Shown here: positions 1 through 64,000 of the stretch, piece by piece
Layout: each line of letters opens with the position of its first letter
How positions within the stretch are numbered: position 1 is the first letter of the stretch
Origin: a virus
Taxonomy: Duplodnaviria > Caudoviricetes
Strand: one strand, 5' to 3'
IMG/VR virus record: IMGVR_UViG_3300014208_000024
Location: 224,001 to 288,000 of that record
Length of the DNA stretch: 64,000 bases
The notes under the pieces: model-generated
Databases searched by the model: none
Seen by the model: only the letters and a program-made list of their open reading frames with translations
Told to the model about the DNA's origin: nothing
Made by a program: the position numbers and the translations under genes

Positions 1-321
1 ACCGTTGTTCAAATTTATTACAAAGAAGTTTGTTCTTGGAGTTTATCTATTAATAGTACATTTTTGGATTATAGTGGAAATGTGTCTATTTCACCTACTG
101 GAGAAACAATTTCTTATAGTGTTATAAAAAATAAATATTACAACAACGAACCTATTACAATATCTCCAACAGATAATTATTATATAGAATCTTTCATTAT
201 AAATGGAAATAATGGAACATTAACTAGTGTTGAAGATGTTGCCGACGGGACAACAAAAAACATAATATCTTTTAACATAACAAGCAATACTATATTATCT
301 TTTATTTATAGAAAATATTAA
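1..321 (+). CDS. C-terminal part of a structural protein (5'-truncated by window), ends in an InlB-B-repeat-like beta module
   Basis: Frame 1 is open from base 1 (TVVQIYYKEVCSW...) through the tracked ORF to TAA at 319-321; ITISPTDNYYIESFIING resembles divergent InlB B-repeats; lies in the structural operon. Confidence 0.6.
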   Translation, partial: TVVQIYYKEVCSWSLSINSTFLDYSGNVSISPTGETISYSVIKNKYYNNEPITISPTDNYYIESFIINGNNGTLTSVEDVADGTTKNIISFNITSNTILSFIYRKY

Positions 322-331
322 CGATTAAAAA

Positions 332-1258
332 ATGGACTTAAACAAATCATTCATACAAAAAAAAATATTCTTAAAGAACAACTCGAAATTTGCAGATTCA
401 GTAGATGACATAAGTTTGTTTAGTTTTTCTCCTGCATCTAGGGCCGTTGGAGTAAATCTTTCTTATAGTGATTATTATGTTGACATTTTCCTTACAAAAA
501 CAAATGAGGTTTTTGAATATGTTGATGTTAAAAGGGATGAAAAAATTTTTAAAATTGAAAGACAGTTAATTAATCCATATTTTATTGATTACGATTTTTT
601 TGATACAGTAAATAGAATATCAACAAATAAAGGAAGTGAACTAAATAATGAAATGATAAAATATCTAAGAACAAATTATGCATTTGAAGAGGTTTTGGAT
701 GAATATAGAATAAGTTATGTGGCCAAACTATCACAGGCAGCTTTAAATTCAAATCCAAATCACGAAAAAAAGGATCTATTTATTCTTGGAATTTTTCCTG
801 GTGACAGAAAGGCTTCTTTACCAGAATCTAATAAATTTAGACTAACGGGATCAACATATTTTGATGGAATATATATATATGATAAAACAAGCGGAGGCTA
901 TCAACAACCATCGACAGGATTGTTTGAATCATTTGCTTGCAAACCAAACAAACAATGGCCAGTTGGAATAAACATACAGACTATTGGAGAGTTTGATTGT
1001 TATTTCTTTGATGACCCCAATATTACAAAATCATATGTTATAAGAGACTCTCTGCAAAGTTTAATTTATGATGCGTATTTTGACAATCCAAACTGGGATA
1101 TAATAAGCTGGTTTGATGCAGTTGGATATAATAAACTTTCTACAATAAAAGATCAAGAAACCAATGATACAGAATTAGACAAATTAGAAAAACTTAGAGT
1201 AGACATAACCAGTGTTGTTTCAAAAGCTTTTTATTTTCCTATATCTATAAATAAATAA
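332..1258 (+). CDS. Hypothetical virion structural protein
   Basis: 308 aa ORF tightly packed in the structural operon; no recognisable catalytic motif. Confidence 0.55.
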   Translation: MDLNKSFIQKKIFLKNNSKFADSVDDISLFSFSPASRAVGVNLSYSDYYVDIFLTKTNEVFEYVDVKRDEKIFKIERQLINPYFIDYDFFDTVNRISTNKGSELNNEMIKYLRTNYAFEEVLDEYRISYVAKLSQAALNSNPNHEKKDLFILGIFPGDRKASLPESNKFRLTGSTYFDGIYIYDKTSGGYQQPSTGLFESFACKPNKQWPVGINIQTIGEFDCYFFDDPNITKSYVIRDSLQSLIYDAYFDNPNWDIISWFDAVGYNKLSTIKDQETNDTELDKLEKLRVDITSVVSKAFYFPISINK

Positions 1259-1259
1259 A

Positions 1260-4200
1260 ATGGAACAAAAACATGAAATATTAAAAAATAGACTTTTTAC
1301 ATCTACAACGACAGTTTCAACGGTGTCGGATAATTTAGAATTGGTAAACAATTATTATTTAAATCCCACTGGTGAAATAGAAAAAATTGTAGATTACACA
1401 AATGTTAGAGGATTTCTGTCGAATGAAAATAATCAGAAAATAGTAAATGCTTACTATTCTTATTTAACTTCATCAACAGAAATGAATGAATCATATTCTA
1501 ATTCTACATTTAAAGCAAGTGCAAAATTTAAAGCAATTTATTATGATGATGAAAAATTGGCAGACTCATTTAATGAATACTATAATTCTATAATCCTAAG
1601 AGGTGCACAAAATTCATCTATTTACATTTCTGGATCACCAACTGATACAACAACAGATGCATATAAAAACACTGTAAACAATCAATTGTTAGGAACTCAA
1701 GAATATGAATATGTAACACAAAATGTTTCTCATAACAATTTTTATTGGAAAAGTAATGTTCCACATTCTCAAGCAAATTCTCCACAAAAACCTCCTTTTC
1801 CAGAAGCGTCTACAAATGCTGTTTTAGACATATATGGTGGAGATAGAATATTATTAGAGGAACAAAAAATAGTTGAAAAACCTTTGGGGGAAAACTATTT
1901 TGTAAATGTATTTTTACAAAAAAGGCATACACAAATTGCAAGAATAGCATTTGAAGCTTGTAATAAAGATTCAATTTTTAGAGTAACAAATAACAATTCT
2001 TCTTTTTCTCAGAATGTAACGGATAAAATTAGACATAATGATTTTTTAAGTACATTGGAAAAGAAAGAAGTTGGAATAGATGGATATGAAATAAATGACT
2101 CTCAACAAACAAATGTGTTGTTACCATCACAGTCGTTTGGAAGTGCATATAATTATTCATCTAATATTATTACAAGCAATGGGACTATATTATATGGAAT
2201 AACTGATTCAGAGGGAAATCCTGTGCTTTTACCAGCAGAACCTATAGGAGCCACAACAGGAACTACTGGAAATACGATAATTCAATGTTTTGTTGATCCA
2301 AATTTTAAAACAAACGCAAACGAATATTGGACAAATTATTTTCCAAATATTTCTTTTGAATTAAGCAATTATATTTTACAAAGAACAAATTTAACATTAA
2401 ATGAAGAAAAAGAAATAAAAATAGTTTTTTCTAATACGGCTGATGAAAGCTATTCTTTTAAAGTTAAAATAACATATTTGCAGGGAAGTTCAACAAATGC
2501 CATAATAAAAGAAATACAAACAAATGTTATTGAACAAGAATTTATTCCCTCTGCTGGCGCAACAAAACAAATTTTAACTATAATAGGATTGGCTAATTCT
2601 CTAGTTGCATCAACAATTAAATTAGAAATAACAGATTATGGAAAATTTATTGCAGGAACAAAAATGTCAACATTAATTAATGTTGTTCCACCTATTATTC
2701 CGCCAAAAAGAGTATATTTTAACCCATTTACAGAAATCAATGGACAACAAGTGGCATTGCCGACAGAAGAAATTAATGGAAGGTTATATGTTGTATTTTC
2801 TGTTTCTGAAATGCCAGACACACAACAACAATGGGGGTTACCAATTCAAGTGCTTATTGATTCTTTGCCAAGTGGAGATGAATACATTGGGTTGAAATAT
2901 TCTCAATCTTCAGGGTCTATAGAAAACGGAATAAACCCATCTATAGATTGGTATGTTTCAATTGATTCTGTTTCAAGTGAGCCAACAAATGGAATTTTAA
3001 ATAATACACTTGCGTGGACAACTCCAGGTCAATCTCCATCAAATCAAATTAAAAATTTACTTTTTCACATTGAAAACAATGAAGATAATGTCCCTGGTGC
3101 TGATGAATATATATTGGTAGAATTATTATACGACACAAATCATGCAAACACACAATCGGTTACTTCGTATAATGATAATTTTGACTTTTCTGGAGTAAAA
3201 ATTATAATTACTGACAGTACAGCTATACCACCAAATGTATCACTATGTTCTTTGCCAGATTTTTATTATATAAATTTTTCAGACTCAAAATATGATAATA
3301 TAGATGAAAGTGTTTTGAGTTATTATAAACCAGATCAAAGTTTAAGATATTTATTAAGAGAAGATTTTCAAGGAAATGTAGATGGCCCAAGATTCAAAGA
3401 ATATATAAATGGATATGCTTTTGACATTGATCCTACTGCACCTTATTATGGTTTATATTCAGATACTGTACAGTTTTTGCCTACAAACTACACAATTCCA
3501 TCAACCAATAACAACATTTTTGTTCTTAGAGGATTAGATGGAAGCTTATGGGAGTTAGCTGGAAAGTGGAATGCATTTGGTATTGACTATCCTACTCTTC
3601 CAACTTTTCCAACTGGACAAATAATATATACAGTCAATGACAAAGGTGGACAATCAATGGGGACAAATCAAATATTTTGGAGAAAAAGAAGTGAGACTGA
3701 AACTATTTGTAATTCTGTAAATGCATTAATGGGAAGAACTGAAATAATAGTTTCTGGATTAAACAACTCACAAATAAATGAAGTAAAAGATGACGAAATA
3801 GTTACTACTTATGTTAATGGTCAAGTTGAAACATCTGCGGACGTTGAATTAATACTAACAGATAGCAGTGGAAATATAATAATTGGACCTCCAAATAGAA
3901 AATTTGCAGCTCAAAATCCTAATGTTGTAGAAACACAAATTCAAGGCGGTGGTAGTGCCAACATTGTTCGATTTACTAACTGTTCTATTCCAATAAATTT
4001 TTCCGAAGACTTTTATAATTATGTGTCTGGATGGGATTTATACAATAGATTTTTAGTTAAGGCAGGAGTACAACCAATTATTGAAAAGACCATTTCAACA
4101 GTTACTGGAGATATTAAAATATCTAAAGTTTCCGTTTATTATTTTATAAACGGTCTAAGAAAATCTTGGGAAACCGACGATCATTTTTATGATGGAATAG

Positions 4201-5120
4201 TGTTTAAAAACAAAATTCAAAGAGCTAGAAGAGTAGATGAGAATGGAGATGTTTGGGAGTGGGCATATAGAGTTGTTTCTCCAATAATATCGCAATCAAA
4301 CATAGATAATCTTTATTATGTAGAGAATGGACAAGATTCTCATGGAAATGATATTTATACAAAAGACATTTTAGGTCAGTATTTTGATAATTTAAATGGA
4401 TGGGGTTGGTACAAAATGATGAATATAAATTCATCTGCTGTTTATGACAATCCTGGTGAAATGATTAATGAAAATCTTGAAAATATAGACGGACACCCAC
4501 TTGATGTTTATCCAGAAGAAAACCCTGATCCAAATGAAAATCTATTTCCACCTGACCATTGCGTAGATGACACTATTACAAACCCACATTTAACATCAGC
4601 AATCGATGGAGACATGTCTCCTCTCATTGGTTCTACTCAAACATATAGTGTAGATGATATTTATGAAATTAATTTTGTTTGGGATGTTCCAATTGATTGG
4701 ACTATTGTTGACGGTCAAGGAACAAACTCAATAAATGTTAATGTGACATCTACTCCTGGAGTTATTAGTGTAATTCCACAAAACGCAGATGGAACAATAG
4801 CAGGTCAAGGTTCATCTTTAAATGTAACGCCTTCAACATCTCAAGTTGTAACATTATATGTTCAAGTGAATAGTCCAAATTATGACTCAGGTTATCCATT
4901 TTTTAAAATATCAATTAATAATGGAACTGCAACACAATATTTAGGAAACGAAAATAGTATAAATATTTTACTAAACAGTTTAGTGAAAATTACTGTATTA
5001 ACAAACAAAATTGATGGAGAATTTTATGATGGAATGAGTGGAGATATAACAACATCTTCTTCACAACTTTCTGCGGAGTTTACAATGGACAATAATAAAA
5101 ACATATTTATTAATTATTAA
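1260..5120 (+). CDS. Large virion structural protein with Calx-beta-like, PKD-like and InlB-B-like modules
   Basis: 1286 aa, S/T/N-rich beta character; ENNEDNVPGADEYILVEL (Calx-beta-like), FVWDVPIDWTIVDGQGTNSINV (PKD-like), C-terminal GMSGDITTSSSQLSAEFTMDNNKNIFINY (InlB-B-like). Confidence 0.6.
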   Translation: MEQKHEILKNRLFTSTTTVSTVSDNLELVNNYYLNPTGEIEKIVDYTNVRGFLSNENNQKIVNAYYSYLTSSTEMNESYSNSTFKASAKFKAIYYDDEKLADSFNEYYNSIILRGAQNSSIYISGSPTDTTTDAYKNTVNNQLLGTQEYEYVTQNVSHNNFYWKSNVPHSQANSPQKPPFPEASTNAVLDIYGGDRILLEEQKIVEKPLGENYFVNVFLQKRHTQIARIAFEACNKDSIFRVTNNNSSFSQNVTDKIRHNDFLSTLEKKEVGIDGYEINDSQQTNVLLPSQSFGSAYNYSSNIITSNGTILYGITDSEGNPVLLPAEPIGATTGTTGNTIIQCFVDPNFKTNANEYWTNYFPNISFELSNYILQRTNLTLNEEKEIKIVFSNTADESYSFKVKITYLQGSSTNAIIKEIQTNVIEQEFIPSAGATKQILTIIGLANSLVASTIKLEITDYGKFIAGTKMSTLINVVPPIIPPKRVYFNPFTEINGQQVALPTEEINGRLYVVFSVSEMPDTQQQWGLPIQVLIDSLPSGDEYIGLKYSQSSGSIENGINPSIDWYVSIDSVSSEPTNGILNNTLAWTTPGQSPSNQIKNLLFHIENNEDNVPGADEYILVELLYDTNHANTQSVTSYNDNFDFSGVKIIITDSTAIPPNVSLCSLPDFYYINFSDSKYDNIDESVLSYYKPDQSLRYLLREDFQGNVDGPRFKEYINGYAFDIDPTAPYYGLYSDTVQFLPTNYTIPSTNNNIFVLRGLDGSLWELAGKWNAFGIDYPTLPTFPTGQIIYTVNDKGGQSMGTNQIFWRKRSETETICNSVNALMGRTEIIVSGLNNSQINEVKDDEIVTTYVNGQVETSADVELILTDSSGNIIIGPPNRKFAAQNPNVVETQIQGGGSANIVRFTNCSIPINFSEDFYNYVSGWDLYNRFLVKAGVQPIIEKTISTVTGDIKISKVSVYYFINGLRKSWETDDHFYDGIVFKNKIQRARRVDENGDVWEWAYRVVSPIISQSNIDNLYYVENGQDSHGNDIYTKDILGQYFDNLNGWGWYKMMNINSSAVYDNPGEMINENLENIDGHPLDVYPEENPDPNENLFPPDHCVDDTITNPHLTSAIDGDMSPLIGSTQTYSVDDIYEINFVWDVPIDWTIVDGQGTNSINVNVTSTPGVISVIPQNADGTIAGQGSSLNVTPSTSQVVTLYVQVNSPNYDSGYPFFKISINNGTATQYLGNENSINILLNSLVKITVLTNKIDGEFYDGMSGDITTSSSQLSAEFTMDNNKNIFINY

Positions 5121-5122
5121 TA

Positions 5123-5130
5123 TATTTATA
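5123..5130 (+). promoter_or_regulatory. Putative phage late promoter TATTTAT(A) (representative copy)
   Basis: Copies mostly 11-27 nt upstream of starts. + strand: 5123, 14046, 16283, 19337, 32826, 33814, 37996, 41197, 44209, 46093, 47717, 48540, 50726, 56701. - strand: 9657, 13954, 21764, 27071, 32755, 50651, 54374, 54396, 56670, 57887, 60268, 62831. Confidence 0.75.
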
Positions 5131-5143
5131 AAAAAATAAAACT

Positions 5144-6019
5144 ATGGCAGTAGGAATTTATGGAACGAAGAAATTAGCTGACGTTGACTACAATGATGTC
5201 GATGTTTTGTATGCTTATTCACCAAATAGAGAAACGGTAACAGACAATCAATTGAGACCTTTATTTTCAACGATATCAAACAGTGATTTTGCAAAAATGT
5301 TTGGAGCAGATGGTGCATATAAATTAAAATTACCAGCAGCTGTGTTCAATCAACTTGGATTTTATGTAGTGTTAATAAAGCCAAAAACTTTTGAAACAAA
5401 TATCATAGATTGTTCTTTTATTGTAACAGAAACAAGCGAAGAAATACAAATTTCTAGAAAAGGTATTGTTATACCAAAATTACAATTTCAAGGAACTGGA
5501 AGTTTAATTGGGTATCAAGTTGAATATTTTGACGACAATGGAATAAAAATTAAAAATTTTCATAAAATTATTACAGGTAGCGATCCAGTAAGTCCTGCTC
5601 AGAACCCATCTGTTCCATCTCAAAACTCTACAACAAGTTATTCTCTTAGCGATAATGGAGCATCATTGTTTTTAACCTTAACTCCAGATGAAGTAAGTTT
5701 GGTGTCAAATACTGCCAGAGCAGATCTTGGAAAGGCAGGGCAAAAAATCCTTATTTCAAATACATTTTTTGATCCAGTTATGTTAGAAATAGAAATGGTA
5801 GATCAGACTGTAAAAACATTAAGTTACGGTATTTTTGGAAACTCAACCAGGGATATGGAAAGCGGACTGTTTTCTATATTTGATGAAAACAACAATCTTT
5901 ATAAACAATATAATTTACTTACCAGGAAGAAAGTTTTCTCTAATGGAAATGTTGATTATAAAGAACAAAGAACGATTGTTAATTATAATCAATCTTTTAA
6001 TAGTCTTTCGCAGCAATAA
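5144..6019 (+). CDS. Virion structural protein (tail/baseplate region)
   Basis: 291 aa ORF preceded by TATTTATA (5123-5130), followed by a bidirectional terminator. Confidence 0.55.
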   Translation: MAVGIYGTKKLADVDYNDVDVLYAYSPNRETVTDNQLRPLFSTISNSDFAKMFGADGAYKLKLPAAVFNQLGFYVVLIKPKTFETNIIDCSFIVTETSEEIQISRKGIVIPKLQFQGTGSLIGYQVEYFDDNGIKIKNFHKIITGSDPVSPAQNPSVPSQNSTTSYSLSDNGASLFLTLTPDEVSLVSNTARADLGKAGQKILISNTFFDPVMLEIEMVDQTVKTLSYGIFGNSTRDMESGLFSIFDENNNLYKQYNLLTRKKVFSNGNVDYKEQRTIVNYNQSFNSLSQQ

Positions 6020-6045
6020 AAAAAGCCCCAAAATCTGGGGCTTTT
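6018..6045. terminator. Bidirectional intrinsic terminator
   Basis: A-tract, GCCCCA-loop-TGGGGC stem, T-tract between convergent genes. Confidence 0.85.
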
Positions 6046-6049
6046 ATTT

Positions 6050-9000
6050 TTAATTAAAATCTTTGTCCATTTTCCAATAGAAATTAGAACCAGTATTATC
6101 AGTAACATATTTGAAGTTTAAAATATCTGATTTTGTTGCCCCTGTCGTAAGATTAATTGTAGTTCCCGTTCCATATGCGCTCGCAATTTTACTATTTGCT
6201 GGCAAATTAATTATATGTCCACCAACACCATCTTGTTTAACTAAAATATTTCCCTCTTGTCCACTTGCAACATTTTGTATATTTAATGTTCCATTGGCTC
6301 CAGTTAATGTTATATATGTATTGTGTTTTACACTTGCATCCCAATAAACTGTAACATCATCATTTAGTGAATAAAAAGAACCTCCAAGAAAATTTAGAGC
6401 TTCTGTTACGGAGTCAGTATAAGATATTCCAAAAGAAGTTCCAGTTACTTGAATGTTTGAATCATTTCTTATATAATTTGATGAATATTTTAAAGAAATA
6501 GAACTTCCAGTTGTTGGTATATAATCATTTAAAATAGCTCCTCCATACATGTTTGTAACTCCTGAAAAATTTAAAAAGTCTTCCGTAATAACAGAATTAA
6601 AACAATTAAACGTAACTCCAGTTGAAAGATTTGCTGCATTTAAAATTACACTATTAAAAGCATTTATTTCAACATCTCCTTCTATTGTTGTTGAAGAAAG
6701 TGCTTTTATATTAGAGTTTGATAAAGAAAATAATGTATTTGTATATCCAGCAGGTTTATAAATGTTATTATCTGCGTAAACATGAATATTTGCATCTGAA
6801 TAACTTCCTCTAAAATAAAATTTTCCATTTTTAAAAACAGAATCTTCAGCACCAGAAAGTAGTTGACAATTTTTTATTGAAAGAGAATTTGTGTTATAAC
6901 AATTAATTTTTCCGTAAAAATAACAATCGGAAAAAATAAAACCAGTAGATCCAAAACCAGTTCCATTAGTTTCTCCAGAAACAGAAATTGGAGAGTAGAA
7001 TATAAGTTTCGAAAATTCTAAGGCTGCTAAATTTGTGTTGTTTGTTTCGCTAACAATAGAATAAGGACTTCCGCTGATAATAGTAGTTCCATTTCCATTT
7101 ATTGTTATAAACCTTAAAGAACTATTTTGTAATGTAATTGGTTCATAATATATACCTGAATTAATATTTATTCTATATGGATTTGCCGTGGTACTTCCAC
7201 CGTTTTCTATTATATAATTTGTTGCTCCAGAAATAGATTTAAAGGGTGAATTTACATTACCGTTTTCAACATAAGAATCCGTTCTTTGTTTATCAACATA
7301 AACTGTTTTTGTCGAATTAAAAACAGCTCCAAAAACATCTGTTGTTCCTGAATAAAGGTTGTTTACATATGTTGAATATGGTTGTGATGCAGTAACTCCG
7401 CTGGCTCCAAGAATTACACTTCCAATTGCTGATGTTGTTGTTGTATTTCCGCTACCACCAATTATATTAGAATATTGTCCATTTGTAACATTATATTGAC
7501 CAGAAGCATGACTATGTTCGCCGATAGTTGTTGTTTTATATCCTTCAGCATGACTCCAATTTCCAATTGCTGTTGTATAACCACCTTCAGCATGACTTGA
7601 TGTTCCAGATGTTTTGGTGCCTATACCTTCAGCGTGACTATATTCTCCAATTGAAGTTGTGAAATTACCTTCAGCATGACTTGATGTTCCAGAGGATCTA
7701 GTTAATATACCTTCAGCATGACTATAATCACCATCAGAGGTTGAATAAAATCCCTCAGCATGGCTTGATACTCCACTAGATATTGTACCATATCCTTCTG
7801 CATGACTATATTGTCCATAAGTTCTACAATCATTTCCTTCAGTATGACTATAATCTCCACTTGCTATTGTAACATAACCCTCAGCATGACTTGATGCCCC
7901 AGAAGATATTGTTAATTTACCCTCTGCGTGACTATAATTTCCTATTGAAGTACTATTTATCCCTTCAGCATGGCTCGAATCACCAAAAGATTTTGTTTCA
8001 TTACCTTCTGTGTGACCATAAGCTCCATTTGAAATGCTGTACAATCCTTCTGAATGACTATATAAACCATTAGCTGTCGTTAATCTACCTTCTGCGTGAC
8101 TTGCATATCCACTTGCCAAAGTAGATTCTCCTTCTGCATGACCATAAAATCCTGTAGTTATTGCACTAAGTCCTTCTGCATGACTCCATTTTTCATTCGT
8201 TGTTGTTTTATCTCCCTCTGTATGAGAAAAATCACTAACAGCAACAGTATCAAGACCCTCAGCGTGACTTTGTGCTCCAATTGATTGTGTTTGATAACCT
8301 TCAGAGTGGCTCCAATTTCCCAATGCTGTAGTTGCATTTCCCTCTGCGTGACTTGAAGTTGCACTGGCTATTGTATTTAAACCTTCAGCATGACTATTAG
8401 ATCCTATAGAAATACAACTTTTTCCCTCTGCATGACTACTGTTTCCACTGGAAGTTGTACTATCTCCTTCGGCGTGACTTTGTTTTCCAGTAGAAATAGT
8501 GCTATATCCTTCCGCATGACTACTTACTCCACTAGACAATGTTTCTCTTCCTTCAGAATGACCAGCAAATCCAACAGCTGTTGTTAAATACCCTTCTGAA
8601 TGAGATGCGTTTCCACTAGCTGTTGTTGCCACTCCTTCTGCATGAGTATTATCACCAAAAGCTATGTTTAAATTTCCTTCTGCGTGACTAAAAACACCAA
8701 CAGATGTTGTTCCACTTCCTTCTGCGTGACTTGAATATCCACTGGCCGTTGAAAAATAACCCTCTGCATGTGTGTAATATCCTATTGATGTTGTTGAAAA
8801 TCCTTCAACGTGTGAATATGTTCCATTTGCTATAGTAGCATTTCCTTCTGCATGACTTCCAACTCCACTTGTAATAGTTTGAGTTCCTTCAGCATGACTG
8901 TAAAGTTCGTTTGATGTTGTTGAAAAACCTTCGGCATGACTGCTTTTCCCATAAGCTATTGTATATTCACCTTCACTATGTCCATATTGTCCAAAAGATG

Positions 9001-9643
9001 TTGTACTATATCCTTCACTATGACTGTGTAATCCAAGAGAAGTTGTTTCTTTTCCTTCAGAATGGCTATAATCAGCATTACTTTTTGTAGCATATCCTTC
9101 AGCATGGCTTTCGTTTCCACTTGATATAGAGGTTTTCCCTTCAGCATGACTACCTATACCAATAGATGTAGTTTCTGATCCTTCAGAATGACTATAATTA
9201 CCATTTGAATTTGTTATTTCCCCCTCTGAATGGCTTGCATTCCCATTGGTAGTTGTGTTATATCCTTCAGAATGACTGTTGTCACCTAATGAACTTGACA
9301 AATTTCCTTCTGCATGGCTATTATCATTAGATGCTAAATTACAATAACCATGAGCTAAAGAATATTGTCCTGTTGAATTTAATGTATTTCCAGTACCAAC
9401 AACTGCTTTTATGGAATAAGAACCAGAACTTCCAGATATCCAATAATTATCAGAACCTCCAATAGGTTTAAATATATCATATAAATTTGTAGTTCCAGAA
9501 ATCATTGTTCCAGCACTTAATAAGACAGAGTTTGCTTCGTTAAAAGTAGCAACATTAAAAGATGCAGTTGCACTAAATGCTTGATTTATTGCAACTCTTC
9601 CTTGATCTAAGGTATTTGAACTTAATATTAATTCACCAGTCAT
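6050..9643 (-). CDS. Tail fibre / receptor-binding adhesin with YadA-like left-handed beta-roll repeats and a beta-helix-like region
   Basis: 1197 aa; 43 tandem 14-aa xSH(A/S)EG repeats, then a YVDK...NSPFKSI motif typical of the start of right-handed beta-helices, then a C-terminal fibre-type domain; TATTTATA on - strand at 9657-9664. Confidence 0.8.
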   Translation of the reverse strand: MTGELILSSNTLDQGRVAINQAFSATASFNVATFNEANSVLLSAGTMISGTTNLYDIFKPIGGSDNYWISGSSGSYSIKAVVGTGNTLNSTGQYSLAHGYCNLASNDNSHAEGNLSSSLGDNSHSEGYNTTTNGNASHSEGEITNSNGNYSHSEGSETTSIGIGSHAEGKTSISSGNESHAEGYATKSNADYSHSEGKETTSLGLHSHSEGYSTTSFGQYGHSEGEYTIAYGKSSHAEGFSTTSNELYSHAEGTQTITSGVGSHAEGNATIANGTYSHVEGFSTTSIGYYTHAEGYFSTASGYSSHAEGSGTTSVGVFSHAEGNLNIAFGDNTHAEGVATTASGNASHSEGYLTTAVGFAGHSEGRETLSSGVSSHAEGYSTISTGKQSHAEGDSTTSSGNSSHAEGKSCISIGSNSHAEGLNTIASATSSHAEGNATTALGNWSHSEGYQTQSIGAQSHAEGLDTVAVSDFSHTEGDKTTTNEKWSHAEGLSAITTGFYGHAEGESTLASGYASHAEGRLTTANGLYSHSEGLYSISNGAYGHTEGNETKSFGDSSHAEGINSTSIGNYSHAEGKLTISSGASSHAEGYVTIASGDYSHTEGNDCRTYGQYSHAEGYGTISSGVSSHAEGFYSTSDGDYSHAEGILTRSSGTSSHAEGNFTTSIGEYSHAEGIGTKTSGTSSHAEGGYTTAIGNWSHAEGYKTTTIGEHSHASGQYNVTNGQYSNIIGGSGNTTTTSAIGSVILGASGVTASQPYSTYVNNLYSGTTDVFGAVFNSTKTVYVDKQRTDSYVENGNVNSPFKSISGATNYIIENGGSTTANPYRININSGIYYEPITLQNSSLRFITINGNGTTIISGSPYSIVSETNNTNLAALEFSKLIFYSPISVSGETNGTGFGSTGFIFSDCYFYGKINCYNTNSLSIKNCQLLSGAEDSVFKNGKFYFRGSYSDANIHVYADNNIYKPAGYTNTLFSLSNSNIKALSSTTIEGDVEINAFNSVILNAANLSTGVTFNCFNSVITEDFLNFSGVTNMYGGAILNDYIPTTGSSISLKYSSNYIRNDSNIQVTGTSFGISYTDSVTEALNFLGGSFYSLNDDVTVYWDASVKHNTYITLTGANGTLNIQNVASGQEGNILVKQDGVGGHIINLPANSKIASAYGTGTTINLTTGATKSDILNFKYVTDNTGSNFYWKMDKDFN
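7500..9322 (-). repeat. 42-bp period coding tandem repeat (43 HxEG units plus one degenerate HASG)
   Basis: Counted from the translation, NSHAEG through WSHAEG then HSHASG; DNA shows recurring ccttc(a/t)g(c/a)(a/g)tg(a/g)ct every 42 bp. Confidence 0.95.
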
Positions 9644-9678
9644 TTTTTTTATTTTTTATAAATAGTTAAACAAAATTA

Positions 9679-11382
9679 TTATTCACTAAAAAGAACATTT
9701 CTCATGGTATCAAAAGTATCCCATCTATTTCCCCAAATTAAACGTAATTTTATTACTCCAAGGGTTGTATTTCCTGAAATATTTACACTTATAGAATCTT
9801 CTATGTATCCTCTATAAAATGTATTTAAATAATATATTCCAGGCTCTAAACCAGTAAAGTAATAATTTCCAACAGAATCAGTTAATTGAGTTTCATAATT
9901 TCCATTGGGATATATAAGTTGCATTGTCGCTCCAGTAACCACGCTTCCAGAGACGGACCCACTCAAAGTATATTCTATCAAAGCGCTATCATCGAGATAT
10001 TCTGGATAAACCAATTGAGAAATCTCGTCTACGTGAGGACTATCAGATTCAACATAAACATAATTTCTAAGAGACGCTGTTGTTGTTGCTGAAGCAACAT
10101 CTGAAAAAGTAACAACTTTTTGTTTAACACCAAATATGTTTATTAATTCTTTAACATTTCCAATTCTATACCAAAAATTCTTTCCATATAATAATGGAAC
10201 AGAATATTTTCTCACAACATCTGTTGTTTTTTGTGTTATTGACCAATCTCCATCTGGAGTACCCAACATTTCATTTGTGCTTAAATTTGAACTTTCTTTA
10301 TCTATTGGATAAGAATAAACTGTCCCACTAAAAGACTGACTGTCTCCTGATTCATAAACAACTTGAAGTAAAAAACTATCTCCATCATCTGTGTGGGACC
10401 AAAAAAATGTTGGAGAAAAAGTTGTCAATTGTCCTGTTACATATGGAGTTTCCCATTTTGGTTTATTTGGAATTAAAAAATATGTAAAATAATTTCCATA
10501 AACAGTAATTCCAGAAAATGTTCCTCCAGTTATTATGTGATTAGTAGTTGGAGTTGTTTCTGTGTATTCTTTTTCATATTCTACAGGAACAAGATTATCG
10601 TTGGCATCTAATTTATAAAAATCAGAAAGATCATCGTCCATTGTTCTGTTAAAAACGAATTGAGTAGTTACAAAATATTGTCCATAATCCAAAAATAATT
10701 GATATTTAAAATCTCCCTTTTTTTTCTGATATTCATCCGCTGATAAATTATATACACTAGTTGAAATTCCAGTGGTTGTTGCAGTTAATGTTAAAATAGG
10801 ATTAGTTAAAAGTTTTTTTATACTTGCGTATTTATCAGTTGTTTCAAACCCATATCCGTCAATTTTTTCTGGAAAAATTTTTGGAGCGAATTTTTCGATT
10901 GTGTTGGATGAGGTAGTTTTTCTCTTGGTGGTTGTGGTGGTTGATTTTCCACTTGAATCAGTAAAAGTCTCTTCAACAGTTTGTTCGGAAACATCTTTAT
11001 TTCCCTCTATGTTTTTTCTTATTGTTTCAGATGTGTATTGTGAAAAAACATCATATGGAATTCTATAAATGTTATGTTTAATCGTTGTTCCAGTTCCAAA
11101 ACTATGTGTGTTTGCTGTGAATATAAATTTAATAAACGGTCTGTATACATTTGTAAAAATAGACCAATAATCTTGTCCATAATAATTTATTGTTCCACCT
11201 AATGTATAATACATAGGAGTTTCAAAAGCGAAATAATCACTGTTATATAAATCCGAATCAACAAAATGATTTACATAAAATGATTCTACTGGACTATCTG
11301 CATAACATGCAGGTTTTCCAGAATGTTTTTGATAATCCTGTTTTACAAAAATTCTATTATTTGAATCATATATTATTGACAT
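9679..11382 (-). CDS. Structural protein with C-terminal carboxypeptidase-regulatory-like (Ig-like) domain
   Basis: 567 aa; C-terminal YTLSGSVSG...TDSVGNYYFTGLEPGIYYL is a typical CarboxypepD_reg-like beta-sandwich. Confidence 0.55.
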   Translation of the reverse strand: MSIIYDSNNRIFVKQDYQKHSGKPACYADSPVESFYVNHFVDSDLYNSDYFAFETPMYYTLGGTINYYGQDYWSIFTNVYRPFIKFIFTANTHSFGTGTTIKHNIYRIPYDVFSQYTSETIRKNIEGNKDVSEQTVEETFTDSSGKSTTTTTKRKTTSSNTIEKFAPKIFPEKIDGYGFETTDKYASIKKLLTNPILTLTATTTGISTSVYNLSADEYQKKKGDFKYQLFLDYGQYFVTTQFVFNRTMDDDLSDFYKLDANDNLVPVEYEKEYTETTPTTNHIITGGTFSGITVYGNYFTYFLIPNKPKWETPYVTGQLTTFSPTFFWSHTDDGDSFLLQVVYESGDSQSFSGTVYSYPIDKESSNLSTNEMLGTPDGDWSITQKTTDVVRKYSVPLLYGKNFWYRIGNVKELINIFGVKQKVVTFSDVASATTTASLRNYVYVESDSPHVDEISQLVYPEYLDDSALIEYTLSGSVSGSVVTGATMQLIYPNGNYETQLTDSVGNYYFTGLEPGIYYLNTFYRGYIEDSISVNISGNTTLGVIKLRLIWGNRWDTFDTMRNVLFSE

Positions 11383-11392
11383 TTTTTAAAAA

Positions 11393-13936
11393 TTAAAAAG
11401 TAAATATTTCCTGAGTTATTAAATTTTGAGATGTTTCACTTACGTCACCAATTGGTACACTTACAGCAACAATAGATGAAGAAATTACAGAATTATTTCC
11501 ACCTGCATTTACAATAAGATTTATGTTAAAAGATTTTATATTTGCGCTCCTTGTACTTATATGTGTATAATGTGGAATTCCAACATTTATTAAATTAGAT
11601 GTTAAAATTTCATTTTTCTTTGACGAAACAGAATGTAGTTTAGTTCTTGCTGATGGATGAATGTTTCCTATGGGAATATTTCTTAAGTTCCCAGAACTAC
11701 TCATTAAACTTCTTGATGTCATGTCAATTTGTCCAACAAAAACAAATATTTTACCTGTATTTAAAAATGAGTATCTTATAGGCTCTGGAACTACTTCTGG
11801 AGGAAACTCTTTTCTAAACATAGAACCTAAATCAACCCCTTCTCTATAAACAAATCTCTGTCTATGAAAAACAGGGTTTTTATATAACGTAGGAACAGTA
11901 TCATCAAAAATTGTAGTTGCAGGAACTAATTGAAGTATATAATCTCCCAACTGAACTTCTAATAATTGAAGATATGCTTCGAGTCTACACATTGTTAAAC
12001 TATTGCTATCTGGACATGTTGAATAATAATATGCCAAATATATGTTTTTTAATTCTGGATATGACCAAGTTGTATGACTTTGTGTGTTTGTTTTCCTATT
12101 TGTTGGGTTAATAGAATTTGTATAAACATAATCTATATATTCTGTCAAAGTCATGGAACTTATGCTTGTTGGATAAACATCATCCTGACTAAAAGTTAAA
12201 TATTCATATGGAATTGTTGTACAACTAAGTAAAGGACACGGGTTTCCCCAAACCCAAGTAGAACAAACGTTTTGGTAATACTCCCAAACATCATCTTCTA
12301 TTGCTTGTGATGGCGTAAATGAAAGTTGAACTTCTTTTGTATTAACAATATTTCTTGTTCCACCAGTAGAATCACCTATTTCTACTTTTTCGTTATCAAC
12401 TCTTGAAATTGGATTAAATTCTGGTTTCCATTGATTTATATATGCGTCCCCATTTCCTCTACCTTCTCCTCTATGTTGAAATGGGTATAAACTAGAGCTG
12501 AATTCAATATATCCATCATCAGCTACCTTATTGGTTACAAATGGGGTTGTTTTGGTAATATCATAAACAAATTCATTAAAGTTTATTAAGCAATCTGGGG
12601 CACCCAATAATTTAAATATAAACATTATTGCGTCTCTAGTTCCCTTTTTCTTATATAACCAAACAATATTTATTAAAATTCTTCTCCAAATTTCAACATT
12701 AAAATAAGAAAAAGAATTAGACTGTTGATCTAAATCCGTTGTTAAATAATCAAACATGTCTAATTCACTAAATCCGTCAGAAAGTTTCCAACCAAGAAGA
12801 TTACTTAATTTAATTAAAAATTTTCTAGGAACAGTTTCTTCATTATTATATTCAACACTATGAGCATATGCAATAGCATCTATATAGTTTTTTAATTTAT
12901 CAAATTCATAAGCATATGTTTGAACGATTGTTCTGTAAATTTGTCCATCAGAATCTAATTCTAAAAAATTTTCTGGAATTACTGTTTTTATAAAGATATC
13001 TGTTTTTTCTTCGTCAACTTTTTCTGCTGCCGTTAATATTTTTTCTTTATAATCTTCAAAACCAGAACCATATGAATCTGGCGCCCAACCATCTATTGTT
13101 CTTGGCCATATAAAGGTTTGTTCAAATGAATCATCTTGAGGAGTGTCAGTTGCTGGTATTAAAAATATTCCATCATTTAACATTTGAGTTTCCAAAGCGG
13201 TTATTGAATCGTTATAATTAAACATCCTTTCTTTAGTTGGTCTAATAAAAAGACTATCAACATATGTTGTGATGGAATTATTTTTTAAAAACTCATTAAC
13301 TTCAAAATACAAATATGTTCCAGAAAAAGAATAACTTTTTATTGAAAAAACATCTGTTTGTCCACTAATTTGAATACAAAAGTCTGCATAATCGTAAGGT
13401 AAGCTGTAAACATTTTCAGTGTTTGCCGAAACCAAAGCAATATTTCCTTGATTAGTTAAACCAGATATTGGAATTTTAAAAGAAGATGTTCTTTCTAAAG
13501 TTATTGCATTAAAACTTTCAGTATAATCAAAAATATTTATATTACCACTGTTATAGGAAAAAATAGCATATGGATAATTTGAAATTATATTATTAATTGA
13601 TGAAGCTACACTTGTATAAAAAGAGGAAAAATAAGAGTGGCTTTTTGGATTTTTTTTAGGTAAATTTAATTCATTTTGTTGAACAAATGGAATAGAAATA
13701 TTATTGCTGCTAGAAAAATTTGTAGCGTTTAAAGTTTCTAAATTATCAAAACCACCAAATTGAAGATTTTTTGTATCAGCTGTTAAATAATCTAATGAAT
13801 AATCTCTTTCTATTGTAAAATCTCCAAATGTAAATATTGCCTCAGATTTTGAAGCCAACAATCTTTTATTTTGTCCTGGTCTATAATTTACAGATAATGT
13901 AGTAGCAGAATTTGGTATTGTGTCAAAAATAGGCAT
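11393..13936 (-). CDS. Baseplate wedge / P2 gpI-like tail protein
   Basis: 847 aa; LIKLSNLLGWK...IVWLYKKKGTRDAIMFIFKLLG matches the tail_P2_I / wedge family pattern; TATTTATA on - strand at 13954-13961. Confidence 0.65.
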   Translation of the reverse strand: MPIFDTIPNSATTLSVNYRPGQNKRLLASKSEAIFTFGDFTIERDYSLDYLTADTKNLQFGGFDNLETLNATNFSSSNNISIPFVQQNELNLPKKNPKSHSYFSSFYTSVASSINNIISNYPYAIFSYNSGNINIFDYTESFNAITLERTSSFKIPISGLTNQGNIALVSANTENVYSLPYDYADFCIQISGQTDVFSIKSYSFSGTYLYFEVNEFLKNNSITTYVDSLFIRPTKERMFNYNDSITALETQMLNDGIFLIPATDTPQDDSFEQTFIWPRTIDGWAPDSYGSGFEDYKEKILTAAEKVDEEKTDIFIKTVIPENFLELDSDGQIYRTIVQTYAYEFDKLKNYIDAIAYAHSVEYNNEETVPRKFLIKLSNLLGWKLSDGFSELDMFDYLTTDLDQQSNSFSYFNVEIWRRILINIVWLYKKKGTRDAIMFIFKLLGAPDCLINFNEFVYDITKTTPFVTNKVADDGYIEFSSSLYPFQHRGEGRGNGDAYINQWKPEFNPISRVDNEKVEIGDSTGGTRNIVNTKEVQLSFTPSQAIEDDVWEYYQNVCSTWVWGNPCPLLSCTTIPYEYLTFSQDDVYPTSISSMTLTEYIDYVYTNSINPTNRKTNTQSHTTWSYPELKNIYLAYYYSTCPDSNSLTMCRLEAYLQLLEVQLGDYILQLVPATTIFDDTVPTLYKNPVFHRQRFVYREGVDLGSMFRKEFPPEVVPEPIRYSFLNTGKIFVFVGQIDMTSRSLMSSSGNLRNIPIGNIHPSARTKLHSVSSKKNEILTSNLINVGIPHYTHISTRSANIKSFNINLIVNAGGNNSVISSSIVAVSVPIGDVSETSQNLITQEIFTF

Positions 13937-14065
13937 TTAGTTTTTTATTTTTTTATAAATATTAACAAAAAAGATTTAAAAATAAATCAAAAAGATTTTT
14001 TTAAATGCCCTATTTAAAGATTTATTTATAAAAAAAAATTTTTTATATTTATAAAAAAAAAGAAA

Positions 14066-16267
14066 ATGAGTTACATAATCCAAGAGCCTTCAAATTTTAT
14101 AAACATCAAACTTACAGATACTGGAAGAAGATTGTTATCGTTGGGTACATTAACTTTTAATAAAATAATCCTTTCTGATAGAGAAGTTAATTATTTAATG
14201 GACAGAGTTAATTATGATATTTGTCAAAACAGAATTTTAGCACCAAAAGATGATCATCCAAAGTTTTCGTATACAACCACACCAACTTCAATAGGTGGAT
14301 CAGGTGCTGTTTCGCTTCCAGACATGGGAATTGCCGCAGGCAATCAGGGATTTACTACTTCTGTTAACAATTCAATGTCAAGAAGTACCTTAGCCGCTTC
14401 AGTTCCTGGAGTTTATGCTGGAACTATTGGTAGTTTTAATGGAGCCGCTGCTGTTACAATAAATGCACAAAATTTAACTAGTGCAAGACAAATTGTTTCA
14501 GCCATGACAAGTGCTGCTGGATTTTTTTCTGGAAGCTCTGGAAATTGGTCAATAAAAACCACTGCTGGAGTCGGAGAAGGTCAAACTCTTGGTGTTTCGC
14601 AAATAGATTATTCGCAATTTATCCCAAGTGGAGGTACAGAAATTTATGTTCTACCTGGCGGATATTCTGCATCAACTGGAGATTTGGTTTTTATTCCATG
14701 GGAACCACCTCAATATAGTGCAATAACAAATAATACATCTTTTATATATAGTGGCAGACCAAATGTGTCTTTGTGGTATAGAGTTCAAAGTAGAAGTGGA
14801 TTGAAATTAAATCTTGATAGAAGTGTTCCAAATTTTGGAAGTGTTCCAAATGCAAGTTCTAATCAAAAAATTCAAACTTACTTTTATCCATATGAAGCTA
14901 TATCAACTTATTATGGTACTGCTACCACGGTTAATTGTGGTGTATGGAACATGAATATAGTTAGAACATCATCTATCGAAGGAACCTCTTCTGCAATGAG
15001 CGGTTTTACAACATATGGTTCCATAGAATACAATGGAACTAAACAATATTTAGGATTTGATAATGAAACAAAGGCTTTGGGGGTAATTCATTATACAAAC
15101 AAGTTCTCTGGTAACACCTATGCTGAACAGTTTGTTCCTGGTACTGTTAAATTAGAAATACCACATGTAATGTGGCATAAATATTATGGAATTCAAAGCT
15201 CAACTATAGGAAGAGAAATGAGCTGCGGAATAACACTATATGATTATTATGGACTAAATACGTTTGATCCAATATCAAATACTCACTATAGAGAACTAAG
15301 AGATGGAATGACAAGTACATCAAATGTTGTTGGAAGAGTTTATTATAAACTTAAAATAATAGTAATAACAGATCAAGAACTTCTGACAGTGTTAACTTAT
15401 AAATCTAACAGAAACTACACACTACCAGAACCAACAGTTACCACAGTTGCTTCAACATTGGGAATATCTACTGGATTATGTAAGTCTGATTATTCTTACT
15501 ATGTAACATATACAGTATCAAGTAATTCTTTCCAAAACGGATCAAGCTATGGATATCCACAAAGTTTACCATGTTCATACGTTAAAAAGGTATATGGTGA
15601 AACAGATTCTCAAACAGGATTGCCGTCTATTTTAAGAGTTGGTTTCCCAACACTTTCATTCCCATATATGAGAACAAGTTCTGATTTATCTACTTTAAGT
15701 GGAACTGGTTGGAACGCAAATTCAGTTCAAATTTTTGTTCAAGAAATCGTTACTTCTGCAAGTACGTTAGTTGGAGATTTGCCAACAGATGATTGGAAGT
15801 TAATTTCAAGTGGAATTGGAAATGGAATATATACTGGAGAAACAGGAACATCAACAATTAGTCCATCTGATTTACAAAGTCATATTTTTAACATTACTCA
15901 AGCAGACTATGATTCTGGAACTACATATTCTTTAACTGGGAACTATTCAGCATTTACATCTAATATAGATTCAATAAATAACAGTGGATTAACTTTTGGA
16001 GACGAATCTTTCTTTTATGGAAATTTAACAACAGGAATTTTAGCAAGTGTATACAAAACGGTAATTTCAATATATGCAAAAAATGATCAATATAACTCTT
16101 CAATGTTCAATGACACATTTGATAGCACATATAATGAAGATACTTTTATTACAGAAATAGGAATTTTAAATAAAAACAACGAACTTGTTGCGGTTGCAAA
16201 ACCAGCTTATCCAATAAAGAAAAATGAATCAAGATATTTAGCATTTCAATTAGAATTAGATTTTTAA
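14066..16267 (+). CDS. Tail-collar/baseplate fibre-attachment protein (P2 gpH N-terminal-like motifs at both ends)
   Basis: N-terminal IKLTDTGRRLL and C-terminal ITEIGILNKNNELVAVAK resemble the two halves of the gpH/DUF3751-type domain; TATTTATA at 14046-14053. Confidence 0.6.
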   Translation: MSYIIQEPSNFINIKLTDTGRRLLSLGTLTFNKIILSDREVNYLMDRVNYDICQNRILAPKDDHPKFSYTTTPTSIGGSGAVSLPDMGIAAGNQGFTTSVNNSMSRSTLAASVPGVYAGTIGSFNGAAAVTINAQNLTSARQIVSAMTSAAGFFSGSSGNWSIKTTAGVGEGQTLGVSQIDYSQFIPSGGTEIYVLPGGYSASTGDLVFIPWEPPQYSAITNNTSFIYSGRPNVSLWYRVQSRSGLKLNLDRSVPNFGSVPNASSNQKIQTYFYPYEAISTYYGTATTVNCGVWNMNIVRTSSIEGTSSAMSGFTTYGSIEYNGTKQYLGFDNETKALGVIHYTNKFSGNTYAEQFVPGTVKLEIPHVMWHKYYGIQSSTIGREMSCGITLYDYYGLNTFDPISNTHYRELRDGMTSTSNVVGRVYYKLKIIVITDQELLTVLTYKSNRNYTLPEPTVTTVASTLGISTGLCKSDYSYYVTYTVSSNSFQNGSSYGYPQSLPCSYVKKVYGETDSQTGLPSILRVGFPTLSFPYMRTSSDLSTLSGTGWNANSVQIFVQEIVTSASTLVGDLPTDDWKLISSGIGNGIYTGETGTSTISPSDLQSHIFNITQADYDSGTTYSLTGNYSAFTSNIDSINNSGLTFGDESFFYGNLTTGILASVYKTVISIYAKNDQYNSSMFNDTFDSTYNEDTFITEIGILNKNNELVAVAKPAYPIKKNESRYLAFQLELDF

Positions 16268-16301
16268 AAAAATTTTTTAATATATTTATAAAAAAAAAAT
16301 T

Positions 16302-16733
16302 ATGGGACACGTTTTATCATCAGATACAATTTATGCAGCAGCATATTTAACAGAGTTAGGAAGAAAATATTTGTTTGATCCTCTGACCAACAACAGATTT
16401 GTGTCAGATGGAGCTGGTGGAACTATTGACGCTTTTAAAATAGTATATTTTTCTATGTCTGACCCAGACTATAATTACAATTTAACACCTGGAATTGTTT
16501 TTGAAACTGGTGATATAGCTAATATTTCTGGAAAAAATGAAGATTGTATAAAAGGTACAATTGTTAATGAAGAAGATAATTTAATATCTGTTAACGGACA
16601 AGTTGATGGAGTAACTGGATTAAATCCAAATGACAATGTTACAGTAGATGTTCCTTTTACATTAGCAACAAATATAGCAGATAGTACAGTTAGAATTAAC
16701 ATAAGTGCTTTACCAGTTTCTACAACTGCATAA
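16302..16733 (+). CDS. Tail/baseplate protein, N-terminal half-motif of gpH-like domain
   Basis: AYLTELGRKYL parallels the N-terminus of the 14066 ORF; TATTTATA at 16283-16290. Confidence 0.55.
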   Translation: MGHVLSSDTIYAAAYLTELGRKYLFDPLTNNRFVSDGAGGTIDAFKIVYFSMSDPDYNYNLTPGIVFETGDIANISGKNEDCIKGTIVNEEDNLISVNGQVDGVTGLNPNDNVTVDVPFTLATNIADSTVRINISALPVSTTA

Positions 16734-16755
16734 TTTAAATTATAAAAAAAATAAC

Positions 16756-17460
16756 ATGGCAACAAATACACAAATTTCAAGAATGACGAGCATAGCTTCA
16801 AAAAATGGGGTTACTTTTGAACAGGCTGTTAACACAGATTCTGGTAAAGCTACTTTGTTTTTAAAAGAAAATCCACACCCAACAAACTCTGTGGTTGCAA
16901 AGTCAGTTCAATTAATTACTTATTATGGAGGAAATATAAACAACAACAACATTGCTGTTGAACAATATTTTATAAAACCAAACTCTGTTGGATGGCTTCG
17001 TGTTGGAACACAAAAGGGAACATGGGTTCTTAATATTCCAAATAGTATATATGCACTTAAAGTTTATGGACCAGACGATAGTAATGCAAAATATTACAAC
17101 TATGTATTTGTTGTACCTTGTGTACAAGACAGAGGATATATAACTGGATATAGGGATTACACAAATTCAGTTCCAAAAGAATTTGTTACTGCATTTGTAA
17201 AATTTGCAAGTACTTTGCCAAATAATCTTGAAGATATATCTCCAGCCGCAGTGCCAATGACACAAAAAAGAAAAGGTTTTGATGCCACACTAGCAACTCA
17301 AAGTGTTCAATATGCATTTAGTTTTTGGGGAAGTTTAAGTGGTACACTAAGTAAAACATCAAGTTTTTATTTTGAATTTGTATTTTATCCTGGCCAAGCC
17401 CCAGAAGCACCATCATTGTCTCCAATAACTAGCGTCGCAACACCAATATCAAGAATTTAA
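16756..17460 (+). CDS. Hypothetical structural protein
   Basis: Start re-assigned to ATG 16756 (MATNTQ) after the previous stop; in structural operon. Confidence 0.55.
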   Translation: MATNTQISRMTSIASKNGVTFEQAVNTDSGKATLFLKENPHPTNSVVAKSVQLITYYGGNINNNNIAVEQYFIKPNSVGWLRVGTQKGTWVLNIPNSIYALKVYGPDDSNAKYYNYVFVVPCVQDRGYITGYRDYTNSVPKEFVTAFVKFASTLPNNLEDISPAAVPMTQKRKGFDATLATQSVQYAFSFWGSLSGTLSKTSSFYFEFVFYPGQAPEAPSLSPITSVATPISRI

Positions 17461-17472
17461 AAAAACAGCATT

Positions 17473-18651
17473 ATGGCAGAAATAAACAAAAGACTGGTAA
17501 ATTCAGCAACTTCCGTAAGGAAAGAAGTATCAACATGGACTAGTTTGTCTGACGTTCAGCTATCATATACTTTAGCAGATAGATCAGTAGTTGGTTCAAA
17601 AAATGGGCATTATTTTTCATCGTTTAATATGCCACACAAACGTTCAAATTCTATTTTTTATAGTGCGGACACATTATCAAGATTAAATCCACAATTGTTT
17701 CAATTAAATGTTGACAAAATTGTTGTAATTCCTATAAGTGAAAATAATTACAGTGAATATATTGATGGAAGATCAATTACCTTACAAGTTCCTCAATGGG
17801 GCGGATCTTATAAAACGGTTATTTCTAGTTTTTATTCAGACAAAATGAGAACATCCAAAGTATCTGATTCACCAATAAAATACTTTGGTCCAAATAATGT
17901 TGCATTTTTATTTTCTGACGATGTAAATAAACCTTTTACTGGAACAACTGAAGGTGGCGCTGTGAATCACAATGCTGTTACTTCATGGAATCCATCAACT
18001 GATTTTAGACAGAGACCTGCGGCTGTTGCTTATTCTCCAGAAGTGAAACCACTTGACTACAACAAAGACCAACGTCCATGGTCTTCTGTAAAGTTATCAG
18101 TACCAGTAAATCAAGCTTATCCAAAATCACTTAATTCATATGATGATGTTGCAACTGGATATAATTATGATATTCCTGTTGGATTTGTTTGTCTTGATAA
18201 AGGATTTGTAGTGTTAACTCATCCAGAAATAATTAATAATATTCCATGGACTTCTGGAAGTACGACATACGAAGCTGGCTATGCAGATACAAGTGCTGGA
18301 ACAAATATAATAAACGGATCAAATGCAGGATCTACAAGTGCAACAACTAGAATTGTATTTACCAGTACAACTTCTACTATGTCATACGAAGATATTAGTA
18401 TAAGATATATGACATCCATTGTATGTATTGCAATGCCAGGAGAATTTTTTATTTCAAAAAATCCAACATGGCCTTTGTCTAGAAATATGGCAGAAATTAG
18501 CAATCAATCAACAAATTTTGATTCTATATTTATTACGCAAGTTGGTTTGTATAATATTTACGAGCAATTAATTGCAGTGGCAAAATTAGATAGACCAGTC
18601 GAAAAAACATATGATAGTATTCTTTCGTTTAACTTGGAAATTGACATATAA
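17473..18651 (+). CDS. Tail/baseplate protein with C-terminal gpH-like half-motif
   Basis: Ends ITQVGLYNIYEQLIAVAKLDRPVEK...FNLEIDI, paralleling the C-terminus of the 14066 ORF. Confidence 0.6.
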   Translation: MAEINKRLVNSATSVRKEVSTWTSLSDVQLSYTLADRSVVGSKNGHYFSSFNMPHKRSNSIFYSADTLSRLNPQLFQLNVDKIVVIPISENNYSEYIDGRSITLQVPQWGGSYKTVISSFYSDKMRTSKVSDSPIKYFGPNNVAFLFSDDVNKPFTGTTEGGAVNHNAVTSWNPSTDFRQRPAAVAYSPEVKPLDYNKDQRPWSSVKLSVPVNQAYPKSLNSYDDVATGYNYDIPVGFVCLDKGFVVLTHPEIINNIPWTSGSTTYEAGYADTSAGTNIINGSNAGSTSATTRIVFTSTTSTMSYEDISIRYMTSIVCIAMPGEFFISKNPTWPLSRNMAEISNQSTNFDSIFITQVGLYNIYEQLIAVAKLDRPVEKTYDSILSFNLEIDI

Positions 18652-18667
18652 TAATTAAACAATTTTT

Positions 18668-18700
18668 AAAAAGGGGAAAATAAAAAGTTCCCCTTTTTTT
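18668..18700 (+). terminator. Intrinsic terminator closing the structural operon
   Basis: GGGGAA...TTCCCC stem followed by T7. Confidence 0.75.
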
Positions 18701-18716
18701 ATTTTATCTATTGATT

Positions 18717-18724
18717 TATATTTG
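18717..18724 (+). promoter_or_regulatory. Bacteroidota-type sigma-A -7 box TAnnTTTG (representative copy)
   Basis: Copies upstream of non-structural genes at 18717, 19656, 21834, 27113, 38819, 42773, 49437, 51877, 57941, 60322 (+) and 37893-37900 (-); TTTG lies 18-20 nt upstream at 19633, 42750, 51853 and 57919. Confidence 0.75.
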
Positions 18725-18762
18725 TTTTTTTTATATATTTTATTTAAATAAAATTTAAAAAT

Positions 18763-19305
18763 ATGTTATTATCTTTAGATATAAGTACATCTTGTATAGG
18801 ATATTCGGTGTTTAACGAAAAAAACACTTTGATTGAAATGGATTTTGTAAAATTCGATAGTAAAAAAAGTCTGTTTGAAAAATTAGAAACATTCAAAGAT
18901 AAACTTTGTCATTTATTGAAATTTGAGATCACATCAATAGCAATAGAAGAACCTCTTCAAAAATTTCAAGGAAAGTTTTCAAGTGCTCATACCATTTCTA
19001 TTTTAAACTTCTTTAATGGGATGATTAGTTCTTTTTTATATAATCACTTTAAAATAGAACCAATTTATTATAATGTGAATAATGCTAGGTCAGTAGTATT
19101 GCCTGGTTTTAAAATAAAAAAAGAAGGCGCCTCTACAAAACACCAAATTTGGGAAAAGGTTGTGGAAATGGAACCACAAATCAATTGGAAATACGGAATA
19201 AAAAGCAGAAAGCTGTTGGAGGAAAATTATGATATGGCAGATTCATATATAATTGGAAAGTGTTTTATAAAAATGTCTGATATTCAAAGAAATAAAGTTT
19301 CTTAA
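18763..19305 (+). CDS. ruvC: RuvC-like Holliday junction resolvase
   Basis: LSLDISTSCIGYS, IAIEEP and DMADS give the RNase H-fold acidic tetrad. Confidence 0.8.
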   Translation: MLLSLDISTSCIGYSVFNEKNTLIEMDFVKFDSKKSLFEKLETFKDKLCHLLKFEITSIAIEEPLQKFQGKFSSAHTISILNFFNGMISSFLYNHFKIEPIYYNVNNARSVVLPGFKIKKEGASTKHQIWEKVVEMEPQINWKYGIKSRKLLEENYDMADSYIIGKCFIKMSDIQRNKVS

Positions 19306-19371
19306 TTTTTCCATTAGTATTTTCACTTTTTTTTTATATTTATAGGCAACTTTAATTAAAAATTTATAAAA

Positions 19372-19563
19372 ATGAAAAAATTTATCACATTATTATTTGC
19401 ACTTTTAGTAGTTGCATTAATTTCCTGTAACTCTGGAGAAACAAAAGATGTTGTAGTGGATTCAACATTAGTTAGCATTGATACATGTATTGTAAAACCA
19501 GATTCATGCATGACATCTGTAGATACTTGTAAAAAAGTAGATTCCATAGTTGTAAAAAAATAA
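19372..19563 (+). CDS. Small lipoprotein
   Basis: MKKFITLLFALLVVALIS-C lipobox; mature part has repeated (V/I/P)D(S/T) units and three more Cys; preceded by TATTTATA and followed by a terminator. Confidence 0.75.
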   Translation: MKKFITLLFALLVVALISCNSGETKDVVVDSTLVSIDTCIVKPDSCMTSVDTCKKVDSIVVKK

Positions 19564-19579
19564 ATCAGCAACAAATGGC

Positions 19580-19615
19580 AAAAAAACTCTCAAGTCGATG
19601 ATTTGGGAGTTTTTT
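19580..19615 (+). terminator. Intrinsic terminator
   Basis: ACTCTCAA...TTGGGAGT stem with T-tract. Confidence 0.7.
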
Positions 19616-19669
19616 ATTTTTACACATTTTGTTTTGATTTTTCAATAAATAATACTATATTTGCAAACT

Positions 19670-20668
19670 ATGGAAGATCAAAAATTCATAATACTGTCTA
19701 TTTTAAAAAATTTTCTCGGAGACCCCAAATCATTTAAAGACTTGGAAACTAGAAAACAGTTGGAATTTAATTGCCAAAGTCATCAGTGTAAAAACGATGT
19801 AGATAAATACAATTTAGCTTTCAATACAGATGAAAATATATACAAATGTTGGAAATGTAAAGACAGTGGAATAATTCACAAATTAGTTTATAAATATGGA
19901 TCAACAGAAGATAATAAAAGGTTAAAATTAATAATGCCTACATATACAGGTAATTATATAAATGTTTTTCGCAAACACACGATAAATCACAATTTAATTA
20001 CCTGCCCACTTCCAGAAGGGTATATTCCAATAACTTCAACAATAAAAACAACAATGCATAAATTGGCATATGATTATGTCATAAAAAAAAGAAAACTATC
20101 AATAGATCAATTGTTTCATAATAAAATAGGGTACACAGAAATTGGTGCTTATAGAAATAGAATAATAATCCCATCATTCAACGATTATGGTAATGTTAAT
20201 TATTTTGAAGCGAGAACATTTCTTAAAAACGTAAAACTACCATATTACAAACCAGATCAAAAGGCTTTTCCAGAAAAAAACATACCAGAGAAATATGATA
20301 TAATTTTTAACGAAATAAATATAAATTGGGATTTGCCCATTTATTTAGTTGAAGGAGTGTTTGATATGTTTAGAATTCCAAACTCCATTCCGATGCTTGG
20401 AAAAACACCATCTTGGTTATTAATATCAAAATTAATTGAACATAACTCTACAATTATTATATGTTTAGACGAAGATGCAATTAAAGACAGTTTTGAAATA
20501 TATGAACAGCTTTCGTCTTTAGGTTTGGATGTTTATTTTGTAGACTTAAAAGGATTGGGAGATATTTCATATCATTATGAACAAAACGGAGAAAAAGCAA
20601 TAGTTGAACTTTTGAAAAAAAGGAAAAAAATAGATTTTATTTATAAAATGTCAAGAATATTAAATTAA
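19670..20668 (+). CDS. DNA primase (Zn-binding + TOPRIM)
   Basis: CQSHQC...CWKC zinc site, YLVEGVFD and DEDA TOPRIM motifs; start ATG 19670 just downstream of TATATTTG. Confidence 0.85.
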   Translation: MEDQKFIILSILKNFLGDPKSFKDLETRKQLEFNCQSHQCKNDVDKYNLAFNTDENIYKCWKCKDSGIIHKLVYKYGSTEDNKRLKLIMPTYTGNYINVFRKHTINHNLITCPLPEGYIPITSTIKTTMHKLAYDYVIKKRKLSIDQLFHNKIGYTEIGAYRNRIIIPSFNDYGNVNYFEARTFLKNVKLPYYKPDQKAFPEKNIPEKYDIIFNEININWDLPIYLVEGVFDMFRIPNSIPMLGKTPSWLLISKLIEHNSTIIICLDEDAIKDSFEIYEQLSSLGLDVYFVDLKGLGDISYHYEQNGEKAIVELLKKRKKIDFIYKMSRILN

Positions 20669-21549
20669 TTAGTTGTTTTTACAAACAGCTTGCTTTTAGA
20701 ATTTAATCCAGCAAGCCTAAAGTGTTCTTTAATTTCTAAAAATTTTTTATATTTTCTTTGTAATCCAATGTTGTCCAATTCTGTTGTTTTATAAATATAT
20801 TCACCAAAACTTAATAATGAATTTTTATTAGTAAATCTAAGATGAGAATATTTGTTTCCATTTTTAGTAATTATTCTTTTTATTGTATAACTACATTTTA
20901 ATTGTTTCATAAGATTTTCTAAATCAATCCAACATTGTTCATAGGAACCAGATATACTATATTGTTTACAAAATCCATTTGGATTTGTGTAAAAACAACC
21001 ATCTCCATCTGAAAATCCAAGAAAAAAATAACTTTTTAAATTATCAGGAATTTTATTTAATATTTTTGTTGGAGAAACCAATGATTTTTTATCATAATCA
21101 TTTTCTAATAAAAAATTATATATAAATGGATTTGTAGTTGACACCGATATTGTTTCTTTCCAATGTTTTTTATCTTTACGTTTATAATATTTCCATGTTC
21201 CAATTGACTCAAATAAAAATTTTATTTGTTTCATATCTTCACTTGCTATTTTTAAAATTGTAATACAGGAATTATATTTTTTATTATGAGCAATACACCC
21301 ATCTGCCCACAAAAAACCTAATATATAAGCCGACTCTGGAGTTGATATATTTGTAATTTTGTTGTGATTTATATTAAACTTATCATTTTTTATATAAGAT
21401 AGATTTAATTTTTGCACCATCCATTTAACATTAGATTTAGTTTTTTTTAAAAAGTCTATACAATACTTCATTTTCTTTTCTTTGTAATTTTTTTTTAAAA
21501 AACACACCTCTTCTTTTGTCCACTTTTTAGACATAACACGATCTTTCAT
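20665..21549 (-). CDS. Free-standing LAGLIDADG homing endonuclease
   Basis: Two motifs, AYILGFLWADGCI and YFFLGFSDGDGCF; N-terminal KKWTKEE helix-turn-helix-like segment. Confidence 0.85.
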   Translation of the reverse strand: MKDRVMSKKWTKEEVCFLKKNYKEKKMKYCIDFLKKTKSNVKWMVQKLNLSYIKNDKFNINHNKITNISTPESAYILGFLWADGCIAHNKKYNSCITILKIASEDMKQIKFLFESIGTWKYYKRKDKKHWKETISVSTTNPFIYNFLLENDYDKKSLVSPTKILNKIPDNLKSYFFLGFSDGDGCFYTNPNGFCKQYSISGSYEQCWIDLENLMKQLKCSYTIKRIITKNGNKYSHLRFTNKNSLLSFGEYIYKTTELDNIGLQRKYKKFLEIKEHFRLAGLNSKSKLFVKTTN

Positions 21550-21559
21550 GGTTGTTTTA

Positions 21560-21736
21560 TTAATTATTTAACATTTGCTCCATAGATTCTCTGACAAATT
21601 CAGATATTTTAATAATTTTACCTCGTTGAACACTTTGCTCAATTGTTTTTTTAACACATCTTTGATATAAATCATCACTTAATCTAAATGTTAATGTCCT
21701 AAACTCTATTGCTTTATTTTCATCTTCTTTTTTCAT
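21560..21736 (-). CDS. Ribbon-helix-helix DNA-binding protein (58 aa; not in the ORF track)
   Basis: MKKEDENKAIEFRTLTFRLSDDLYQRCVKKTIEQSVQRGKIIKISEFVRESMEQMLNN: beta-ribbon TLTFRL, helix, SEFVRES helix; stop is 10 nt upstream of the endonuclease start. Confidence 0.75.
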   Translation of the reverse strand: MKKEDENKAIEFRTLTFRLSDDLYQRCVKKTIEQSVQRGKIIKISEFVRESMEQMLNN

Positions 21737-21856
21737 AATTGTTTTTTAAATTGTTTTGTCTTACATAAATATATGAAAAAATTATAAAATAAAAATATTT
21801 AAAACAATTCTTTTAAAAACAGAATAAATGTTATATCTTTGCATAAATAAAATTTT

Positions 21857-24800
21857 ATGAAAAATAACATTTCCATAGCACATATAAGTGACCAGCATAT
21901 CCGATTTTCATCAAGACACCAAGAATATAAAGAAGTTTTTGAAAGATTATATGAGGATTTAAAAAAAATAAAACCAGATTACATAATTTGTACAGGAGAT
22001 TTAAATCATTTAAAAATAAACATGTCGCCTTCGTCTATTGATTTGGCATCTGAATTTCTAATTAGTTTAGCAAAAATCTCTCCAACATATTTAATATTAG
22101 GAAATCATGATCTTAATGTCCAATGTAAGGAGCAAGGAGATACTGTATCTCCAATAATAGATATTGCAAATAAATTTTATGATTTAACAAATCCAACACC
22201 TAGAATAGATAACAAAGTAGCTCATATTGTTTCAGAAAGAAATAAGGAAAAAATAGACTTTTCAAAAAAAGGAATTTATTTATTTCCAGAAAGTGGATTT
22301 TACAAAATTTCAAATAAACTTATATTTGGAGTTTATTCATGTAAAGACAATAAAATATTAACATTAGACAAAAAAGAACCAGGTGTTAAATATGTAGCAT
22401 TATATCACGGAAAAATAAAGGGAGCTAGAGGGGATAATGGATATGAATTAATGGGTGATGATTTATTAAATATATCTACATTTAACAATTTTGATGCTGT
22501 TTTAATGGGAGATATTCATTTATATCAATCATTTCAAAATGATTCTATTGCATATTCAGGCGCTCTCATTCAACAAGATTATGGAAGTGATATAAATTGT
22601 GGATATTTATTGTGGAGTTTAAATTTGGAAAGCGAAACTGTAACTCACCAAAGAAAATATATTTTAAATGATTATGGTTTTGCAAAAATAACAATTGCAA
22701 AAGGAGAAAATATAGAAGAAAGAATTGAAAACATTAAATTCAGTAACAATAAAAAACAAACAAAAGTTTATATAATCTGGGAAGATTATGAGGAAAATTA
22801 TTCTACAGAAAAAGAATCTCAAATTGCAAAATTAGTAAAAGAAAAATTTGGTTGTGACGTTGTGAAGGTAGAATTTTCTGAAATCAAAAAAATACAACAA
22901 GACAATACTGATGTAGCAGATTCAAAAAATCAAGAAACATTTTTACAACAAATATCTACATATCTAAAAGAAATAAATCCAGATGAAGATGAGTCTATAA
23001 TAAAAGAAGTTCTTTCTTTGGCAGAGTTTATTGATAAAGAATTGGAGATTACAGATAAAGTTGAAGATGTTAAGCTTTGGGATGTTGATAGTATTGAAAT
23101 TTCTAACATATTTTCATTTCCAGAAAAACCAATTTTTATTAATCTGGAAAAAATGAGAGGTTCTACTGGAGTGTTTGGTAAAAACTATTCTGGTAAATCC
23201 AATGTTGTCAAAGCAATTGTTTGGGGATTATATCAACACATTCTTGGAGGCGGAAGTGCAAAGAAAATTGTAAACATTTACACATCTTCTAATAAGGGAT
23301 ATGTAAAAATTCACCTTACAATAGATGGTGAAAAATATTATTTAAAAAGAGAAGTTATAACAAAAGTCGATAAATACGGAGAATCTTCAAACTCTTATCC
23401 AATTGAATATAGAAAACTGATAACTGACGACGATGGAAAACAAAAGTGGGTGCCAGAAATATCAGATAAAAAAGCAAACACAAAAGTAGAAGTTAAAAAC
23501 ATTGTTCTTTCTGCAATTGGAACAGTCGAAGATTTCACAAAAGTTTGTCTACAGACTCAAGGCGGAAAAGAAGATTATATTAATCAAGATCAACAACCAA
23601 AAAACGATTTGGTTAATAAATATCTTGGATTAGAACAGTTTAGAGACAGATATGATTATGGAAACAAAACATTTAACGATGTAAAGAAAAAACAAAAAGA
23701 GCTTGGAGATATAGTATCCCTTCAAGCAAAAGTATTAGAAGTTGAAGCATTAATAACAAAAATTCAGTCAGAATACGATGCTTTAGTTATTGAAAAAAAC
23801 CATTCTGAATCAAAAAAAGATGTTGTTGATAATAAAATTTTAGAATTGTCTAAAAATTTAAAACAGTATGTTAATCTATTAAGAGATGAAATTAACAACA
23901 GACAAGATATATTAAACAACATAAACACATTAGAAAATCAAATAAAAGAAGATGAGGTAAAACACAAATTTCTTTTTGAATGGATTTCTGTAAATTTTAA
24001 AAAAGAATTGCCATTCGATGAAAACGAAACTGTTGAAAAGTTAAATTCAGAATTAACAAAAGAAAGCAATCAATTTACAAAAGAAAGAAATAAATATGTT
24101 GAGATAGAAAAATGGATTAATGAAAATCCAATTAGAAATTTAGAAAGTATAGAGGGGTTTGATTTAATTATTCAAAATTTAAATTTTCAAATAGCAAATT
24201 TACAAGCAAAACTTCCAACATATAAAGGAGAACAGTGCCCAACTTGCGGAAATATTACACAAAAACCAAATATTGAAATGTATAACCAATGTTTGAGTGA
24301 AATTTCAACACAAACTGGAGTTTTAAATAGCTATATAAATGCAATTAACAAACATCGTGAAGACACCACTAATAACAAAAATGTTGAAATACAAAATTCA
24401 AATCTATTAGCTCTTCGTGCTACACTAACATCCAGGAAAGAGAAAAAGGAAAAATTAATAGAAAAAATATCTTTAATATCACAATCTAAAGAAATTTTAA
24501 TACACAATCAATTAGTAGAAGATAATAACAAATTGTTGCAAACTACAAAAAACAACATTGATATTAAAATAAAATTAATAGAAAAGTTAAAATTAAATCT
24601 TGAAAAAATAGTTCAAAATGAAGATGCAAAAAAACATAACATATCAATAGAAAAAGAAATTTTTGAATTACAAGAACAAAGTAAGGCATATAAATTTTCT
24701 ATTTATGGACTTTCACAACAAATAACCAATAAAAATGGGGACCTTAGAGTTGAAAAAAATAATTTGGAAAATTATAATAATAAACTCGAAGAAGTAAAGG

Positions 24801-25348
24801 CTGCAGAAAAAACATATAAAAAGCATTCTTTATATTTACAGGCAGTTCATAGAGATGGTATTCCAGCCAAAATTATTAGAAGAAAACTTCCAATAATTAA
24901 CAACAAAATTAACAGTATATTAAGCACGATTGTTAATTTTAGGATAGAAATGAGCGTAACAACAAAGGGTGATATTATAGAGGAGTTTTATTTCAGTCCA
25001 GACAAATCAGACACTCTTCCTCTTGCATTCGCTTCTGGTGCCCAAAAATTCATTTCTAGCGTTGTTATAAAGGATGCATTACATTATATGAGTAATCTTA
25101 TTAAACCGTCTTTAAACATAATTGATGAAGGATTTGGAACACTTGATGATGATTTGATTTCTGGAATCATAACTGTTTTGCAGTATCTTAAAAACAAATA
25201 TAAAAATGTTTTGATTATTACTCACAGAAATGAAATTAAAGATAGTGTTAATAATATTATAGAAGTTTATAAAACCTATGACAATATTTCACAAGAGGTT
25301 TTAAACACAAACGAACATGCAGGAATAACTCAAATTAATATATCATAA
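21857..25348 (+). CDS. Fused SbcD(Mre11/gp47)-SbcC(Rad50/gp46) nuclease-ATPase
   Basis: Metallophosphoesterase motifs DQH, GDLNH, GNHD, GDIH; Walker A GKNYSGKS; coiled coil with CPTC hook; signature SGAQ; Walker B IIDE; H-loop ITH, all in one ORF. Confidence 0.92.
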   Translation: MKNNISIAHISDQHIRFSSRHQEYKEVFERLYEDLKKIKPDYIICTGDLNHLKINMSPSSIDLASEFLISLAKISPTYLILGNHDLNVQCKEQGDTVSPIIDIANKFYDLTNPTPRIDNKVAHIVSERNKEKIDFSKKGIYLFPESGFYKISNKLIFGVYSCKDNKILTLDKKEPGVKYVALYHGKIKGARGDNGYELMGDDLLNISTFNNFDAVLMGDIHLYQSFQNDSIAYSGALIQQDYGSDINCGYLLWSLNLESETVTHQRKYILNDYGFAKITIAKGENIEERIENIKFSNNKKQTKVYIIWEDYEENYSTEKESQIAKLVKEKFGCDVVKVEFSEIKKIQQDNTDVADSKNQETFLQQISTYLKEINPDEDESIIKEVLSLAEFIDKELEITDKVEDVKLWDVDSIEISNIFSFPEKPIFINLEKMRGSTGVFGKNYSGKSNVVKAIVWGLYQHILGGGSAKKIVNIYTSSNKGYVKIHLTIDGEKYYLKREVITKVDKYGESSNSYPIEYRKLITDDDGKQKWVPEISDKKANTKVEVKNIVLSAIGTVEDFTKVCLQTQGGKEDYINQDQQPKNDLVNKYLGLEQFRDRYDYGNKTFNDVKKKQKELGDIVSLQAKVLEVEALITKIQSEYDALVIEKNHSESKKDVVDNKILELSKNLKQYVNLLRDEINNRQDILNNINTLENQIKEDEVKHKFLFEWISVNFKKELPFDENETVEKLNSELTKESNQFTKERNKYVEIEKWINENPIRNLESIEGFDLIIQNLNFQIANLQAKLPTYKGEQCPTCGNITQKPNIEMYNQCLSEISTQTGVLNSYINAINKHREDTTNNKNVEIQNSNLLALRATLTSRKEKKEKLIEKISLISQSKEILIHNQLVEDNNKLLQTTKNNIDIKIKLIEKLKLNLEKIVQNEDAKKHNISIEKEIFELQEQSKAYKFSIYGLSQQITNKNGDLRVEKNNLENYNNKLEEVKAAEKTYKKHSLYLQAVHRDGIPAKIIRRKLPIINNKINSILSTIVNFRIEMSVTTKGDIIEEFYFSPDKSDTLPLAFASGAQKFISSVVIKDALHYMSNLIKPSLNIIDEGFGTLDDDLISGIITVLQYLKNKYKNVLIITHRNEIKDSVNNIIEVYKTYDNISQEVLNTNEHAGITQINIS

Positions 25349-25351
25349 AAT

Positions 25352-25744
25352 ATGAGCGTAGACTATTATCATTGCGAAGTGTGTGGAGAATCTCTCTACG
25401 AAGAATATGTTGGTCATTGTAATAAATGCCACAACAGTTTGTGTACACATTGTTTAGTAAATAAAGATATAAATGTTCTATATGCGCACAAATATGGATA
25501 TAAATTTAATTCTAATGATCCAGAATTAATGAGAAAATATGAAAACGAAGGATATACTTTATATAAACCAGACGGAGAATCATACTATAAAGACGGAGAT
25601 ATTATAGATGATTCTGGAATTGATAGTAAATATTGTCCATTTTGTAGCGGAGAAAAAATAGATAACGACGCTCTTTTAAAACATATTATAAAAAAATACA
25701 ATATCGATATTCAAAATGAGTGGAAAGAAATTAAAAAAAAATGA
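25352..25744 (+). CDS. Zinc-finger hypothetical protein
   Basis: CEVC, CNKC, CTHC and CPFC pairs. Confidence 0.6.
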   Translation: MSVDYYHCEVCGESLYEEYVGHCNKCHNSLCTHCLVNKDINVLYAHKYGYKFNSNDPELMRKYENEGYTLYKPDGESYYKDGDIIDDSGIDSKYCPFCSGEKIDNDALLKHIIKKYNIDIQNEWKEIKKK

Positions 25745-25763
25745 AAATTGATATATTTATAAA

Positions 25764-25943
25764 ATGAATGATAAAATAAAAAACTGGGACAAATTAAAAT
25801 CTGTAGAAGAAAAAAAAATTCTCATATTTTGGTCTAAAATTACAACTGTCACAATTAATGATGATGGAATATGGATGTTAGATATGATCCCATTCCCAGC
25901 AACCCCAAATGCTCATATGTTTAAAATAAAAGAAAATGAATAA
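25764..25943 (+). CDS. Small hypothetical protein (59 aa; not in the ORF track)
   Basis: MNDKIKNWDKLKSVEEKKILIFWSKITTVTINDDGIWMLDMIPFPATPNAHMFKIKENE fills the gap and overlaps the next start by 8 nt. Confidence 0.45.
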   Translation: MNDKIKNWDKLKSVEEKKILIFWSKITTVTINDDGIWMLDMIPFPATPNAHMFKIKENE

Positions 25944-26346
25944 CAAAGAATTAAATAAACATAACCAATCTGTTTCCGATGAATATAAAAAAAGAAGAGA
26001 AAAAAATAATTTGGAAAAAAAGAAAGCCAAAGAAGTTCAACAAAAGACTTTGTTGGAGCCAAACATTAAAGATGGTTTAATTATTTGGAAAGACAAACAT
26101 AATGACGGAAGTGTTTATGAAGGAAGTTTTGGAAAAGAAAAATGCTTTGAAATCAAACGTGGGATAATTTCTTTTACTCTGAAAACGATACATAAAGAAT
26201 TAAAAACGGATATAAAAAACAATAGCTCTACAGAACTTATTAAACTTCAAGAAAAAGCAAATAAAATTCTTTGGAACAATCCAGAATTTTTATTAAAATT
26301 TAAACCCGTCTCTCAAAAACTTATTCCAAGGTTTTCTAAGATATAA
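25936..26346 (+). CDS. Hypothetical protein
   Basis: 136 aa ORF; convergent 54-nt overlap with the next gene. Confidence 0.55.
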   Translation: MNNKELNKHNQSVSDEYKKRREKNNLEKKKAKEVQQKTLLEPNIKDGLIIWKDKHNDGSVYEGSFGKEKCFEIKRGIISFTLKTIHKELKTDIKNNSSTELIKLQEKANKILWNNPEFLLKFKPVSQKLIPRFSKI

Positions 26347-27066
26347 AGCTCTTTTTTCTCTTTCTGTTAAAGGTTTTTCATTTGCTATTTCTGGAGTTTT
26401 CACTTCTGGTTCCTTTATTTCTGGAGGAGTATTTACAACTGGTTCTTCCATATTTTCTGGCGCTTCAGCTGGAACTTGCCCTGTTGCTTTAACTTTTGAC
26501 AAATCAATTGGTTCTCCCATTTTTTCTCCCCTACCTTCTCTATCATCTCTTTCTATTTCTGCAGTTGTTACATCATATTGGTTAAAAATTGTAGAATATC
26601 TTTTATCTCCTTTTTTATATCCTGGAGGATATTCGTAAAAAAACTTGTCAGTTAACCACATTCCTTTAAAACTTTTAAGATCAAGATCAAATAATCTCCA
26701 TTCGTTATTAGTTTCTTGACTTCTCTTTCCAGTTGATTGAGCGGATCTTTCAGATTGTCCAGCTAAGTGAAAAGCACTCAACTTTAAGGGGACTCCACTT
26801 TTTGTTTTATAAGTTCCCAAAGTAACAGGAAGAATTACTCTAAATTTTGTAACAGGCATATCAGTACTTTTATAAGATATTCCAATTGCCCTACCCTCTC
26901 TAATTGCTTGTTTAATTAAGTTTAGATCGAATCCTTGAACTCTTTGCCAGCTTTTATCGTATGCCTTTGTTAAATCTTCTCTACTAAAATCAATTGACTC
27001 TACAATTGTCTTTAGTCCAGCTATCTGCATTATTCTATTTTTGTATGACTCTGAAATTAACCTCAT
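26293..27066 (-). CDS. WYL-like domain protein with N-terminal leader
   Basis: IGISYK...RVILPVTLG...LSAFHLAGQS...EWRLFDLD follows the WYL/SH3-like pattern; leader MRLISESYKNRIMQIAGLKTIVES; Pro/Glu-rich tail. Confidence 0.6.
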   Translation of the reverse strand: MRLISESYKNRIMQIAGLKTIVESIDFSREDLTKAYDKSWQRVQGFDLNLIKQAIREGRAIGISYKSTDMPVTKFRVILPVTLGTYKTKSGVPLKLSAFHLAGQSERSAQSTGKRSQETNNEWRLFDLDLKSFKGMWLTDKFFYEYPPGYKKGDKRYSTIFNQYDVTTAEIERDDREGRGEKMGEPIDLSKVKATGQVPAEAPENMEEPVVNTPPEIKEPEVKTPEIANEKPLTEREKRALYLRKPWNKFLRDGFKF

Positions 27067-27134
27067 ATGTAATAAATATGAAAATAAACTTAATTTTTAC
27101 ATTTTTTTTTATTATATTTGTAAAAATTAAAATT

Positions 27135-28079
27135 ATGGCTATAAAAGAAATAGATGGTAAAATAATTAAAAGTGATTTACATTCTGGTTTGGGCATAGAT
27201 GATAACAATACCCATATAAGTTTCAGCGAATTTTCTCTTTATAATGAATGTGGTCAAAAACATTTAATTTTTAAATATTTAGCATTAGATGTACAAGAAC
27301 AATCTATTCACTTATTTTTTGGAAATGCAATCCACGAAGCAATAGAAATGGGAGTAAAAAACAATTTAAGCAAAGATCAAAGAGCAAAATATTTTGCAGA
27401 CAAATTTAAAAAAGACATGATGGACAATATGCTTCACGATAAGCAATTTAAAGATGTTGATGATTTTATTGAACAAGGAAAAAATATTTTATTAATTTTA
27501 GACACTGAAGTTATATTAAAAGGATATCAAATAGTCAGCGTAGAGGAACCATTATATGAAGTAATATATAAAAAATTTCGTTTTAAAGGATTCGTTGATA
27601 TGGTAGTTTTTAATCCTTCAACGGGAAAATATCTTATAATTGATTGGAAAACTTCTGGAGAAGAATGGGATGTTGACAAAAAGAAAAAAGATGAAATATT
27701 CTTGTGTCAAATGAGGTTTTATAAATTTTTCTGGGGAAGAAAAAATAAAGTTTCACTCGATAAAATAGATTGTAAATATGTAGTTTTAAACAGACTTAAA
27801 AATAAAAAAAAATCAACTGGTGGGTTTGGGGAAATTCAAATAGTTGATATAAATTCAACCGAAAATGAAGTTTTTGAATCTTTAATAAAACTAGGAGATA
27901 CACTAAAAAACATTCATGTAGAAAAAATATTTCCAAAAGTTAAATTTACTGGAAGCGAAAAGTTTAATTGCATGTTTTGTAAATATAAAGGAGGAATTCA
28001 TCCATTATGCAATTCTAAATATAATCAATATGTAGAGTTGTTGCAAGAAAACGAAAAGAAAATTAAAATAAATATTTAA
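27135..28079 (+). CDS. PD-(D/E)xK exonuclease (RecB/AddB/Cas4-like family)
   Basis: SFSEFSLYNEC, GNAIHEAIE, GFVDMVV, IIDWKTS, QMRFY and C-terminal CMFC; start ATG 27135 after TATATTTG. Confidence 0.85.
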   Translation: MAIKEIDGKIIKSDLHSGLGIDDNNTHISFSEFSLYNECGQKHLIFKYLALDVQEQSIHLFFGNAIHEAIEMGVKNNLSKDQRAKYFADKFKKDMMDNMLHDKQFKDVDDFIEQGKNILLILDTEVILKGYQIVSVEEPLYEVIYKKFRFKGFVDMVVFNPSTGKYLIIDWKTSGEEWDVDKKKKDEIFLCQMRFYKFFWGRKNKVSLDKIDCKYVVLNRLKNKKKSTGGFGEIQIVDINSTENEVFESLIKLGDTLKNIHVEKIFPKVKFTGSEKFNCMFCKYKGGIHPLCNSKYNQYVELLQENEKKIKINI

Positions 28080-28081
28080 AT

Positions 28082-28483
28082 ATGGCATACTACAACAAAG
28101 AAGATGTAAAAAAATACATCAATCAAAACAATGAAAAAATTGAAAGTAAAGGACATAAGTCTATTACCCCAATTGAACAATCTTTAACACAAATTAACAA
28201 CGAAGAAGATGTCGTTGGTTTTTTTTGGATGGATATTAATGAAGAAAATGGAGATGGTGCAAAAGTAAAAATGGAAGGAAAAACTTTTATTAGAATTGAT
28301 TTAAATCTATATACAGACGACAGATTTGCCATAGACTTATATCAAGCTCAAGTTGAAACAATTCCTGTTTCTCAGGTTATAAAAAATAGAATGACAGAAC
28401 AAGAAAGAGCTATGAAATCTGTTAAAGAAAACAAAGAAGATTTAGAAAACAGCATCTCAGATAAACTAACAAAAAAAGAATAA
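28082..28483 (+). CDS. Hypothetical protein
   Basis: 133 aa ORF in operon. Confidence 0.55.
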   Translation: MAYYNKEDVKKYINQNNEKIESKGHKSITPIEQSLTQINNEEDVVGFFWMDINEENGDGAKVKMEGKTFIRIDLNLYTDDRFAIDLYQAQVETIPVSQVIKNRMTEQERAMKSVKENKEDLENSISDKLTKKE

Positions 28484-28484
28484 A

Positions 28485-28820
28485 ATGGAATTAGAAGAAC
28501 TTAATGGATTTGTAAATTTAAATGAATTAGATCTTCTTTACAAACTCATAGAAATCGCAGAATCGAATAAAAAAGATACTGAAAGAGTTCTCAGGGGAGA
28601 AAGTGCTGCTGGAATAAGAGTTCGAAATAAACTACAAGATATTAGAACGTTGTGCGAAATTATAAGAGATAAAATACAAATCAGAAAAGGCGCAGATTGG
28701 GGAAATAAAAGAATTTCTGCGTTAGAAAAAGCAATTCAAGAAGCTCAAAAAAAGATAATAAGTGATAGAGAGTTGATTGAAAAAAGAAAAAGGGAAAGGA
28801 TTGCTAGACTTGCAAGATAA
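28485..28820 (+). CDS. Hc1 / Bacteroidota histone-H1-like nucleoid protein homologue
   Basis: RGESAAGIRVRNKLQDIRTLCEIIRDKI matches the GNxAAGxRxRKxxQxIKxLxxxIR pattern of this family as I recall it. Confidence 0.6.
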   Translation: MELEELNGFVNLNELDLLYKLIEIAESNKKDTERVLRGESAAGIRVRNKLQDIRTLCEIIRDKIQIRKGADWGNKRISALEKAIQEAQKKIISDRELIEKRKRERIARLAR

Positions 28821-28824
28821 AAAT

Positions 28825-31800
28825 ATGGCAAAAAAGAAAAAAACCGATACCGATACCAAAGAAGTTAGTGTTGTAAAAATAAGAAAACTAAGGGTTAACT
28901 TTGAGTTGAGGTATGATTATTTAAAAATTCTTACAGAATACATAAAAAGGTTGCCAAAAGAACACAGATCTGTTAGAAAGGATAGTGTTATAGGAATGGA
29001 TGGTAATCCAAAAGATGAATGGGTAAGAATTATTAGCGAAGCAAGAATGGGTGAAATTTTAGCTTTTTTAATTGATAATAAAATAAGATTTGCCTTCGAA
29101 AACATTACCCCAGATGTATTAGAAAGATTGAGAAATGAGTTTGTAGAAAGACAAAGAAAAATTGCAGAAGTATTAAAACTGAAGGCTGAAATGCTAGACG
29201 TTTCAATGGAGGATTACTCATTCATGAAAATCCAACCTTATGAATATCAAAAAAAAGCTGTAAAATTTTTTGAAATTAATAATGGAATTTCTATATTAGG
29301 AGATCAACCTGGAGTTGGGAAAGCTCAAAATTTAGATTCATTATTAGCAACACCTAATGGCTGGATTAGAATGGGGGACGTAAAAATAGGTCAAGAAATT
29401 TTTAGTCAAGATGGTTTGATCTACAATGTCAATGGAGTGTTTCCTAAAGGTATTAATTCAACATACAGAGTTACTTTTAATGATGATTTTTACGTTGACT
29501 GTAACTTAGAACACCTGTGGATAGTAAGAGATGTAAATAGACGAAGAAGAAACACGGGGTGGATAACAAAAACTTTGAAAGAACTTATTGATTCTGGACT
29601 AAGCTATTCTCATTCAAAAAATAGCGTAAGAGCAAAAAGCAATAGAAAACCTGTTTTAAAATGGGAAATTCCTATTACTAATCCAGTAAATTACTCTGAA
29701 AAAAACTTTATTGTTAACCCTTATGTGTTAGGCACATTGATTGGTGATGGGTGTTTGGTTCTTGATTCTATTTGCATTTCAATTTCAGACTCACAACTGC
29801 AGATTAAAAATTTAATAGAAAGTAGACTCCCAGAAGAATTTAAATTAAGAAAAACTAAATTTTACGAAAAATCATGTCCTCAATATTATATAACAAGAAA
29901 TCATTCAATAGGAAGAAATATTATAAAATCCAAGATTGTAGATTTAAAACTAAATGTAAAATCAGGAAATAAATTCATTCCAGATATTTACTTGCGTGGA
30001 AATGTAGATCAGCGAATTGAACTTTTAAGAGGACTTATGGATACAGATGGTAGTGCTGATAAAAACAGAGTTCATTATCACACAAAATCAAAACAACTAG
30101 CCTTTGATGTCGCCGAACTCGTTCAATCTTTAGGAGGGCAAGCATTAATTAAAAAATATGACAGAACTAAAAAAAACAAAGGAATTGAATGGAGAGTTAA
30201 TATCAGAATTAACATATGTCCATTTTACTTAAATGAAAAAATTAAAGAGTGGAATATTATAAAAAGAAATTATTGTTCTAGATATATTAAAAAAGTGGAA
30301 TATGTTTGTGATGAAGAACACCAGTGTATATCTGTAAATTCACCAAATAAAACATATTTAACTAACAATTATATAGTAACTCACAATACAGCTCCCGCAT
30401 TTGCTTATGCAATAAAACACAAGTTGAAAACACTTGTAGTTTGTCCAGCGTCACTAAAATTGATGTGGAGAAAAGAAATTTTAAAATTCTCCAATGAAAA
30501 AGCATTTGTATATAAATTTAAACCAAAAAAGAAAAGTAAAATAATAGCGTATACAAAAAACGAATCTTTATTTCATATTACAAATTATGAATCTATTGAA
30601 TCATACATAAAACTCGAATATCACCACAAATGCAGTGGGAACATGCTTCAATCAACAGGAAAAATGGGGAAATGTACGTGGGAACAAACTGACCTCATAA
30701 AGCAGTATAAAAAATGCCCTATTTGTGAAAACACTGGATCAATTAAAACAAGAATAGTGAGTTTGGTTTCATTTCAGGATTCGTTTAGTCAAGAAATAGA
30801 CCCGTCAAACTACGACTTAATCATTATTGATGAATGCCATAGAATGAAAGAATTAAAGACTACCTGGACAAAAATAATTCACAAAGCATTTTCAAAAATT
30901 CCAAAAAAAATTCTCTTGTCTGGAACTGTAATAAAAAGTCGTCCGTTTGAATTTTTCTCTACTCTAAATTTTATATTACCAGAGGAATGGAAAAATTCTC
31001 ATGAATTTGGAGTTAGATATGGTGCAGGATATCAAGATAATTATGGGTGGAAATATGATGGGGCATCTAATTTAGAAGAGTTGTTCACAAGGGTTTCTTC
31101 TTATTTTTTAAGAAGACTTAAAAAAGATGTTTTAAAAGAGCTTCCAGAAAAAACGTATTTAGAAATTCCAATTGAACTTGACGATAAAGAATATTCTGAA
31201 TATCAAAAACTTTTAAATGAAGTAAAAAAAGAAATAGTTGATGGTAAGGAGATTGAAAAAAAGGATTCTTATTTAGCAAAAATACACAAACTTAAAATGT
31301 TTACTGGAAGAATTAAAGTAAACAAGGTTAAAGAAATGATTCAAGATATAATTGAAAGTGGAGAAAAGGTTGTCGTTGTTTCTGACTATGTAGAACTAGC
31401 AAAAGAAATATTTAAAGAATTTCAAGAAATAGCAGTTTTACATACTGGGGAAATGAATGAAGTTGAAAAACAAGAATCTGTAGATAAGTTTCAAGAGGAT
31501 AAAAATATAAAATTATTTTCTGGAATGATACTGGCTTCTGGAGTCGGTCTTACTTTGACAGCATCTAGTAAACTTTTTAAATTAGGATTTGCATGGTCAC
31601 CAGCAGATGAAGAACAAATATGTGATAGAATTCACAGAGCTGGCGCCACTTCCGATACAATAGAAATTATAACCCCATATTGTCAAGACACTGTTGACGA
31701 AGATATAATGGAACTTTTAAATGATAAATCATTTATAGTGACAAAAACACTTGATAACACAGAATTTAAAAAAGAAAGGAAAATAGTTGATCAAAGTATT

Positions 31801-31836
31801 TTCAAACAACTTGTTGAAAGATTAAAAGATAAATAA
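28825..31836 (+). CDS. SNF2/SWI2-family (HARP-like) helicase containing an intein
   Basis: QPYEYQ, GDQPGVGK/T (Walker A split by the intein), VVCPAS, IIIDECH, LLSGT, FLRRLK, SGVGLTL, QICDRIHRAG; start ATG 28825. Confidence 0.9.
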   Translation: MAKKKKTDTDTKEVSVVKIRKLRVNFELRYDYLKILTEYIKRLPKEHRSVRKDSVIGMDGNPKDEWVRIISEARMGEILAFLIDNKIRFAFENITPDVLERLRNEFVERQRKIAEVLKLKAEMLDVSMEDYSFMKIQPYEYQKKAVKFFEINNGISILGDQPGVGKAQNLDSLLATPNGWIRMGDVKIGQEIFSQDGLIYNVNGVFPKGINSTYRVTFNDDFYVDCNLEHLWIVRDVNRRRRNTGWITKTLKELIDSGLSYSHSKNSVRAKSNRKPVLKWEIPITNPVNYSEKNFIVNPYVLGTLIGDGCLVLDSICISISDSQLQIKNLIESRLPEEFKLRKTKFYEKSCPQYYITRNHSIGRNIIKSKIVDLKLNVKSGNKFIPDIYLRGNVDQRIELLRGLMDTDGSADKNRVHYHTKSKQLAFDVAELVQSLGGQALIKKYDRTKKNKGIEWRVNIRINICPFYLNEKIKEWNIIKRNYCSRYIKKVEYVCDEEHQCISVNSPNKTYLTNNYIVTHNTAPAFAYAIKHKLKTLVVCPASLKLMWRKEILKFSNEKAFVYKFKPKKKSKIIAYTKNESLFHITNYESIESYIKLEYHHKCSGNMLQSTGKMGKCTWEQTDLIKQYKKCPICENTGSIKTRIVSLVSFQDSFSQEIDPSNYDLIIIDECHRMKELKTTWTKIIHKAFSKIPKKILLSGTVIKSRPFEFFSTLNFILPEEWKNSHEFGVRYGAGYQDNYGWKYDGASNLEELFTRVSSYFLRRLKKDVLKELPEKTYLEIPIELDDKEYSEYQKLLNEVKKEIVDGKEIEKKDSYLAKIHKLKMFTGRIKVNKVKEMIQDIIESGEKVVVVSDYVELAKEIFKEFQEIAVLHTGEMNEVEKQESVDKFQEDKNIKLFSGMILASGVGLTLTASSKLFKLGFAWSPADEEQICDRIHRAGATSDTIEIITPYCQDTVDEDIMELLNDKSFIVTKTLDNTEFKKERKIVDQSIFKQLVERLKDK
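29323..30387 (+). mobile_element. Intein (355 aa, Ala1, class-3 WCT signature) with LAGLIDADG endonuclease
   Basis: Begins AQNLDS directly after GVGK and ends IVTHN before Thr(+1); block B HLW, block F QCISV, block G THN; LGTLIGDG and LRGLMDTDG endonuclease motifs. Confidence 0.9.
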
Positions 31837-31854
31837 TTTCACATAACTATAATT

Positions 31855-32742
31855 TTAAAAAATATTATTTTTTTTCATTATATCTTTTATTTTTTTAATT
31901 TCTTTATAATTAATTCTTAATAATTTTATATTATTTTTTTTACAAAATTCCGTTTTTTGATTATCTCTATATTGAAGAGATTTTAAATTTTTACTAAATA
32001 AACCTTCTCTGAAATGCTGTCTTCCATCAAATTCAATGCATAAATTTAAATTTAATAAATAAAAATCAAAAGGTAACATTTTTCCGCTCACAGGATTTCT
32101 GCATTCATTAAACATTTTTTGCGGAATGAAATCAATTTTGTTTTCAATTAATATTTCACGAATTACAGATTCCCCCTTAGACGTTTTACACTTCGGGCAT
32201 CCACATCCTCTTAAATGAGTGTCTGGCATTTGTAAAAAATCCCCATGTTTTTTACATGTAATTATAACATTTTCTTTCATATTATTATATACAACTTTTG
32301 AATAATCATATATGTTTTTATGTATAACTTCAAATCTTTTTAAAACACCCTCTGTTGTTTGATGTCTTCCATGACATTTTCCACACTCCTTCCCTTCAAC
32401 GTGATTTTTTGGAGTTTGTTCAAAAACGCCATGGATTTTACATATGATTTTTATTTTTTCAAACATACCTTTATATTCTACAAAAGAATAGTCATATTTT
32501 TCTCCATGAGTCTTTTTAAATTTATTAATTATTTCTTCAGTAGTATATTTTTTAACTCCAGCACATTCCTTGCACCCCTTTTTTGTATAAATATGATTAT
32601 CTGGAGTTTGACTAAAATCTCCATGTTTATGACATGTTATTATTAATTTAGTTTTTGCATTAACATAATTTGATTTATCATAAGAATATTTGTTTTTGTG
32701 AATTTCTTCAGCTTTTTCTATGAATTCTTTTAAATTGTGCAT
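31855..32742 (-). CDS. Homing-endonuclease-like protein: DUF723-type Zn repeats plus C-terminal PD-(D/E)xK (vsr/DUF559-like) nuclease
   Basis: Three YxYxK..Y...K..I.C..HG.F.Q.P..H....C..C repeats; LPFDFYL...CIEFDGRQHF...RDNQKTEFC. Confidence 0.8.
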   Translation of the reverse strand: MHNLKEFIEKAEEIHKNKYSYDKSNYVNAKTKLIITCHKHGDFSQTPDNHIYTKKGCKECAGVKKYTTEEIINKFKKTHGEKYDYSFVEYKGMFEKIKIICKIHGVFEQTPKNHVEGKECGKCHGRHQTTEGVLKRFEVIHKNIYDYSKVVYNNMKENVIITCKKHGDFLQMPDTHLRGCGCPKCKTSKGESVIREILIENKIDFIPQKMFNECRNPVSGKMLPFDFYLLNLNLCIEFDGRQHFREGLFSKNLKSLQYRDNQKTEFCKKNNIKLLRINYKEIKKIKDIMKKNNIF

Positions 32743-32854
32743 AATATATTTTCATATAAATATATAAAAATTTAAAATACGACGAAGAACAAATTGATGA
32801 TGATATGATTTTTATTTTTTTTTTATATTTATAGGAAACATAAAAATTATTGTC

Positions 32855-33244
32855 ATGAAAATAAAAAAATCAATCGTTGAACAGATAATTAGAGAAGAAG
32901 CTGTAAAAGTTAAAAAACTTATGGTTTTACAAGAAGAGAAAAAAGCAATTCTCAAACAACTCAACGAGTTATACGAAGGTGATGAAATGGATGAAAATAA
33001 ATTTACTGATTTTTTCACAAAAACAAGTGAAGAGTATGCAATGAATTTAATAAAAAAACACCCTTCAAAAGGAAAAACTTATGCATCTTTTGAAGGTGAT
33101 CCAGAAAAACAAGCAAAATATGTAAATGCTGTAAGAAAATGGCCTACTGCAAATCTTGCATGGAGCGAAGAAAAACAAGATTTTGTAAGAACATCAACAC
33201 CAACAGATGCGTCTGGAATATTAGGTCCTATGGGAAAAGAATAG
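32855..33244 (+). CDS. Late protein, putative internal head protein
   Basis: TATTTATA at 32826; leader KSIVEQIIREE...ELYEG; own terminator. Confidence 0.55.
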   Translation: MKIKKSIVEQIIREEAVKVKKLMVLQEEKKAILKQLNELYEGDEMDENKFTDFFTKTSEEYAMNLIKKHPSKGKTYASFEGDPEKQAKYVNAVRKWPTANLAWSEEKQDFVRTSTPTDASGILGPMGKE

Positions 33245-33261
33245 TAATCTTATATATATAT

Positions 33262-33289
33262 AAAAACCCCCAAATTTTGGGGGTTTTTT
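33262..33289. terminator. Bidirectional intrinsic terminator
   Basis: A5-CCCCCAA..TTGGGGG-T6 between convergent genes. Confidence 0.85.
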
Positions 33290-33292
33290 GTT

Positions 33293-33679
33293 TTATCTGT
33301 TGTCAATCATTTCAATTTCATCATAAAACATTAGAATCGAATGATTAAGAGCTTGAATCTTTCTTAGTGTTTTATATAACATTACCGTCAAAAAAACAAT
33401 TGGAATTAAACATATGAAGAAAAATAACCCATGAAGACATACAAATGAATAAACAGTAAGAAAAACTAAAAGAGAAAACTCAACATTTCTTCTTATTTTT
33501 GTTTCTTTAATTTCTTTAATATCTTCCTCCATTTGCCTTCTTGTTTCACTAATTTCTTCATAAGACAAATTCTTGATTATGTTTTTTTCAATTTCAATAA
33601 ATTCAGAAAACTCGTTGTGATATTCTTCAAGTTCTTTTTCGTATTTTTCAATACTGCTGTTTTTTTTAATAAATTTCAT
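33293..33679 (-). CDS. Membrane protein (two TM helices)
   Basis: Coiled-coil N-terminus followed by hydrophobic FSLLVFLTVYSFVCL and GLFFFICLIPIVFLTVML. Confidence 0.6.
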   Translation of the reverse strand: MKFIKKNSSIEKYEKELEEYHNEFSEFIEIEKNIIKNLSYEEISETRRQMEEDIKEIKETKIRRNVEFSLLVFLTVYSFVCLHGLFFFICLIPIVFLTVMLYKTLRKIQALNHSILMFYDEIEMIDNR

Positions 33680-33835
33680 ACTCTTTTTTTTACGTTAAAC
33701 TTCGTTTCTACTGTATTATACGATTTTTTTTTATAAATGTTACAAAATAATGTGTTTTTTATTTTGAAATCCCGTTTTTTTTATATATAGAAAAATATTA
33801 TAAAAAAAATACATATTTATAAAAAATAAAGTTAT

Positions 33836-34735
33836 ATGATAAAATTTGGAGATATAGGTCCAGAAGTAGCAGAAGTTCAAAAGTTATTATCTTTATTGGG
33901 GTATGACCTAATAGTCGATGCAAATTTTGGAAACAAGACACTAAGATCTATAAAGGCATTTCAAAAAAAATATGGAATTACTCAAGATGGAGTTGTTGGA
34001 GACAAAACATTAACCGCACTAAAAGCTGCACAAAAAAGAACAGCAAAAGAAGATAATAGTCCACTACCTTCAGTAGATTATGAAGGGTTTGATATTGTAA
34101 CAGATTGTCAAATACCAGATCAACAATATGTTAAACAAGTAACATCAAAAAGTCAAATATTTTTACACTTTACAGCTGGTGGAGGCAGTGCAAAAAACAC
34201 TATAAATTATTGGACAAGCGATGCAACTCAAGTTGCAACTGCTTATGTTGTAGATGGAGATTCTGGAAAAGTATATCAAGCTTTTCATCCAGATTATTGG
34301 GGTTGGCACCTTGGAGTAAAAGGAACAAATGGAAAACTAGATAAAGCTTCAATAGGAATAGAAATATGTTCCTATGGGCCTTTGGTTAAAAAGGGAAGCG
34401 ATTTCTTTGCGTGGCCAAACAATTATTCAACAAAAGTAAATGAAAGTAATGTTTATACACTAGAGAATGATTTTAGAGGATACATATATTACTATAAATA
34501 TACTGACAAGCAAATAGAAAACATAGAAAAACTTCTTGAATTTCTTATAAAAAAATACAAAATAAAAGTACAAGGAAATTTTGATTTAAACTGGTTAGAA
34601 TATAACCAAGAATTAATTAATAAATGCTTGCCTGGTATATGGTCTCATTCTAATGTTAGAAAAGATAAATTTGATACTTATCCAGATAAAAGATTATTTG
34701 AAGTTCTTAATAGAATATATAAAAAATTTAATTAA
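33836..34735 (+). CDS. Endolysin: peptidoglycan-binding domain + N-acetylmuramoyl-L-alanine amidase (Amidase_2)
   Basis: PG_binding_1 (VQKLL...DANFGNKT..SIKAFQKK.G...DGVVGDKT); Zn ligands IFLHFTAG, WSHSNV, KFD; TATTTATA at 33814. Confidence 0.88.
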   Translation: MIKFGDIGPEVAEVQKLLSLLGYDLIVDANFGNKTLRSIKAFQKKYGITQDGVVGDKTLTALKAAQKRTAKEDNSPLPSVDYEGFDIVTDCQIPDQQYVKQVTSKSQIFLHFTAGGGSAKNTINYWTSDATQVATAYVVDGDSGKVYQAFHPDYWGWHLGVKGTNGKLDKASIGIEICSYGPLVKKGSDFFAWPNNYSTKVNESNVYTLENDFRGYIYYYKYTDKQIENIEKLLEFLIKKYKIKVQGNFDLNWLEYNQELINKCLPGIWSHSNVRKDKFDTYPDKRLFEVLNRIYKKFN

Positions 34736-34736
34736 C

Positions 34737-35030
34737 ATGACAAAAGAAGACGAAGTTAAAGTTAGGGAAATTATAAAATCGCATATTGAAAAAGAATTTA
34801 AGAAAGAAAGAGAAGAAACTGAAAAGAACATTCTTAAAGCAATTAAAAATAGCGAAAAATCTCAGAAGAGCGAATTTTTGTCTTCTTTAAAAAAAGAAAT
34901 AGATTCTTTAGATAAAAAAATATTTACAAAAGAACAAATAAAAGATTTAATGATTAAAGCTTTTGTTAGACAAAATAGGTTTAATTGGGAAAAATCAAAG
35001 TTTTTAACATCTTATTTTAATGAATTATAA
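34737..35030 (+). CDS. Hypothetical helical protein
   Basis: Start re-assigned to ATG 34737 just after the endolysin stop. Confidence 0.5.
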   Translation: MTKEDEVKVREIIKSHIEKEFKKEREETEKNILKAIKNSEKSQKSEFLSSLKKEIDSLDKKIFTKEQIKDLMIKAFVRQNRFNWEKSKFLTSYFNEL

Positions 35031-35032
35031 TT

Positions 35033-35701
35033 ATGGACGAAGTTACAAGAAAAAAAGTATTAGAAATAATAAAAAAATCATTAGACGAAGTTGTCTATGA
35101 TGAAATGAGAAGAGTGCCTGAAACAATTAAAAAAAGGCAAGAGGAAATTAAAAAAACAAAATCTCAAAGAGCTCAAGATGCTCATGATGCTTTATTTGGA
35201 AAAGATGAAGAAATGAATTACAAGTTAAAACTTCATGAAGGACAGGAAAATCCAAAAATAACCACCAACGAACTTGAACAATTCGACAAAGAATTTAAAA
35301 GTCGTTTTCCAGGTATATCTTTTGAAAAACAACCTGGAAATGCACAAATTGTAGGTTTTCCAATAAAAAACGGACAAAAAGATGCTATAACTTCTGGAAA
35401 AATAACAACAGGAGAAAGTGAAATTGGTTTCACCATGTCGTTAATAAACGGATTTAAAATTAACAGCATTATTGAAGGTGGTAAAATTAAGCCATTTGAA
35501 ATTAAAAAAGAAACAAAAGATGTTTTTGGAAAAATATTAAATTTATACGAAGAAATATTTAAAAAAAGATTTAACGATATTATAAATCCAACCGAACAAT
35601 CAGGCGAAGAAGAACTAGAAATGGGAGAAAACCCACCATCAGCTCCTCCTACAGCTACACCACAACCCACTGCATCAGTCAATCCAACACCTAGCGTGTA
35701 A
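35033..35701 (+). CDS. Late protein, putative internal head protein
   Basis: Charged leader ending KLKLHEG; Pro-rich tail. Confidence 0.5.
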   Translation: MDEVTRKKVLEIIKKSLDEVVYDEMRRVPETIKKRQEEIKKTKSQRAQDAHDALFGKDEEMNYKLKLHEGQENPKITTNELEQFDKEFKSRFPGISFEKQPGNAQIVGFPIKNGQKDAITSGKITTGESEIGFTMSLINGFKINSIIEGGKIKPFEIKKETKDVFGKILNLYEEIFKKRFNDIINPTEQSGEEELEMGENPPSAPPTATPQPTASVNPTPSV

Positions 35702-35755
35702 CATTAATTAAATAACTATTTAATTTTTCCTTTTTAAGGATTATATTTTATTTGT

Positions 35756-36046
35756 ATGCATACAATTCAACAAATAATAGAAAATCAAAAAAAATTTAAA
35801 GAGGAAATATTTTATTTTTTTTCCAAAGAACATGCTGAAGCAAAGAAAATTCTTAGTGAAATTGAATCGGATGATGAATACATTGTTAAAGAAAAAAACA
35901 AACTTAAAAATAGATTTAAAAAAATTAAACAAAGAAACTATATTGAGCGTTTATTTTTTTTAAATTCTTGTAGAAACACTATTTTTTATGTATGGTGGGA
36001 TGAAGAAGAAAAAGAAGCTAAAATTTTTAAATATGACAAAAGATAG
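35756..36046 (+). CDS. Hypothetical protein
   Basis: 96 aa ORF. Confidence 0.5.
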   Translation: MHTIQQIIENQKKFKEEIFYFFSKEHAEAKKILSEIESDDEYIVKEKNKLKNRFKKIKQRNYIERLFFLNSCRNTIFYVWWDEEEKEAKIFKYDKR

Positions 36047-36362
36047 AAAAAACACCCAAATTTATTTAATAGATATTAAATATAAACATTCGATAAATTA
36101 TTTTGAAGAATGGTATGGAGAAAGCGTAAGTTATTCTTTTATTGAACAAGAAAGTTATATAGATTTAAAGAAAATGATTTCTGAAATGATTAATGAAAAA
36201 ATAAAATTTAGAAAATTTGAAAGAAATAATATGATTTTAACACTTAAAGTTGAAATGTTGGATGAAGAATTGGAAAAATTGAGATATTTAATAAAAGAGA
36301 AGAAACTTAAATTTCTTCATGATTATGAAATTAGTGATATTAGAAATTATAAAAAAGAATAA
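36033..36362 (+). CDS. Hypothetical protein
   Basis: Start re-assigned to ATG 36033. Confidence 0.5.
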   Translation: MTKDRKNTQIYLIDIKYKHSINYFEEWYGESVSYSFIEQESYIDLKKMISEMINEKIKFRKFERNNMILTLKVEMLDEELEKLRYLIKEKKLKFLHDYEISDIRNYKKE

Positions 36363-36365
36363 ATC

Positions 36366-37382
36366 ATGGCACAAGAACTAACTTTAGCTCAATTAGAAAG
36401 AATCAAGCAACAAAGAATCCAAAAGTTTAAAGCTATTGGATTACCTGAAACCGCAGGACAAATAGCGGATATTCCAATTGAAAACATACCAGAACAAAGA
36501 GTTTACGAAGCTCCACAACAAACAATTCCACAACCACAACATGCACAACAAATAGAAATGAGCATGGAAATGCCAAACAAAGCAAACATTGAAGAAGCCA
36601 TACAGCAACAATTGGCGGAAGAAAGAGCACAAAGGAATGCTTCTATGTATACTGCACCAAGAGATAAATTTAGTGCACTAGAAGCAATTAGAAGAGGTGC
36701 AAAAAAACAAGAATTTAAACAATTTATTAAAGCAGAATATAGTGGAGTAAATGGAAATCAAATTCCAGAAACAAAAGTTGGAAAAAGAAAATCTAGACCA
36801 GGACAACAACAAGAAAAATCTTCAAATGCAATAGAGCCGCAATCTTTTTCAGCTAAAGGAAATGCGGGTGAGTTGGGAATGTTAGAGAGTTTATTTACAG
36901 ATAAATCTCCTGGAATTAATGTTCGATCATCTGGAAATGGAGTTCCTCAAGGAAATTTAATTGAAACAGACGAAAACTATTCAAATGTAGGGGCCCATTT
37001 CGATCCAGTTGCTCATTTAAAAGCAAAAGCTGCAGAAAAGGGAGTTAATATTGATTTTAACAAGAATAAAAAGTTAATAACAGAAAATAATACTCCACAA
37101 GTTTTTCAAACTGGCAATTCTGAACAAATGTCTCAAATGATGCTTATGATGGAGGCTATGATGAAAACCCAACAAAAAAACAATTATGATCTTCCATCGT
37201 TAAAAGAAATGATAACAGAAATTGCTAAAAAAACAGCAGAAGATACCATAAGAAAGGTTCTAAAAGAATACTTGGAAAACCAAAAAAAGAAAAACGTTTT
37301 TGAAGTAGTAAATAAAGAAAAAAATGTTGTAAAAATCGGAGACAAATACTTTCAATTAAAACAAGTAGTTGTTAAATCTTAA
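36366..37382 (+). CDS. Gln-rich, largely disordered hypothetical protein
   Basis: 338 aa, Q/E/P-rich; contains KKLITEN. Confidence 0.55.
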   Translation: MAQELTLAQLERIKQQRIQKFKAIGLPETAGQIADIPIENIPEQRVYEAPQQTIPQPQHAQQIEMSMEMPNKANIEEAIQQQLAEERAQRNASMYTAPRDKFSALEAIRRGAKKQEFKQFIKAEYSGVNGNQIPETKVGKRKSRPGQQQEKSSNAIEPQSFSAKGNAGELGMLESLFTDKSPGINVRSSGNGVPQGNLIETDENYSNVGAHFDPVAHLKAKAAEKGVNIDFNKNKKLITENNTPQVFQTGNSEQMSQMMLMMEAMMKTQQKNNYDLPSLKEMITEIAKKTAEDTIRKVLKEYLENQKKKNVFEVVNKEKNVVKIGDKYFQLKQVVVKS

Positions 37383-37888
37383 TATAAATCATCGATAGTA
37401 AAATTATTTGTAAAAATAACTTTTAATGTAGGGGAAGGTCTTGACTCTCCAGAACACCATTCTTTTGAAAATTGTTCTGGAGTTTTTTTTAATTCAACTA
37501 TACTCCTTTGACTTAGAGCTCCATAAATTTGATTTGATCTAGTTAATCTTATTATGTTATTTTGATCATGTATAGAATTTACAAAAATTACTAATTTTTT
37601 CTTTATTGCACTATCTATATGTTGTGTTAAGTGGCATGCTTTACATAATGTAATACCTTTTGAAAGTTCTGGATTAGCTTTATTTACTTCGAATAAGTGA
37701 AAAAATAAACAATCGTTTTTTCTTGATTGTGGAGGTTCATGTTCGCATGCAGCACATTTTCCTCTGTCTAAAATAAACGCCTCGTTTTTAAGCCACGCAA
37801 ATAATTCTTGCCCATAAATTTTAATAAACTGTTTTTCTGGAAAAGTATTGCAAATAAGCAATTTATATGGTCTTGGTATATTTTTCAT
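37379..37888 (-). CDS. HNH-like Zn-binding endonuclease-fold protein
   Basis: DRGKCAAC...FFH...ITLCKACHLTQH; TATATTTG only 4 nt upstream of the ATG. Confidence 0.5.
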   Translation of the reverse strand: MKNIPRPYKLLICNTFPEKQFIKIYGQELFAWLKNEAFILDRGKCAACEHEPPQSRKNDCLFFHLFEVNKANPELSKGITLCKACHLTQHIDSAIKKKLVIFVNSIHDQNNIIRLTRSNQIYGALSQRSIVELKKTPEQFSKEWCSGESRPSPTLKVIFTNNFTIDDLY

Positions 37889-38019
37889 GTAACAAATATA
37901 GAAATTTTTTCTCTAATTTCAAAATCATATTAAATATTTTTATTATTTTTTTTAAAAATTTTTTTTATGTTCTTTGATTTTTATGTTTTATTGTCTATTT
38001 ATATAAAAAATTAATTTAT

Positions 38020-38760
38020 ATGGATAACACTATTAAATTCAAAAACAAAGAAGAATTTGCGCAATATGTGCAAACTGAAGCTCGCAAAATTCTTAAAGAA
38101 GAAGAAAAAATTCAAAGTCTTGGAAATCCCACAGATTTAAAAATGAATAAAAATGATGGTTCCAAAAATTCTACTGGAGCAAAAGTGGAAATAAAAAAAG
38201 GTGGTTCTTTTAAGGAAAAAACTGCAGCACCCACCAATATTCCAAAAGAATTTAAATCAACCAAAGATCCAATTGAGGTTAAAATGGAAGAAAGAAGCGA
38301 AGGTCATGATGGTGACATAGCAACCGCAGCTAAAATAGAGGGAACAAAAAGCGAAAAATCTGAAACGGAAACAAATCCTTTTATTAAAGGTCAAGCAAAA
38401 CCCAAAGTAGATAGTAAAACTAGTCAACCTAATGTTACAAAAGAAGCTGATCCAACCAAAGAGGGCGGGGTTCCTGGAAAAAAAGAAAACGATGTTCCAA
38501 TGAACAAAGAAGATAAAGAAGATAAATCTGAAAAACCAATGACTCAAGTTTTAGGAAAAGGAGAAGTTGGAAAAGATGGATTTTCTAAAGGTCAAACAAA
38601 CAAAGAGGTTAACAAAGAAGCAAAAAATGAAAAAGACGAATACGAACAAAAATTAAGAGATTCTATAAAAACCATTCAATTGCCAGAAAATTTTAAAAAT
38701 AAAAAAGCAATGTTGGAGTTTATTAAAAAAGAAGCTCTTAGAATATCAAAAATTATCTAA
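38020..38760 (+). CDS. K/E-rich low-complexity late protein (scaffold/core-like)
   Basis: TATTTATA at 37996; leader ends ARKILKEE; internal quasi-repeats; own terminator. Confidence 0.5.
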   Translation: MDNTIKFKNKEEFAQYVQTEARKILKEEEKIQSLGNPTDLKMNKNDGSKNSTGAKVEIKKGGSFKEKTAAPTNIPKEFKSTKDPIEVKMEERSEGHDGDIATAAKIEGTKSEKSETETNPFIKGQAKPKVDSKTSQPNVTKEADPTKEGGVPGKKENDVPMNKEDKEDKSEKPMTQVLGKGEVGKDGFSKGQTNKEVNKEAKNEKDEYEQKLRDSIKTIQLPENFKNKKAMLEFIKKEALRISKII

Positions 38761-38776
38761 CAATATTTTATATTTT

Positions 38777-38810
38777 AAAAGAGTCGAGATTAATCTTGAC
38801 TCTTTTTTTT
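38777..38810 (+). terminator. Intrinsic terminator
   Basis: GAGTCGAGAT-TA-ATCTTGACTC stem plus T8. Confidence 0.85.
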
Positions 38811-38839
38811 ATTTTTACTATATTTGAAAAAAAATACAT

Positions 38840-40870
38840 ATGCAAGTTTTAAATATAGAAGAAATTAAAAAAGAATATTCATTTTTGTTTGATGATGAAA
38901 ATAATGGAAAAGAAGTTTATTTTTGTAATTGTGGTTTTGTAACAGAAACCGAAAAAAAATTTGATAGAGACGTAGAAAAACACGAACAAATAAACTATTT
39001 ATTTCCACAAGATACTGGTGATAAAATAAAAATAATAGAAGAAGATGAGTTTGCAGATTTATTTAAAAGTATAAAATTAGCACAAGAAGATTTTTTTATA
39101 ATATGTGATGGATGTGGAAAAAATTTTTCTACATTAGAAAACCAAAAAAAACTTATTGTCAATAATTCTTTTTTTATCTCTGGATATAATATAATGGAAA
39201 GTGAAGATGAATTGTTTTTATATTATGGAAAAATAAAATCAAACATAAAAGAAAAAGAATTCGAATATTTTCTTGATTTTGAACAAAAATATAAATACAT
39301 AAAATACAACAAAACTCTTAATAAGATGTATTTTAAAGATATCGATGTTGATGAGATAGAATTTGATTTAGACAAGATTACAAAAGTAACAGATAATATA
39401 TTCACCGAAGAAGTTCAAAATATTTATAATTTATATTATATTCAATTATATATCAGTAAGCTGGCAAAAAACGTGTCAGATGTAAACAACACAAACGTAG
39501 TAGAGGAACTGTTGGGTGAAGTAAAAAATAGAATTAATCATGCTGGATTAGATTCAATTAAAAAAGTTATATCTATATTCCTGGGCATCATTAAATATTC
39601 AAATTTATCAACTATAGCACTTACAAAAGGATGTAAGTTTTTATATGAGTTAATGAAAGAGTGTGACATACCAAGTGTGGAAAAATTAAAAGAAAGCGGA
39701 TTGACTTCTCCAATACCAATATTTAACTATCTTGTTAGTAATTACATTAAAAAAATAAACGAAGAGGTAAATGAAGACAACAAAGAAATTCATGAATTTT
39801 TATTTAAATCTAGTAAAATAGTTAAAATGGAAATCGATGAAGAATCTGATTTACAAAGAAAACCTTCTGAAAGATTACAGGAAGTGAAAAGTTTTGAAGT
39901 GGTTGAGGGTGAAGAAAAGGAAATGAAAATAAAATACAAAGAAAATGAAAACTATAAATCAAAAGTTATACACAACTCTGGGGCAAACAAATTCCAAGTA
40001 ATGGAAATATCAAATGATGCAAATGCTTCTAAGTTTATATACAAAAACATTAAAAATTTTTCAGATTACAAACAACTGTTGAAATATTTTAAATTCTATG
40101 ATAAACATCAAATTATAAATTTATTACAAAAATATGACCTTGAACTTCTCACAAGAGTTATTGATTTGATTTATTTCAGAGACTCAATGGACATCAAAGA
40201 GTTTGAAAGAATTATAACAATAATAAAAGACTTCACTGTTCAAGAAACATTAAAATATAAACCAACTCTCAATATGAGCAATTTCGTCACAGACTATTCA
40301 AACGTAAATAAATTTGAATTCATATTTTATGATGACAGTGTAATGATGATGGAAGTTCTTGAATTTGATCCAAGAAGAGAGTTTAATAAAATAAAAACAT
40401 ATAAAGAACTAAGAGATTATCACGATAATCTTGTTAAATATTTCAATGTTGTGTCCGACAAAGAAAAAAATGCTAAATTTAAAAGTTTTGTAAATAGGTT
40501 TACATTTTTAGAAAACAAAGAAGATTACGAAGGGCCTATTGAATTTAAATTAATATCTACCCCAGCAATGTTAATAACAGAAGGAGTTCAAATGAAGCAT
40601 AGCGCCTCTTCTTATTCGAAAAAAGTTATTACAGAATCTTACCTTATTGGACAAGTATTCGATAGAACCACAAATCTTTCCGCAGATGAATTAACAAGAT
40701 TCACTATAGGATTTACTTTTGACAGTGTAAATGGTTTGGAATTTCATCAAGTAAAAGGTATGGCAAACAAACCAGGAACAGATAGGTTTAAAAAATTATT
40801 AATGGAATTCCTTACTGCAAAAGATATCTCTTATAGACCAATAAAAGATTTAAAATTGAATAATGAATAA
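38840..40870 (+). CDS. PcfJ-like domain protein with N-terminal Zn ribbon
   Basis: CNCG...CDGC; C-terminal LITEGVQMKHSASSY...RFTIG...FHQVKGMAN (PcfJ-GK pattern). Confidence 0.65.
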   Translation: MQVLNIEEIKKEYSFLFDDENNGKEVYFCNCGFVTETEKKFDRDVEKHEQINYLFPQDTGDKIKIIEEDEFADLFKSIKLAQEDFFIICDGCGKNFSTLENQKKLIVNNSFFISGYNIMESEDELFLYYGKIKSNIKEKEFEYFLDFEQKYKYIKYNKTLNKMYFKDIDVDEIEFDLDKITKVTDNIFTEEVQNIYNLYYIQLYISKLAKNVSDVNNTNVVEELLGEVKNRINHAGLDSIKKVISIFLGIIKYSNLSTIALTKGCKFLYELMKECDIPSVEKLKESGLTSPIPIFNYLVSNYIKKINEEVNEDNKEIHEFLFKSSKIVKMEIDEESDLQRKPSERLQEVKSFEVVEGEEKEMKIKYKENENYKSKVIHNSGANKFQVMEISNDANASKFIYKNIKNFSDYKQLLKYFKFYDKHQIINLLQKYDLELLTRVIDLIYFRDSMDIKEFERIITIIKDFTVQETLKYKPTLNMSNFVTDYSNVNKFEFIFYDDSVMMMEVLEFDPRREFNKIKTYKELRDYHDNLVKYFNVVSDKEKNAKFKSFVNRFTFLENKEDYEGPIEFKLISTPAMLITEGVQMKHSASSYSKKVITESYLIGQVFDRTTNLSADELTRFTIGFTFDSVNGLEFHQVKGMANKPGTDRFKKLLMEFLTAKDISYRPIKDLKLNNE

Positions 40871-41171
40871 TTTAGAAGATCTACTTTGTAAACACATTAA
40901 AAAAGAATCAAGAGAAAAAATAGGTCGAATTATAGATGAAATAAAATCTCTTGGATATGAATTTGTTCACAAAACAGAAGATGGATTTCCGATGTTAATG
41001 GGAGGACTAGAATTTTATGCAAGAAAAGGAACTTTGCTTATGGTTTATGATATAAGAGGATGTTTAACTTTACAATGTAACAAAAAAGATTTCATCAATT
41101 GGGAAGGTGATTTTGTTTGTAAACATTATCCAGCAACTTATTTAACACTGGCATATAGACAAATAACATAA
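40863..41171 (+). CDS. Hypothetical protein
   Basis: 102 aa ORF overlapping the previous stop. Confidence 0.5.
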   Translation: MNNLEDLLCKHIKKESREKIGRIIDEIKSLGYEFVHKTEDGFPMLMGGLEFYARKGTLLMVYDIRGCLTLQCNKKDFINWEGDFVCKHYPATYLTLAYRQIT

Positions 41172-41218
41172 ACACAATAAAAAAAGAATTTTATGCTATT
41201 TATTATAAAACATTTATA

Positions 41219-41701
41219 ATGAAAAATAGCATTAAAAATTTTTTATTAGAATCAGAAAGTGATAAGGATGATAATTTTACTTATATCAAAGGAGATACTA
41301 TTGCAAAAGTTAACGATGTAGACTTTGACAAAAAAGAAGATTATATAAAAATAGACTTTTCTACTACTTATAAAAAGAAATACTCATTTGTAGCAAAACT
41401 AACCGATTTTAAAAAATGGTTAAATAACAGATTAAAAGAAAAAAACGAATCCCCAAATTTATTTCACGACTACCTAGTAAATTTTTTTAATTCTTCGAAA
41501 GAGGCTGATGTAAAACAAATAGACGAAATTATAGACGATACAAATGAAATTATGCCAGATGAAGATATGCCGTCAAATGCTACAAACAGAATGATTGGAA
41601 CAGGTCATACGATGGACTTAGAAAAAATCTTCAAAAGATCTATGCCAAAATCAGTTAGAAATTACTCTGGTAACTTGGGATTAGGAACAGTAGTTTGGTA
41701 A
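41219..41701 (+). CDS. Late protein, putative internal head protein
   Basis: TATTTATT at 41197; begins MKNSIKNFLLESE. Confidence 0.5.
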   Translation: MKNSIKNFLLESESDKDDNFTYIKGDTIAKVNDVDFDKKEDYIKIDFSTTYKKKYSFVAKLTDFKKWLNNRLKEKNESPNLFHDYLVNFFNSSKEADVKQIDEIIDDTNEIMPDEDMPSNATNRMIGTGHTMDLEKIFKRSMPKSVRNYSGNLGLGTVVW

Positions 41702-41711
41702 AAATATAAAA

Positions 41712-42185
41712 ATGAATACAATGAAAGAACAAGACAAAAGAATGTTAGAGATTGCCAAATCATTAGAGGAATCTCATGAAGTTTATAAAGACAACACTAA
41801 AAATGTTGATGAAAACAAAATTTTAGAAGAAAACGAAAGGCTTAAAAAGCTTATTTCTAAAGACACAAATTCAGATTTTAGAGAAATCCGTGAAAATTAT
41901 TATATAGCTGGTAAATTTGGAACTGGCGGAAGGGGCAAAACTGTGAATTCTATTTTAGATGACTATAAAGACAATCCAGCCGTAAAAACACCAAAAGTGT
42001 CTCCATCTAATCTTAAACCAGATGAAGTTCTTGAAGTGTGTATTAAAAGAGTTTTAAAATCTGGAACTCCAGTAAACAATATTACATTTTATGATGAGGT
42101 AAATTGGAATATGATGAACTTAGGTTTCCCAGCTGTAAATGAAATAGACATTAAACAATCCATCCTTTCAATGATAGGAGAATAA
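41712..42185 (+). CDS. Late protein, putative internal head protein
   Basis: Leader with ILEENERLKKLI...EIREN. Confidence 0.5.
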   Translation: MNTMKEQDKRMLEIAKSLEESHEVYKDNTKNVDENKILEENERLKKLISKDTNSDFREIRENYYIAGKFGTGGRGKTVNSILDDYKDNPAVKTPKVSPSNLKPDEVLEVCIKRVLKSGTPVNNITFYDEVNWNMMNLGFPAVNEIDIKQSILSMIGE

Positions 42186-42748
42186 TGAAGTCTTTTCTTA
42201 GAAAAATAATAAAGGAGCAAATTAATTTGCTGTTTGAATCATTTGAGATGAACAATAACAAAAGAAGTTATGTTCCAACCAACGAAGTTTCAAAAACAGC
42301 TCAAACAGCATTAGGGGCTATCAATATAGCTAAACAAAAAGGCATTCAATTATCAAGTATAGATGAAACAGGGAACCAGGGAAGTGGAAAATTAAAAGCA
42401 AGACAGCTTTCTCAAAAACAAAAACAAAGTTTTGTTGAGATGAAAAGGTTGAAATCTTTTTTTGAATCTAACGCTTCTAAAGTAGAAGAGGAAAGAAAAA
42501 AAATTGGAATAATTCAACAAAGAAGAGGTACTGTTGACGAAATGGTTAAATCTAATATGTTATTGGTGTGGAACTTACACGGGGGAGATGCGTGTAAAAA
42601 ATGGGTAACATCAAAATTGTCAGACGCACACGAACAGGGAAATAAGAAAAAAGATAGACTCCGCCAATCTGGTGGAGCTTACAAAAATAATGGAATGGGA
42701 GTTTTTCGTACTCAATATGATCCATCACAACAAAGAATTCATAGATAA
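42185..42748 (+). CDS. Late protein with a domain often associated with phage head genes
   Basis: Leader MKSFLRKIIKEQINLLFES; KARQLS...MKRLKSFFES...WNLHGGDACKKW resembles the ARQL...KRMxSF...WxLWGGDxGxxW family (from recall). Confidence 0.5.
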   Translation: MKSFLRKIIKEQINLLFESFEMNNNKRSYVPTNEVSKTAQTALGAINIAKQKGIQLSSIDETGNQGSGKLKARQLSQKQKQSFVEMKRLKSFFESNASKVEEERKKIGIIQQRRGTVDEMVKSNMLLVWNLHGGDACKKWVTSKLSDAHEQGNKKKDRLRQSGGAYKNNGMGVFRTQYDPSQQRIHR

Positions 42749-42806
42749 TTTTGTTTTCTTATTTTTTTTTCTTATCTTTGTTTTTTAAACTTTAAAAATT
42801 ATAATT

Positions 42807-43379
42807 ATGAGTGAAAAAAACTATTCTGCTTTACAAAATGTTGTAACTCCAGAAATTGCAATCGAAATTAGAGAAAAAGATACTGTTTTTGCTGGAGGCG
42901 CTAAATTTATGGATGCTGATGATGAGCTTTTACAAATTACAAACTGGATAAGATTAAATGCAAATCATAATTCAGAAATTAAGCCTGAAAGAATTAAATA
43001 TCTATATACCACAACTATTAAAAAGGATGGTGGAAGATATGCTCTTGGAACACTGTCTTTAAGATCTGAGGTGGAAAAAATGGTTAATGATGATTTTGAT
43101 TATATCCTTTCTGTGCATTATAAATCATGGAAAGAATTAGATATAGAAAACAAAGTAATTCAGCTTGATAAAATCCTCTGTGGAGTTGATATTGACATTG
43201 ATAATAAAACTAAGAAAATGTCAGTAGATAGCAAAGAATATATAAGCAACTTAAGACATTATGGGCCAGAAAAAGTTCTTAATAGTTCAGAAATAGTTGA
43301 TATGTCTATAGACAGAATTATTGGACAAGAAAAAGAAGAAAGAAAAGTAAATAAAGAAAGAGGAAAAAGAAAAGAATAA
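42807..43379 (+). CDS. Phage metallopeptidase-like protein, apparently lacking Zn ligands
   Basis: IKYLY...GTLS...DFDYILSVHYKSWKEL...QLDKILCG: fold pattern of the putative phage metallopeptidase, but DKILC replaces HELxH. Confidence 0.5.
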   Translation: MSEKNYSALQNVVTPEIAIEIREKDTVFAGGAKFMDADDELLQITNWIRLNANHNSEIKPERIKYLYTTTIKKDGGRYALGTLSLRSEVEKMVNDDFDYILSVHYKSWKELDIENKVIQLDKILCGVDIDIDNKTKKMSVDSKEYISNLRHYGPEKVLNSSEIVDMSIDRIIGQEKEERKVNKERGKRKE

Positions 43380-43625
43380 ATGGAAGATACTAGAAAAAAA
43401 ATGTTATTAGCGGCTTTGTCTCAATGTGTAGCAGAAAAAGACAAAGCTGCTGCTAACATCTCCTTCATTCTGGAGCATGGTTGTATAGATATTTCAAATA
43501 ATATTGTAAATCTGAAAAAAGAATTTGATAATATTTCTCAAGCAGAATTGACAATTGAAGCAATTCAAATGTATTACGCAAAACATTTTCCATTACCAAA
43601 AGAAAAAGAGGAGGAAAACAAATGA
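43380..43625 (+). CDS. Small helical hypothetical protein
   Basis: 81 aa ORF. Confidence 0.55.
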   Translation: MEDTRKKMLLAALSQCVAEKDKAAANISFILEHGCIDISNNIVNLKKEFDNISQAELTIEAIQMYYAKHFPLPKEKEEENK

Positions 43626-43855
43626 TAATAATTCTTAAAATTATACTATCACTTTTTTTAATTTTAGGGGGTTTTATAATAAAAACTCTTTATAAAGACT
43701 TTAAGTTAACTGAAAAAACAGAAGGATACGAAGATCTTATTATTGCAGATAAAATTAAAATGAAATCTATCCTATATTTTTCCATTATTGCAATATTTTC
43801 CTTTTGTTTACTCCTTTTATATTTCGTAATTGTTCCAATGAGTTTGGCATGGTAA
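43622..43855 (+). CDS. Small membrane protein (2 TM)
   Basis: Two hydrophobic segments. Confidence 0.55.
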   Translation: MIIILKIILSLFLILGGFIIKTLYKDFKLTEKTEGYEDLIIADKIKMKSILYFSIIAIFSFCLLLLYFVIVPMSLAW

Positions 43856-44151
43856 GTTTTAAGAAAATATGGAAACACTCACGATTAAGATTTTATATTT
43901 TAAATTCAATATGGAATTATAAATTTTGGCTGTTTTCAAAAAAGATGTACAAAACTGTGTCTTACCAAGTTGAAGATGGTAATTACGATATGAATTTTGA
44001 TTATACATTAAAAAGAAAAAAAAAGACTATATACAAAAAAAGATTCATTGGATATTTCTTTAATAACAATTTATATTTGGATAACCCAGGTTTTAAAATT
44101 GATGATCGAGAAACATGGGAAGCATGGAAAAAAAAGAAATTAGTTAAATAA
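43849..44151 (+). CDS. Hypothetical protein
   Basis: Start re-assigned to ATG 43849. Confidence 0.5.
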   Translation: MVSFKKIWKHSRLRFYILNSIWNYKFWLFSKKMYKTVSYQVEDGNYDMNFDYTLKRKKKTIYKKRFIGYFFNNNLYLDNPGFKIDDRETWEAWKKKKLVK

Positions 44152-44233
44152 AGCTGTGGTGACACAGCTTTATTATTTTAAAATAAATGTGAAAAGGTTT
44201 TTTTTTAATATTTATAAAAAAATCTATTTGCAA

Positions 44234-46030
44234 ATGGAAAAGAAAGAATTATACCCAAAAGGAATTGTAAAACAAACAGATGAATTTGCTCTACGCCAAA
44301 AAATTAAAAAACTGGTGGGAGATAATGTTGAAGAAACAATTAAAGAAGCTACAATTGATGCTTTTAAAGAATTGGGATTTGAAGAAAAAGATGGCTACAT
44401 GTATGTTTTAGCAGCTGGAGGAAAAGATGGCGGAGAAAAAGAGGTTGGAAAAGGAACTGCAAACGGAAAATTAATTGTAACTGTCTCTGTTCCAAAAATG
44501 CTAAATATGGGTGCTGTAAAACCAGTGTCATATATGCAAAAAGTTTCCACTTTCGGTGGAAAAAAATTAGTTTCTGAAATTTATTTAGAAATTCAAGACG
44601 AAACTGTTCATGTGGAATATAAAAACACAGAAGCCGCAGCATTTCATCAATCTTCAGAAAAAGATTCATATTCTGCAAATAAACTAAATAAAAGAGGAAT
44701 TATATCTGGAACAGAAAATGAAAAAACATTCAAGAAAGAATTTAAAGAATTTTTTAAACCTATTGCCGAAGCAGAGGCAAGATATTTAATAGGAACAAAA
44801 ATAGCAAACGACGATAAAGTAGAAAAAAACATGAACGATTCAATTGTAAAAGAAAACAAATATAGTATGAAATTAACAAACATTTTGTCAAGCTCTTATG
44901 AAGATGCTGGCAACCAAATTGAAAAAACCTTAAAGGAATATTTTTTCTTCCCCCCAGAAGACGATAAAGAAAAAGATGCCGACAAAGAAAAAAAGGGTGA
45001 AAAGGGAGAAGAAGAAAGTGGGTCTAAAACTCCAGAAACTTCAACTGGTAAACCAACTGATAAAAAGTTAGTTATTGGAAGTGAAGAAAAAATAGAAGAA
45101 AACGAAAAATCTTTAGAAGAAATCACTGCAACGTTAGCGGCCCCAGCTGGTCCAACCCAAGCTAGTGGAACGAGTGAAACTCCAAACAAAGACTCTGCTG
45201 GTGTTGGATTTGCAAAAAAATTCGGATGGGGAGAGCATAAAGATGATGCAAGCAAAAAACTTGGTTATGAAAAAGTTCAAATGGACGAAGCTGTAAAAAA
45301 TACAACTTATGGAATTATGAGAACTGCTAGGCCACACTTACAAAGACAAGAAGATGGAAGTTATAAATTAATAACAGAATCTCAAACTCCTAAAACCCCA
45401 TATTCAGATGTTGTTCCAATGGGTAAAGATGGATGGCCACCAAAAGGTATGGAAAGTAATTTTGCATTAGGAAAACATGGAGTTAGAGTTAATAGTCCAG
45501 AAGAACTAAAAGAAACTGGACATGGAGAACTAAGTAAATTAGAAAAAGAAACCGAAGAAAAAAAGAAAAAAGAAGAGGAAAACAAAAAAGTTGAAGAAAA
45601 CTATAAAAAGAAACTTGACTTAACAAAAAGAAAATTTACTACACTATCTGAAAACGAAGAAAGTGGAATAAACAAAAGGTATATTATCACAGAAAAACTT
45701 TCAAAAGAAGATCAATCAAAAAGATGGAAAGAGTTGTATGAAAACGATTGTTTTTGTAAAATAAAAGACCAAACAAACACGATTTCAAGAGAAGATTATG
45801 ACAAGAAAGCAAATAAAGAATTTGAAGCAAATAATCCTCCAATGGAGTCAAATTTGTGTAACACTCAATTTTCTGGAGAAGAACCTGGATTTGTAGATGT
45901 TCCAAAAGCAAAAGGAAGTATGATAGTTTTTAGAATTTCTGAATCAGACATTAAACAAAATAAAATATATTTAATTGATCATTTTACAAAAAAACTGGTT
46001 TCTAATCCATTATATAAATCAGGAGAATAA
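44234..46030 (+). CDS. Large K/E-rich late protein, putative internal head/core protein
   Basis: TATTTATA at 44209; start ATG 44234; many hydrophobic-x-E sites (IVKEN, SLEEI, LITES, TLSEN, IITEK). Confidence 0.55.
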   Translation: MEKKELYPKGIVKQTDEFALRQKIKKLVGDNVEETIKEATIDAFKELGFEEKDGYMYVLAAGGKDGGEKEVGKGTANGKLIVTVSVPKMLNMGAVKPVSYMQKVSTFGGKKLVSEIYLEIQDETVHVEYKNTEAAAFHQSSEKDSYSANKLNKRGIISGTENEKTFKKEFKEFFKPIAEAEARYLIGTKIANDDKVEKNMNDSIVKENKYSMKLTNILSSSYEDAGNQIEKTLKEYFFFPPEDDKEKDADKEKKGEKGEEESGSKTPETSTGKPTDKKLVIGSEEKIEENEKSLEEITATLAAPAGPTQASGTSETPNKDSAGVGFAKKFGWGEHKDDASKKLGYEKVQMDEAVKNTTYGIMRTARPHLQRQEDGSYKLITESQTPKTPYSDVVPMGKDGWPPKGMESNFALGKHGVRVNSPEELKETGHGELSKLEKETEEKKKKEEENKKVEENYKKKLDLTKRKFTTLSENEESGINKRYIITEKLSKEDQSKRWKELYENDCFCKIKDQTNTISREDYDKKANKEFEANNPPMESNLCNTQFSGEEPGFVDVPKAKGSMIVFRISESDIKQNKIYLIDHFTKKLVSNPLYKSGE

Positions 46031-46051
46031 TTAAAAAAACATAAAAAAAAT

Positions 46052-46084
46052 AAAGAATCCATCAATTTTGATGGATTTTTTTTT
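46052..46084 (+). terminator. Intrinsic terminator
   Basis: AATCCATCA...TGATGGATT stem plus T-tract. Confidence 0.8.
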
Positions 46085-46127
46085 GATTTTAATATTTATA
46101 GTTATTATATTTAAAAAAAAACATATT

Positions 46128-46655
46128 ATGAATCCAACAAAAGATATTAAAGTAACATTTTTAGAAGAATCAAAACGTGGTGAATTAGAAAAAATCAGAG
46201 TATTTTTCAAAGACATCTTTAACAATGACATTCAAATAGATTTACGTCCAGGTGAAATAGTTTACTCACAAACGAATCATCTTTCTAATTCTTTGAAAAT
46301 ATACTCTAGAAAAGGATTAATAATGGTTGACACAGAAGATAAACCAAGTTTTTTAAAATATTATGTTGGATATAAACAAGAAGAAATCGACAACAAAAGT
46401 TTCCTTTCCAACTTAAAAGATTCTTTAAAAACTCCAAGAGAAATTGAATCGTCTATTACAAACATTGAAATACATGAATCAAAAATTATTGAATGTGAAG
46501 ATGTTAAAACCGTTGTTGATAAAGCAATAGAAAATGTTTCAAAATATTCTCTACAGGAAGTTTCTGATATAAAAAAGAAAAGTAAAAACAAAAAAGGACC
46601 AGGAAGACCAAAAAAAAGAGGTCCAAAAAAAGGAACCAAAAGAAAAAAACAATAA
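46128..46655 (+). CDS. Hypothetical protein with C-terminal AT-hook-like basic tail
   Basis: Ends KKGPGRPKKRGPKKGTKRKKQ; start ATG 46128; TATTTATA at 46093. Confidence 0.55.
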   Translation: MNPTKDIKVTFLEESKRGELEKIRVFFKDIFNNDIQIDLRPGEIVYSQTNHLSNSLKIYSRKGLIMVDTEDKPSFLKYYVGYKQEEIDNKSFLSNLKDSLKTPREIESSITNIEIHESKIIECEDVKTVVDKAIENVSKYSLQEVSDIKKKSKNKKGPGRPKKRGPKKGTKRKKQ

Positions 46656-46661
46656 CACAAT

Positions 46662-46922
46662 ATGGTTATAAAAAGTTTTAAAATAAAAAGGAGAGACTTT
46701 GAAAAAAAACCCATTACTATATTTCAGCATAAATTAAGGGTTTTAATGAAGTGTTATACAATTAAAGATCTTATTCTTGATGAAATAAATTTTACCATAA
46801 CATTCAAAAAGAATCATAAAATAAATGGGTTAAAAATGCAAGACCCAAAACAATACACTGGAAAGTATGAAGTTTTAAATTCAGAAGTTCCAGGTGAAAT
46901 TATTCTTAAATTAATGATATAA
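46662..46922 (+). CDS. Hypothetical protein
   Basis: 86 aa ORF. Confidence 0.5.
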   Translation: MVIKSFKIKRRDFEKKPITIFQHKLRVLMKCYTIKDLILDEINFTITFKKNHKINGLKMQDPKQYTGKYEVLNSEVPGEIILKLMI

Positions 46923-47698
46923 TGAACTCTTTAGGATTAACCAAAAGAGAGCTACACATAAAATCCATTTTTCTTCCAGAAAATAAAAGTGTCAAAAAAG
47001 AATATTTGTCAGAAGAAAAAGTTAATGAGATTATAAAATCCATATCTAACATTGGAGAAAGATATGGATTTGTAGGTGATAAAATAAATCAAGATTTCGA
47101 AAAATCATCTAAAAGAAAACATAAATATGACGTATGGATTGCAAAAGAAATCAAAAAGAATGTTGAGTTATTAAACAATTTTAATAATATCAGATTCATT
47201 TTAGATTGGGCAATTCAAACAAAGGCTGACATATTTACATATTCATTTGAAGAAGCTTTTCTTGAACAAGAAGTATGGCATAAAGAAATGTTTGAAAAAT
47301 ACAACATTGAAGATATTAAAATTCCAGAATTGGACAAAAACAGAATTCTCTTTAGGAGTTCAGATAAAAATCATTTTATATATTTATTAGACTCTGATGA
47401 TTTAAAATATGAAGGTGAAAAAATGGGCATGTGTGTAGGACAACAAATATACAAAAACAAAATAAAAAACGAAAGGTCTATAATAATCTCACTAAGAGAT
47501 GGAAAAAATCAACCACATGTAACTACAGAAATAGATGTTAAAAGCGGAAATATTATTCAACAAAGCGGTAAGGGGAATAGTGAGCCAACAAAAGAATATA
47601 AAAAAATAATGTTGGAATTTGTGTTGTTTGCTACAAATTACGCAAATTTAATCAATAATGAAACAATACGTCTTCTTAATTTAGGTCAAACTCTTTAA
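46922..47698 (+). CDS. PcfJ-like domain protein
   Basis: LKYEGEKMGMCVG...IISLRDGKNQPHVTTEI...IIQQSGKGNSEP. Confidence 0.7.
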   Translation: MNSLGLTKRELHIKSIFLPENKSVKKEYLSEEKVNEIIKSISNIGERYGFVGDKINQDFEKSSKRKHKYDVWIAKEIKKNVELLNNFNNIRFILDWAIQTKADIFTYSFEEAFLEQEVWHKEMFEKYNIEDIKIPELDKNRILFRSSDKNHFIYLLDSDDLKYEGEKMGMCVGQQIYKNKIKNERSIIISLRDGKNQPHVTTEIDVKSGNIIQQSGKGNSEPTKEYKKIMLEFVLFATNYANLINNETIRLLNLGQTL

Positions 47699-47736
47699 AA
47701 TAATATTTTCCTGCCATATTTATAAACAAAAATTAT

Positions 47737-48528
47737 ATGTTAAAAAAAATATTAGATAACTTACAGACTATAATCATAGTGGGTGGAGTAATTTTTTTAC
47801 TTCTTTTTTTGCAACAATGCAATCAAACAAGAAAAATAAAAAACGAATTAAAACGTCAAGAACAAATAGCTAATCAAAACTATGCTGCATTAAATGATTC
47901 GATAAAAATTTATAAAAACAAAGCTGGAAAAACATCTTATAGTAAACCAATAGCAGATATGTCGGTTGAAGAAGTTGAAAAATATTTTCCAGAACTTTAT
48001 GAAAGATTAAAAAATGAATTAGGTGTCGTTAAAATAATATGGAGAACGAGAATTGAATATAGAGACACTGGCTCTGTAAAAAATGCAATTATTAAACTTG
48101 ATAGTAATAAATACGCCTTGAATTATGATTATTATTCACAGGACAGCTCATTGAACATTAATACTACAAATACTTTTTTTGCAAATGTTAAACTTACAAA
48201 TGAAAATATTAATCAATATTCTGTTTCTGTACAGCCAGGAATTTCTACTATAAACAATATAAGTTTAAAACTTGGATTTACTACTGGAATTAAAAAAGAA
48301 GATAATTTGTATAAAATATTTATCTGTCCAGACAATAAAAACGTAACTGTGGGTCAAATAGAGGGCGCAGACGTATCTAATATGATTAATCCACAAATAC
48401 CCCCATCCAAGAATAAAAAATGGTCTGTAGGACCTTATATTGGGTTTGGAATGAGTTTCGGTAAAGGAATCTATCAAATTGGCCCAGGAGTTGGCGTAAG
48501 TATACAATATTCCTTGATTAAATTCTAG
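47737..48528 (+). CDS. Spanin-like envelope protein (N-terminal TM/Cys, coiled coil, C-terminal beta-hairpin)
   Basis: IIIVGGVIFLLLFLQQC anchor; heptad region; C-terminal KKWSVGPYIGFG...GVGVSIQYSLIKF; TATTTATA at 47717. Confidence 0.5.
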   Translation: MLKKILDNLQTIIIVGGVIFLLLFLQQCNQTRKIKNELKRQEQIANQNYAALNDSIKIYKNKAGKTSYSKPIADMSVEEVEKYFPELYERLKNELGVVKIIWRTRIEYRDTGSVKNAIIKLDSNKYALNYDYYSQDSSLNINTTNTFFANVKLTNENINQYSVSVQPGISTINNISLKLGFTTGIKKEDNLYKIFICPDNKNVTVGQIEGADVSNMINPQIPPSKNKKWSVGPYIGFGMSFGKGIYQIGPGVGVSIQYSLIKF

Positions 48529-48562
48529 GAATTTCAAAATATTTATAAAAAACAATAATGTT

Positions 48563-49123
48563 ATGGACACAAATGAAAAAAGCAAAGGCTACGCCGAGAA
48601 ATTAGTTAAATTGTTGGCTAAAAAAATGGATTTAGATGTTTCTAAATATGATATGAAACAACTTGTTCAAGGAATGTTGGTTGAATTGGAACATGGTTCA
48701 AATAATGAAAAAACAAATATCACTAATGACGATCCAGAACAGACTCTTAAGATAGTATTAGCACATTTAGATGAAATTCCAGATTATTATACAAGGCTAA
48801 AAAAAATGGAAGATGAGGCAAGTTCTGTAAAAACAGACAAACAAAACGAAGACTCTGATGAATTAGAAGAAAAAGAAGAAAAAGAAATAACAGTGGAAAA
48901 CTCCTCAAAAAGATTTAAAGAACTTTGTGGAATAGTTGAAAATTCAGAAAAAAAACAACTAAAAAATCCACTGTATCAAGAAAAAAACAAAAAGGTTCTT
49001 TTGAAAGAAGAAATAGATCCAAAAAAATTTGACATTGTTAAATTTAGTAACGATGGGCTTGGAGATAAAGAGTCGGAAGATGAAAAAGATTTATATAAAA
49101 TGATAAAAAAAGTAAAAAAGTAA
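48563..49123 (+). CDS. DUF5661-like protein
   Basis: GMLVELEHG...KIVLAHLDEIPDYYTRLKKME; C-terminal ENSSKRFKELCGIVEN and LLKEE segments; TATTTATA at 48540. Confidence 0.7.
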   Translation: MDTNEKSKGYAEKLVKLLAKKMDLDVSKYDMKQLVQGMLVELEHGSNNEKTNITNDDPEQTLKIVLAHLDEIPDYYTRLKKMEDEASSVKTDKQNEDSDELEEKEEKEITVENSSKRFKELCGIVENSEKKQLKNPLYQEKNKKVLLKEEIDPKKFDIVKFSNDGLGDKESEDEKDLYKMIKKVKK

Positions 49124-49151
49124 AAAATGGGAGTTAAACACTCCCGTTTTT
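49122..49151. terminator. Bidirectional intrinsic terminator
   Basis: A-tract, TGGGAGT-TAAAC-ACTCCCG stem, T-tract. Confidence 0.8.
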
Positions 49152-49410
49152 ATTTTTTTCCAAAAAGTTTGTCAATGATTCCTGTTTTTTTTGGTTGTCC
49201 AGGTAAAATTTTTTCTTTAACTTTTGCACCACTTAATTTACTAAATGTCGTAGATATTATATCAGAAACAATATCATGAGACAAAACTTTTAACATAATA
49301 GCTTTTTCTTCGTTTGTAGCGTCCTGATTGTTCCAAATGGCAATTTTATTATGAACTCTAATTATTAATTTGTCCATATCTATTTCTACTTCCTTTTTAT
49401 TTTCTTCCAT
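49150..49410 (-). CDS. Hypothetical protein
   Basis: 86 aa ORF. Confidence 0.5.
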   Translation of the reverse strand: MEENKKEVEIDMDKLIIRVHNKIAIWNNQDATNEEKAIMLKVLSHDIVSDIISTTFSKLSGAKVKEKILPGQPKKTGIIDKLFGKK

Positions 49411-49460
49411 ATTGATTTTTTTATTTAAATAGTATATATTTTTGTATTATTACAAATATA

Positions 49461-50366
49461 ATGAATAAAATAGAAAAAACAAATATTATTTTACAATCTA
49501 TTATGGCAAAAATCATATCTTTTGATTGGGAGCAATTAAAAGAAAACGAGATTCACCATCTTCTTAAATTTGTAGATTACGAAAAAATACCAGAAAGAGT
49601 TTTAACAGATATATCTCAAACATTCAATGAAGAAATATATTCAAAAATCATATGGGAAAATATGGATAGAATGAAAATAGTGAGATTGGTAGCAAGAAAT
49701 GAAAAAATATCAAAATACGTTGATCTTTCTAAATATAATTACACGATAAAAGAAATTAAACAAACGCTTAAAATTAGACCAAATTTAATTGATAAATTTA
49801 AAATTGACTTCGAAAATTTAAATCTTGACGATGCTTTTTCTTTTTTAACAATTGGAATCGAAGATTTATTAGAAAAAATAGATGTTACAAAATATTTTTT
49901 TTCTCCCAAAGAAACGTATGAAATAATAGAATCTAATGGCTTTTCAGAAAAAACAATTACTACTTTAAATACAAAAGATTTGATGGATTACCATATATGT
50001 GATATAATTATTAACACTGGGGATTTATATTTTTACATATTGGATTTAAAAAAACTCACAGCGAGGAAATGGTTGAAAATATTAATAGAAAGACCAAATC
50101 TTTTATATTATTGTGATCTGGAAAAATTTAAAAAAAGTGATATATATAACAGCGTTGAACTTGTCTGTTTATTTCCAAATGAAGATTTAGATTATCTAAT
50201 TAAAGAACGAGATTTTAGAAGCGAACTATCAGCGCTTGGATGGGAAAAATTAATAATAAACAAACCAAGTGAATATGTAGATTTGTGCTGTTATTGGAAA
50301 TTTAACGAAACCAATTGGAAAAATATAATAAGATATCATCCAAATTTAGCAATTTATAAACTTTAA
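49461..50366 (+). CDS. Helical-repeat protein
   Basis: Approximately 22-24 aa repeats ending (R/H/K)PNL / KPSE, with W..L(L/I) motifs. Confidence 0.55.
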   Translation: MNKIEKTNIILQSIMAKIISFDWEQLKENEIHHLLKFVDYEKIPERVLTDISQTFNEEIYSKIIWENMDRMKIVRLVARNEKISKYVDLSKYNYTIKEIKQTLKIRPNLIDKFKIDFENLNLDDAFSFLTIGIEDLLEKIDVTKYFFSPKETYEIIESNGFSEKTITTLNTKDLMDYHICDIIINTGDLYFYILDLKKLTARKWLKILIERPNLLYYCDLEKFKKSDIYNSVELVCLFPNEDLDYLIKERDFRSELSALGWEKLIINKPSEYVDLCCYWKFNETNWKNIIRYHPNLAIYKL

Positions 50367-50368
50367 GT

Positions 50369-50632
50369 TTATAATTGTTTTCCAAGAGTTTTTTTAACGC
50401 TATTTAATGACGATATAAGCTCATCTATTTTTTTAATAGTGCCCTCTTTATCGGGATTTTCTTTTGTAGATTCAAATTCATTCTTTAAATCAACGAGTTT
50501 AACATATGCGTCCCTTTTAATTTCTTCAAACCCCTTTTTTTGTTTTAAGGTGTCAATGTCTTTTAACGAATCAGAGTTTAAAAGCATTTCTCTAATCTGT
50601 TTTCTTAGTTTTTTTATTTCGTCCAATTCCAT
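50369..50632 (-). CDS. Small late protein
   Basis: TATTTATA (-) at 50651; leader IKKLRKQIREMLL. Confidence 0.5.
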   Translation of the reverse strand: MELDEIKKLRKQIREMLLNSDSLKDIDTLKQKKGFEEIKRDAYVKLVDLKNEFESTKENPDKEGTIKKIDELISSLNSVKKTLGKQL

Positions 50633-50745
50633 ATAAATTGTTTTCTTTTATATAAATATCATTAAAAACTATTTTTTTTAAAAATTGTTTTTTTTATATT
50701 TTACAAAAGACTAAAAAATAAATAATATTTATTAGAATAAAACAA

Positions 50746-51852
50746 ATGGTAATGAACTATATAAACTTAGATTTTTGTATAATTGAAAACCCTTTAGATA
50801 AAAACAAGAAACCTATTATTTTTGTAACAAGAAAGGGAAGGCAATATTTAGATGAAACAGTAATTAATGAAGATGATTACGAAAAAGCTATTTTTGCAAT
50901 TCAAAACATAGGTTATGTAGAATCTGATATATTAACTTTTGAATCATCTCAAGATCCAGAGTTTCCAAATATTCAAGTTGGTGATATTAAAAAAATATTA
51001 GAAGAAAAAGGAATGAAATATAGCCAAGAGCTGGAAGAAACAATGAAAAGTGAATTTGAGTTGTTTAATTTAAATGGAGCTAAACAACTTATAGAAAATT
51101 TGGCAAATGAAGTGGATTATAAAAAAAGAGAACATTCTTTGTCTCCTGAGTTTTTTTTTACTTTACAAAAAAACAGTATTTATAAAATTCCAGAAATTGG
51201 AGAAAAACTTACTTTATATTTTTACTTGTTTATAGAATGTAAATTCTCTGGAGAAAAGTGTTTTTTAAACTTAAATGGAGATTTTGTTTCTAGGACAAAT
51301 CATGCATTAAGAAATTTTCTTATGCCATTCGAATGTGATTTTATAAGAATTAACAACATTTACAACCCAAACAAAATAATTCTAAAAAGCTGTTTAACAA
51401 ACCAAGATATTTTAAAAAAAATACCAATGGATTATAGTGGATCTTTTAATTTAAAAATAAAAGAAAAAAATATATTGTTTGATAAATTATTTGTTTACTA
51501 TATAATGGAAGTAAAAAACAATTTTCCATTAGAAAACAGAATAACAATAGAAATAGACAGTGTTGTTAATTTTGACCAAATGATTAAAATGTCAAAAAAT
51601 ATAAAAAAAGACTTCAAAGCAATGCTAAATTCAAAAGTTTCAATTACAAATCTGGAAGAAACACTTGAAAAAGTAAAAAACATTTTGACACCAAAAATGC
51701 TTTCGTTTGCACAAGATGATGAATTTGAAAAGGCTGCAAAAATTAAAAAAGATATTGTATACATAGATAGTAGATTAGAAAAAATAAAAGAAAATTTTAA
51801 AACTGAAAACATATCTTATTATCAATATATTAAAAACTTTCATATAAATTAA
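50746..51852 (+). CDS. Hypothetical protein with C-terminal UVR (UvrB/C) motif
   Basis: MLSFAQDDEFEKAAKIKKDI matches the A...EdFE.AA..RD.I pattern. Confidence 0.55.
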   Translation: MVMNYINLDFCIIENPLDKNKKPIIFVTRKGRQYLDETVINEDDYEKAIFAIQNIGYVESDILTFESSQDPEFPNIQVGDIKKILEEKGMKYSQELEETMKSEFELFNLNGAKQLIENLANEVDYKKREHSLSPEFFFTLQKNSIYKIPEIGEKLTLYFYLFIECKFSGEKCFLNLNGDFVSRTNHALRNFLMPFECDFIRINNIYNPNKIILKSCLTNQDILKKIPMDYSGSFNLKIKEKNILFDKLFVYYIMEVKNNFPLENRITIEIDSVVNFDQMIKMSKNIKKDFKAMLNSKVSITNLEETLEKVKNILTPKMLSFAQDDEFEKAAKIKKDIVYIDSRLEKIKENFKTENISYYQYIKNFHIN

Positions 51853-51903
51853 TTTGAATATCTAATATTTTTTTATTATATTTGCTTTTTAAAACTTAAA
51901 ACA

Positions 51904-52347
51904 ATGAACATAAGAATTGTAAACAAATCAAAAAACGCATTACCAAATTATGAAACTTCTCTCTCTGCAGGTATGGATTTGAAAGCAAATTTCGAAAATC
52001 AAGGAGAGTTCGCAACAATCAAACCATTTCAAAGACAATTGATTAAAACGGGTTTATTCATTGAGATTCCAGAAGGTTATGAGGCTCAAATACGTCCAAG
52101 ATCTGGTTTGGCATTAAAAAGTGGAATAACAGTTCTTAATTCACCAGGGACTATTGATGCTGATTTTAGAGGTGAGATAGGAGTTATTTTAATTAATCTT
52201 TCAGATAAAGATTTTGAAATTAAACAAGGAGATAGAATAGCACAAATGGTAATTTGTAAACACGAAAAAGCAGAACTTGAAAATGTTTTGTTAATCAGTG
52301 AAACAAAGCGTGGAGCAGGTGGATTTGGGCATACTGGTAATAAATAA
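51904..52347 (+). CDS. dut: dUTPase (trimeric)
   Basis: All five motifs: [34 protein letters not shown]. Confidence 0.97.
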
Positions 52348-52351
52348 AAAT

Positions 52352-53551
52352 ATGAAACAATACGTTGATTTAATTACAACTATCCTTAAAGAAGGAAGAA
52401 TAAAAACTGATCGCACTGGAACTGGAACTATTTCTACATTTGGACATCAGTCTGTATTTTACATGAAAGACGGATTTCCTCTTTTGACAATGAAAAAAAC
52501 ATATCCCAGAGGAGTTTTTGAAGAGCTTCTATGGTTTCTTAAAGGAGATACAAACATTCGATATCTGAATCAAAAAAAGGTTCACATTTGGGATGAGTGG
52601 GCCTATGCCAAATATAAAAAATACGCAGAATCACTAAGTGAACCAAATTTCGAAATTCACATTGATGATCCAAAAAATAATTGTACAAGGATAATGACAC
52701 TAGAAGAATTTGTAAATGTTATCGTTGATAATGAAGATTTTGCTAAACGTTGGGGAGGGCTGGGTCCTGTTTACGGAAAACAATGGGTTGATTGGGGCGG
52801 ACACCCAGTAAAACGTGAGGAAATATGGAGCGAAGATGATCAGAAGTGGATTAGTTATGAAGTAAGAAAAAAAGGAATAAACCAAATTGAAAATATCATT
52901 GATCGTCTCAAAAGCGTTCCAGACTGCAGAAGACTTATTGTTAGCGCTTGGAATGTTGAAGATCTTGGTGAAATGGCACTTACTCCTTGTCATACAATGT
53001 TTCAGTTTATTACTGAACCTCTAAATTTTAAAGAAAGAGTGGAACTTTTAGAAGAACAAATGGGGGAAGATAAAAGATTTTTAGAGGGTTTGGATACAAA
53101 TGGAGTTAATGGGTGTTTTGCAAAATACAAAACTCCATCATTTAGACTTTCTTTACAGCTCTTTCAAAGAAGTGCAGATACTTTTCTTGGTGTTCCTTTT
53201 AATATTGCTTCTTATGCTCTCTTATTACATATGGTCTCACAAGTAGTAAATATGATTCCTTATAAATTTGTTCATTCTTTTGGAGATGCTCATCTTTATT
53301 TAAATCACAAAGAACAAATTAATGAATTCATACACAGAACACATGAAGCAAAAATAGAAAAAGTTGATTATTGGAAAGAAATCACAAATGGGATACAGCC
53401 TGGGAAAATAACAGGAACTTATTTTGGCCCAAAACTTCCAACTATAAAACTAAACTCAAAAATAAAAGATATTTTTGAATTTACAATAGACGACATCGAA
53501 CTAATAGATTACAATCCGCTTTCAGCAATAAAAGCTCCAATAGCAGTGTAA
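52352..53551 (+). CDS. thyA: Thymidylate synthase
   Basis: DRTGTGT, ELLWFLKG, LGPVYGKQW, PCH nucleophile, QRSADTFLGVPFN (dUMP-specifying Asn), GDAHLYLNH; start ATG 52352. Confidence 0.96.
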   Translation: MKQYVDLITTILKEGRIKTDRTGTGTISTFGHQSVFYMKDGFPLLTMKKTYPRGVFEELLWFLKGDTNIRYLNQKKVHIWDEWAYAKYKKYAESLSEPNFEIHIDDPKNNCTRIMTLEEFVNVIVDNEDFAKRWGGLGPVYGKQWVDWGGHPVKREEIWSEDDQKWISYEVRKKGINQIENIIDRLKSVPDCRRLIVSAWNVEDLGEMALTPCHTMFQFITEPLNFKERVELLEEQMGEDKRFLEGLDTNGVNGCFAKYKTPSFRLSLQLFQRSADTFLGVPFNIASYALLLHMVSQVVNMIPYKFVHSFGDAHLYLNHKEQINEFIHRTHEAKIEKVDYWKEITNGIQPGKITGTYFGPKLPTIKLNSKIKDIFEFTIDDIELIDYNPLSAIKAPIAV

Positions 53552-53552
53552 T

Positions 53553-53939
53553 ATGAGTAAAAAAAGATACTTCAACACAAAAGAAGCTGCAGAAAGACAT
53601 TTAGAGTTTCGTAGAAAAGCAGCTTACAAAAGAATTGAGAAAAAAGGATGGAAAGTAGTAGGAGATAATTCATTCGTACATCAAAATGAATTATGTTACT
53701 GTGAAAATTTACCTCATACTCATCACAATAAAGGAAAGTGGTTTGTTTTTCTTGGAATTATAACTGATGAGTTAATAAATGATCTAAATAACTTCCGTCC
53801 AATAGATGCAATAACAGAATTAGAAATGTTAATGAAAGAGTTCGATGAAAACAAAGAAATGCTAAGAGAAATTACAAAAAGTACTATATACAATTTTGAT
53901 AAAGTAAATCTTCCAAAAGTATCAAGATATTTTTCATAA
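53553..53939 (+). CDS. Hypothetical protein
   Basis: 128 aa ORF after thyA. Confidence 0.5.
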   Translation: MSKKRYFNTKEAAERHLEFRRKAAYKRIEKKGWKVVGDNSFVHQNELCYCENLPHTHHNKGKWFVFLGIITDELINDLNNFRPIDAITELEMLMKEFDENKEMLREITKSTIYNFDKVNLPKVSRYFS

Positions 53940-53940
53940 T

Positions 53941-53969
53941 AAAAAAGCCAGAAAAATTCTGGCTTTTTT
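53941..53969. terminator. Bidirectional intrinsic terminator
   Basis: A6-GCCAGAA..TTCTGGC-T6. Confidence 0.85.
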
Positions 53970-54357
53970 ATTGATTTAAACCTGGCGGCTTATTGTCAAC
54001 AGAATTTCTGATTGATGTTTCTGTATTTCTATTGTTGCCAGTTCTGTCTAAAATAACTTTTATATCACCCTTTATATCTCCTATTTCCTTAATAAATTCT
54101 TCATCCTTCTTTTGGAACGTTCCTAGTTTTTCATCAAGCTTTGTTTCAACAGTTTTTATAAAATCACTTTTATCTTTTTCTATTTGTTCTTTATATGTTT
54201 TTACATCATCTTTAACATCAATATAGGCAATTGTAAATGCGGTAGAAAATAAAAATATAACACCTCCAATTAACCAAAGTGCAATTTTTACAGATAAAGT
54301 AATTTTTGTGTTTTCTCCTATTACCTTTTCTCCAACTTGTACCTCCTTATCAGCCAT
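53968..54357 (-). CDS. Single-TM + coiled-coil late membrane protein (holin/antiholin-like candidate)
   Basis: IALWLIGGVIFLFSTAFTIAYI followed by heptads; two tandem TATTTATA (-) at 54374 and 54396. Confidence 0.45.
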   Translation of the reverse strand: MADKEVQVGEKVIGENTKITLSVKIALWLIGGVIFLFSTAFTIAYIDVKDDVKTYKEQIEKDKSDFIKTVETKLDEKLGTFQKKDEEFIKEIGDIKGDIKVILDRTGNNRNTETSIRNSVDNKPPGLNQ

Positions 54358-54412
54358 TCCAAATATGTTTTTTTATAAATATTAAAAACTTTTTTTATAA
54401 ATATGGAAAAAA

Positions 54413-54903
54413 TTAATAAACAATAGAAGATTGCCAAGTAATATTTACTATATCATCTGTAGAATTTGAATAAAAAACAGCACCTAAGTTTACGCCATCA
54501 AAGTAGTCAGTTTTTTGATTAATTAAAAAATAATCTAAATAAAGAACTGTTTTTTTTACACCAGAAGAATTTGTAATACATACGTTAATTCCAGTTAGAT
54601 ATGTTCCTGAAAGATATCCATTATAGTTGTAGCTATTGCTAAAGAAAAAAATATAATAAGCATATACTCCATTTGTCGAAAGTGTTGCTCTCATTATTTT
54701 TGTATAATGAGATGCACATCCATAACAAACATTTCCAGTCAACCCCACTCATAAACAAAACCAGTTCTATCTACTAAGGTTTGATAATAATTTATACAAT
54801 TGTTTTCTACAATTTTTTTATAACTTTTCTGTTTAAAATTTTGTGCAATACTTACAAATCCAAGTAAAACCAAAAGTATTAATATTAAAAATTTTTTTAT
54901 CAT
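54413..54903 (-). pseudogene. Secreted protein gene interrupted by a -1 frameshift (or sequence error) at a G4 run
   Basis: Signal peptide MIKKFLILILLVLLGFVSIAQ...YEWG then TGA; adding one G to TGGGGT (54743-54746 region) fuses it to LTGNVCYGC...; span is 491 nt = 3n-1. Confidence 0.55.
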
Positions 54904-54907
54904 TTTT

Positions 54908-56653
54908 TTACAAATCATATATTTCATCAAACCCAAAATTCATAGCAAAATCTTTAATTAATATCCCTGCTTTTGCATTTGCCTCATCTTCTATCCATCC
55001 TCCAATGGTTTGTACTATTTCTCCATCTCCAAAACTTTTAATTTCTCTTTGTCTGTTATGCGTTAATTCGTGAGCTATACTTCTTAATATATCAACAATT
55101 GCTCTTCCAGTACATCTTATATGGTTTGAGTTTTCATCGGGAACATAAGAGGCTGTAGTGGCTATATATTCATCTCTCCCTTTGTGAAGATATATTTCAA
55201 CTGGCTCCTCTAACTCTAATCTATTACATACAAAATTAATAAAGTTCCTTATAATTTCAACTTTTTCTGGAGTCATTCCTTCAATTCCTTTTTCTACTCC
55301 CAGTGTGTTTTCTTTTTTTCCAATGCTAAAGTTATATTTTTCTTTTGGGGGATATGAATAAGAAAAATTATCGCTTAAGAATTTAATCGACTTTTTCAAC
55401 TTCTTTGAATATTTTTCTCCCGTTCCTGGTTTTAAATATGCTATAGTCATATGAGGGTGATAATCTGGATGATCGTTTTTATATTCAAAATTATCTCTCA
55501 AACTTTTGTTTAAATCATGTAAATCATCAGAATCAATATCAAACTTTAAAACATCGAAATCTTTGTTTTTAAACAAAGAAATTTCACTTAATTCAATTTC
55601 AATTTTTTTCTTTCCACTTAATGTTTTTCTTACAATTTTTTCAACATCACTGGGTTTAGTTTTTTCATGTATAAAACCAAATAGTGCAGTTGTATGAGGT
55701 TTGTCTTCTATTCCATAACCTGGAACATCATAAATGTCTTCTTTTTTTATTAAGTCGGTTATTTGTTTCCAATTCTTTATTGGGAAATCTAACATTAAAC
55801 ACCCATATTCTTTTTTAAATCCCCCTTTACCTTCTTTGAGTATAGATTTTTTTGGTTTATGTGATTCAAATAAATCTTTTTCCATTAAAGACAAAGAGGT
55901 GTCAAAAGATTTTGTTTTTATATCTGAAAGTTTATCTAAATAACCAGACTTTCTGATTATTTTAAAAACAAGATTTTCTATTGAATATTCTCCACCTTTT
56001 TCAAGGCCAGAATTTCTTAGTTTTTTTATTTTATCTTTTATTTTATCAGCCTTTTCAATAATCTTTTCATCGTTTTCTAAGTTTTGAAGACTGTCTATAT
56101 CATTCATAATAGTAGCAGCTTTTTCTTTTATAGAAACTCCATCTACTTCTTTTGTATATTTCTCTGGCTTTTGAATCCATGAGTCTTTAAGAACACTATA
56201 AACGCCCTTATTTGAAAACAAATTTTCTTCATCTTTAGCAAACAATTCAACTTCAAATCCTTTTATTTTTATATCATGTTCATCATTCCATAAAGATTTC
56301 TTTGCAGCTATATATTCTTGTAGAAACTCTTCTGGTTCCTCTAAAGAAGGTAAGTCTAAAATTAAATGAATGTCTATATCACTCATTAATGTCCAATTAT
56401 AATTAGCTAAACTTCCAGTGAAAATTACATCTTTTAAACGAACTCCTAATTTTAAATATTCCTTAAATGCTTTTGCTATTTTTAACATAGCAACCCTTAC
56501 TTCTTTTTTTAATTTATAATTTTCCCAAATTTGACTATTTAACTCATCTTTAGGCTCACTCACTTGAACATCTATATCGTTTGGAGAAATATCTTCGTTA
56601 AAAAAATTAAAACTTCTTTTTATAATATAAGGATTCCCTTTATTTGTTTCCAT
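54908..56653 (-). CDS. Three-domain protein: Pol-beta-type nucleotidyltransferase + 2H phosphoesterase (Acb1/LigT-like) + HExxH zincin-like domain
   Basis: FTGSLANYNW..SDIDIH and VELF (NTase); KPHTTALF and DYHPHMTIAY (two HxT motifs); SIAHELTH...EDEANAKAG; TATTTATA (-) at 56670. Confidence 0.85.
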   Translation of the reverse strand: METNKGNPYIIKRSFNFFNEDISPNDIDVQVSEPKDELNSQIWENYKLKKEVRVAMLKIAKAFKEYLKLGVRLKDVIFTGSLANYNWTLMSDIDIHLILDLPSLEEPEEFLQEYIAAKKSLWNDEHDIKIKGFEVELFAKDEENLFSNKGVYSVLKDSWIQKPEKYTKEVDGVSIKEKAATIMNDIDSLQNLENDEKIIEKADKIKDKIKKLRNSGLEKGGEYSIENLVFKIIRKSGYLDKLSDIKTKSFDTSLSLMEKDLFESHKPKKSILKEGKGGFKKEYGCLMLDFPIKNWKQITDLIKKEDIYDVPGYGIEDKPHTTALFGFIHEKTKPSDVEKIVRKTLSGKKKIEIELSEISLFKNKDFDVLKFDIDSDDLHDLNKSLRDNFEYKNDHPDYHPHMTIAYLKPGTGEKYSKKLKKSIKFLSDNFSYSYPPKEKYNFSIGKKENTLGVEKGIEGMTPEKVEIIRNFINFVCNRLELEEPVEIYLHKGRDEYIATTASYVPDENSNHIRCTGRAIVDILRSIAHELTHNRQREIKSFGDGEIVQTIGGWIEDEANAKAGILIKDFAMNFGFDEIYDL

Positions 56654-56722
56654 CAAATAACTATTTTTTTATAAATAGTTTTATTTTATGATTTTTTAAT
56701 TATTTATTGGAAATTTAACAAT

Positions 56723-57308
56723 ATGAATGAAAATTTAAAGGATTTATTAAGTTTTGGAAATAGTAAGGTTGGAAATGATACTGCTATTTTTAATATGAAC
56801 GCAGCATTTGATTGTCCATCAGAAAAAATCGGACTTTGTAAACATGCAAAAAACTGTTATGCGAAAAAAGCGGAAAGAATTTATCCACAATCTTTGCCAT
56901 ACAGAAGGAGACAAGAGAATTATTGGGATTTAACAGATGTGAAAACTTTTGTTGAAGAGTTTAAAGAAGCAATAAAAAAACAAAAAGAAAAACCCAATAA
57001 AATATTTACGTATTAGTGAAAGTGGAGATTTTAAATCTCAATCTGATGTAGATAAGTTAAGTTTAATTTCAGAACAACTTAAAGGATTCGTTGTAGTTTA
57101 TGTATATACAGCAAGAAAAGATTTAGATTTTAATAAAATATCAGACAACTTAGTTGTAAATGGATCTGGTTTTATGGTTTCTAACAACTTTTATATTATA
57201 GATAAAGTTGGTGATGAAATAGATAAATTTGTTTGCCCTGGTGCATGTATTAGTTGTAATCTTTGTAAGAGAGCAAAAGGAAGAAATATAGCAGTGTTAA
57301 AACATTAA
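56723..57308 (+). pseudogene. Gp88-like Fe-S/radical-SAM-like protein split by a +1 frameshift (programmed, mutated or error)
   Basis: Frame 0 has GNSK...CPSEKIGLCKHAKNCYAK and stops at 57016; the +1 frame from AAA-CCC-A (56990-56996) continues PIKYLRISESGDF...YTAR...CPGACISCNLC...KH to TAA 57306-57308; span is 586 nt = 3n+1. Confidence 0.7.
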
Positions 57309-57311
57309 TAA

Positions 57312-57388
57312 AAGTTTTGGCGAAATATAAAACTCTATATCCAGCCAAAAGGTGGATAAAAATTTAAGTTTTGGCTGAATATAGAAAC
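57312..57388. repeat. Three copies (direct, inverted, direct) of a ~16-22 bp unit TTTTGGC(T)G(A/G)ATATA
   Basis: aagttttggcgaaatataaaac 57312-57333; ctatatccagccaaaa 57335-57350; aagttttggctgaatatagaaac 57366-57388. Confidence 0.8.
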
Positions 57389-57415
57389 AAAAAAGCCCCA
57401 GAATTTGGGGCTTTT
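57389..57415. terminator. Bidirectional intrinsic terminator
   Basis: A6-GCCCCA GAATT TGGGGC-T4; nearly identical to the terminator at 6018-6045. Confidence 0.85.
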
Positions 57416-57426
57416 CTTATTGTAAT

Positions 57427-57864
57427 CTATCTTGACTCATCCTTTGGAATCTCATAATTGTATAAGTTTTTCCACCTATTAGATTGATCTTCATCTACTA
57501 TTTTTTTATCTTCAGCTATAATATCAAATAGTTCTGGGCTAATTAATGGATTTCTTAAATCAATTTTTTTGTTAATTTTTTTCATTTCCTCAGCTAAAAT
57601 TTTAATTTTATCAGGAGATAAAATTCCTTCTTTTATTACTGCATCTTCATCAATAGAAACAGATTTTGGAATTTTAGGTTCTTTAGGCTCTTTTGGTTCT
57701 TTTGGTAATTTGTTTACGTTTTTTTTCGTAAAGCTAGGCTTTGTTAATTTTGGTGGCTCAGGTTGTTTAAGGATTTTTTTTTCTTCCTCTTGTACCTCTA
57801 CACCTTCAAAAATATATTTTTGAGCTTTCTTTATTACAAATTCTCTAAATTCTTGTTGGTCCAT
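57427..57864 (-). CDS. Late protein with PKE/PKI repeats, putative internal head protein
   Basis: TATTTATA (-) at 57887; KYIFEG, PKEPKEPKEPKIPK, VIKEG; ends RWKNLYNY. Confidence 0.5.
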   Translation of the reverse strand: MDQQEFREFVIKKAQKYIFEGVEVQEEEKKILKQPEPPKLTKPSFTKKNVNKLPKEPKEPKEPKIPKSVSIDEDAVIKEGILSPDKIKILAEEMKKINKKIDLRNPLISPELFDIIAEDKKIVDEDQSNRWKNLYNYEIPKDESR

Positions 57865-57964
57865 AACCTATTTTATTTGGTTTTCATATAAATATAATAA
57901 AAAAATCAAATATCTATTTTTGTTTTTAAAAAATATTGTATATATTTGTAAAAAAACTAAAAAA

Positions 57965-58480
57965 ATGAATAAACGTGAACAAATTTTAGAATTTATTGAG
58001 GATATTGAATTGCTTGATGAATTCGCAGATGATGCAATAATTGGATATGTAGAAAGAGCATGTGGATCTAATTATGTTTTATACGAAAAAGAAAAACTAT
58101 TTAGTTTATTTAAAAACGAACCTCTTTGTTTAAAAGAAGGTCAACTTATATTTACAAAAGCTAATTTAACAGAAATTGAAGGTATTGAAAAAGGTAATTT
58201 ATTAATTGCAGATGGTTTTAATGATGCAATAATTGGATATGCAAATACCTCAGACTTTAATTGTTTTGTTATTTATGATACCGAAAAATGTATTAATCTT
58301 CTTGCTGAAGATTATAAAAAAGAAATGAAAGAACAAGAGCCAGAAAAAACAGAAGAGGAAATAAATTCAGAAACATACGAAATGGCTGTAGAATATTTTT
58401 ATTTTAACACAGCAGGAGCCTACATGGGAGAAAAAACACCAGGGTTTGCAACTATGATTTTATCAGAGGATTCTGATTAA
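57965..58480 (+). CDS. Hypothetical protein with an internally duplicated D(G/E)FxDAIIG domain
   Basis: LLDEFADDAIIGYV...VLYEKEK and IADGFNDAIIGYA...VIYDTEK; start ATG 57965. Confidence 0.6.
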   Translation: MNKREQILEFIEDIELLDEFADDAIIGYVERACGSNYVLYEKEKLFSLFKNEPLCLKEGQLIFTKANLTEIEGIEKGNLLIADGFNDAIIGYANTSDFNCFVIYDTEKCINLLAEDYKKEMKEQEPEKTEEEINSETYEMAVEYFYFNTAGAYMGEKTPGFATMILSEDSD

Positions 58481-58856
58481 CTCTTTTGTTTTCTTCAAAT
58501 ATAAGAGAAATAATCTGTTTTAAAAATCCTTGTTTTTTTACTAACTTTTTATATTCTACCGCAAGTGAATTTGCTATCGTCAAAGCATTTGGACTATATA
58601 TGGTTTTTTGCTCAGACTCTTTTCCATTAACTACACTAACAAAATAAGCAGCATCCACTCCCATAGGCCACCTAATCCAGAAATGAATTCCTATTGGAAG
58701 TGTAAAGTGAAAATATGTTACCCCTTCCTTTTTGTCACGTTCAATTGTAAAATCTTTTAATGACATTCCAGCTTTTTTAAAAACGCTTTTGTAAACAGCT
58801 TTAATTCTTTCGTCTGGAATGTTTTCGTTTAACAAATTTTCTTCTTCTTTTTTCAT
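58452..58856 (-). CDS. Hypothetical protein
   Basis: 134 aa, co-oriented directly downstream of the CCA enzyme. Confidence 0.5.
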   Translation of the reverse strand: MKKEEENLLNENIPDERIKAVYKSVFKKAGMSLKDFTIERDKKEGVTYFHFTLPIGIHFWIRWPMGVDAAYFVSVVNGKESEQKTIYSPNALTIANSLAVEYKKLVKKQGFLKQIISLIFEENKRVNQNPLIKS

Positions 58857-58859
58857 AAT

Positions 58860-60254
58860 TTAAGATTTGCTAATAAATATTATTTTCTTTATTTCTTCTG
58901 AATTTCCAGAATCTAAAATTCTTTTAACCATATCTGGATTTTTGTAAAATTCCTTTTCTAATCTTGCAATAGCCATCCCCAATTCTCTTTCTTGGTATCC
59001 AAGTGATTTAAGCAACTCGGAAGGTTGTATAAATTCATTTGCAAGTCTTAAAAAATTGCTTATTTTAATTCTGTCTATGTGACTTATGTTTGCAAAACTA
59101 TATATCATATCTTCTGTCATTGAATAAATTTTTTCGTTTATTTTAGGTTTTGCACTTTTTGCCTTTTGAAGATATAGTTTTTTTATAGAAGAAACAGTGT
59201 TTTCGTTTAAACTTAACAAAGAAACAAGAAAAATAATACAACTTATTTCATCAGTACTATATTTTCTAAAATTTAATTCTTTTTCTATGTTTTTTACATT
59301 ATTGTCTTTTAATAAGTTAGAAACTAAGATTATTGGATTTTTCTCTTCAATAAAATAATTAGCACTAAAAGTTAAATTACCAAATATATATTTAAAAAAA
59401 TCAAAATCTTTTAACAATTCAAGAAAGTGTTTTACGCTTTTTGAACTTTTAATTCCTTTATAAAACTCATCCCTTATTCTTTCCAAAGAAACCATTTTTC
59501 CAGTAGGGTCGGTCAAAGAAGTTCCCCCTTCCCTAATAGCTTCAGCAACATTGTCGGGAATTTTAGATCCCATTTTTGCAGCAAATCTTATAGCTCTAAT
59601 TTTTCTCAATGGATCTTCATCAAATCTATCGGTTGGATTTCCGACGGTGTTAATAACATTGTTTTTAACATCATTTACTCCACCAACAAAATCTAATACA
59701 TCTCCTTCAAAACCATTTTCTGCAATTCCAGTTATTTCATAAAACAATGCGTTGATCGTTAAATCTCTTCTTTTTGAATCTTCCTCTGGATTATCTACGT
59801 ACTCAACACTATCTGGTTTTCTTCCTCCTCCAACATCTTTTCTAAATGTTGCCAATTCATATCTGTTTCCAGATTTTGTTACTATAAATTGAATTGCAAA
59901 TGATTCTCCAATGTGCAAAATATTGGAAACGAAAGGTGCCTTTTCGAATAATGTTCTTATTTGATCTGGAAAAGCATTGGTGGCCAAATCAAAATCTTTT
60001 GGCACATCAATAGTTGTATCCATTGGGTTCTTTTGTAATTTTATTTCGTTTTTTACAGCGTCTCTTACGGCACCACCAACAATATACATTTTAAAATTAT
60101 TCGCAAGTAATATTTCTCTTATTTTTAAAATATCTTCTTTGTCACTTGACGCCACTGGCATATTAAGAGGAAACCTTTTTTCTCCATTATCTTCCTTTAA
60201 AAAATTCTCAAGTAATATCTTTCTTATTTTTTTTCTGGCAATTTTTTCTTCCAT
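58860..60254 (-). CDS. cca: Class II tRNA nucleotidyltransferase (CCA-adding enzyme), no HD domain, with N-terminal leader
   Basis: YIVGGAVRD, DFDLAT, ELATFRKD, RRDLTINA, templating EDPLR, ERIRDE; leader MEEKIARKKIRKILLENFLKED; TATTTATA (-) at 60268. Confidence 0.88.
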   Translation of the reverse strand: MEEKIARKKIRKILLENFLKEDNGEKRFPLNMPVASSDKEDILKIREILLANNFKMYIVGGAVRDAVKNEIKLQKNPMDTTIDVPKDFDLATNAFPDQIRTLFEKAPFVSNILHIGESFAIQFIVTKSGNRYELATFRKDVGGGRKPDSVEYVDNPEEDSKRRDLTINALFYEITGIAENGFEGDVLDFVGGVNDVKNNVINTVGNPTDRFDEDPLRKIRAIRFAAKMGSKIPDNVAEAIREGGTSLTDPTGKMVSLERIRDEFYKGIKSSKSVKHFLELLKDFDFFKYIFGNLTFSANYFIEEKNPIILVSNLLKDNNVKNIEKELNFRKYSTDEISCIIFLVSLLSLNENTVSSIKKLYLQKAKSAKPKINEKIYSMTEDMIYSFANISHIDRIKISNFLRLANEFIQPSELLKSLGYQERELGMAIARLEKEFYKNPDMVKRILDSGNSEEIKKIIFISKS

Positions 60255-60351
60255 AAACAACATTTTTTATAAATATGAAAACTTTTTAGTAATTTTTACG
60301 TTATTATTCAAATAAAGTTATTATATTTGTATAAATAATTTTAAAAATTAA

Positions 60352-60639
60352 ATGGAAACAATACAAAAGGAAACAATACAAAAGGTAAATCTTCAACCCG
60401 TTGCATCAGTTAGAAAATGGGACACAAAAAGAATTAAAGCCTATATGGTAAGAATTCAAAAACATATTTCTTTTTTAGAATCTGGGAAACCATATGATAA
60501 TGAAGATCATTATGGTGAAAATCGTCAACCTTTATCTCAGGAAAAAATAGAAAATCAAGAAGGAATTGTCCTGCAAAAATTCAAAAATTATAAAGAAGAA
60601 TTAAAAAAAATTCTTGAAGGGAGAGAACATATTGAATAA
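60352..60639 (+). CDS. Hypothetical protein
   Basis: 95 aa after TATATTTG (60322). Confidence 0.55.
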   Translation: METIQKETIQKVNLQPVASVRKWDTKRIKAYMVRIQKHISFLESGKPYDNEDHYGENRQPLSQEKIENQEGIVLQKFKNYKEELKKILEGREHIE

Positions 60640-60676
60640 TTTTTCGTATAAGATAGTAAAATATAAAAATTTTATC

Positions 60677-61876
60677 ATGAAAACAAAATCACCAGAACCG
60701 ATTAACAAAGATTCAATTCTTTGGGCAGATTTATATAAATTTACCATGACTTGGGCAATTATTAAAAACTTCCCATCTGCAAAAGTTAGATATGAATTTA
60801 TAGACAGAAACAATACAGTGTACCCAGATGGTTTTGCAGTGGAATTGCGTAAAATAGTTAATGAATATCGCAATAAAAGATTATCCATACAAAGAAAAAA
60901 AGAATTTTCAGAAAAATGCACATTTTTGCCAGCTGTATTTTTCGACTTTTTAGAAGGATATAGATATGACCCCAGCGAAGTCGGAATAATTCAAACAGGA
61001 GGTAAACTATCTATTCAAATTGCAGGATATTGGTATCGAACATGTCTTTGGGAAACAACGTTAATGGAAGACATTTGTGAATTGTATTATAATATGACGG
61101 GACAAAGTGATGATAATGTAGATATTAAAAATTCTCTTGAAAAAACTGAAGCAAAAGCTAACTTATTTTATATGAATAACGCACAAATCGTGGATTTTGG
61201 AACAAGAAGAGCAAAATCAAAAAACGTTCATATGCAAATAGTTGATGTGTTGTCAAATTCCCTTTTGTATACAAACTTTATCGGGTCAAGCAATGTAGAA
61301 CTTGCATTATACAACAATATAAAACCTATTGGAACTTATGCTCATGAATGGGTTTCTGGTATAGCTTCGATGTTCGGATATGCTCATGCCAATAGAATTG
61401 CTATGGAATATTGGGTTCAAACATATAATGGAAATTTAGGCATTGCACTGACTGATACATTTACAACAGATTCTTTTTTAGAAGATTTTGATTCTAAGTA
61501 TGCTAATCTTTTTACTGGAGTTAGGCATGATAGTTATGACCCTTTTGTTTTTACTGATAAAATGATTGATCATTACAAAAAACTTGGAATAGCACCAGAA
61601 ACAAAAACAATTGTATATTCAGATGGATTGAACCCCGAAATGGTAATAAAAATTCAGAATTATAGAAAAGGTGAAATTAAAAAATCATATGGAATTGGAA
61701 CTAATTTAACAAATGATATTAAAGATGTTAAACCAATGAATATAGTTATTAAACTTTTGGAAATAAATGGCATGCCAGTCATTAAATTATCAGATTCTTT
61801 GACAAAACACATTGGAGATGAAGAAACAATTAAATTTGTTAAATGGCAAATTGAACAACGTTTAAAAAATAAATAA
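60677..61876 (+). CDS. pncB: Nicotinate phosphoribosyltransferase
   Basis: DLYKFTM, DFGTRR, GTYAHEW (phospho-His), LTDTF, GVRHDS, YSDGL, GIGTNLTND, KLSD; start ATG 60677. Confidence 0.92.
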   Translation: MKTKSPEPINKDSILWADLYKFTMTWAIIKNFPSAKVRYEFIDRNNTVYPDGFAVELRKIVNEYRNKRLSIQRKKEFSEKCTFLPAVFFDFLEGYRYDPSEVGIIQTGGKLSIQIAGYWYRTCLWETTLMEDICELYYNMTGQSDDNVDIKNSLEKTEAKANLFYMNNAQIVDFGTRRAKSKNVHMQIVDVLSNSLLYTNFIGSSNVELALYNNIKPIGTYAHEWVSGIASMFGYAHANRIAMEYWVQTYNGNLGIALTDTFTTDSFLEDFDSKYANLFTGVRHDSYDPFVFTDKMIDHYKKLGIAPETKTIVYSDGLNPEMVIKIQNYRKGEIKKSYGIGTNLTNDIKDVKPMNIVIKLLEINGMPVIKLSDSLTKHIGDEETIKFVKWQIEQRLKNK

Positions 61877-62653
61877 TTTTTTTAATCTACCTTTTTTCCA
61901 TCCCAATTTTACATATAAATCTAATTCGTTTTTTATAACACGTTTACTTTCCTGCTTTTCTGTGTTATAAATCCATATTTTCCCAATTTGAGAGTTACTC
62001 ATTCTTTCTTTGGTTTCATTAGAATAAATATTATCTTTACCCTTATTCCACGGCAACTTTCCTTTATTACATTCAGAACATTTTCTTTTAGACTCATCTG
62101 AATGGTGTTTTCCAAACATTGGGTTGTTTTTTCCATAATTTGATCTAATATTTTTTCTTGCTTTGTCTGATATTGGAACACCTTTTCTATATTCACTTAA
62201 TTTATTTTTTACTTCATCTGAATGATGTTTTCCAAATCTTGGAGATTTTTCACCAGACATTTTTTCTCTAAGCTTTTGTTTAGTTTCTTCTGTATGAGTT
62301 CTTCCATACATTGGATTTCTTTTTCCTGTCATCATTTCTTTTCTCTTTTGTGTAACTTCTTTTGTCATTTTCTTTCCACAATTTGTATATACAACAGAAT
62401 TTCTTATGTTGTATCCAACTTCTTTGTTTATAGATTTTAGTTTTTTAATCCAATAAACTTCTAATTCTTTAATTTCATCTATCGTTAACGCAAAAGATTC
62501 TTCAATGATTTCTTTTTTGAAGTTTTCTTTGCCATACTTTTTAATAGCATATTTAATTGCTGTACCAGAACCTAAATAATTAGGATTATTTTTTGTATCT
62601 AGTCCTATATATATTTTCCCATTGATTAAATTCGTTGTTTTATAAATTATCAT
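61862..62653 (-). CDS. GIY-YIG homing endonuclease with NUMOD3 repeats
   Basis: MIIYKTTNLINGKIYIG...YLGSG; repeats such as NPMYGRTHTEETKQKL, RFGKHHSDEVKNKL, NPMFGKHHSDESKRK. Confidence 0.92.
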   Translation of the reverse strand: MIIYKTTNLINGKIYIGLDTKNNPNYLGSGTAIKYAIKKYGKENFKKEIIEESFALTIDEIKELEVYWIKKLKSINKEVGYNIRNSVVYTNCGKKMTKEVTQKRKEMMTGKRNPMYGRTHTEETKQKLREKMSGEKSPRFGKHHSDEVKNKLSEYRKGVPISDKARKNIRSNYGKNNPMFGKHHSDESKRKCSECNKGKLPWNKGKDNIYSNETKERMSNSQIGKIWIYNTEKQESKRVIKNELDLYVKLGWKKGRLKKLFIF

Positions 62654-62805
62654 AAGATTTTATTTTTATATTCATTTTCTATCCACTCTTTAATTTTATT
62701 TTCAATAAACTTAGATTTATTCAAAGACATTTTAGAACTAATTTTTTCAAATTTTTCATATAATTCCTTGTTTATTGTAAAAGTTTTCTTTATTTTTGTA
62801 TTCAT
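62650..62805 (-). CDS. Ribbon-helix-helix DNA-binding protein (51 aa; not in the ORF track)
   Basis: MNTKIKKTFTINKELYEKFEKISSKMSLNKSKFIENKIKEWIENEYKNKIL; its TGA overlaps the endonuclease ATG (ATGA). Confidence 0.8.
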   Translation of the reverse strand: MNTKIKKTFTINKELYEKFEKISSKMSLNKSKFIENKIKEWIENEYKNKIL

Positions 62806-62903
62806 TGTTTTGTATTTATTAATATTTATTTATAAATATAAAAAAATTTTATTTTAAAGAAAACATTTATAAAAAAAATCGTATAAATTAATAAATCACT
62901 AAC

Positions 62904-63494
62904 ATGCCAAGAATTGTTAAAATAAAAAAAGAAAAAAGAGTTTACGACGGATATACAAAAGTTGATGAAGCTCTAATTGAAGATACATTAGAAAGTGGTA
63001 AAGTATCTACATACTCAAGACAAAAAGTAGTAAGGCCAGATGCTGTTGCTGGTTTAATTTATAACACTGATACAGAATGCGTGGTTCTTGTAAAGCAGCA
63101 TAGGTATCCAACTCATTTTGGAAACAGAAATGGATTCATATATGAAGCTATGGCTGGAAAAATTGATTCTGGAGAAAACCCAAAACAAGCTTTTATTAGA
63201 GAAAGTTTTGAAGAGGTTGGATATAGGCTTAAAGAAAAAAACGTAGAATATTGTTTTAACTGCTTTACTACTCCAGGATATTCCACAGAAAGAATTCATT
63301 ATTTTTTAGCAACAGCTACAAATAAAGATAAAATAAAAAATGCTGGAGGAGGAATGGAAGACGAACATGAAAATATAGAAATTTGTGAATTTCATTATCT
63401 TCAATTTAGAAGTATGATGGACACAATGGAAGATGCTAAAACAAAATTACTTGCATATGAAGCACATCACAGAAAATTGTTTGACAGGAAATAA
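62904..63494 (+). CDS. Nudix hydrolase (ADP-ribose/NDP-sugar pyrophosphatase, NudF/NudK-like)
   Basis: Nudix box AGKIDSGENPKQAFIRESFEEVGY; RPDAV, TPGYSTERIHYF, EDEHENIE, DAKT. Confidence 0.88.
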   Translation: MPRIVKIKKEKRVYDGYTKVDEALIEDTLESGKVSTYSRQKVVRPDAVAGLIYNTDTECVVLVKQHRYPTHFGNRNGFIYEAMAGKIDSGENPKQAFIRESFEEVGYRLKEKNVEYCFNCFTTPGYSTERIHYFLATATNKDKIKNAGGGMEDEHENIEICEFHYLQFRSMMDTMEDAKTKLLAYEAHHRKLFDRK

Positions 63495-63503
63495 AAATTA
63501 TTT

Positions 63504-63734
63504 ATGGGAAATTTATTAAAAAACAACGAAAGAGATAATATTGTGCAAAATTCGGTTATTGAATCTGTAACAGGATATTCTTGTCCTAATTGTGGGGCAA
63601 TATGTTGTGACAAAACATTTATATCTAAAACAGAAATAGAATTTAACGAATTTCCAAATCCACATTACAATTGGGATGAAATTCATAAATGCCAAAAATG
63701 TGAAACTCTTTATCTTTTACATAATGGTACATAA
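63504..63734 (+). CDS. Small Zn-ribbon protein
   Basis: CPNCG...CQKC; stop codon lies inside the ACATAAC core of the following palindrome. Confidence 0.6.
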   Translation: MGNLLKNNERDNIVQNSVIESVTGYSCPNCGAICCDKTFISKTEIEFNEFPNPHYNWDEIHKCQKCETLYLLHNGT

Positions 63735-63829
63735 CGGCTGGCGGTATGGTTTAGTAAAGGCTGACCACTACCGACCAATCGAAGAAATAAACTTTAAACA
63801 GCCTTTATTAACTATACCGCTTGTTAGCG
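63729..63829 (+). other. attC-like imperfect palindrome (101 bp)
   Basis: ACATAAC ... GTTAGCG outer cores; arms gcggtatggtttagtaaaggctg (63741-63763) and cagcctttattaactataccgc (63799-63820); GC-rich relative to its surroundings. Confidence 0.55.
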
Positions 63830-63869
63830 TTTCGTTTTTGAGCGTGGGCGGTGCAAAACTTAAATAAAA

Positions 63870-64000
63870 TGTCACATAAAATAGATAAATATTTTCCATT
63901 TTTAGGGATTGACTTCTTAGGTAAAAAACACAAACTTAAAGAAAAAGATGGAAATATGGGTTTGTGTCCAAATGGTAAATGGAAACATTTTGTCTCCATT
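63870..64000 (+). CDS. 5' part of a gene running off the window
   Basis: ATG at 63870 after an A-rich leader: MSHKIDKYFPFLGIDFLGKKHKLKEKDGNMGLCPNGKWKHFVS..., open to the window end. Confidence 0.5.

Follow-up and report, generated by a model that had tools for sequence, protein, structure and literature searches.

Late proteins of an uncultured T4-superfamily jumbo phage of 372,283 bp (the 372-kb phage) carry short, portable tags of two kinds, and about 25 unrelated proteins so tagged are probably loaded into the head before protease trimming. As judged from their sequence, the tags are rather likely to be head-targeting propeptides of the T4 CTS kind. The window that was analysed is a 64,000-nucleotide part of this genome. 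A gp21-type prohead protease, which the first-pass annotation of the window had predicted for the full genome, is encoded at genome positions 166865-167605 (PF03420, Peptidase_S77, E 2.9e-30, 102.9 bits against a cut-off of 27) and is 36% identical to T4 gp21. It adjoins the scaffold and major capsid genes, and the order protease-scaffold-MCP makes up a T4-like module. A clade-invariant MLNE/V aligns with the T4 gp23 cleavage site LTE/A.

Tag 1 and the late promoter

The sequence M-x3-[LI]-R-K-h-I-[RK]-E-x-[ILV]-x2-[LI]-[FL]-E defines tag 1, a basic amphipathic helix of 18 residues whose hydrophobic positions recur in a heptad-like way; the next residue is N, S, G or A. It is present on 21 N-termini genome-wide, mostly of unrelated proteins. 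The leader HMM recovered 20 N-termini at E < 1e-5, with the next best at 0.075, whereas only 1 of 2395 shuffled N-termini and 1 of 2060 internal 40-mers scored; one more N-terminal member and one C-terminal copy were found beyond these 20. The tag is modular and restricted to protein termini. Among the cargo parts no BLAST similarity was found except in three small paralogue groups, and three tagged paralogues have a Tpt1/KptA-like ADP-ribosyltransferase fold.

Conservation is strongest at Ile9, which is invariant, and at positions 6 and 10, where 29 of 30 copies have R or K. Of the 28 aligned copies, 16 have Glu at position 18 and 4 have Asp, with [LI]-[FLY] before it and N, S, G or A after it; in some members the first hydrophobic-x-Glu lies 1-5 residues past the expected place. 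These departures count against a propeptide reading; in T4, Asp blocks processing (PMC9026906). A helix of this amphipathic kind might, moreover, work in assemblies other than the head.

The profile built from this genome found 11 N-termini in a 222-kb relative (against 1 of 1240 internal segments) and 4 in a 518-kb relative. Just two of the seven best tag-1 proteins of the 222-kb relative have homologues in the 372-kb phage; as in T4, cargo turns over between related phages and the tag is retained. An orthologous AAA_33 kinase carries tag 1 at the C-terminus in the 372-kb phage and at the N-terminus in the 518-kb phage. In the latter, tag 1 is also internal, at the fusion junctions of the homologues of P0002 and the CCA-type enzyme, two window proteins listed below. 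No P0002 homologue was found among cultured phage records.

The genes singled out by the first-pass annotation had been connected through a TATTTAT(A) motif. Judged by where it lies, TATTTAT(A) marks a genuine class of morphogenetic promoters: the window holds 38 copies of TATTTATA against 14.2 ± 4.1 expected, and genome-wide the motif lies in sense orientation 10-25 nt 5' of start codons and upstream of the homologues of T4 TerL, sheath, portal and prohead protease. TATTTAT precedes 17 of the 21 tag-1 members directly, compared with about 100 of 459 other genes (p ~3e-8), and the remaining four members lie just 3' of late-class genes. In this comparison at motif level, tag-1 genes have TATTTAT in common with the TerL, sheath, portal and protease genes. 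As had been stated, 11 of the 12 listed genes are under TATTTAT(A) or behind such a gene, 35033 being more loosely linked. Of the proposed address made up of promoter plus tag, the tag is a probable one; the promoter alone is no address, because endolysin and endonuclease-like genes also use TATTTAT. The genes at 332-18651 had no match in the family search, and their description as tail genes is therefore an inference of the earlier annotation.

The shared N-termini might also be read as an expression cassette, in which the promoter and an A/T-rich 5' coding stretch would be retained for efficient initiation on late mRNAs that are short or leaderless, with recombination spreading them. Indeed, only 4-25 nt separate TATTTAT from the start codon, A abounds in the leader codons, and the host type, inferred from TAnnTTTG promoters, probably lacks Shine-Dalgarno-led initiation. 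However, synonymous codons vary while the residues are kept (Arg as AGA, CGT or AGG; Leu as TTA, CTT or CTA), and positions 6, 9 and 10 are constant or nearly so. The tag is also kept on the P0002 homologue of a relative with 46.6% GC, and its C-terminal copy and the copies within fused ORFs stand where initiation plays no part. We regard this as the least probable of the explanations considered, with only a slight chance of being correct.

Tag 2 and the scaffold tail

Tag 2, [ML]-x-L-S-E-x-Y-x2-R-L-x-E-L-A-G-I-x2-E, resembles the conserved C-terminal tail of the scaffold protein, which is kept in all clade members as LYES-x-E-x-RR-x-[KR]-x-LAGI-x-K. There are eight N-terminal copies in the 222-kb relative and seven in the 518-kb relative, and in the 372-kb phage the genome ORF 37308-37688 matches the tag-2 profile (E 6.7e-5). 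A profile made only from the N-terminal tags of the 222-kb relative found the scaffold C-tail of the 518-kb phage (E 3.6e-4), and a profile of N-terminal tags only found the tail of a head-module protein in the 372-kb phage (E 1.5e-4). The match of the tag-2 profile to the 372-kb phage's own scaffold tail was borderline (E 0.07), and the reverse search with a scaffold-tail profile recovered no N-terminal tags significantly. On three proteins, tags 1 and 2 stand in tandem.

We propose that the two tags recruit unrelated late-made proteins into the assembling prohead, by binding to its core or shell. Tag 2, as a putative copy of the phage's own scaffold C-terminal tail, would dock where that tail docks. 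[quoted passage not shown] The freed cargo would then exit with the DNA at the next infection.

Instead of loading the capsid and being removed by the protease, the tags could be docking or oligomerisation helices for another late structure or partner, such as the tail, baseplate, membrane, a chaperone or a common enzyme inhibitor. The generic look of tag 1, a basic amphipathic helix with heptad-like hydrophobic residues, would agree with this, as would the missing similarity to the T4 CTS and the copies that have no Glu at the expected place. A binding helix would also tolerate N-terminal, internal and C-terminal positions without cleavage. Nevertheless, the match of tag 2 to the conserved scaffold C-tail and the tag tandems indicate the head, a gp21-type site would be expected to show just such an invariant Glu beside a variable P2, and for a membrane anchor the helix is too charged. 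We consider docking elsewhere unlikely and continue with head-targeting propeptides as the preferred reading.

Tagged and untagged genes in the window

According to the profile search, the 18-residue leader is present on only two of the twelve genes that the first-pass annotation had listed. The genes and promoter motifs of the window that bear on the proposal are:

42185-42748, + strand: P0002, predicted tag-1 cargo protein of 187 aa, third gene of the conserved late operon 41219-41712-42185; leader HMM E 1.5e-13
58860-60263, - strand: CCA-adding/poly(A)-polymerase-family nucleotidyltransferase, 467 aa; PF01743 E 5.6e-26, domain from residue 59
60268-60275, - strand: TATTTATA late-class promoter motif, 4 nt 5' of the CCA-type start codon
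41197-41203, + strand: TATTTAT late-class promoter motif of operon 41219-41712-42185
41219-41701, + strand: protein of 160 aa whose residues 1-11 form a short N-terminal tag that ends FLLE/S; leader HMM not significant (E 2.7)
41712-42185, + strand: 157-aa middle gene of the late operon; EIRE/N at residue 58, not conserved
32855-33244, + strand: 129-aa acidic coiled-coil protein with half-leader SIVEQIIREE at residues 6-15; HMM E 1.2
32826-32833: TATTTATA promoter of the 32855-33244 gene
26293-27066, - strand: 257-aa protein with divergent tag 2 at residues 1-23 (26998-27066), ending TIVE/S; tag-2 profile E 7
27072-27078: TATTTAT promoter of the 26293-27066 gene
50369-50632, - strand: 87-aa late protein with borderline tag 1, absent from the earlier list; best sub-threshold match, E 0.075
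50651-50658: TATTTATA of the 50369-50632 gene
48563-49123, + strand: DUF5661 protein (PF18905 E 2e-16); quoted site at residue 146, no leader
38020-38760, + strand: 246-aa late protein; L-x-E near residue 25 roughly conserved, no leader by profile
54908-56653, - strand: NTase, 2H phosphoesterase and HExxH fusion of 581 aa with late promoter and no tag; quoted sites in the interdomain linker, residues 260-275
44234-46030, + strand: 598-aa late protein without family match; quoted site at residue 379, no leader
35033-35701, + strand: 222-aa protein without its own promoter; quoted site at residue 66, no leader
57427-57864, - strand: 145-aa late protein with YIFE/G at residue 17 in an amphipathic N-terminus; HMM E 0.8, below threshold

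The leader of P0002 comprises residues 1-18 (42185-42238) and ends in LFE/S. All 24 homologues, the most distant at 30% identity, keep its Glu18, at a mean column identity of 50%. The predicted structure has a helix at residues 2-20, a linker and a helical domain (pLDDT 75.6), and the model found no match in the PDB. In G001, the 518-kb relative, one open frame of about 869 aa runs from tag 2 at its start to the P0002 homologue at its end; a match to the orthologue of the middle gene 41712 was also obtained there, as an ORF call of 152 aa. In the CCA-type enzyme, tag 1 occupies residues 1-24 (60192-60263; leader HMM E 2.4e-6) and similarity to solved CCA/PAP enzymes begins only at residue 43-48, so the leader is an addition relative to these homologues, as had been suspected. 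Its orthologues retain the leader, N-terminally in relative G002 and internally, behind a cREC domain, in G001.

Besides these two, which are firm candidates for cargo, three further listed genes are plausible ones on sequence grounds. The N-terminus of 41219-41701 is plausibly a short form of tag 1, with [FW]-L-x-E-[SN] retained in the orthologues of G001, G002 and the 46.6% GC relative. The half-leader of 32855-33244 is plausibly a divergent tag 1: [QN]-[IL]-I-x-E-E occurs in all four orthologues, including that of the 46.6% GC relative, as exact QII[KR]EE in three and as NLINEE in G001. The first 23 residues of 26293-27066 resemble the N-terminus of the otherwise unrelated ORF 37308-37688 (pairwise E 1.9e-4). 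The other seven listed genes found no support as members. The NTase-2H-HExxH fusion, named as tagged cargo, is without a tag, no WYL protein was found, and 57427-57864 has no orthologue in the relatives examined. An internal tag-2-like stretch does occur in the DUF5661 protein at residues 112-130 (48896-48952; HMM E 0.003 against 0.11 for the best shuffled sequence).

The idea of a shared terminal tag on scattered late genes was right in that the tag ends in hydrophobic-x-Glu; what discriminates is the specific 18-residue helix or the scaffold-tail mimic. All peptide strings that had been quoted are present. However, [ILVF]-x-E occurs at 2.33 per 100 aa in the proteome, therefore some are found in any protein, and the bare motif is too common to discriminate. 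The quoted sites of five genes (35033, 41712, 44234, 48563 and 54908-56653) lie at residues 58-379 and are no leaders. Overall, the late-class N-termini are enriched as claimed: [IL]-x-E occurs in the first 20 residues of 47 of 115 TATTTAT-class proteins against 83 of 363 others, with 62 sites in that class against 42 ± 5.5 in within-sequence shuffles, and neither the host-promoter class nor the other class showed N-terminal enrichment. It did not hold as a property of a generic motif, because most of it comes from the 18-residue leader family, whose removal leaves a weak remainder (p 0.003-0.18).

That all twelve genes encode protease-matured virion cargo, marked by any hydrophobic-x-Glu plus a late promoter, is hence very improbable in our view. 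It could draw on the [IL]-x-E excess that persists in the first 30 residues after removal of the leader family (62 against 45.5 ± 5.5) and on the N-terminal hydrophobic-x-Glu kept in the orthologue alignments of 38020, 41712 and 44234. Against it stand the frequency of the motif (2.3 per 100 aa), the five sites deep inside proteins, the seven genes that are noise against both tag profiles, and the endolysin and endonuclease-like genes under the same promoter.

Known systems and significance

In T4, the CTS is a propeptide of 10-20 aa; cleavage by gp21 follows L/I-x-E, and both ends of Alt undergo processing (PMC9026906, PMC5694885). The tags described here share with it a short N-terminal propeptide-like segment on unrelated late proteins, the hydrophobic-x-Glu end, a small residue next and a gp21-family protease. 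As with T4 Alt, an ADP-ribosyltransferase is among the predicted cargo, and Alt with gp21 is a precedent for C-terminal processing. Unlike the 10-aa CTS MKTYQEFIAE (NC_000866), tag 1 has 18 residues with an invariant Ile and flanking basic residues, occurs also internally and C-terminally, and is accompanied by a second tag type; T4 has a handful of cargo genes, whereas about 21 are scattered here over 372 kb. The tag-1 profile gave no match with T4 IPII, IPIII, gp21-24, 67 or 68, so the likeness would be one of function, and tag 1 is not a detectable CTS homologue.

In phiKZ, 201phi2-1 and SPN3US, propeptides of head and ejection proteins are cut by gp21-related S80 proteases (PMC5694885, PMC9026906). 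In these giant phages, too, many proteins enter the head and lose N-terminal propeptides to a Glu-specific protease, which often has several redundant sites to cut. Their propeptides are mostly longer than 100 aa, lack a consensus and are cut at S/A-x-E, whereas a short consensus tag is reused across the predicted cargo here. The protease of the 372-kb phage is a clear Pfam S77 member, unlike the S80 type.

The scaffold of staphylococcal phage 80alpha and SaPI1 CpmB have a common C-terminal capsid-binding tail, and the P22 scaffold has a coat-binding C-terminal helix-turn-helix. As with CpmB, a non-scaffold protein with a copy of the scaffold's terminal docking peptide would enter the procapsid, here as read from sequence alone. 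Unlike in 80alpha/CpmB, the scaffold-tail motif is mostly N-terminal, on many unrelated proteins, and followed by a putative protease site; the CpmB type of use redirects capsid size, and here the use is putatively in cargo. Encapsulin cargo-loading peptides and the encapsulation peptides of bacterial microcompartments also address unrelated enzymes to a shell interior by a short terminal amphipathic helix plus linker. The helix-and-linker addressing is similar, but the shells and lineages are different and no maturation protease removes the peptides.

More broadly, and with somewhat less than even confidence, a clade of 0.2-0.5-Mb groundwater T4-type phages may use a position-independent two-tag code of basic amphipathic leader and scaffold-tail mimic. 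This code would double as a cleavage junction in fused polyproteins and load some 25-30 rapidly exchanged proteins per phage into the capsid for injection, including CCA/PAP RNA-repair-type, ADP-ribosylating and kinase-like enzymes.

First-strike proteins for host takeover and against defence belong to the set that T4 injects. Should the tags indeed address the capsid, sequence alone would reveal which proteins an uncultured giant T4-type phage injects, and the predicted cargo would be candidate early effectors: the tRNA 3'-end nucleotidyltransferase, three ADP-ribosyltransferases of the Tpt1-like kind, two kinases, one minimal and one of P-loop type, and many ORFans. Like the T4 CTS, which already has this use, the tags would lend themselves to loading foreign proteins into large capsids. 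The link with the scaffold tail suggests a route to new cargo, in which the scaffold docking peptide may be copied onto any gene.

Phage identity and the late promoter class

The window (bases 224001-288000) comes from a single virus record of 372,283 bp with 28.7% G+C; bare coordinates refer to the window and "genome" coordinates to the whole record. In GenBank phage records, neither the window nor P0002, a 187-aa protein encoded by the third gene (42185-42748, +) of operon 41219-41712-42185, was matched. The gp21-type prohead protease that the first-pass annotation expected in the full genome was found at genome 166865-167605 (PF03420, E 2.9e-30; 36% identity with T4 gp21), within a protease-scaffold-major-capsid module, and homologues of the T4 portal, sheath and large terminase are encoded as well. 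This protease, the head module and these homologues place the phage in the T4 superfamily, as a jumbo member.

The window contains 38 occurrences of the motif TATTTATA, where 14 would be expected. Genome-wide it is sense-oriented and lies 10-25 nt 5' of about 75-115 of the 478 ORFs, and its reverse complement gave no comparable upstream peak. Since the TerL, sheath, portal and protease homologues follow it directly, and the capsid gene lies downstream in the protease operon, it is a morphogenetic promoter class, presumably late. A TAnnTTTG class of the Bacteroidota host type stands 5' of other genes. The late-class promoter also drives non-virion genes and is thus not confined to virion proteins; it precedes the endolysin (33836-34735; PG_binding_1 and Amidase_2) and a zinc-finger, endonuclease-like gene.

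TATTTAT can lie as close as 3-5 nt to the start codon, e.g., at 60268-60275 (-), 27072-27078 (-) and 25754-25761 (+), and also in L109, the locus of a relative with 46.6% GC. This implies that late mRNAs may be very short or leaderless. The late motif is retained as CTATTTATG in that syntenic relative. Between window 33836-47698 and L109, gene order from the endolysin to a PcfJ-like gene is kept at 28-60% protein identity, which marks the block as core to a wider group because the order persists in a much more distant phage contig.

The tag-1 leader

The first-pass annotation had listed twelve genes as head-packaged, protease-matured cargo on the basis of a hydrophobic-x-Glu peptide and a TATTTAT(A) motif. 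The quoted peptides are all present, but in five genes they are located at residues 58-379, and the proteome averages 2.33 [ILVF]-x-E motifs per 100 aa. The enrichment test was nevertheless positive for late-class N-termini. Within the first 20 residues, 47 of 115 late-class proteins had [IL]-x-E versus 83 of 363 others, and late-class N-termini contained 62 such sites against 42 +/- 5.5 expected from within-sequence shuffles; the host-promoter and other classes showed no excess in the same test. A listing of late-class N-termini traced the enrichment to a common leader, here called tag 1, which is an 18-residue basic amphipathic segment closing with hydrophobic-x-Glu. Without this leader family, the excess was weak.

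An iterated leader profile recovered 20 N-termini at E < 1e-5, with the next best at 0.075. At E < 0.01, the controls yielded a single match among 2395 shuffled N-termini and another among 2060 internal 40-mers, the latter being a second tag-1 copy within an ORF with a GTG start at genome 292762. On the strength of shuffle and internal-segment controls, here and in the relatives, chance was rejected. The GTG-start ORF (genome 292762-293409, +), 4.8 kb past the window end, has TATTTAT upstream and carries tag 1 twice, at a spacing of about 55 residues; the ORF upstream of it ends in KMKKLAGV, which is tag-2-like (see below). Six-frame searching brought in two further copies, one N-terminal, at genome 36836, and one C-terminal, on an AAA_33 P-loop kinase (genome 308384-309085).

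The consensus of 30 copies is M-x3-[LIV]-[RK]-K-h-I-[RK]-[EK]-x-[ILV]-x2-[LIM]-[FLY]-[ED]-[NSGA]. Ile9 never varies, 29 of the 30 copies are basic at positions 6 and 10, and conservation ends at position 19. Outside the leader, the proteins are mutually unrelated except for three small paralogue groups. Leader codons vary synonymously beneath the conserved residues, and structure models show the tag as a helix of its own, with a low-confidence linker after it. An own TATTTAT precedes 17 of the 21 members versus about 100 of 459 other genes (Fisher p ~3e-8), and the remaining four lie just 3' of late-class genes. A search of 1.8 billion representative proteins, a library for which the 32-position profile is too short, gave four matches at E <= 0.001, three with the lengths of proteins of this genome (231, 229 and 320 aa).

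To follow the tag in other phages, relatives were located via the capsid protein, and two of them were scanned in full with the profile derived only from this genome. The 222-kb relative, with a major capsid protein (MCP) 63% identical, had 11 N-termini at E < 0.01 versus 1 of 1240 internal segments. TATTTAT was present at 21 of its 32 matches at E < 1, compared with 72 of 278 genes as the baseline. Of its seven best matches, only two have homologues here, the P0002 and CCA-adding enzyme orthologues. The 518-kb relative gave four N-terminal matches. Its AAA_33 kinase orthologue carries tag 1 at the N-terminus, whereas the copy here is C-terminal. An 869-aa ORF of this relative has the P0002 homologue as its C-terminal part, where the leader is internal and just follows an S-L-F-E|A site. 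In the CCA orthologue (L155:2-271 (-) and L154:19592-19801 (-), two loci of the 518-kb phage) the leader lies between an extra cREC domain and the catalytic domain. This N-terminal cREC_REC domain (PF20274, E 7e-19) is typical of RNA-repair systems. Tag 1 was not found in relatives with an MCP only ~44% identical.

Tag 2 and the scaffold tail

A second terminal motif, h-x2-h-A-G-[ILV], is called tag 2. In the form [ML]-x-L-S-E-x-Y-x2-R-[LM]-x-E-L-A-G-I-x2-E it occupies eight N-termini in the 222-kb and seven in the 518-kb relative. The motif is also the C-terminal tail of the scaffold protein in all clade members, L-Y-E-S-x-E-x-R-R-x-[KR]-x-L-A-G-I-x-K; the tail differs in more distant relatives. 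The other genomes were scanned with a profile derived solely from seven N-terminal tags of the 222-kb phage.

Table. Matches of the tag-2 profile (protein; position; E value).
Genome 35444-36253 (-); residues 39-54 of the ORF as called; 6.4e-5
Genome 37308-37688; N-terminus; 6.7e-5
Head-module protein, genome 176610-177374; C-terminal tail; 1.5e-4
518-kb phage scaffold protein; C-terminal tail; 3.6e-4
Window 48563-49123; internal, residues 112-130; 0.003
Scaffold protein of this genome; C-terminal tail; 0.07
Best shuffled control; 0.11

For genome 35444-36253, the true start is probably the internal Met at residue 39 of the longest ORF, where the match begins. By coordinate arithmetic, this predicted ATG probably overlaps the stop of the tag-1 kinase-like gene 36138-36836 (-), and it would follow from this start that a tag-2 and a tag-1 gene probably share one late transcription unit.

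The converse search with a scaffold-C-tail profile did not significantly recover the N-terminal tag-2 copies here (tag-2 N-terminus E 0.22, best shuffled 0.019), its best non-scaffold match in this genome being at E 0.0035. The profile link thus runs in one direction only, from N-terminal tags to scaffold tail. The protein at 26293-27066 was not recognised by the tag-2 profile (E 7). Both tags occur in tandem at the kinase C-terminus here and at one N-terminus in the 222-kb phage, and the 869-aa fusion protein of the 518-kb phage has tag 2 at its start and tag 1 inside.

Scaffold C-tails are the usual coat-binding elements (P22, 80alpha). Because tag 2 matches such a tail, it links the tags with head assembly by a route separate from the protease argument. 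Complex prediction of P0002 leader residues 1-45 with scaffold and protease scored 0.00, at a partner pLDDT of only 39, which weighs on neither side of the binding question.

Cleavage site, cargo and comparison with T4

In T4, gp21 cleaves after L/I-x-E, the propeptides that form the capsid-targeting sequence (CTS) are 10-20 aa long, both termini of Alt are processed, and Asp at P1 stops processing but not targeting (PMC9026906; PMC5694885). The T4 gp23 site LTE|A aligned to MLNE|V, which is invariant throughout this clade. Across 24 P0002-family sequences, which reach down to 30% identity and have a mean column identity of 50%, the closing Glu of the leader is also invariant; P3 is always hydrophobic, P2 is variable, and P1' is S, A, T or N.

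Of the twelve genes originally listed as tagged cargo, two are strong and three plausible, and seven found no support.

Table. Standing of the listed genes as tagged cargo.
42185; strong; tag-1 profile
58860-60263; strong; tag-1 profile
41219; plausible; [FW]-L-x-E-[SN] retained in orthologues
32855; plausible; [QN]-[IL]-I-x-E-E in 4/4 orthologues, exact QII[KR]EE in three
26293; plausible; divergent tag 2, through a pairwise match (E 1.9e-4) to another tag-2 protein
35033, 38020, 41712, 44234, 48563, 54908-56653, 57427; unsupported; noise against both tag profiles

The gene at 58860-60263 encodes an enzyme of the CCA-adding/poly(A)-polymerase family. Since its homology to solved structures starts at residue 43-48, the first ~40 residues are an addition, as had been proposed. 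A WYL protein was also named among the cargo, and the proteins scanned gave no WYL match.

Tagged paralogues at genome 58173, 133510 and 351341 look like Tpt1/KptA-type ADP-ribosyltransferases, judging from a weak Pfam match, language-model look-alikes and the top 19 Foldseek matches (best E 2e-5, on a modest model with pLDDT 60.6). The genome 36836 protein looks like a minimal protein kinase (SteC, E 0.013). P0002, which is helical and conserved, had no Foldseek match in the PDB, and the rest of the cargo are ORFans. Pfam and PHROGs gave no match for most cargo, nor for the presumed tail genes.

Other genes of the window are as follows.
332-18651: large late genes taken as tail genes in the first-pass annotation, without Pfam or PHROG function
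6050-9643: one of these late genes, with nine repeats of an unknown PHROG domain
28825-31836 (+): SNF2-family helicase, 1003 aa, its SNF2 domain split at residues 396-458 by a LAGLIDADG_3 domain, probably an intein or inserted homing endonuclease
54908-56653 (-): three-module late protein that joins a nucleotidyltransferase (phrog_36119) to a 2H phosphoesterase bearing two H-x-T motifs (anti-CBASS Acb1 similarity below threshold, 25.3 bits, cut-off 27) and, at the C-terminus, an HExxH module; two separate adjacent ORFs match the NTase and HExxH modules in the 222-kb relative

Our literature search found no paper on such tags beyond T4, P1 and the phiKZ group. The likeness to the T4 CTS lies in the probable mode of working. 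Unlike the CTS, MKTYQEFIAE, which marks a handful of genes, the tag here is a different, longer sequence without a profile match to it, marks about 21 genes, can sit anywhere in a protein and is accompanied by a scaffold-tail mimic. Working like a CTS, it would direct the tagged proteins to packaging, cleavage and ejection, and they may have a counter-defence role.

What the first reader, a model, noticed from the sequence alone, without database searches (positions are those of the whole stretch)
54908..56677. Nucleotidyltransferase + Acb1-like 2H phosphodiesterase + HExxH domain in one late polypeptide
Seen: a Pol-beta NTase signature (GS...DID), two HxT motifs, and a C-terminal HELTH...EDEANA zincin-like motif in one 581-aa ORF. 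The second HxT motif, DYHPHMTIAY, closely resembles DYTPHITLSY of T4 Acb1/gp57B as I recall it. The NTase/2H junction is the linker DLFESHKPKKSILKEG, with two x-x-E sites, and the gene has a late promoter. Known: Acb1 is a 2H enzyme that degrades CBASS cyclic oligonucleotides; LigT-like 2H enzymes open 2',3'-cyclic phosphates; Pol-beta NTases include cGAS/CD-NTases and RNA-tailing enzymes. Inference: a polyprotein that is cut into separate anti-defence modules, acting either as a signal-degrading (possibly decoy-making) unit or as an RNA end-repair unit. I do not know a characterised protein with this three-domain order.
Basis: partly seen in the sequence, partly recalled or inferred. Interest (0 to 1): 0.8.

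Follow-up and report, generated by a model that had tools for sequence, protein, structure and literature searches.

The report
Late phage NTase–2H–zincin polyvalent protein
A 372-kb T4-like phage makes, from a late promoter, one 581-residue protein that strings together a nucleotidyltransferase, a removable Acb1-like phosphodiesterase cassette and a small zinc protease; it is probably a counter-defence protein that is cut up by the head protease and carried in the virion, but no enzyme activity or cleavage has been shown.

Summary
Window 54908-56653 (-) is one 581-aa ORF with:
- a Pol-beta NTase (G80-S81, D92xD94, E136);
- a 2H phosphoesterase (H320-T-T, H401-M-T);
- a C-terminal minimal gluzincin (H528ExxH532, E555).

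All three folds are predicted with confidence, separated by a disordered linker.

New points:
1. More than 500 metagenomic phage homologues exist. Their constant core is NTase + zincin. The 2H domain is a cassette in the linker, gained or lost at least 7 times.
2. The zincin is a promiscuous module (2227 cluster representatives). It occurs alone or fused to M23, SLT, PAP2, SOD, Zeta-kinase and exonuclease domains. This is the signature of the metallopeptidase hub of phage "polyvalent proteins".
3. TATTTATA, 16 nt upstream, is enriched. It also precedes the phage's major capsid and prohead protease genes, so "late" is supported.
4. The phage has a T4 gp21-type protease. Two L/I-x-E sites are conserved family-wide: after a 13-20-aa leader in most members, and at the end of the NTase.

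The 2H domain shares its second motif with T4 and FBB1 Acb1. By structure and by Pfam it cannot be separated from LigT, YjcG or Usb1.

Verdict: a new architecture of a known kind. The mechanism (late synthesis, head-protease cutting, virion delivery, anti-signal or RNA-end activity) is inferred, not shown.

The parts
56670..56677 (-). TATTTATA promoter-like motif, 16 nt upstream of the ATG; likely late promoter
   Evidence: The window holds 38 copies against 14.2 expected. The motif lies 11-27 nt upstream of about 20 ORF starts, including an endolysin. It also lies directly upstream of the gp23-like capsid gene, the gp21-like protease gene and three more ORFs of the head module.
54908..56653 (-). 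CDS of the 581-aa NTase-2H-zincin protein (stop codon at 54908-54910)
   Evidence: 571 homologues
56594..56653 (-). N-terminal leader, residues 1-20, ending F-N-E20; candidate capsid-targeting propeptide
   Evidence: pLDDT is below 50. In the aligned column, E occurs in 42 of 46 sequences. The residue two before it is L/F/M/V in 41 of 46. The site lies 13-20 residues from the N-terminus in 30 of 46.
55880..56572 (-). Pol-beta nucleotidyltransferase plus helical domain, residues 28-258 (G80-S81, D92xD94, E136); ends in the conserved S-L-x-E258
   Evidence: phrog_36119 at 2.7e-49. PF01909 scores 22.8 bits for the isolated domain, cut-off 21. Invariant residues. Model pLDDT is mostly 80-95. Stand-alone phage homologues end at this same point.
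55817..55879 (-). Disordered linker, residues 259-279. Together with L256-M-E258 it gives three L-x-E sites within 19 residues.
   Evidence: insertion point of 2H, DUF3008 and DUF5661 in homologues
55316..55816 (-). 2H phosphoesterase cassette, residues 280-446 (H320-T-T322, H401-M-T403)
54911..55315 (-). Minimal gluzincin metallopeptidase-like domain, residues 447-581 (H528-E-x-x-H532, E555)

Best explanation
The gene encodes a small phage-type polyvalent protein.

**Shown**
- One late-promoter gene gives a single polypeptide with three catalytically intact-looking modules: a Pol-beta NTase, a 2H phosphoesterase and a gluzincin.
- The NTase + zincin pair is the conserved core of a large family restricted to phage contigs.
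- The 2H domain sits as a cassette in the disordered linker.

**Inferred**
- The protein is made late, together with the head proteins.
- Its 13-20-residue leader takes it into the prohead.
- The phage's T4 gp21-type protease cuts after the conserved hydrophobic-x-E20 and L-x-E258 (plus the extra L-x-E sites in the linker).
- This yields a free NTase and a 2H-zincin fragment, which travel with the DNA into the next host.
- There the 2H module hydrolyses host nucleotide signals (Acb1-like) or 2',3'-cyclic phosphate ends.
- The NTase and the zinc peptidase act on host defence proteins or nucleic acids that are still unknown.
For: **Domains**
- Pfam, PHROG and NCBIfam matches.
- Invariant catalytic residues.
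- Models with pLDDT 83 and 90.
- Fold matches.

**Core and cassette**
- HExxH lies about 53 residues from the C-terminus in all but one of the best 120 homologues, the 392-516-aa forms without 2H included.
- The tree of the core needs at least 7 changes of the 2H state.
- The short form and the 2H form occupy the same syntenic slot.

**Polyvalent hub**
- The zincin profile finds 2227 cluster representatives. They are either stand-alone or fused to unrelated enzymes: M23 x9, PG_binding, SLT, muramidase, PAP2, SOD + Zeta kinase, RNase_T, PolB exonuclease, 2H, NTase.
- BFVD gives amidoligase, AAA and cytidylyltransferase fusions.
- This matches the zincin hub of polyvalent proteins in PMC5512222.
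- One stand-alone relative lies in a run of genes upstream of a weakly matched (faint Pfam hit) tail-sheath-like gene.

**Late expression**
- TATTTATA is enriched and positioned before ORF starts.
- It also precedes the capsid and prohead protease genes.

**Processing**
- A gp21-type protease is present (PF03420, 2.9e-30).
- T4 gp21 cuts after L/I-x-E, and 10-residue leaders target proteins into T4 heads (PMC9026906).
- Position 256-258 reads L/I/V-x-E in 45 of 46 sequences. Position 18-20 reads hydrophobic-x-E in about 40 of 46. Both lie in low-confidence, probably disordered stretches.
- Three of the protein's 11 L/I-x-E sites fall within 19 linker residues.
Against: - There is no proteomic, transcriptomic or biochemical datum for this protein or any homologue.
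- The conserved L-x-E residues could be structural: a helix cap at the end of the NTase domain.
- The gene lies among nucleotide-metabolism genes, not structural genes. The stand-alone NTase homologue of cyanophage S-CRM01 lies next to primase and RNR genes.
- The late motif also precedes a CCA-adding enzyme and homing endonucleases, so late expression does not by itself mean packaging.
- The AF2 domain arrangement is undefined (pTM 0.39).
- The NTase subfamily is unresolved.
- The zincin is the most conserved module (72% mean column identity). That fits a dedicated enzyme better than a mere processing or targeting tag.
Confidence: 0.4

Rival explanations
1. A late cytoplasmic counter-defence enzyme that is neither packaged nor cut. 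It is expressed together with capsid and protease proteins because those are the triggers of CBASS-like and abortive-infection systems. The 2H cassette degrades the resulting cyclic oligonucleotides in the producing cell. The NTase-zincin core neutralises another late-triggered defence.
For: The late motif is shared with the head genes. The second 2H motif is Acb1-like, and Acb1 is the profile's best match among solved structures. The patchy presence of the 2H cassette fits an accessory anti-defence function under fluctuating selection. The gene sits next to an NAD-salvage cluster (NAPRTase here; Nudix, NMNAT-like and NAD synthase in relatives), which is another counter-defence theme.
Against: It does not explain the conserved leader, the inter-domain L/I-x-E sites, or why the zincin module is shared with peptidoglycan hydrolases and other polyvalent-type fusions. 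Acb1 membership is not established.
Confidence: 0.3
2. An RNA 3'-end repair enzyme that works with the neighbouring CCA-adding enzyme. The 2H domain opens 2',3'-cyclic phosphates left by host anticodon or tRNA nucleases, and the NTase adds back nucleotides.
For: The order CCA enzyme - small genes - NTase-(2H)-zincin is conserved in relatives at about 48% identity. In those relatives the CCA enzyme carries or adjoins a cREC phosphoesterase domain. PF13563 and phrog_755 'RNA ligase' are the best sequence families for the 2H. The NTase has weak matches to poly(A) polymerase-type palms (PF22600; GLD-2).
Against: Synteny among related phages is weak evidence of a shared pathway. The zincin, the most conserved module, has no role in this scheme. 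The 2H is dispensable in 52 of 116 members. There is no RNA ligase, kinase or phosphatase partner in the neighbourhood and no tRNA genes in the window. TIGR02258 (RNA 2',3'-cyclic phosphodiesterase) scores 29.8 bits against a cut-off of 65.7.
Confidence: 0.15
3. Self-processing polyvalent protein. The C-terminal zincin itself cuts the linker, in cis or in trans, to release the modules, independently of the prohead protease.
For: Iyer et al. 2017 propose this role for zincin hubs. The linker is disordered and exposed.
Against: The conserved junction motif L/I-x-E is the specificity of gp21-type serine proteases, and the phage has such a protease. The very high conservation of the zincin suggests a specific external substrate.
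Confidence: 0.1
4. One reading: the NTase is a cGAS/CD-NTase-like enzyme that makes competing cyclic nucleotides.
For: Only a single low-quality Foldseek row to CdnE (rank 50, E 2.6e-3, TM 0.13-0.21).
Against: No Pfam or PADLOC CD-NTase match was found. The weak matches are to minimal NTases, GLD-2 and DrrA.
Confidence: 0.05

Closest known systems
Phage-type polyvalent proteins with a zincin-like metallopeptidase hub (Iyer, Burroughs, Anand, de Souza, Aravind 2017, PMC5512222)
   Same: Several unrelated enzymatic domains sit in one phage polypeptide. A minimal HExxH...E zincin serves as the shared module and occurs N-terminally, C-terminally or alone. 2H domains occur in phage-type members. 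Processing into separate units and delivery with the DNA are proposed.
   Different: This protein is much smaller (3 domains, 581 aa). [quoted passage not shown] The zincin here matches no Pfam model and lacks the extra conserved Asp described for the common phage clade (Q535 instead). Membership of one of their 12 clades was not tested.
Acb1 (T4 gp57B, FBB1 Acb1; PF23474), anti-CBASS 2H phosphodiesterase
   Same: 2H fold, HxT/HxT tetrad, and a shared second motif (F/Y)-(P/D)-D-Y-x-P-H-(I/M)-T-(I/L)-(A/S)-Y. An Acb1 chain is the best match of the domain profile among solved structures (6e-5).
   Different: It is a domain inside a larger protein, not a 150-aa stand-alone enzyme. The Pfam Acb1 score is below the cut-off (25.3 against 27). 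hhalign to T4 57B covers only 34 columns (probability 84%). Structural Z to Acb1 (11.5-11.9) is no better than to Usb1, CPDase, LigT-like or YjcG (12.2-13.9). The C-terminal lid was not examined.
LigT/ThpR, YjcG and archaeal 2'-5' RNA ligase-like 2H enzymes (PF13563, PF02834, TIGR02258)
   Different: TIGR02258 is far below its cut-off (29.8 against 65.7). The second motif ends in A-Y as in Acb1, rather than the G/L-R of LigT-like proteins.
T4 internal proteins and Alt (capsid-targeted, gp21-trimmed, injected counter-defence or host-takeover proteins)
   Same: Late expression. A short N-terminal leader ends in hydrophobic-x-E (T4 IPI as read here: MKTFKEF...I-T-E). A gp21-type protease is encoded by the phage. 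A counter-defence role is plausible.
   Different: Packaging and cleavage are only inferred here. The second, internal site would split a multi-enzyme protein, which is not known for the T4 internal proteins.
Wss1/SprT-like, ImmA/IrrE and minigluzincin peptidases; YbeY
   Different: No sequence-level membership: no Pfam or NCBIfam match at E <= 1. YbeY uses a different metal motif (from general knowledge of that family). No DNA-binding or regulatory partner domains are present.

Membership tests
Pol-beta nucleotidyltransferase superfamily | G-[SG] motif followed by D-x-D, plus a third carboxylate on a later strand | tested here: met
   G80-S81, D92-I-D94 and E136 are all invariant in 46 homologues.
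Pol-beta nucleotidyltransferase superfamily | Match to a curated NTase model above its cut-off | tested here: inconclusive
   PF01909 scores 18.9 bits in the full protein, below the cut-off of 21. It scores 22.8 bits for residues 1-270 alone, above the cut-off. Several homologues pass.
cGAS/DncV-like (CD-NTase) nucleotidyltransferases | Sequence or fold similarity specific to the cGAS/OAS clade | tested here: inconclusive
   There is no Pfam or PADLOC CD-NTase match. The only hint is a rank-50 Foldseek row to CdnE with TM 0.13-0.21.
2H phosphoesterase superfamily | Two H-x-[TS] motifs | tested here: met
   H320-T-T322 and H401-M-T403 are the only two H-x-T motifs in the protein. H41, H122 and T124 are invariant and T43 at least 90% conserved in alignment A3.
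2H phosphoesterase superfamily | 2H fold and a curated model above its cut-off | tested here: met
Acb1 (PF23474) | Score above the family's gathering cut-off | tested here: not met
   25.3 bits against 27 for this protein. Relative P0010 reaches 27.7.
Acb1 (PF23474) | Acb1-type second catalytic motif D-Y-x-P-H-I-T-L-S-Y | tested here: met
   PDYHPHMTIAY here, against T4 DDYTPHITLSY and FBB1 PDYRPHITLSY.
Acb1 (PF23474) | Hydrolysis of 3'3'-cGAMP, cUA or cAAA; C-terminal lid closing over the ligand | not testable with these tools
   This needs enzyme assays or a ligand-bound structure. The features are as defined in PMC9117128.
LigT/ThpR RNA 2',3'-cyclic phosphodiesterase (TIGR02258) | Equivalog model above its cut-off | tested here: not met
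   29.8 bits against 65.7. PF02834 (LigT_PEase) is marginal, 24.5 against 23.3.
Zincin-like (gluzincin) metallopeptidases | HExxH on one helix and a Glu ligand on the next helix | tested here: met
   H528, E529, H532 and E555 are invariant in 46-49 family sequences and in 72 distant multi-domain relatives. Helices 519-537 and 553-572 are in the model.
Zincin-like (gluzincin) metallopeptidases | Zincin core fold (helix, three-stranded sheet, two helices) | tested here: met
ImmA/IrrE (M78), SprT-like, DUF4157 families | Sequence membership in the curated family | tested here: not met
   Residues 425-581 have no Pfam or NCBIfam match at E <= 1. The similarity is structural only.
Polyvalent proteins of phages (Iyer et al. 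2017) | Two or more unrelated enzymatic domains in one polypeptide of a phage, with a zincin peptidase as a recurrent hub | tested here: met
   Three enzymatic domains are present. The same zincin module is fused to M23, SLT, PAP2, SOD + Zeta kinase, RNase_T and others.
Polyvalent proteins of phages (Iyer et al. 2017) | Delivery with the DNA (virion packaging) and processing into units | not testable with these tools
   The evidence is indirect only: the late motif, the gp21-type protease and the conserved L/I-x-E sites.
T4-type capsid-targeted internal proteins | Short N-terminal propeptide ending in L/I-x-E; the phage encodes a gp21-type protease | tested here: inconclusive
   The protease is present. 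The leader ends hydrophobic-x-E in about 40 of 46 sequences, but this protein reads F-N-E rather than L/I-x-E. Cleavage was not observed.

The most novel reading that the evidence does not exclude
The virion of a T4-like jumbo phage carries a pre-made anti-signalling kit. A late polyprotein is targeted to the prohead by a short leader and cut by the head protease at a conserved L-x-E. It is then injected, so that an Acb1-like phosphodiesterase is already in the cell when cyclic-oligonucleotide defences (CBASS, type III CRISPR) fire. The conserved NTase + zincin pair would be a new two-enzyme effector that nucleotidylates or cleaves a host defence protein. The 2H cassette is swapped in and out according to the host's defences.
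Probability: 0.2. Interest if true: 0.8.

Novelty: new variant of a known kind. Interest (0 to 1): 0.55.

Why it matters
The known anti-CBASS nucleases are small stand-alone proteins made after infection. Here an Acb1-like domain is built into a late protein that may be carried in the virion. That would show that signal-degrading enzymes can be delivered ahead of gene expression.

It would also give a function to a family of more than 500 members (NTase + zincin) that has none today. The zincin module, with 2227 cluster representatives, is a handle for finding other cargo-like phage enzymes. The conserved L/I-x-E sites make the processing hypothesis directly testable with one protease and one substrate.

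Tried and rejected
- **Complex prediction.** Complex prediction of the NTase (28-258) with the zincin (444-581) gave no verdict (score 0.01). It counts neither for nor against binding.
- **NTase subfamily.** A profile search of solved structures gave only weak rows (minimal NTase 2rff 0.026, GLD-2 0.1, DrrA 0.3). It also gave spurious helical hits to the SK2 channel and cytochrome b562. In the full-length VIA and Foldseek searches the 2H and zincin domains filled the list.
- **UFL1 hit.** The zincin profile's hit to the UFL1 winged helix (E 0.002) was rejected, because the catalytic residues do not align.
- **Molly gene 27.** Maribacter phage Molly gene 27, next to the stand-alone NTase, is not the zincin. 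In isolated phages the NTase and the 2H are distant separate genes, and the zincin is almost absent from that collection.
- **PADLOC.** Only weak PDC-S09 minimal-NTase rows appeared.
- **Atlas lead.** The NTase resembles LPD16 clusters at 0.90. Pfam does not confirm this, so it stays a lead.
- **Other.** There are no tRNA genes in the window. The phage has only one copy of the zincin module.
- **Input errors.** Two literature calls failed on a term that was too short.
Full report
**1. The observation**

The ORF runs 54908..56656 on the minus strand from a TTG. The second codon is ATG at 56653, which gives the 581-aa protein P0001.
- G80-S81...D92-I-D94;
- exactly two H-x-T motifs, H320-T-T and H401-M-T;
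- H528-E-L-T-H and E555-D-E-A-N.

**2. The three domains**

*Sequence families.*
- Pfam gives PF13563 (2H) at 8.6e-12. PF23474 (Acb1) scores 25.3 bits, below its cut-off of 27. PF02834 (LigT) scores 24.5. PF01909 (NTase) scores 18.9 bits in the full protein and 22.8 bits, above its cut-off, for residues 1-270 alone.
- PHROGs gives phrog_36119 (function unknown) over residues 33-256 at 2.7e-49, and phrog_755 over the 2H domain.
- Residues 425-581 match nothing in Pfam or NCBIfam.

*Full-length model.* AlphaFold2 on a 46-sequence alignment gives mean pLDDT 83 but pTM 0.39. Residues 1-20 and 256-279 are below 50. This means three confident domains on flexible tethers.

*C-terminal domain.* Folded alone (pLDDT 90), it is a minimal gluzincin.
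- Foldseek finds Wss1 at 2e-3.
- AFDB clusters named SprT-like, IrrE-like and DUF4157 match at 1e-6 to 1e-4.
- Uncultured-phage proteins in BFVD match at 1e-8.
- H528, E529, H532 and E555 are invariant.

**3. The family and its architecture**

The protein search found 571 homologues. They lie on contigs of up to 540 kb. The window's own record is a 372,283-bp phage genome.

In all but one of the best 120, the HExxH lies about 53 residues from the C-terminus. This holds for the 392-516-aa members that lack the 2H domain. The constant core is therefore NTase + zincin. The 2H domain, and in some members DUF3008 and DUF5661, are inserted in the linker.

A maximum-likelihood tree was built from the NTase + zincin core. 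It has 116 rows; four rows without both motifs or with a truncated N-terminus were left out. The tree needs 9 changes of the 2H state, of which at least 7 are forced by well-supported branches. 2H forms sit in all the deep groups. The cassette has therefore been lost, or exchanged, repeatedly.

The 2H form (L002) and the short form (L003) occupy the same slot in a conserved neighbourhood:
- NAD-salvage genes;
- CCA-adding enzyme;
- small genes;
- NTase-(2H)-zincin;
- two small genes;
- dNMP kinase-like gene;
- thymidylate synthase.

In isolated phages the NTase and the 2H are separate, distant genes. In Maribacter phage Molly they lie at 13.6 kb and 119 kb. The stand-alone NTase there ends exactly where the linker starts here.

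**4. The zincin is a promiscuous module**

A profile of the domain, searched against 1.84 billion cluster representatives, found 2227 proteins at E <= 1e-3 and 693 at E <= 1e-10. They include stand-alone 122-165-aa proteins. They also include N- or C-terminal domains of proteins up to 1877 aa.

Pfam scans of 72 multi-domain hits gave:
- Peptidase_M23 (9);
- DUF5661 (4);
- PG_binding (3), PAP2 (3) and 2H (3);
- SLT (2) and NTase (2);
- muramidase, RNase_T and PolB exonuclease (1 each);
- one 1547-aa protein with Fe/Mn SOD + zincin + Zeta-toxin-like kinase.

BFVD adds fusions named amidoligase, AAA and cytidylyltransferase. One stand-alone relative lies in a same-strand run of genes upstream of a 943-aa gene with only a faint tail-sheath Pfam hit.

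Iyer et al. 2017 (PMC5512222) describe this pattern for the zincin-like metallopeptidase hub of polyvalent proteins. In that paper, 2H domains are listed among phage-type members, and processing by the peptidase is proposed.

**5. Late promoter and head-protease sites**

*Promoter.* TATTTATA occurs 38 times in the window against 14.2 +/- 4.1 expected. About 20 copies lie 11-27 nt upstream of the ATG of a sizeable ORF on the same strand. These include this gene, an endolysin, homing endonucleases and large unannotated proteins.

The genome encodes a gp23-type capsid protein (PF07068, 2.4e-61) and a gp21-type prohead protease (PF03420, 2.9e-30). In a 12-kb stretch around them, five of six TATTTATA copies lie directly upstream of head-module ORFs, the capsid and protease genes among them. 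That supports "late".

*Cleavage sites.* T4 gp21 cuts after L/I-x-E. Ten-residue N-terminal leaders ending at such sites target internal proteins into the head (PMC9026906). In the 46-sequence alignment:
- Column 258 is E in 45 sequences. Column 256 is L in 38, I in 7 and V in 1.
- Column 20 is E in 42 sequences. Column 18 is L in 23, F in 12, M in 3 and V in 3.
- The second site lies 13-20 residues from the N-terminus in 30 sequences.

Both sites fall in the low-confidence stretches of the model. In this protein three of its eleven L/I-x-E sites lie within residues 256-274. No conserved site separates the 2H from the zincin. The strand at 450-453 belongs to the zincin sheet.

These facts fit cutting into an NTase and a 2H-zincin fragment, but they do not prove it.

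**6. Acb1 or LigT?**

The 2H profile's best match among solved structures is Acb1 of Burkholderia phage BCSR5 (6e-5). Next come the LigT-like PH0099 (2.4e-4) and FBB1 Acb1 (1.3e-3).

hhalign against T4 57B gives 84% probability over only 34 columns, centred on the second motif. T4 reads DFDDYTPHITLSYN; the family consensus reads FPDYHPHMTIAY.

Structure does not discriminate. The Acb1 Pfam model is just below its cut-off, and TIGR02258 is far below its own. I file the domain as a distinct 2H clade with an Acb1-like active-site strand. Its substrate is open.

**7. Mechanism and odds**

| Reading | Odds |
|---|---|
| Late-made, leader-bearing polyvalent protein, trimmed by the head protease and delivered with the DNA | 0.4 |
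| Uncut late cytoplasmic counter-defence enzyme | 0.3 |
| RNA 3'-end repair with the neighbouring CCA enzyme | 0.15 |
| Self-processing by the zincin | 0.1 |
| Decoy-making NTase | 0.05 |

Shown: domain identities, family architecture, cassette behaviour, promoter motif, presence of the protease, and conservation of the sites.

Inferred: timing, cleavage, packaging and all substrates.

**8. Novelty**

No characterised protein has this order, and the NTase + zincin family has no assigned function. The general theme is published, so this is a new variant of a known kind.

Noticed in passing
window 56659-56680: An 8-bp AT-rich inverted repeat (AACTATTT ... AAATAGTT) spans the TATTTATA motif in the 69-bp divergent intergenic region between this gene and the GP88-like ORF. 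It could be an operator or a hairpin.
   Followed up: no
window 56723-57016 and 57174-57308 (+): A GP88-family ORF (PF17338, 2.9e-6) covers only the first ~90 positions of a 230-position profile. A 44-aa Cys-rich ORF follows in the same direction. This is possibly a split or decayed gene inserted between conserved neighbours.
   Followed up: partly
window 58860-60263 (-); L002:5321-6766; L003:4779-6474: The CCA-adding enzyme here aligns only to residues 97-479 of the relative's enzyme. It therefore lacks the N-terminal cREC phosphoesterase domain that is fused (L002) or adjacent (L003) in relatives. It has TATTTATA motifs at 60268 and 60330.
   Followed up: partly
window 54413-54936 (-): The gene downstream of the fusion is homologous to a 154-aa gene of relatives, but only from residue 45 onward (54416-54742). 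The N-terminal part lies in another frame (54739-54936, signal-peptide-like). Either the gene is frameshifted or it has a different start. In relatives this gene overlaps the stop codon of the fusion by 4 nt.
   Followed up: partly
window 53968-54357 (-): A 129-aa protein with one transmembrane helix, conserved in relatives at 52% identity, is preceded by two TATTTATA motifs (54374, 54396). Function unknown.
   Followed up: no
window 60614-61876 (+) and relatives L002:1589-5197, L003:1035-4596: NAPRTase here; relatives carry NAPRTase, Nudix, an NMNAT-like cytidylyltransferase and NAD synthase in a row. This is a conserved NAD-rebuilding cluster next to the CCA enzyme. In this phage it is interrupted by a GIY-YIG/NUMOD3 homing endonuclease (61862-62653).
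   Followed up: partly
window 52298-53551 (+): The thymidylate synthase ORF is long (417 aa from a GTG) and overlaps the end of the dUTPase gene. The relative's ThyA is 349 aa and aligns from 52352, so the true start is probably near 52352.
   Followed up: partly
window 6050-9643 (-): A 1197-aa protein with nine repeats of phrog_25468 and a weak tail-assembly match, preceded by TATTTATA 13 nt upstream. It is probably a late structural or fibre protein.
   Followed up: no

Follow-up and report, generated by a model that had tools for sequence, protein, structure and literature searches.

The 64,000-nucleotide stretch of phage DNA analysed here (the window) carries on its minus strand an open reading frame (ORF) that, judged from its sequence, encodes a genuine class II tRNA nucleotidyltransferase. 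The protein is probably a stand-alone CCA-adding enzyme without an HD domain, from a phage-specific subfamily, and its main job would be to make and maintain the CCA ends of the phage's own tRNAs. This reading is directly supported by the protein's family and fold, by catalytic and templating motifs that are intact, by the CCA-less tRNA genes of the phage and by the association of homologous genes with tRNA arrays.

Gene structure, conserved motifs and fold

The positions of the gene and of the features around it are given in Table 1. The true start is probably Met4, at position 60254, which gives a protein of 464 aa, because the relatives begin there and because the resulting spacing between the upstream octamer TATTTATA and the ATG is the genome-wide mode; a start at Met1 would leave only 4 nt. 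The ORF directly downstream, which occupies the same place in the relatives L002 and L003, is probably co-transcribed with the CCA gene.

Table 1. Positions of the CCA enzyme gene and associated features in the window.
Feature	Position	Strand	Remarks
Putative CCA-adding enzyme gene, class II tRNA nucleotidyltransferase	58860..60263	minus	ATG ORF, 467 aa from the first ATG
Head (catalytic) domain of the CCA enzyme	59652..60089	minus	residues 59-204: GGxVRD, DxD, flexible loop RKDVGGGRKPDSV, RRD
Leader coding region	60192..60254	minus	residues 4-24, basic amphipathic helix, ends ILLE-N and FLKE-D
TATTTATA copy, candidate late promoter element	60268..60275	minus	13 nt upstream of Met4
Second TATTTATA copy	60330..60337	minus	further upstream, in the divergent intergenic region
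ORF of 134 aa	58452..58856	minus	begins 4 nt past the CCA gene stop; without family match
GC-rich bidirectional terminator-like hairpin, strong	57389..57417	.	between the CCA unit and the NTase-2H gene
NTase + 2H (Acb1/LigT-like) + HExxH protein, 582 aa	54908..56656	minus	own TATTTATA at 56670-56677

In the Pfam search, the PolyA_pol head (PF01743) matched residues 59-204 with an E-value of 5.6e-26, above the cut-off of this family, and PolyA_pol_RNAbd gave a weak match. The phage family PHROG 2244, 'tRNA nucleotidyltransferase', matched at 1.3e-42. An alignment of 64 homologues showed that all residues of motif A (GGxVRD, G63 G64 R67 D68; DxD, D90 D92) are invariant, that those of motif B (RRD, R165 R166 D167) and motif D (EDPLR, residues 216-220, with E216 D217 R220) are invariant or nearly so, and that motif E (ERIRDE, 261-266) is likewise invariant. 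The flexible-loop residues G147, R148, P150 and D151 are also conserved among the homologues, and motifs B and D line up with those of 6IBP and 3AQM. Motif D, EDxxR, is the amino-acid template for C and A. The motif alignment and Pfam thus bear out an earlier sequence-only reading of this DNA, which had described the full set of class II motifs, including EDxxR and ERxxxE. The same reading had stressed the missing HD domain. No HD domain (PF01966) was found in the protein with Pfam, but its absence is ordinary, as the closest solved CCA-adding enzymes do not have one either.

The AF2 model of the protein (pLDDT 91.3, pTM 0.85) superposed end to end on solved CCA-adding enzymes by VIA, with Z scores of 26.0 for 6Q52 (357 residues), 25.8 for 4X4W and 25.0 for 1MIV. 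The aligned part runs from about residue 36 to residue 466 and covers the full head-neck-body-tail arrangement, of the kind that can accommodate a tRNA acceptor/T arm. Its C-terminal half fits the body and tail of 1MIV and 6Q52, which have no HD domain.

Phage tRNA genes without encoded CCA

The phage has a T4-like genome of 372 kb with 46 tRNA genes. CCA follows the discriminator in only seven of them and is not encoded in the remaining 39; CAA stands at this place in 23 of the 46, and C occupies the first position in 45. Maturation of the phage's own tRNAs therefore suffices to explain the gene and is its simplest role. The tRNA search found no tRNA genes in the window, as the sequence-only reading had stated. 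That reading had favoured the rescue of toxin-damaged tRNAs over own-tRNA maturation, and the predominance of CCA-less genes in the genome is the outcome that it had itself set against the rescue.

The association extends to the relatives of the enzyme, which are encoded by at least 519 IMG/VR contigs. Among 81 related phage loci, 37 have tRNA genes within 10 kb of the homologous CCA gene, and 262 of the 284 tRNAs near these 37 loci do not encode CCA, with the same kind of CAA or CTA trailer. Some facts point away from an own-tRNA role: the relative L076 keeps the enzyme even though CCA is encoded by 9 of the 12 tRNAs near it, and in the present phage over 200 kb separate the CCA gene from the main tRNA region of the genome.

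According to this explanation, host nucleases would strip the 3' trailer (mostly C-A-A-A/T) from the phage tRNAs, and the enzyme would then add C, C and A without a template, which would make the tRNAs chargeable. It could also rebuild nibbled or cut CCA ends, as any CCA-adding enzyme. The removal of the trailers is presumably done by the host; a search of the phage genome for an RNase Z-like protein (Lactamase_B_2) found none. We infer the substrates of the enzyme, the timing of its expression and the need for a phage copy beside that of the host. The top cellular matches give no clue to this host, being small metagenome-assembled (MAG) contigs of unrelated taxa that are probably phage DNA.

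Upstream motif and N-terminal leader

The octamer upstream of the CCA gene occurs 38 times in the window, where 14 copies are expected, and this count was reached in none of 100 shuffles. Genome-wide there are 194 copies. For 52% of them an ATG ORF with a length of 50 aa or more begins within the next 30 nt, compared with 7-38% for control octamers. Since the motif also precedes the genes of the gp23-type capsid protein, the gp21-type prohead protease and the endolysin, its reading as a late-gene motif is reasonable. The late promoter proposed earlier for the CCA gene is thus upheld as far as the presence of a motif beyond chance is concerned, and its lateness is a reasonable interpretation. 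The neighbouring genes had been labelled as having host promoters; a sigma-70-like scan revealed 35 sites against 63.8 in shuffles, fewer than by chance, and so did not bear this label out. A PHROG search with 20 large ORFs of the window assigned few functions. Within 600 nt upstream of the seven tRNA blocks of the genome the octamer was never found, so that the enzyme and its substrates may differ in timing, a further point against the own-tRNA role.

In the AF2 model the N-terminal leader is a helix (residues 2-20, pLDDT about 65) that lies outside the conserved fold. Solved and cellular homologues lack it and align only from about residue 36-46, and in the stand-alone phage homologues the pattern [RK]xI[RK]KILLE is conserved, which confirms the leader that had been noticed in the sequence. 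A search of the phage ORFs with a leader HMM detected the N-terminus of a 622-aa ORF (E 5.7e-6) and, with E-values of 0.0034-0.025, those of ORFs of 160, 170 and 359 aa; each match begins with the initiator Met, and TATTTATA or a 7-of-8 variant of it precedes nearly all of them. Sequence comparison therefore indicates that the leader is real and common to at least four other late ORFs. Pfam searches with seven ORFs, six of them leader-bearing, returned nothing useful and no known function.

These features raise the possibility, which we regard as tentative, that the enzyme is virion cargo, that is, made late, led into the prohead by its leader, cut by the protease and injected with the DNA. 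Such a reading concerns delivery and is compatible with the own-tRNA explanation. It fits a leader that is a low-confidence helix outside the fold, missing in cellular homologues and shared with other ORFs mostly behind the same motif, and a late motif present on the CCA gene and absent from the tRNA blocks. The phage encodes a Peptidase_S77 prohead protease of the gp21 type (2.9e-30) and a gp23-type capsid protein whose N-terminal region contains LLEN twice; the CCA leader contains ILLEN, and the proteome has only nine LLEN in all. Glu is the residue after which proteases of the T4 family cleave, and the head proteins of T4 carry N-terminal targeting propeptides of 10-20 residues (PMC5694885; PMC3012670). 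Proteome-wide, LLE and LxE motifs were not significantly enriched in N-termini, which speaks against the cargo reading, and the protease-site argument therefore rests on the shared leader.

The same possibility was followed in the relatives. Of 120 long relatives, 101 have the CCA module in the interior of a polyvalent protein, where it comes after an [IL]xE[AS] segment that aligns with FLKE-D. Among the 34 CCA-bearing phage records from IMG/VR that made up our co-occurrence sample, 15 carry the S77 protease, as do three of the four near-complete ones. Against these points, the leader could just as well be a basic helix for tRNA binding or some other tag for localisation or assembly, the other ORFs that bear it are without known function, and TATTTATA is only a candidate promoter. 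To our knowledge, no CCA-adding enzyme is known as a virion protein. If the enzyme were cargo, the gp21-type protease would trim it after Glu19 and/or Glu24 (ILLE and FLKE, respectively), and the injected protein would complete phage tRNAs or repair the ends of host tRNAs as soon as the next infection begins, in its first minutes, the CCA-less phage tRNAs being transcribed from non-late promoters. The stand-alone enzyme and the polyvalent CCA modules would then both be versions of a single delivered kit for tRNA-end repair.

The neighbouring NTase-2H gene

The sequence-only reading had combined the CCA enzyme with an NTase-2H protein, placed about 2 kb away on the same strand, into a two-gene tRNA rescue system. 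The position was correct, the NTase-2H gene starting 2.2 kb downstream, and its 582-aa product has the sole 2H domain of the phage genome. Four ORFs lie between the two genes; two of these are encoded on the opposite strand and have PHROG matches. Because of the hairpin, the opposite-strand genes and the TATTTATA copy that each gene has of its own, the two do not form one operon. In the 34 CCA-bearing records the 2H cassette is present in six and adjoins the CCA gene only in three close relatives; in three of the six it forms an ORF of its own, about 190 aa long and 50-80 kb away from the CCA gene, and three of the four near-complete records do not have it. The co-occurrence expected of the pair is thus poor.

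At the level of the family the idea of a joint repair fares better. We found five long phage proteins, none with an HD domain, in which the same 2H subfamily and CCA modules are fused in one polypeptide, a Rosetta-stone link between the two modules. The 2H cassette of the neighbour (residues 281-441) is 35-46% identical to the fused 2H modules, with E-values of 1e-30 to 2e-37. In three of the five fusions the 2H module immediately follows the CCA module; two (P0139 and P0144) run into a C-terminal KxDG ligase-like region. HD is carried by 65 of the 120 long relatives. From these sequences it is reasonable that 2H could take the place of HD as the companion of a phage CCA enzyme, and a repair link of 2H and CCA is plausible at the family level.

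We consider it unlikely that the two genes of the present phage are a dedicated counter-defence pair, in which 2H would open the 2',3'-cyclic phosphate and the CCA enzyme would rebuild tRNA ends cut or modified by toxins. Such a pair is suggested by the HD-less fusions, by the order from CCA to NTase-2H kept in the three close relatives and by the late motif on both genes, and 2H and CCA enzymes have already been proposed as parts of jumbo-phage RNA repair (PMC7824862). However, a gene order kept at 65-69% identity is uninformative, and a pair is argued against both by the separate transcription units, which the hairpin and two opposite-strand genes keep apart, and by the cassette's presence in so few of the records. 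A 2H enzyme leaves a phosphomonoester, for which a further phosphatase would still be needed. Another candidate end-healing set sits inside the tRNA region, where an ORF with the genome's only HD match overlaps a P-loop AAA_28 ORF next to tRNA-Asp and tRNA-Leu has an Rnl2-type RNA ligase beside it. Moreover, the 2H cassette has a match to the anti-CBASS Acb1 family, a sign that its target may be another one. We do not claim the N-terminal NTase of the neighbour for the RNA-ligase-associated RlaP family, since Pfam gave only a weak match to NTP_transf_2.

Specificity of the enzyme

The top NCBIfam model for the protein was the HD-less CCA tRNA nucleotidyltransferase PRK13299 (1e-45). Every NCBIfam score falls under the curated cut-off, including those of the equivalogs PRK13299 (156.5 bits against 290) and TIGR02692 (112 against 439), which indicates an enzyme too divergent for automatic naming and leaves its predicted superfamily membership unaffected. 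The pcnB subfamily, at 1e-43, is nearly level with the CCA model, and in a phmmer search of the PDB the E. coli poly(A) polymerase (PAP) was the best match, with 1.1e-26 against 7.3e-25 for a CCA enzyme. As to structure, the Foldseek TM scores over the whole chain were 0.66-0.74 to CCA enzymes and 0.47-0.54 to PAP, but the VIA Z score of E. coli PAP (about 24-24.5) is within about 1.5 of those of the CCA enzymes. Structure was therefore dropped as a discriminator, and we relied on the PAP signature and on the flexible loop.

The PAP I signature of Martin and Keller, [LIV][LIV]G[RK][RK]Fx[LIV]h[HLQ][LIV] (quoted in PMC13514080), was searched as a regular expression and gave no match in the CCA enzyme (P0001) or in 120 homologues of near length (P0002-P0121). 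The segment aligned to it is HIGESFAIQFI, in which Glu-Ser replaces the two basic residues of PAP. Between motifs A and B, the phage loop RKPDSVEYV..EED.KRRDLTINA closely resembles RRPDSVEFV..EED.RRRDFTINA of the Planococcus CCA enzyme, whereas E. coli PAP has a longer and unrelated segment at the same position. CC-adding enzymes lack the flexible loop; in the phage enzyme it is present and of the CCA type. From the signature and the loop we infer a specificity for CCA rather than for A only or poly(A). It is very improbable that the protein is a poly(A) polymerase, or a tRNA nucleotidyltransferase adding A only or CC only, since the close pcnB, phmmer and VIA values and the C already encoded after the discriminator of nearly all phage tRNAs, which makes a partial activity conceivable, are set against the missing PAP I signature, the undeleted CCA-type loop, the better whole-chain superposition of CCA enzymes and the tRNA context.

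Comparison with known enzymes and proteins

The closest solved proteins are the CCA enzymes of Planococcus halocryophilus (6QY6/6Q52) and B. stearothermophilus (1MIV), which share with the phage protein the head-neck-body-tail fold (Z 25-26 over about 357-361 residues), motifs A, B, D and E, a near-identical flexible loop and the absence of HD, the last also a feature of the human mitochondrial enzyme (4X4W). The phage protein is only 23-27% identical to the two bacterial enzymes and differs from them by an extra leader of about 25-35 residues, by clade-specific inserts at about 71-87, 178-184 and 365-378 and by a C-terminal tail of 25 residues. E. coli Cca, which is composed of NTase and HD, shares the class II NTase core and a possible repair role; the phage enzyme lacks its HD domain, and the corresponding model PRK10885 matched weakly (8e-17, 61 bits against a cut-off of 451). 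E. coli PcnB (3AQL/3AQM) is nearly as similar in the sequence and fold of head and neck and also has EDxxR, but the phage enzyme differs in having no PAP I signature, a CCA-type loop and a poorer superposition over the whole chain.

Phage CCA enzymes have been published before, and the gene is a divergent example of this huge-phage class. Those of PHROG 2244, of huge and jumbo phages (PMC7162821, PMC7824862) and of Caulobacter and Mycobacterium jumbo phages belong to the same family and likewise come from large phages with many tRNA genes. CCA-adding enzymes are listed among the translation genes of huge phages (PMC7162821, Fig. 3) and are described as ranking second in frequency among the RNA-end NTases of jumbo phages (PMC7824862, section 3.4.9), and the role given to them is to restore CCA on tRNAs within translation and RNA-repair gene sets (PMC7162821, PMC7824862). 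We did not find a link to CCA-less tRNA arrays or a shared leader stated in these two papers. The present enzyme is at most 29% identical to any phage GenBank record, and no GenBank phage was matched by megablast when the 10 kb surrounding the gene served as the query. Its own clade consists of about 20 unannotated metagenomic proteins with 61-73% identity.

The leader recalls the T4 internal proteins (PMC3012670; PMC5694885), where a short leader likewise stands on unrelated late proteins, ends in hydrophobic-x-Glu and is accompanied by gp21- and gp23-type genes. It has no sequence similarity to the T4 capsid-targeting sequence. Polyvalent proteins (PMC5512222) offer a further parallel, as homologous CCA modules with 35-42% identity lie inside phage proteins of 819-2100 aa together with HD, 2H, P-loop kinase, HxGH NTase and ligase-like modules, whereas the enzyme described here stands alone. 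CCA modules are not mentioned in PMC5512222.

Significance

What our analysis adds to the published phage enzymes is the rationale provided by CCA-less tRNA genes, together with the leader shared among late proteins and the CCA modules of polyvalent proteins. If the enzyme is indeed virion cargo, it would extend the idea of the T4 internal proteins to an enzyme of the translation apparatus, and the leader would be a sequence tag for predicting which proteins uncultured giant phages inject. In this phage lineage about 85-92% of the tRNA genes are CCA-less and have a conserved C-A-A or C-T-A trailer, which gives a simple and checkable reason for phages to carry such genes. The tRNA arsenal of these phages would be useless without CCA addition, so that they depend on the enzyme that performs it, whether their own or that of the host, and defence systems might target this enzyme.

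Family assignment and gene start

The phage genome (372,283 bp, rated complete by CheckV, about 28% G+C; the window covers its bases 224001-288000) encodes a putative CCA-adding enzyme that belongs to PHROGs family 2244 'tRNA nucleotidyltransferase' (1.3e-42). Pfam analysis placed a PolyA_pol head domain at residues 59-204 (5.6e-26), gave a weak PolyA_pol_RNAbd match and detected no HD domain in the protein. An alignment of 64 homologues showed that the catalytic and templating residues G63, G64, R67, D68, D90, D92, R165, R166, D167, E216, D217, R220, E261, R262 and E266 are invariant. The class II nucleotidyltransferase ORF lacking an HD domain, as described in the sequence-only reading, is thus borne out by Pfam, PHROGs and the intact motifs; the absence of HD is unremarkable, since the closest structural matches (6Q52/6QY6, 1MIV and 4X4W) are also HD-less. 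The fourth codon is the start in the database's own call and in all close relatives; therefore, Met4 at window position 60254 is the likely start.

Relatives of the enzyme are encoded on at least 519 IMG/VR contigs. CCA-adding enzymes are among the translation genes of huge phages (PMC7162821), and in jumbo phages they rank second in frequency among the RNA-end nucleotidyltransferases (PMC7824862, section 3.4.9); the gene belongs to this known class as a divergent example. The best 'cellular' matches (34-41% identity, part of the N-terminal leader included) come from contigs of 4-8 kb in MAGs labelled Methanobacterium, Pseudomonas and Flavobacteriales (L096, L098 and L101); these contigs are probably phage sequences that were binned with the MAGs.

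Features of the phage genome and of related loci
Feature	Sequence	Coordinates	Strand	Remarks
CCA-adding enzyme gene	window	58860..60263	-	467 aa
Divergent intergenic region (88 bp)	window	60264-60351		CCA gene vs plus-strand 95-aa ORF/NAPRTase cluster
134-aa ORF	window			between CCA gene and neighbour; coupled to CCA gene
186-aa ORF	window	57920-58480	+	between CCA gene and neighbour; phrog_13182, 1e-17
145-aa ORF	window			between CCA gene and neighbour; own TATTTATA
Terminator hairpin	window	57389-57417		between CCA gene and neighbour; strong, bidirectional
97-aa ORF	window		+	between CCA gene and neighbour; phrog_1392
582-aa neighbour	window	54908..56656	-	NTase module, 2H cassette, HExxH domain
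160-aa leader-bearing ORF	window	41219-41701	+	starts MKNSIKNFLLES
Leader-bearing ORF	genome	93881-95749	+	leader profile
Leader-bearing ORF	genome	132308-132820	-	leader profile
Leader-bearing ORF	genome	62592-63671	+	leader profile
Leader-bearing ORF	genome	366196-366714	-	leader profile
Leader-bearing ORF	genome	274369-274632	-	leader profile
Leader-bearing ORF	genome	4345-5025	-	leader profile
Suppressor-like tRNAs (UUA anticodon x1, CUA x2)	genome	33634-33706, 74251-74324, 75335-75409	all -	ARAGORN
HD-domain open frame, 159 codons	genome	~51863-52342	-	L085 1408-1887
P-loop AAA_28 ORF	genome	~52321-52854	-	L085 1866-2399
Rnl2-family RNA ligase	genome	21668-22315	-	PF09414, 8.7e-11; adjoins tRNA-Leu cluster
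Lone NTase module	L019	6136-6810	as CCA gene	distant relative
Lone NTase module	L043	6490-7203	as CCA gene	distant relative
Lone NTase module	L046	7423-8082	as CCA gene	distant relative
Lone NTase module	L048	83-778	as CCA gene	distant relative

CCA addition versus polyadenylation

Overall similarity alone cannot separate the enzyme from poly(A) polymerase (PAP). The top NCBIfam model was the HD-less CCA tRNA nucleotidyltransferase PRK13299 (1e-45), with the pcnB subfamily model nearly level (1e-43) and all scores under the curated cut-offs, and phmmer against the PDB scored E. coli PAP at 1.1e-26 and the CCA-adding enzyme of Planococcus at 7.3e-25. Confidence in the AlphaFold model is high (pLDDT 91.3, pTM 0.85), and VIA-align gave Z scores of 25-26 to CCA-adding enzymes, with about 357-368 residues aligned between residue ~36 of the model and its C-terminus, a near tie with the 24.3-24.5 obtained for PAP over 330 residues; whole-chain TM-scores from Foldseek were higher for CCA enzymes (0.66-0.74) than for PAP (0.47-0.54). 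A regex-type screen with the PAP I signature quoted in PMC13514080 found no match in the enzyme, where the segment HIGESFAIQFI aligns at that position, or in any of the 120 homologues of near length. Between motifs A and B, the loop sequence RKPDSVEYV..EED.KRRDLTINA corresponds almost residue for residue to that of the Planococcus CCA enzyme, whereas the corresponding segment of PAP is longer and unrelated. The missing signature and this loop indicate that the protein is very probably CCA-type in specificity.

Phage tRNA genes

ARAGORN identified 46 tRNA genes across the genome and none in the window; 45 of these occupy the interval from 1.8 to 77 kb, all on the minus strand, and the remaining one is at 338.6 kb. 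Three of them are suppressor-like, yet the genes of the window read cleanly in table 11. For each tRNA, the acceptor stem was located and the three bases past the discriminator were read. CCA is encoded in just seven genes; the other 39 tRNAs are therefore not chargeable before CCA addition. The whole-genome search suggested by the sequence-only reading was thus positive (39 of 46 without CCA), an outcome that the same reading had counted against its idea of a tRNA repair partner.

The first base after the discriminator is C in 45 of the 46 genes, and CAA follows the discriminator in 23. This pattern, with C74 kept and a base other than C at position 75, seems to be under selection; it might act in processing, or it might serve to escape the CCA anti-determinant of RNase Z. 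CAA and CTA are the dominant trailers in the 1.8-77 kb region, where adjacent tRNAs are often separated by CAAAT or CAAAAT alone; these trailers recur in distant relatives (L008-L010, L020, L029, L035, L053 and others). No RNase Z-like gene was found in the phage genome, and trailer removal is therefore presumably a host function.

Of the 81 related loci that were fetched, 37 carry tRNA genes no more than 10 kb from the gene for the CCA enzyme, and 262 of the 284 tRNAs in these 37 loci do not encode CCA and carry the same CAA/CTA trailers. The gene is thus repeatedly embedded in CCA-less tRNA arrays. The most economical role, and a likely one, is the completion of the phage's own CCA-less tRNAs: the host would strip the 3' trailer from the precursors and the phage enzyme would complete the CCA end.

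Candidate late motif and N-terminal leader

The octamer TATTTATA occurs 38 times in the window against 14 expected, a count reached by none of 100 shuffles. Genome-wide, 52% of its 194 copies have an ATG ORF within 30 nt downstream (mode 10-17 nt), compared to 7-38% for control octamers. It stands 39 nt upstream of the gp23-type capsid gene, 19 nt upstream of the gp21-type protease gene and also ahead of an endolysin gene, and it is therefore reasonable to label it a candidate late-gene motif. Two minus-strand copies, 62 nt apart, are in the divergent region upstream of the CCA gene; none was found within 600 nt upstream of any of the seven tRNA blocks.

The N-terminal ~25 residues of the enzyme are modelled as a low-confidence helix (pLDDT ~65), with a confident strand at 28-36. 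Bacterial CCA enzymes align only from residue ~36 onward and cellular homologues from ~44, and stand-alone phage homologues, a 385-aa group among them, conserve the motif [RK]xI[RK]KILLE; this upholds the earlier claim of a leader. A leader profile searched against 1218 N-termini of phage ORFs matched a 622-aa ORF starting MEQIRKIIRKTLLES (E 5.7e-6 among the 1218), the 160-aa ORF in the table, a 170-aa coiled-coil ORF, a 359-aa ORF and several weaker ones. Every match begins at the initiator Met, nearly all are preceded by TATTTATA or by a version of it with seven of the eight bases, and these unrelated ORFs have in common the pattern M-x-x-I/L-R/K-K-x-I-R/K-x-x-L-L-E. In the 622-aa ORF, a leader-like stretch is repeated at the C-terminus (residues 609-624). 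The leader could be a tag for capsid targeting or for another kind of sorting.

By analogy with T4, the enzyme might be virion cargo that is made late, packaged, trimmed and injected. T4-family proteases cleave after Glu, and T4 head proteins carry 10-20-residue N-terminal capsid-targeting sequences, the sole feature common to otherwise diverse internal proteins (PMC5694885; PMC3012670). This phage encodes an S77 prohead protease, LLEN occurs twice in the N-terminal region of its capsid protein (only nine times in the whole proteome) and ILLEN in the leader, which other ORFs behind TATTTATA share; in 101 of the 120 long relatives listed, the CCA module is internal and preceded by [IL]xE[AS]. 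Packaging would also explain why an enzyme gene with the late motif serves tRNAs that lack it. However, N-termini show no significant enrichment of LxE-type motifs, Pfam gave no function for the other leader-bearing ORFs, and the basic helix could simply aid tRNA binding, so that we regard packaging as rather unlikely.

The 2H neighbour

The sequence-only reading had paired the enzyme with the 582-aa neighbour in a two-gene tRNA rescue system, which we consider improbable for this phage. The neighbour combines an N-terminal NTase module (phrog_36119, 2.7e-49), the sole 2H domain of the genome (2_5_RNA_ligase2, 8.7e-12; Acb1, 1.4e-5) and a C-terminal HExxH domain. The two genes share no operon, with a terminator and plus-strand ORFs in between, and their order is retained only in three close relatives (L002-L004, CCA identity 65-69%). 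The expected co-occurrence fails: the 2H cassette is found in six of 34 CCA-bearing phage records, three of them the close relatives and three in which a stand-alone 2H ORF of ~190 aa lies 50-80 kb away from the CCA gene, and in one of four near-complete records. Competing end-healing candidates are located in the tRNA region, where the AAA_28 and HD frames could be a frameshifted or coupled kinase-HD pair, in addition to the Rnl2 ligase. The HD frame has its first ATG only at codon 106, overlaps the end of the upstream AAA_28 ORF and directly adjoins tRNA-Asp.

The 186-aa phrog_13182 ORF converges on the 134-aa ORF that follows the CCA gene (29-nt overlap), and in 13 further loci homologues of the 186-aa ORF are ~10 kb or less from the CCA gene. 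In L004 the NTase part (residues 2-259; 13136-13909) and the 2H-HExxH part (264-582; 14291-15247, in a 704-codon open frame) are ~380 nt apart; cassette borders therefore vary among relatives, a comparison that also includes record G003 119526-120083. The NTase module alone (phrog_36119, ~40% identity to neighbour residues 37-259) is present in four distant relatives, ~3 kb (L019, L043, L046) or ~1 kb (L048) upstream of the CCA gene, and conservation may be stronger for the NTase-CCA link than for the 2H-CCA link.

In favour of a repair association, 193 longer proteins (819-2335 aa) contain a CCA module at 35-42% identity. Among the 120 listed, 65 also have HD, seven an AAA_33 kinase, many an HxGH nucleotidyltransferase, and five 2H and Acb1-type matches without HD; these five 2H modules belong to the neighbour's subfamily (35-46% identity, E 1e-30 to 2e-37). 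The 2H module comes immediately after the CCA module in three of the five, of which two (P0139 and P0144) run on into a KxDG ligase-like region. These fusions are a genuine Rosetta-stone signal, and CCA modules therefore accompany end-healing modules in this phage lineage, in which 2H may substitute for HD. What the sequence-only reading observed has stood, and its interpretation only in part: a repair association of CCA enzymes with 2H or HD is plausible at the level of the family and hypothetical for this pair. The leader shared with other ORFs is the one feature of the CCA gene worth following up.
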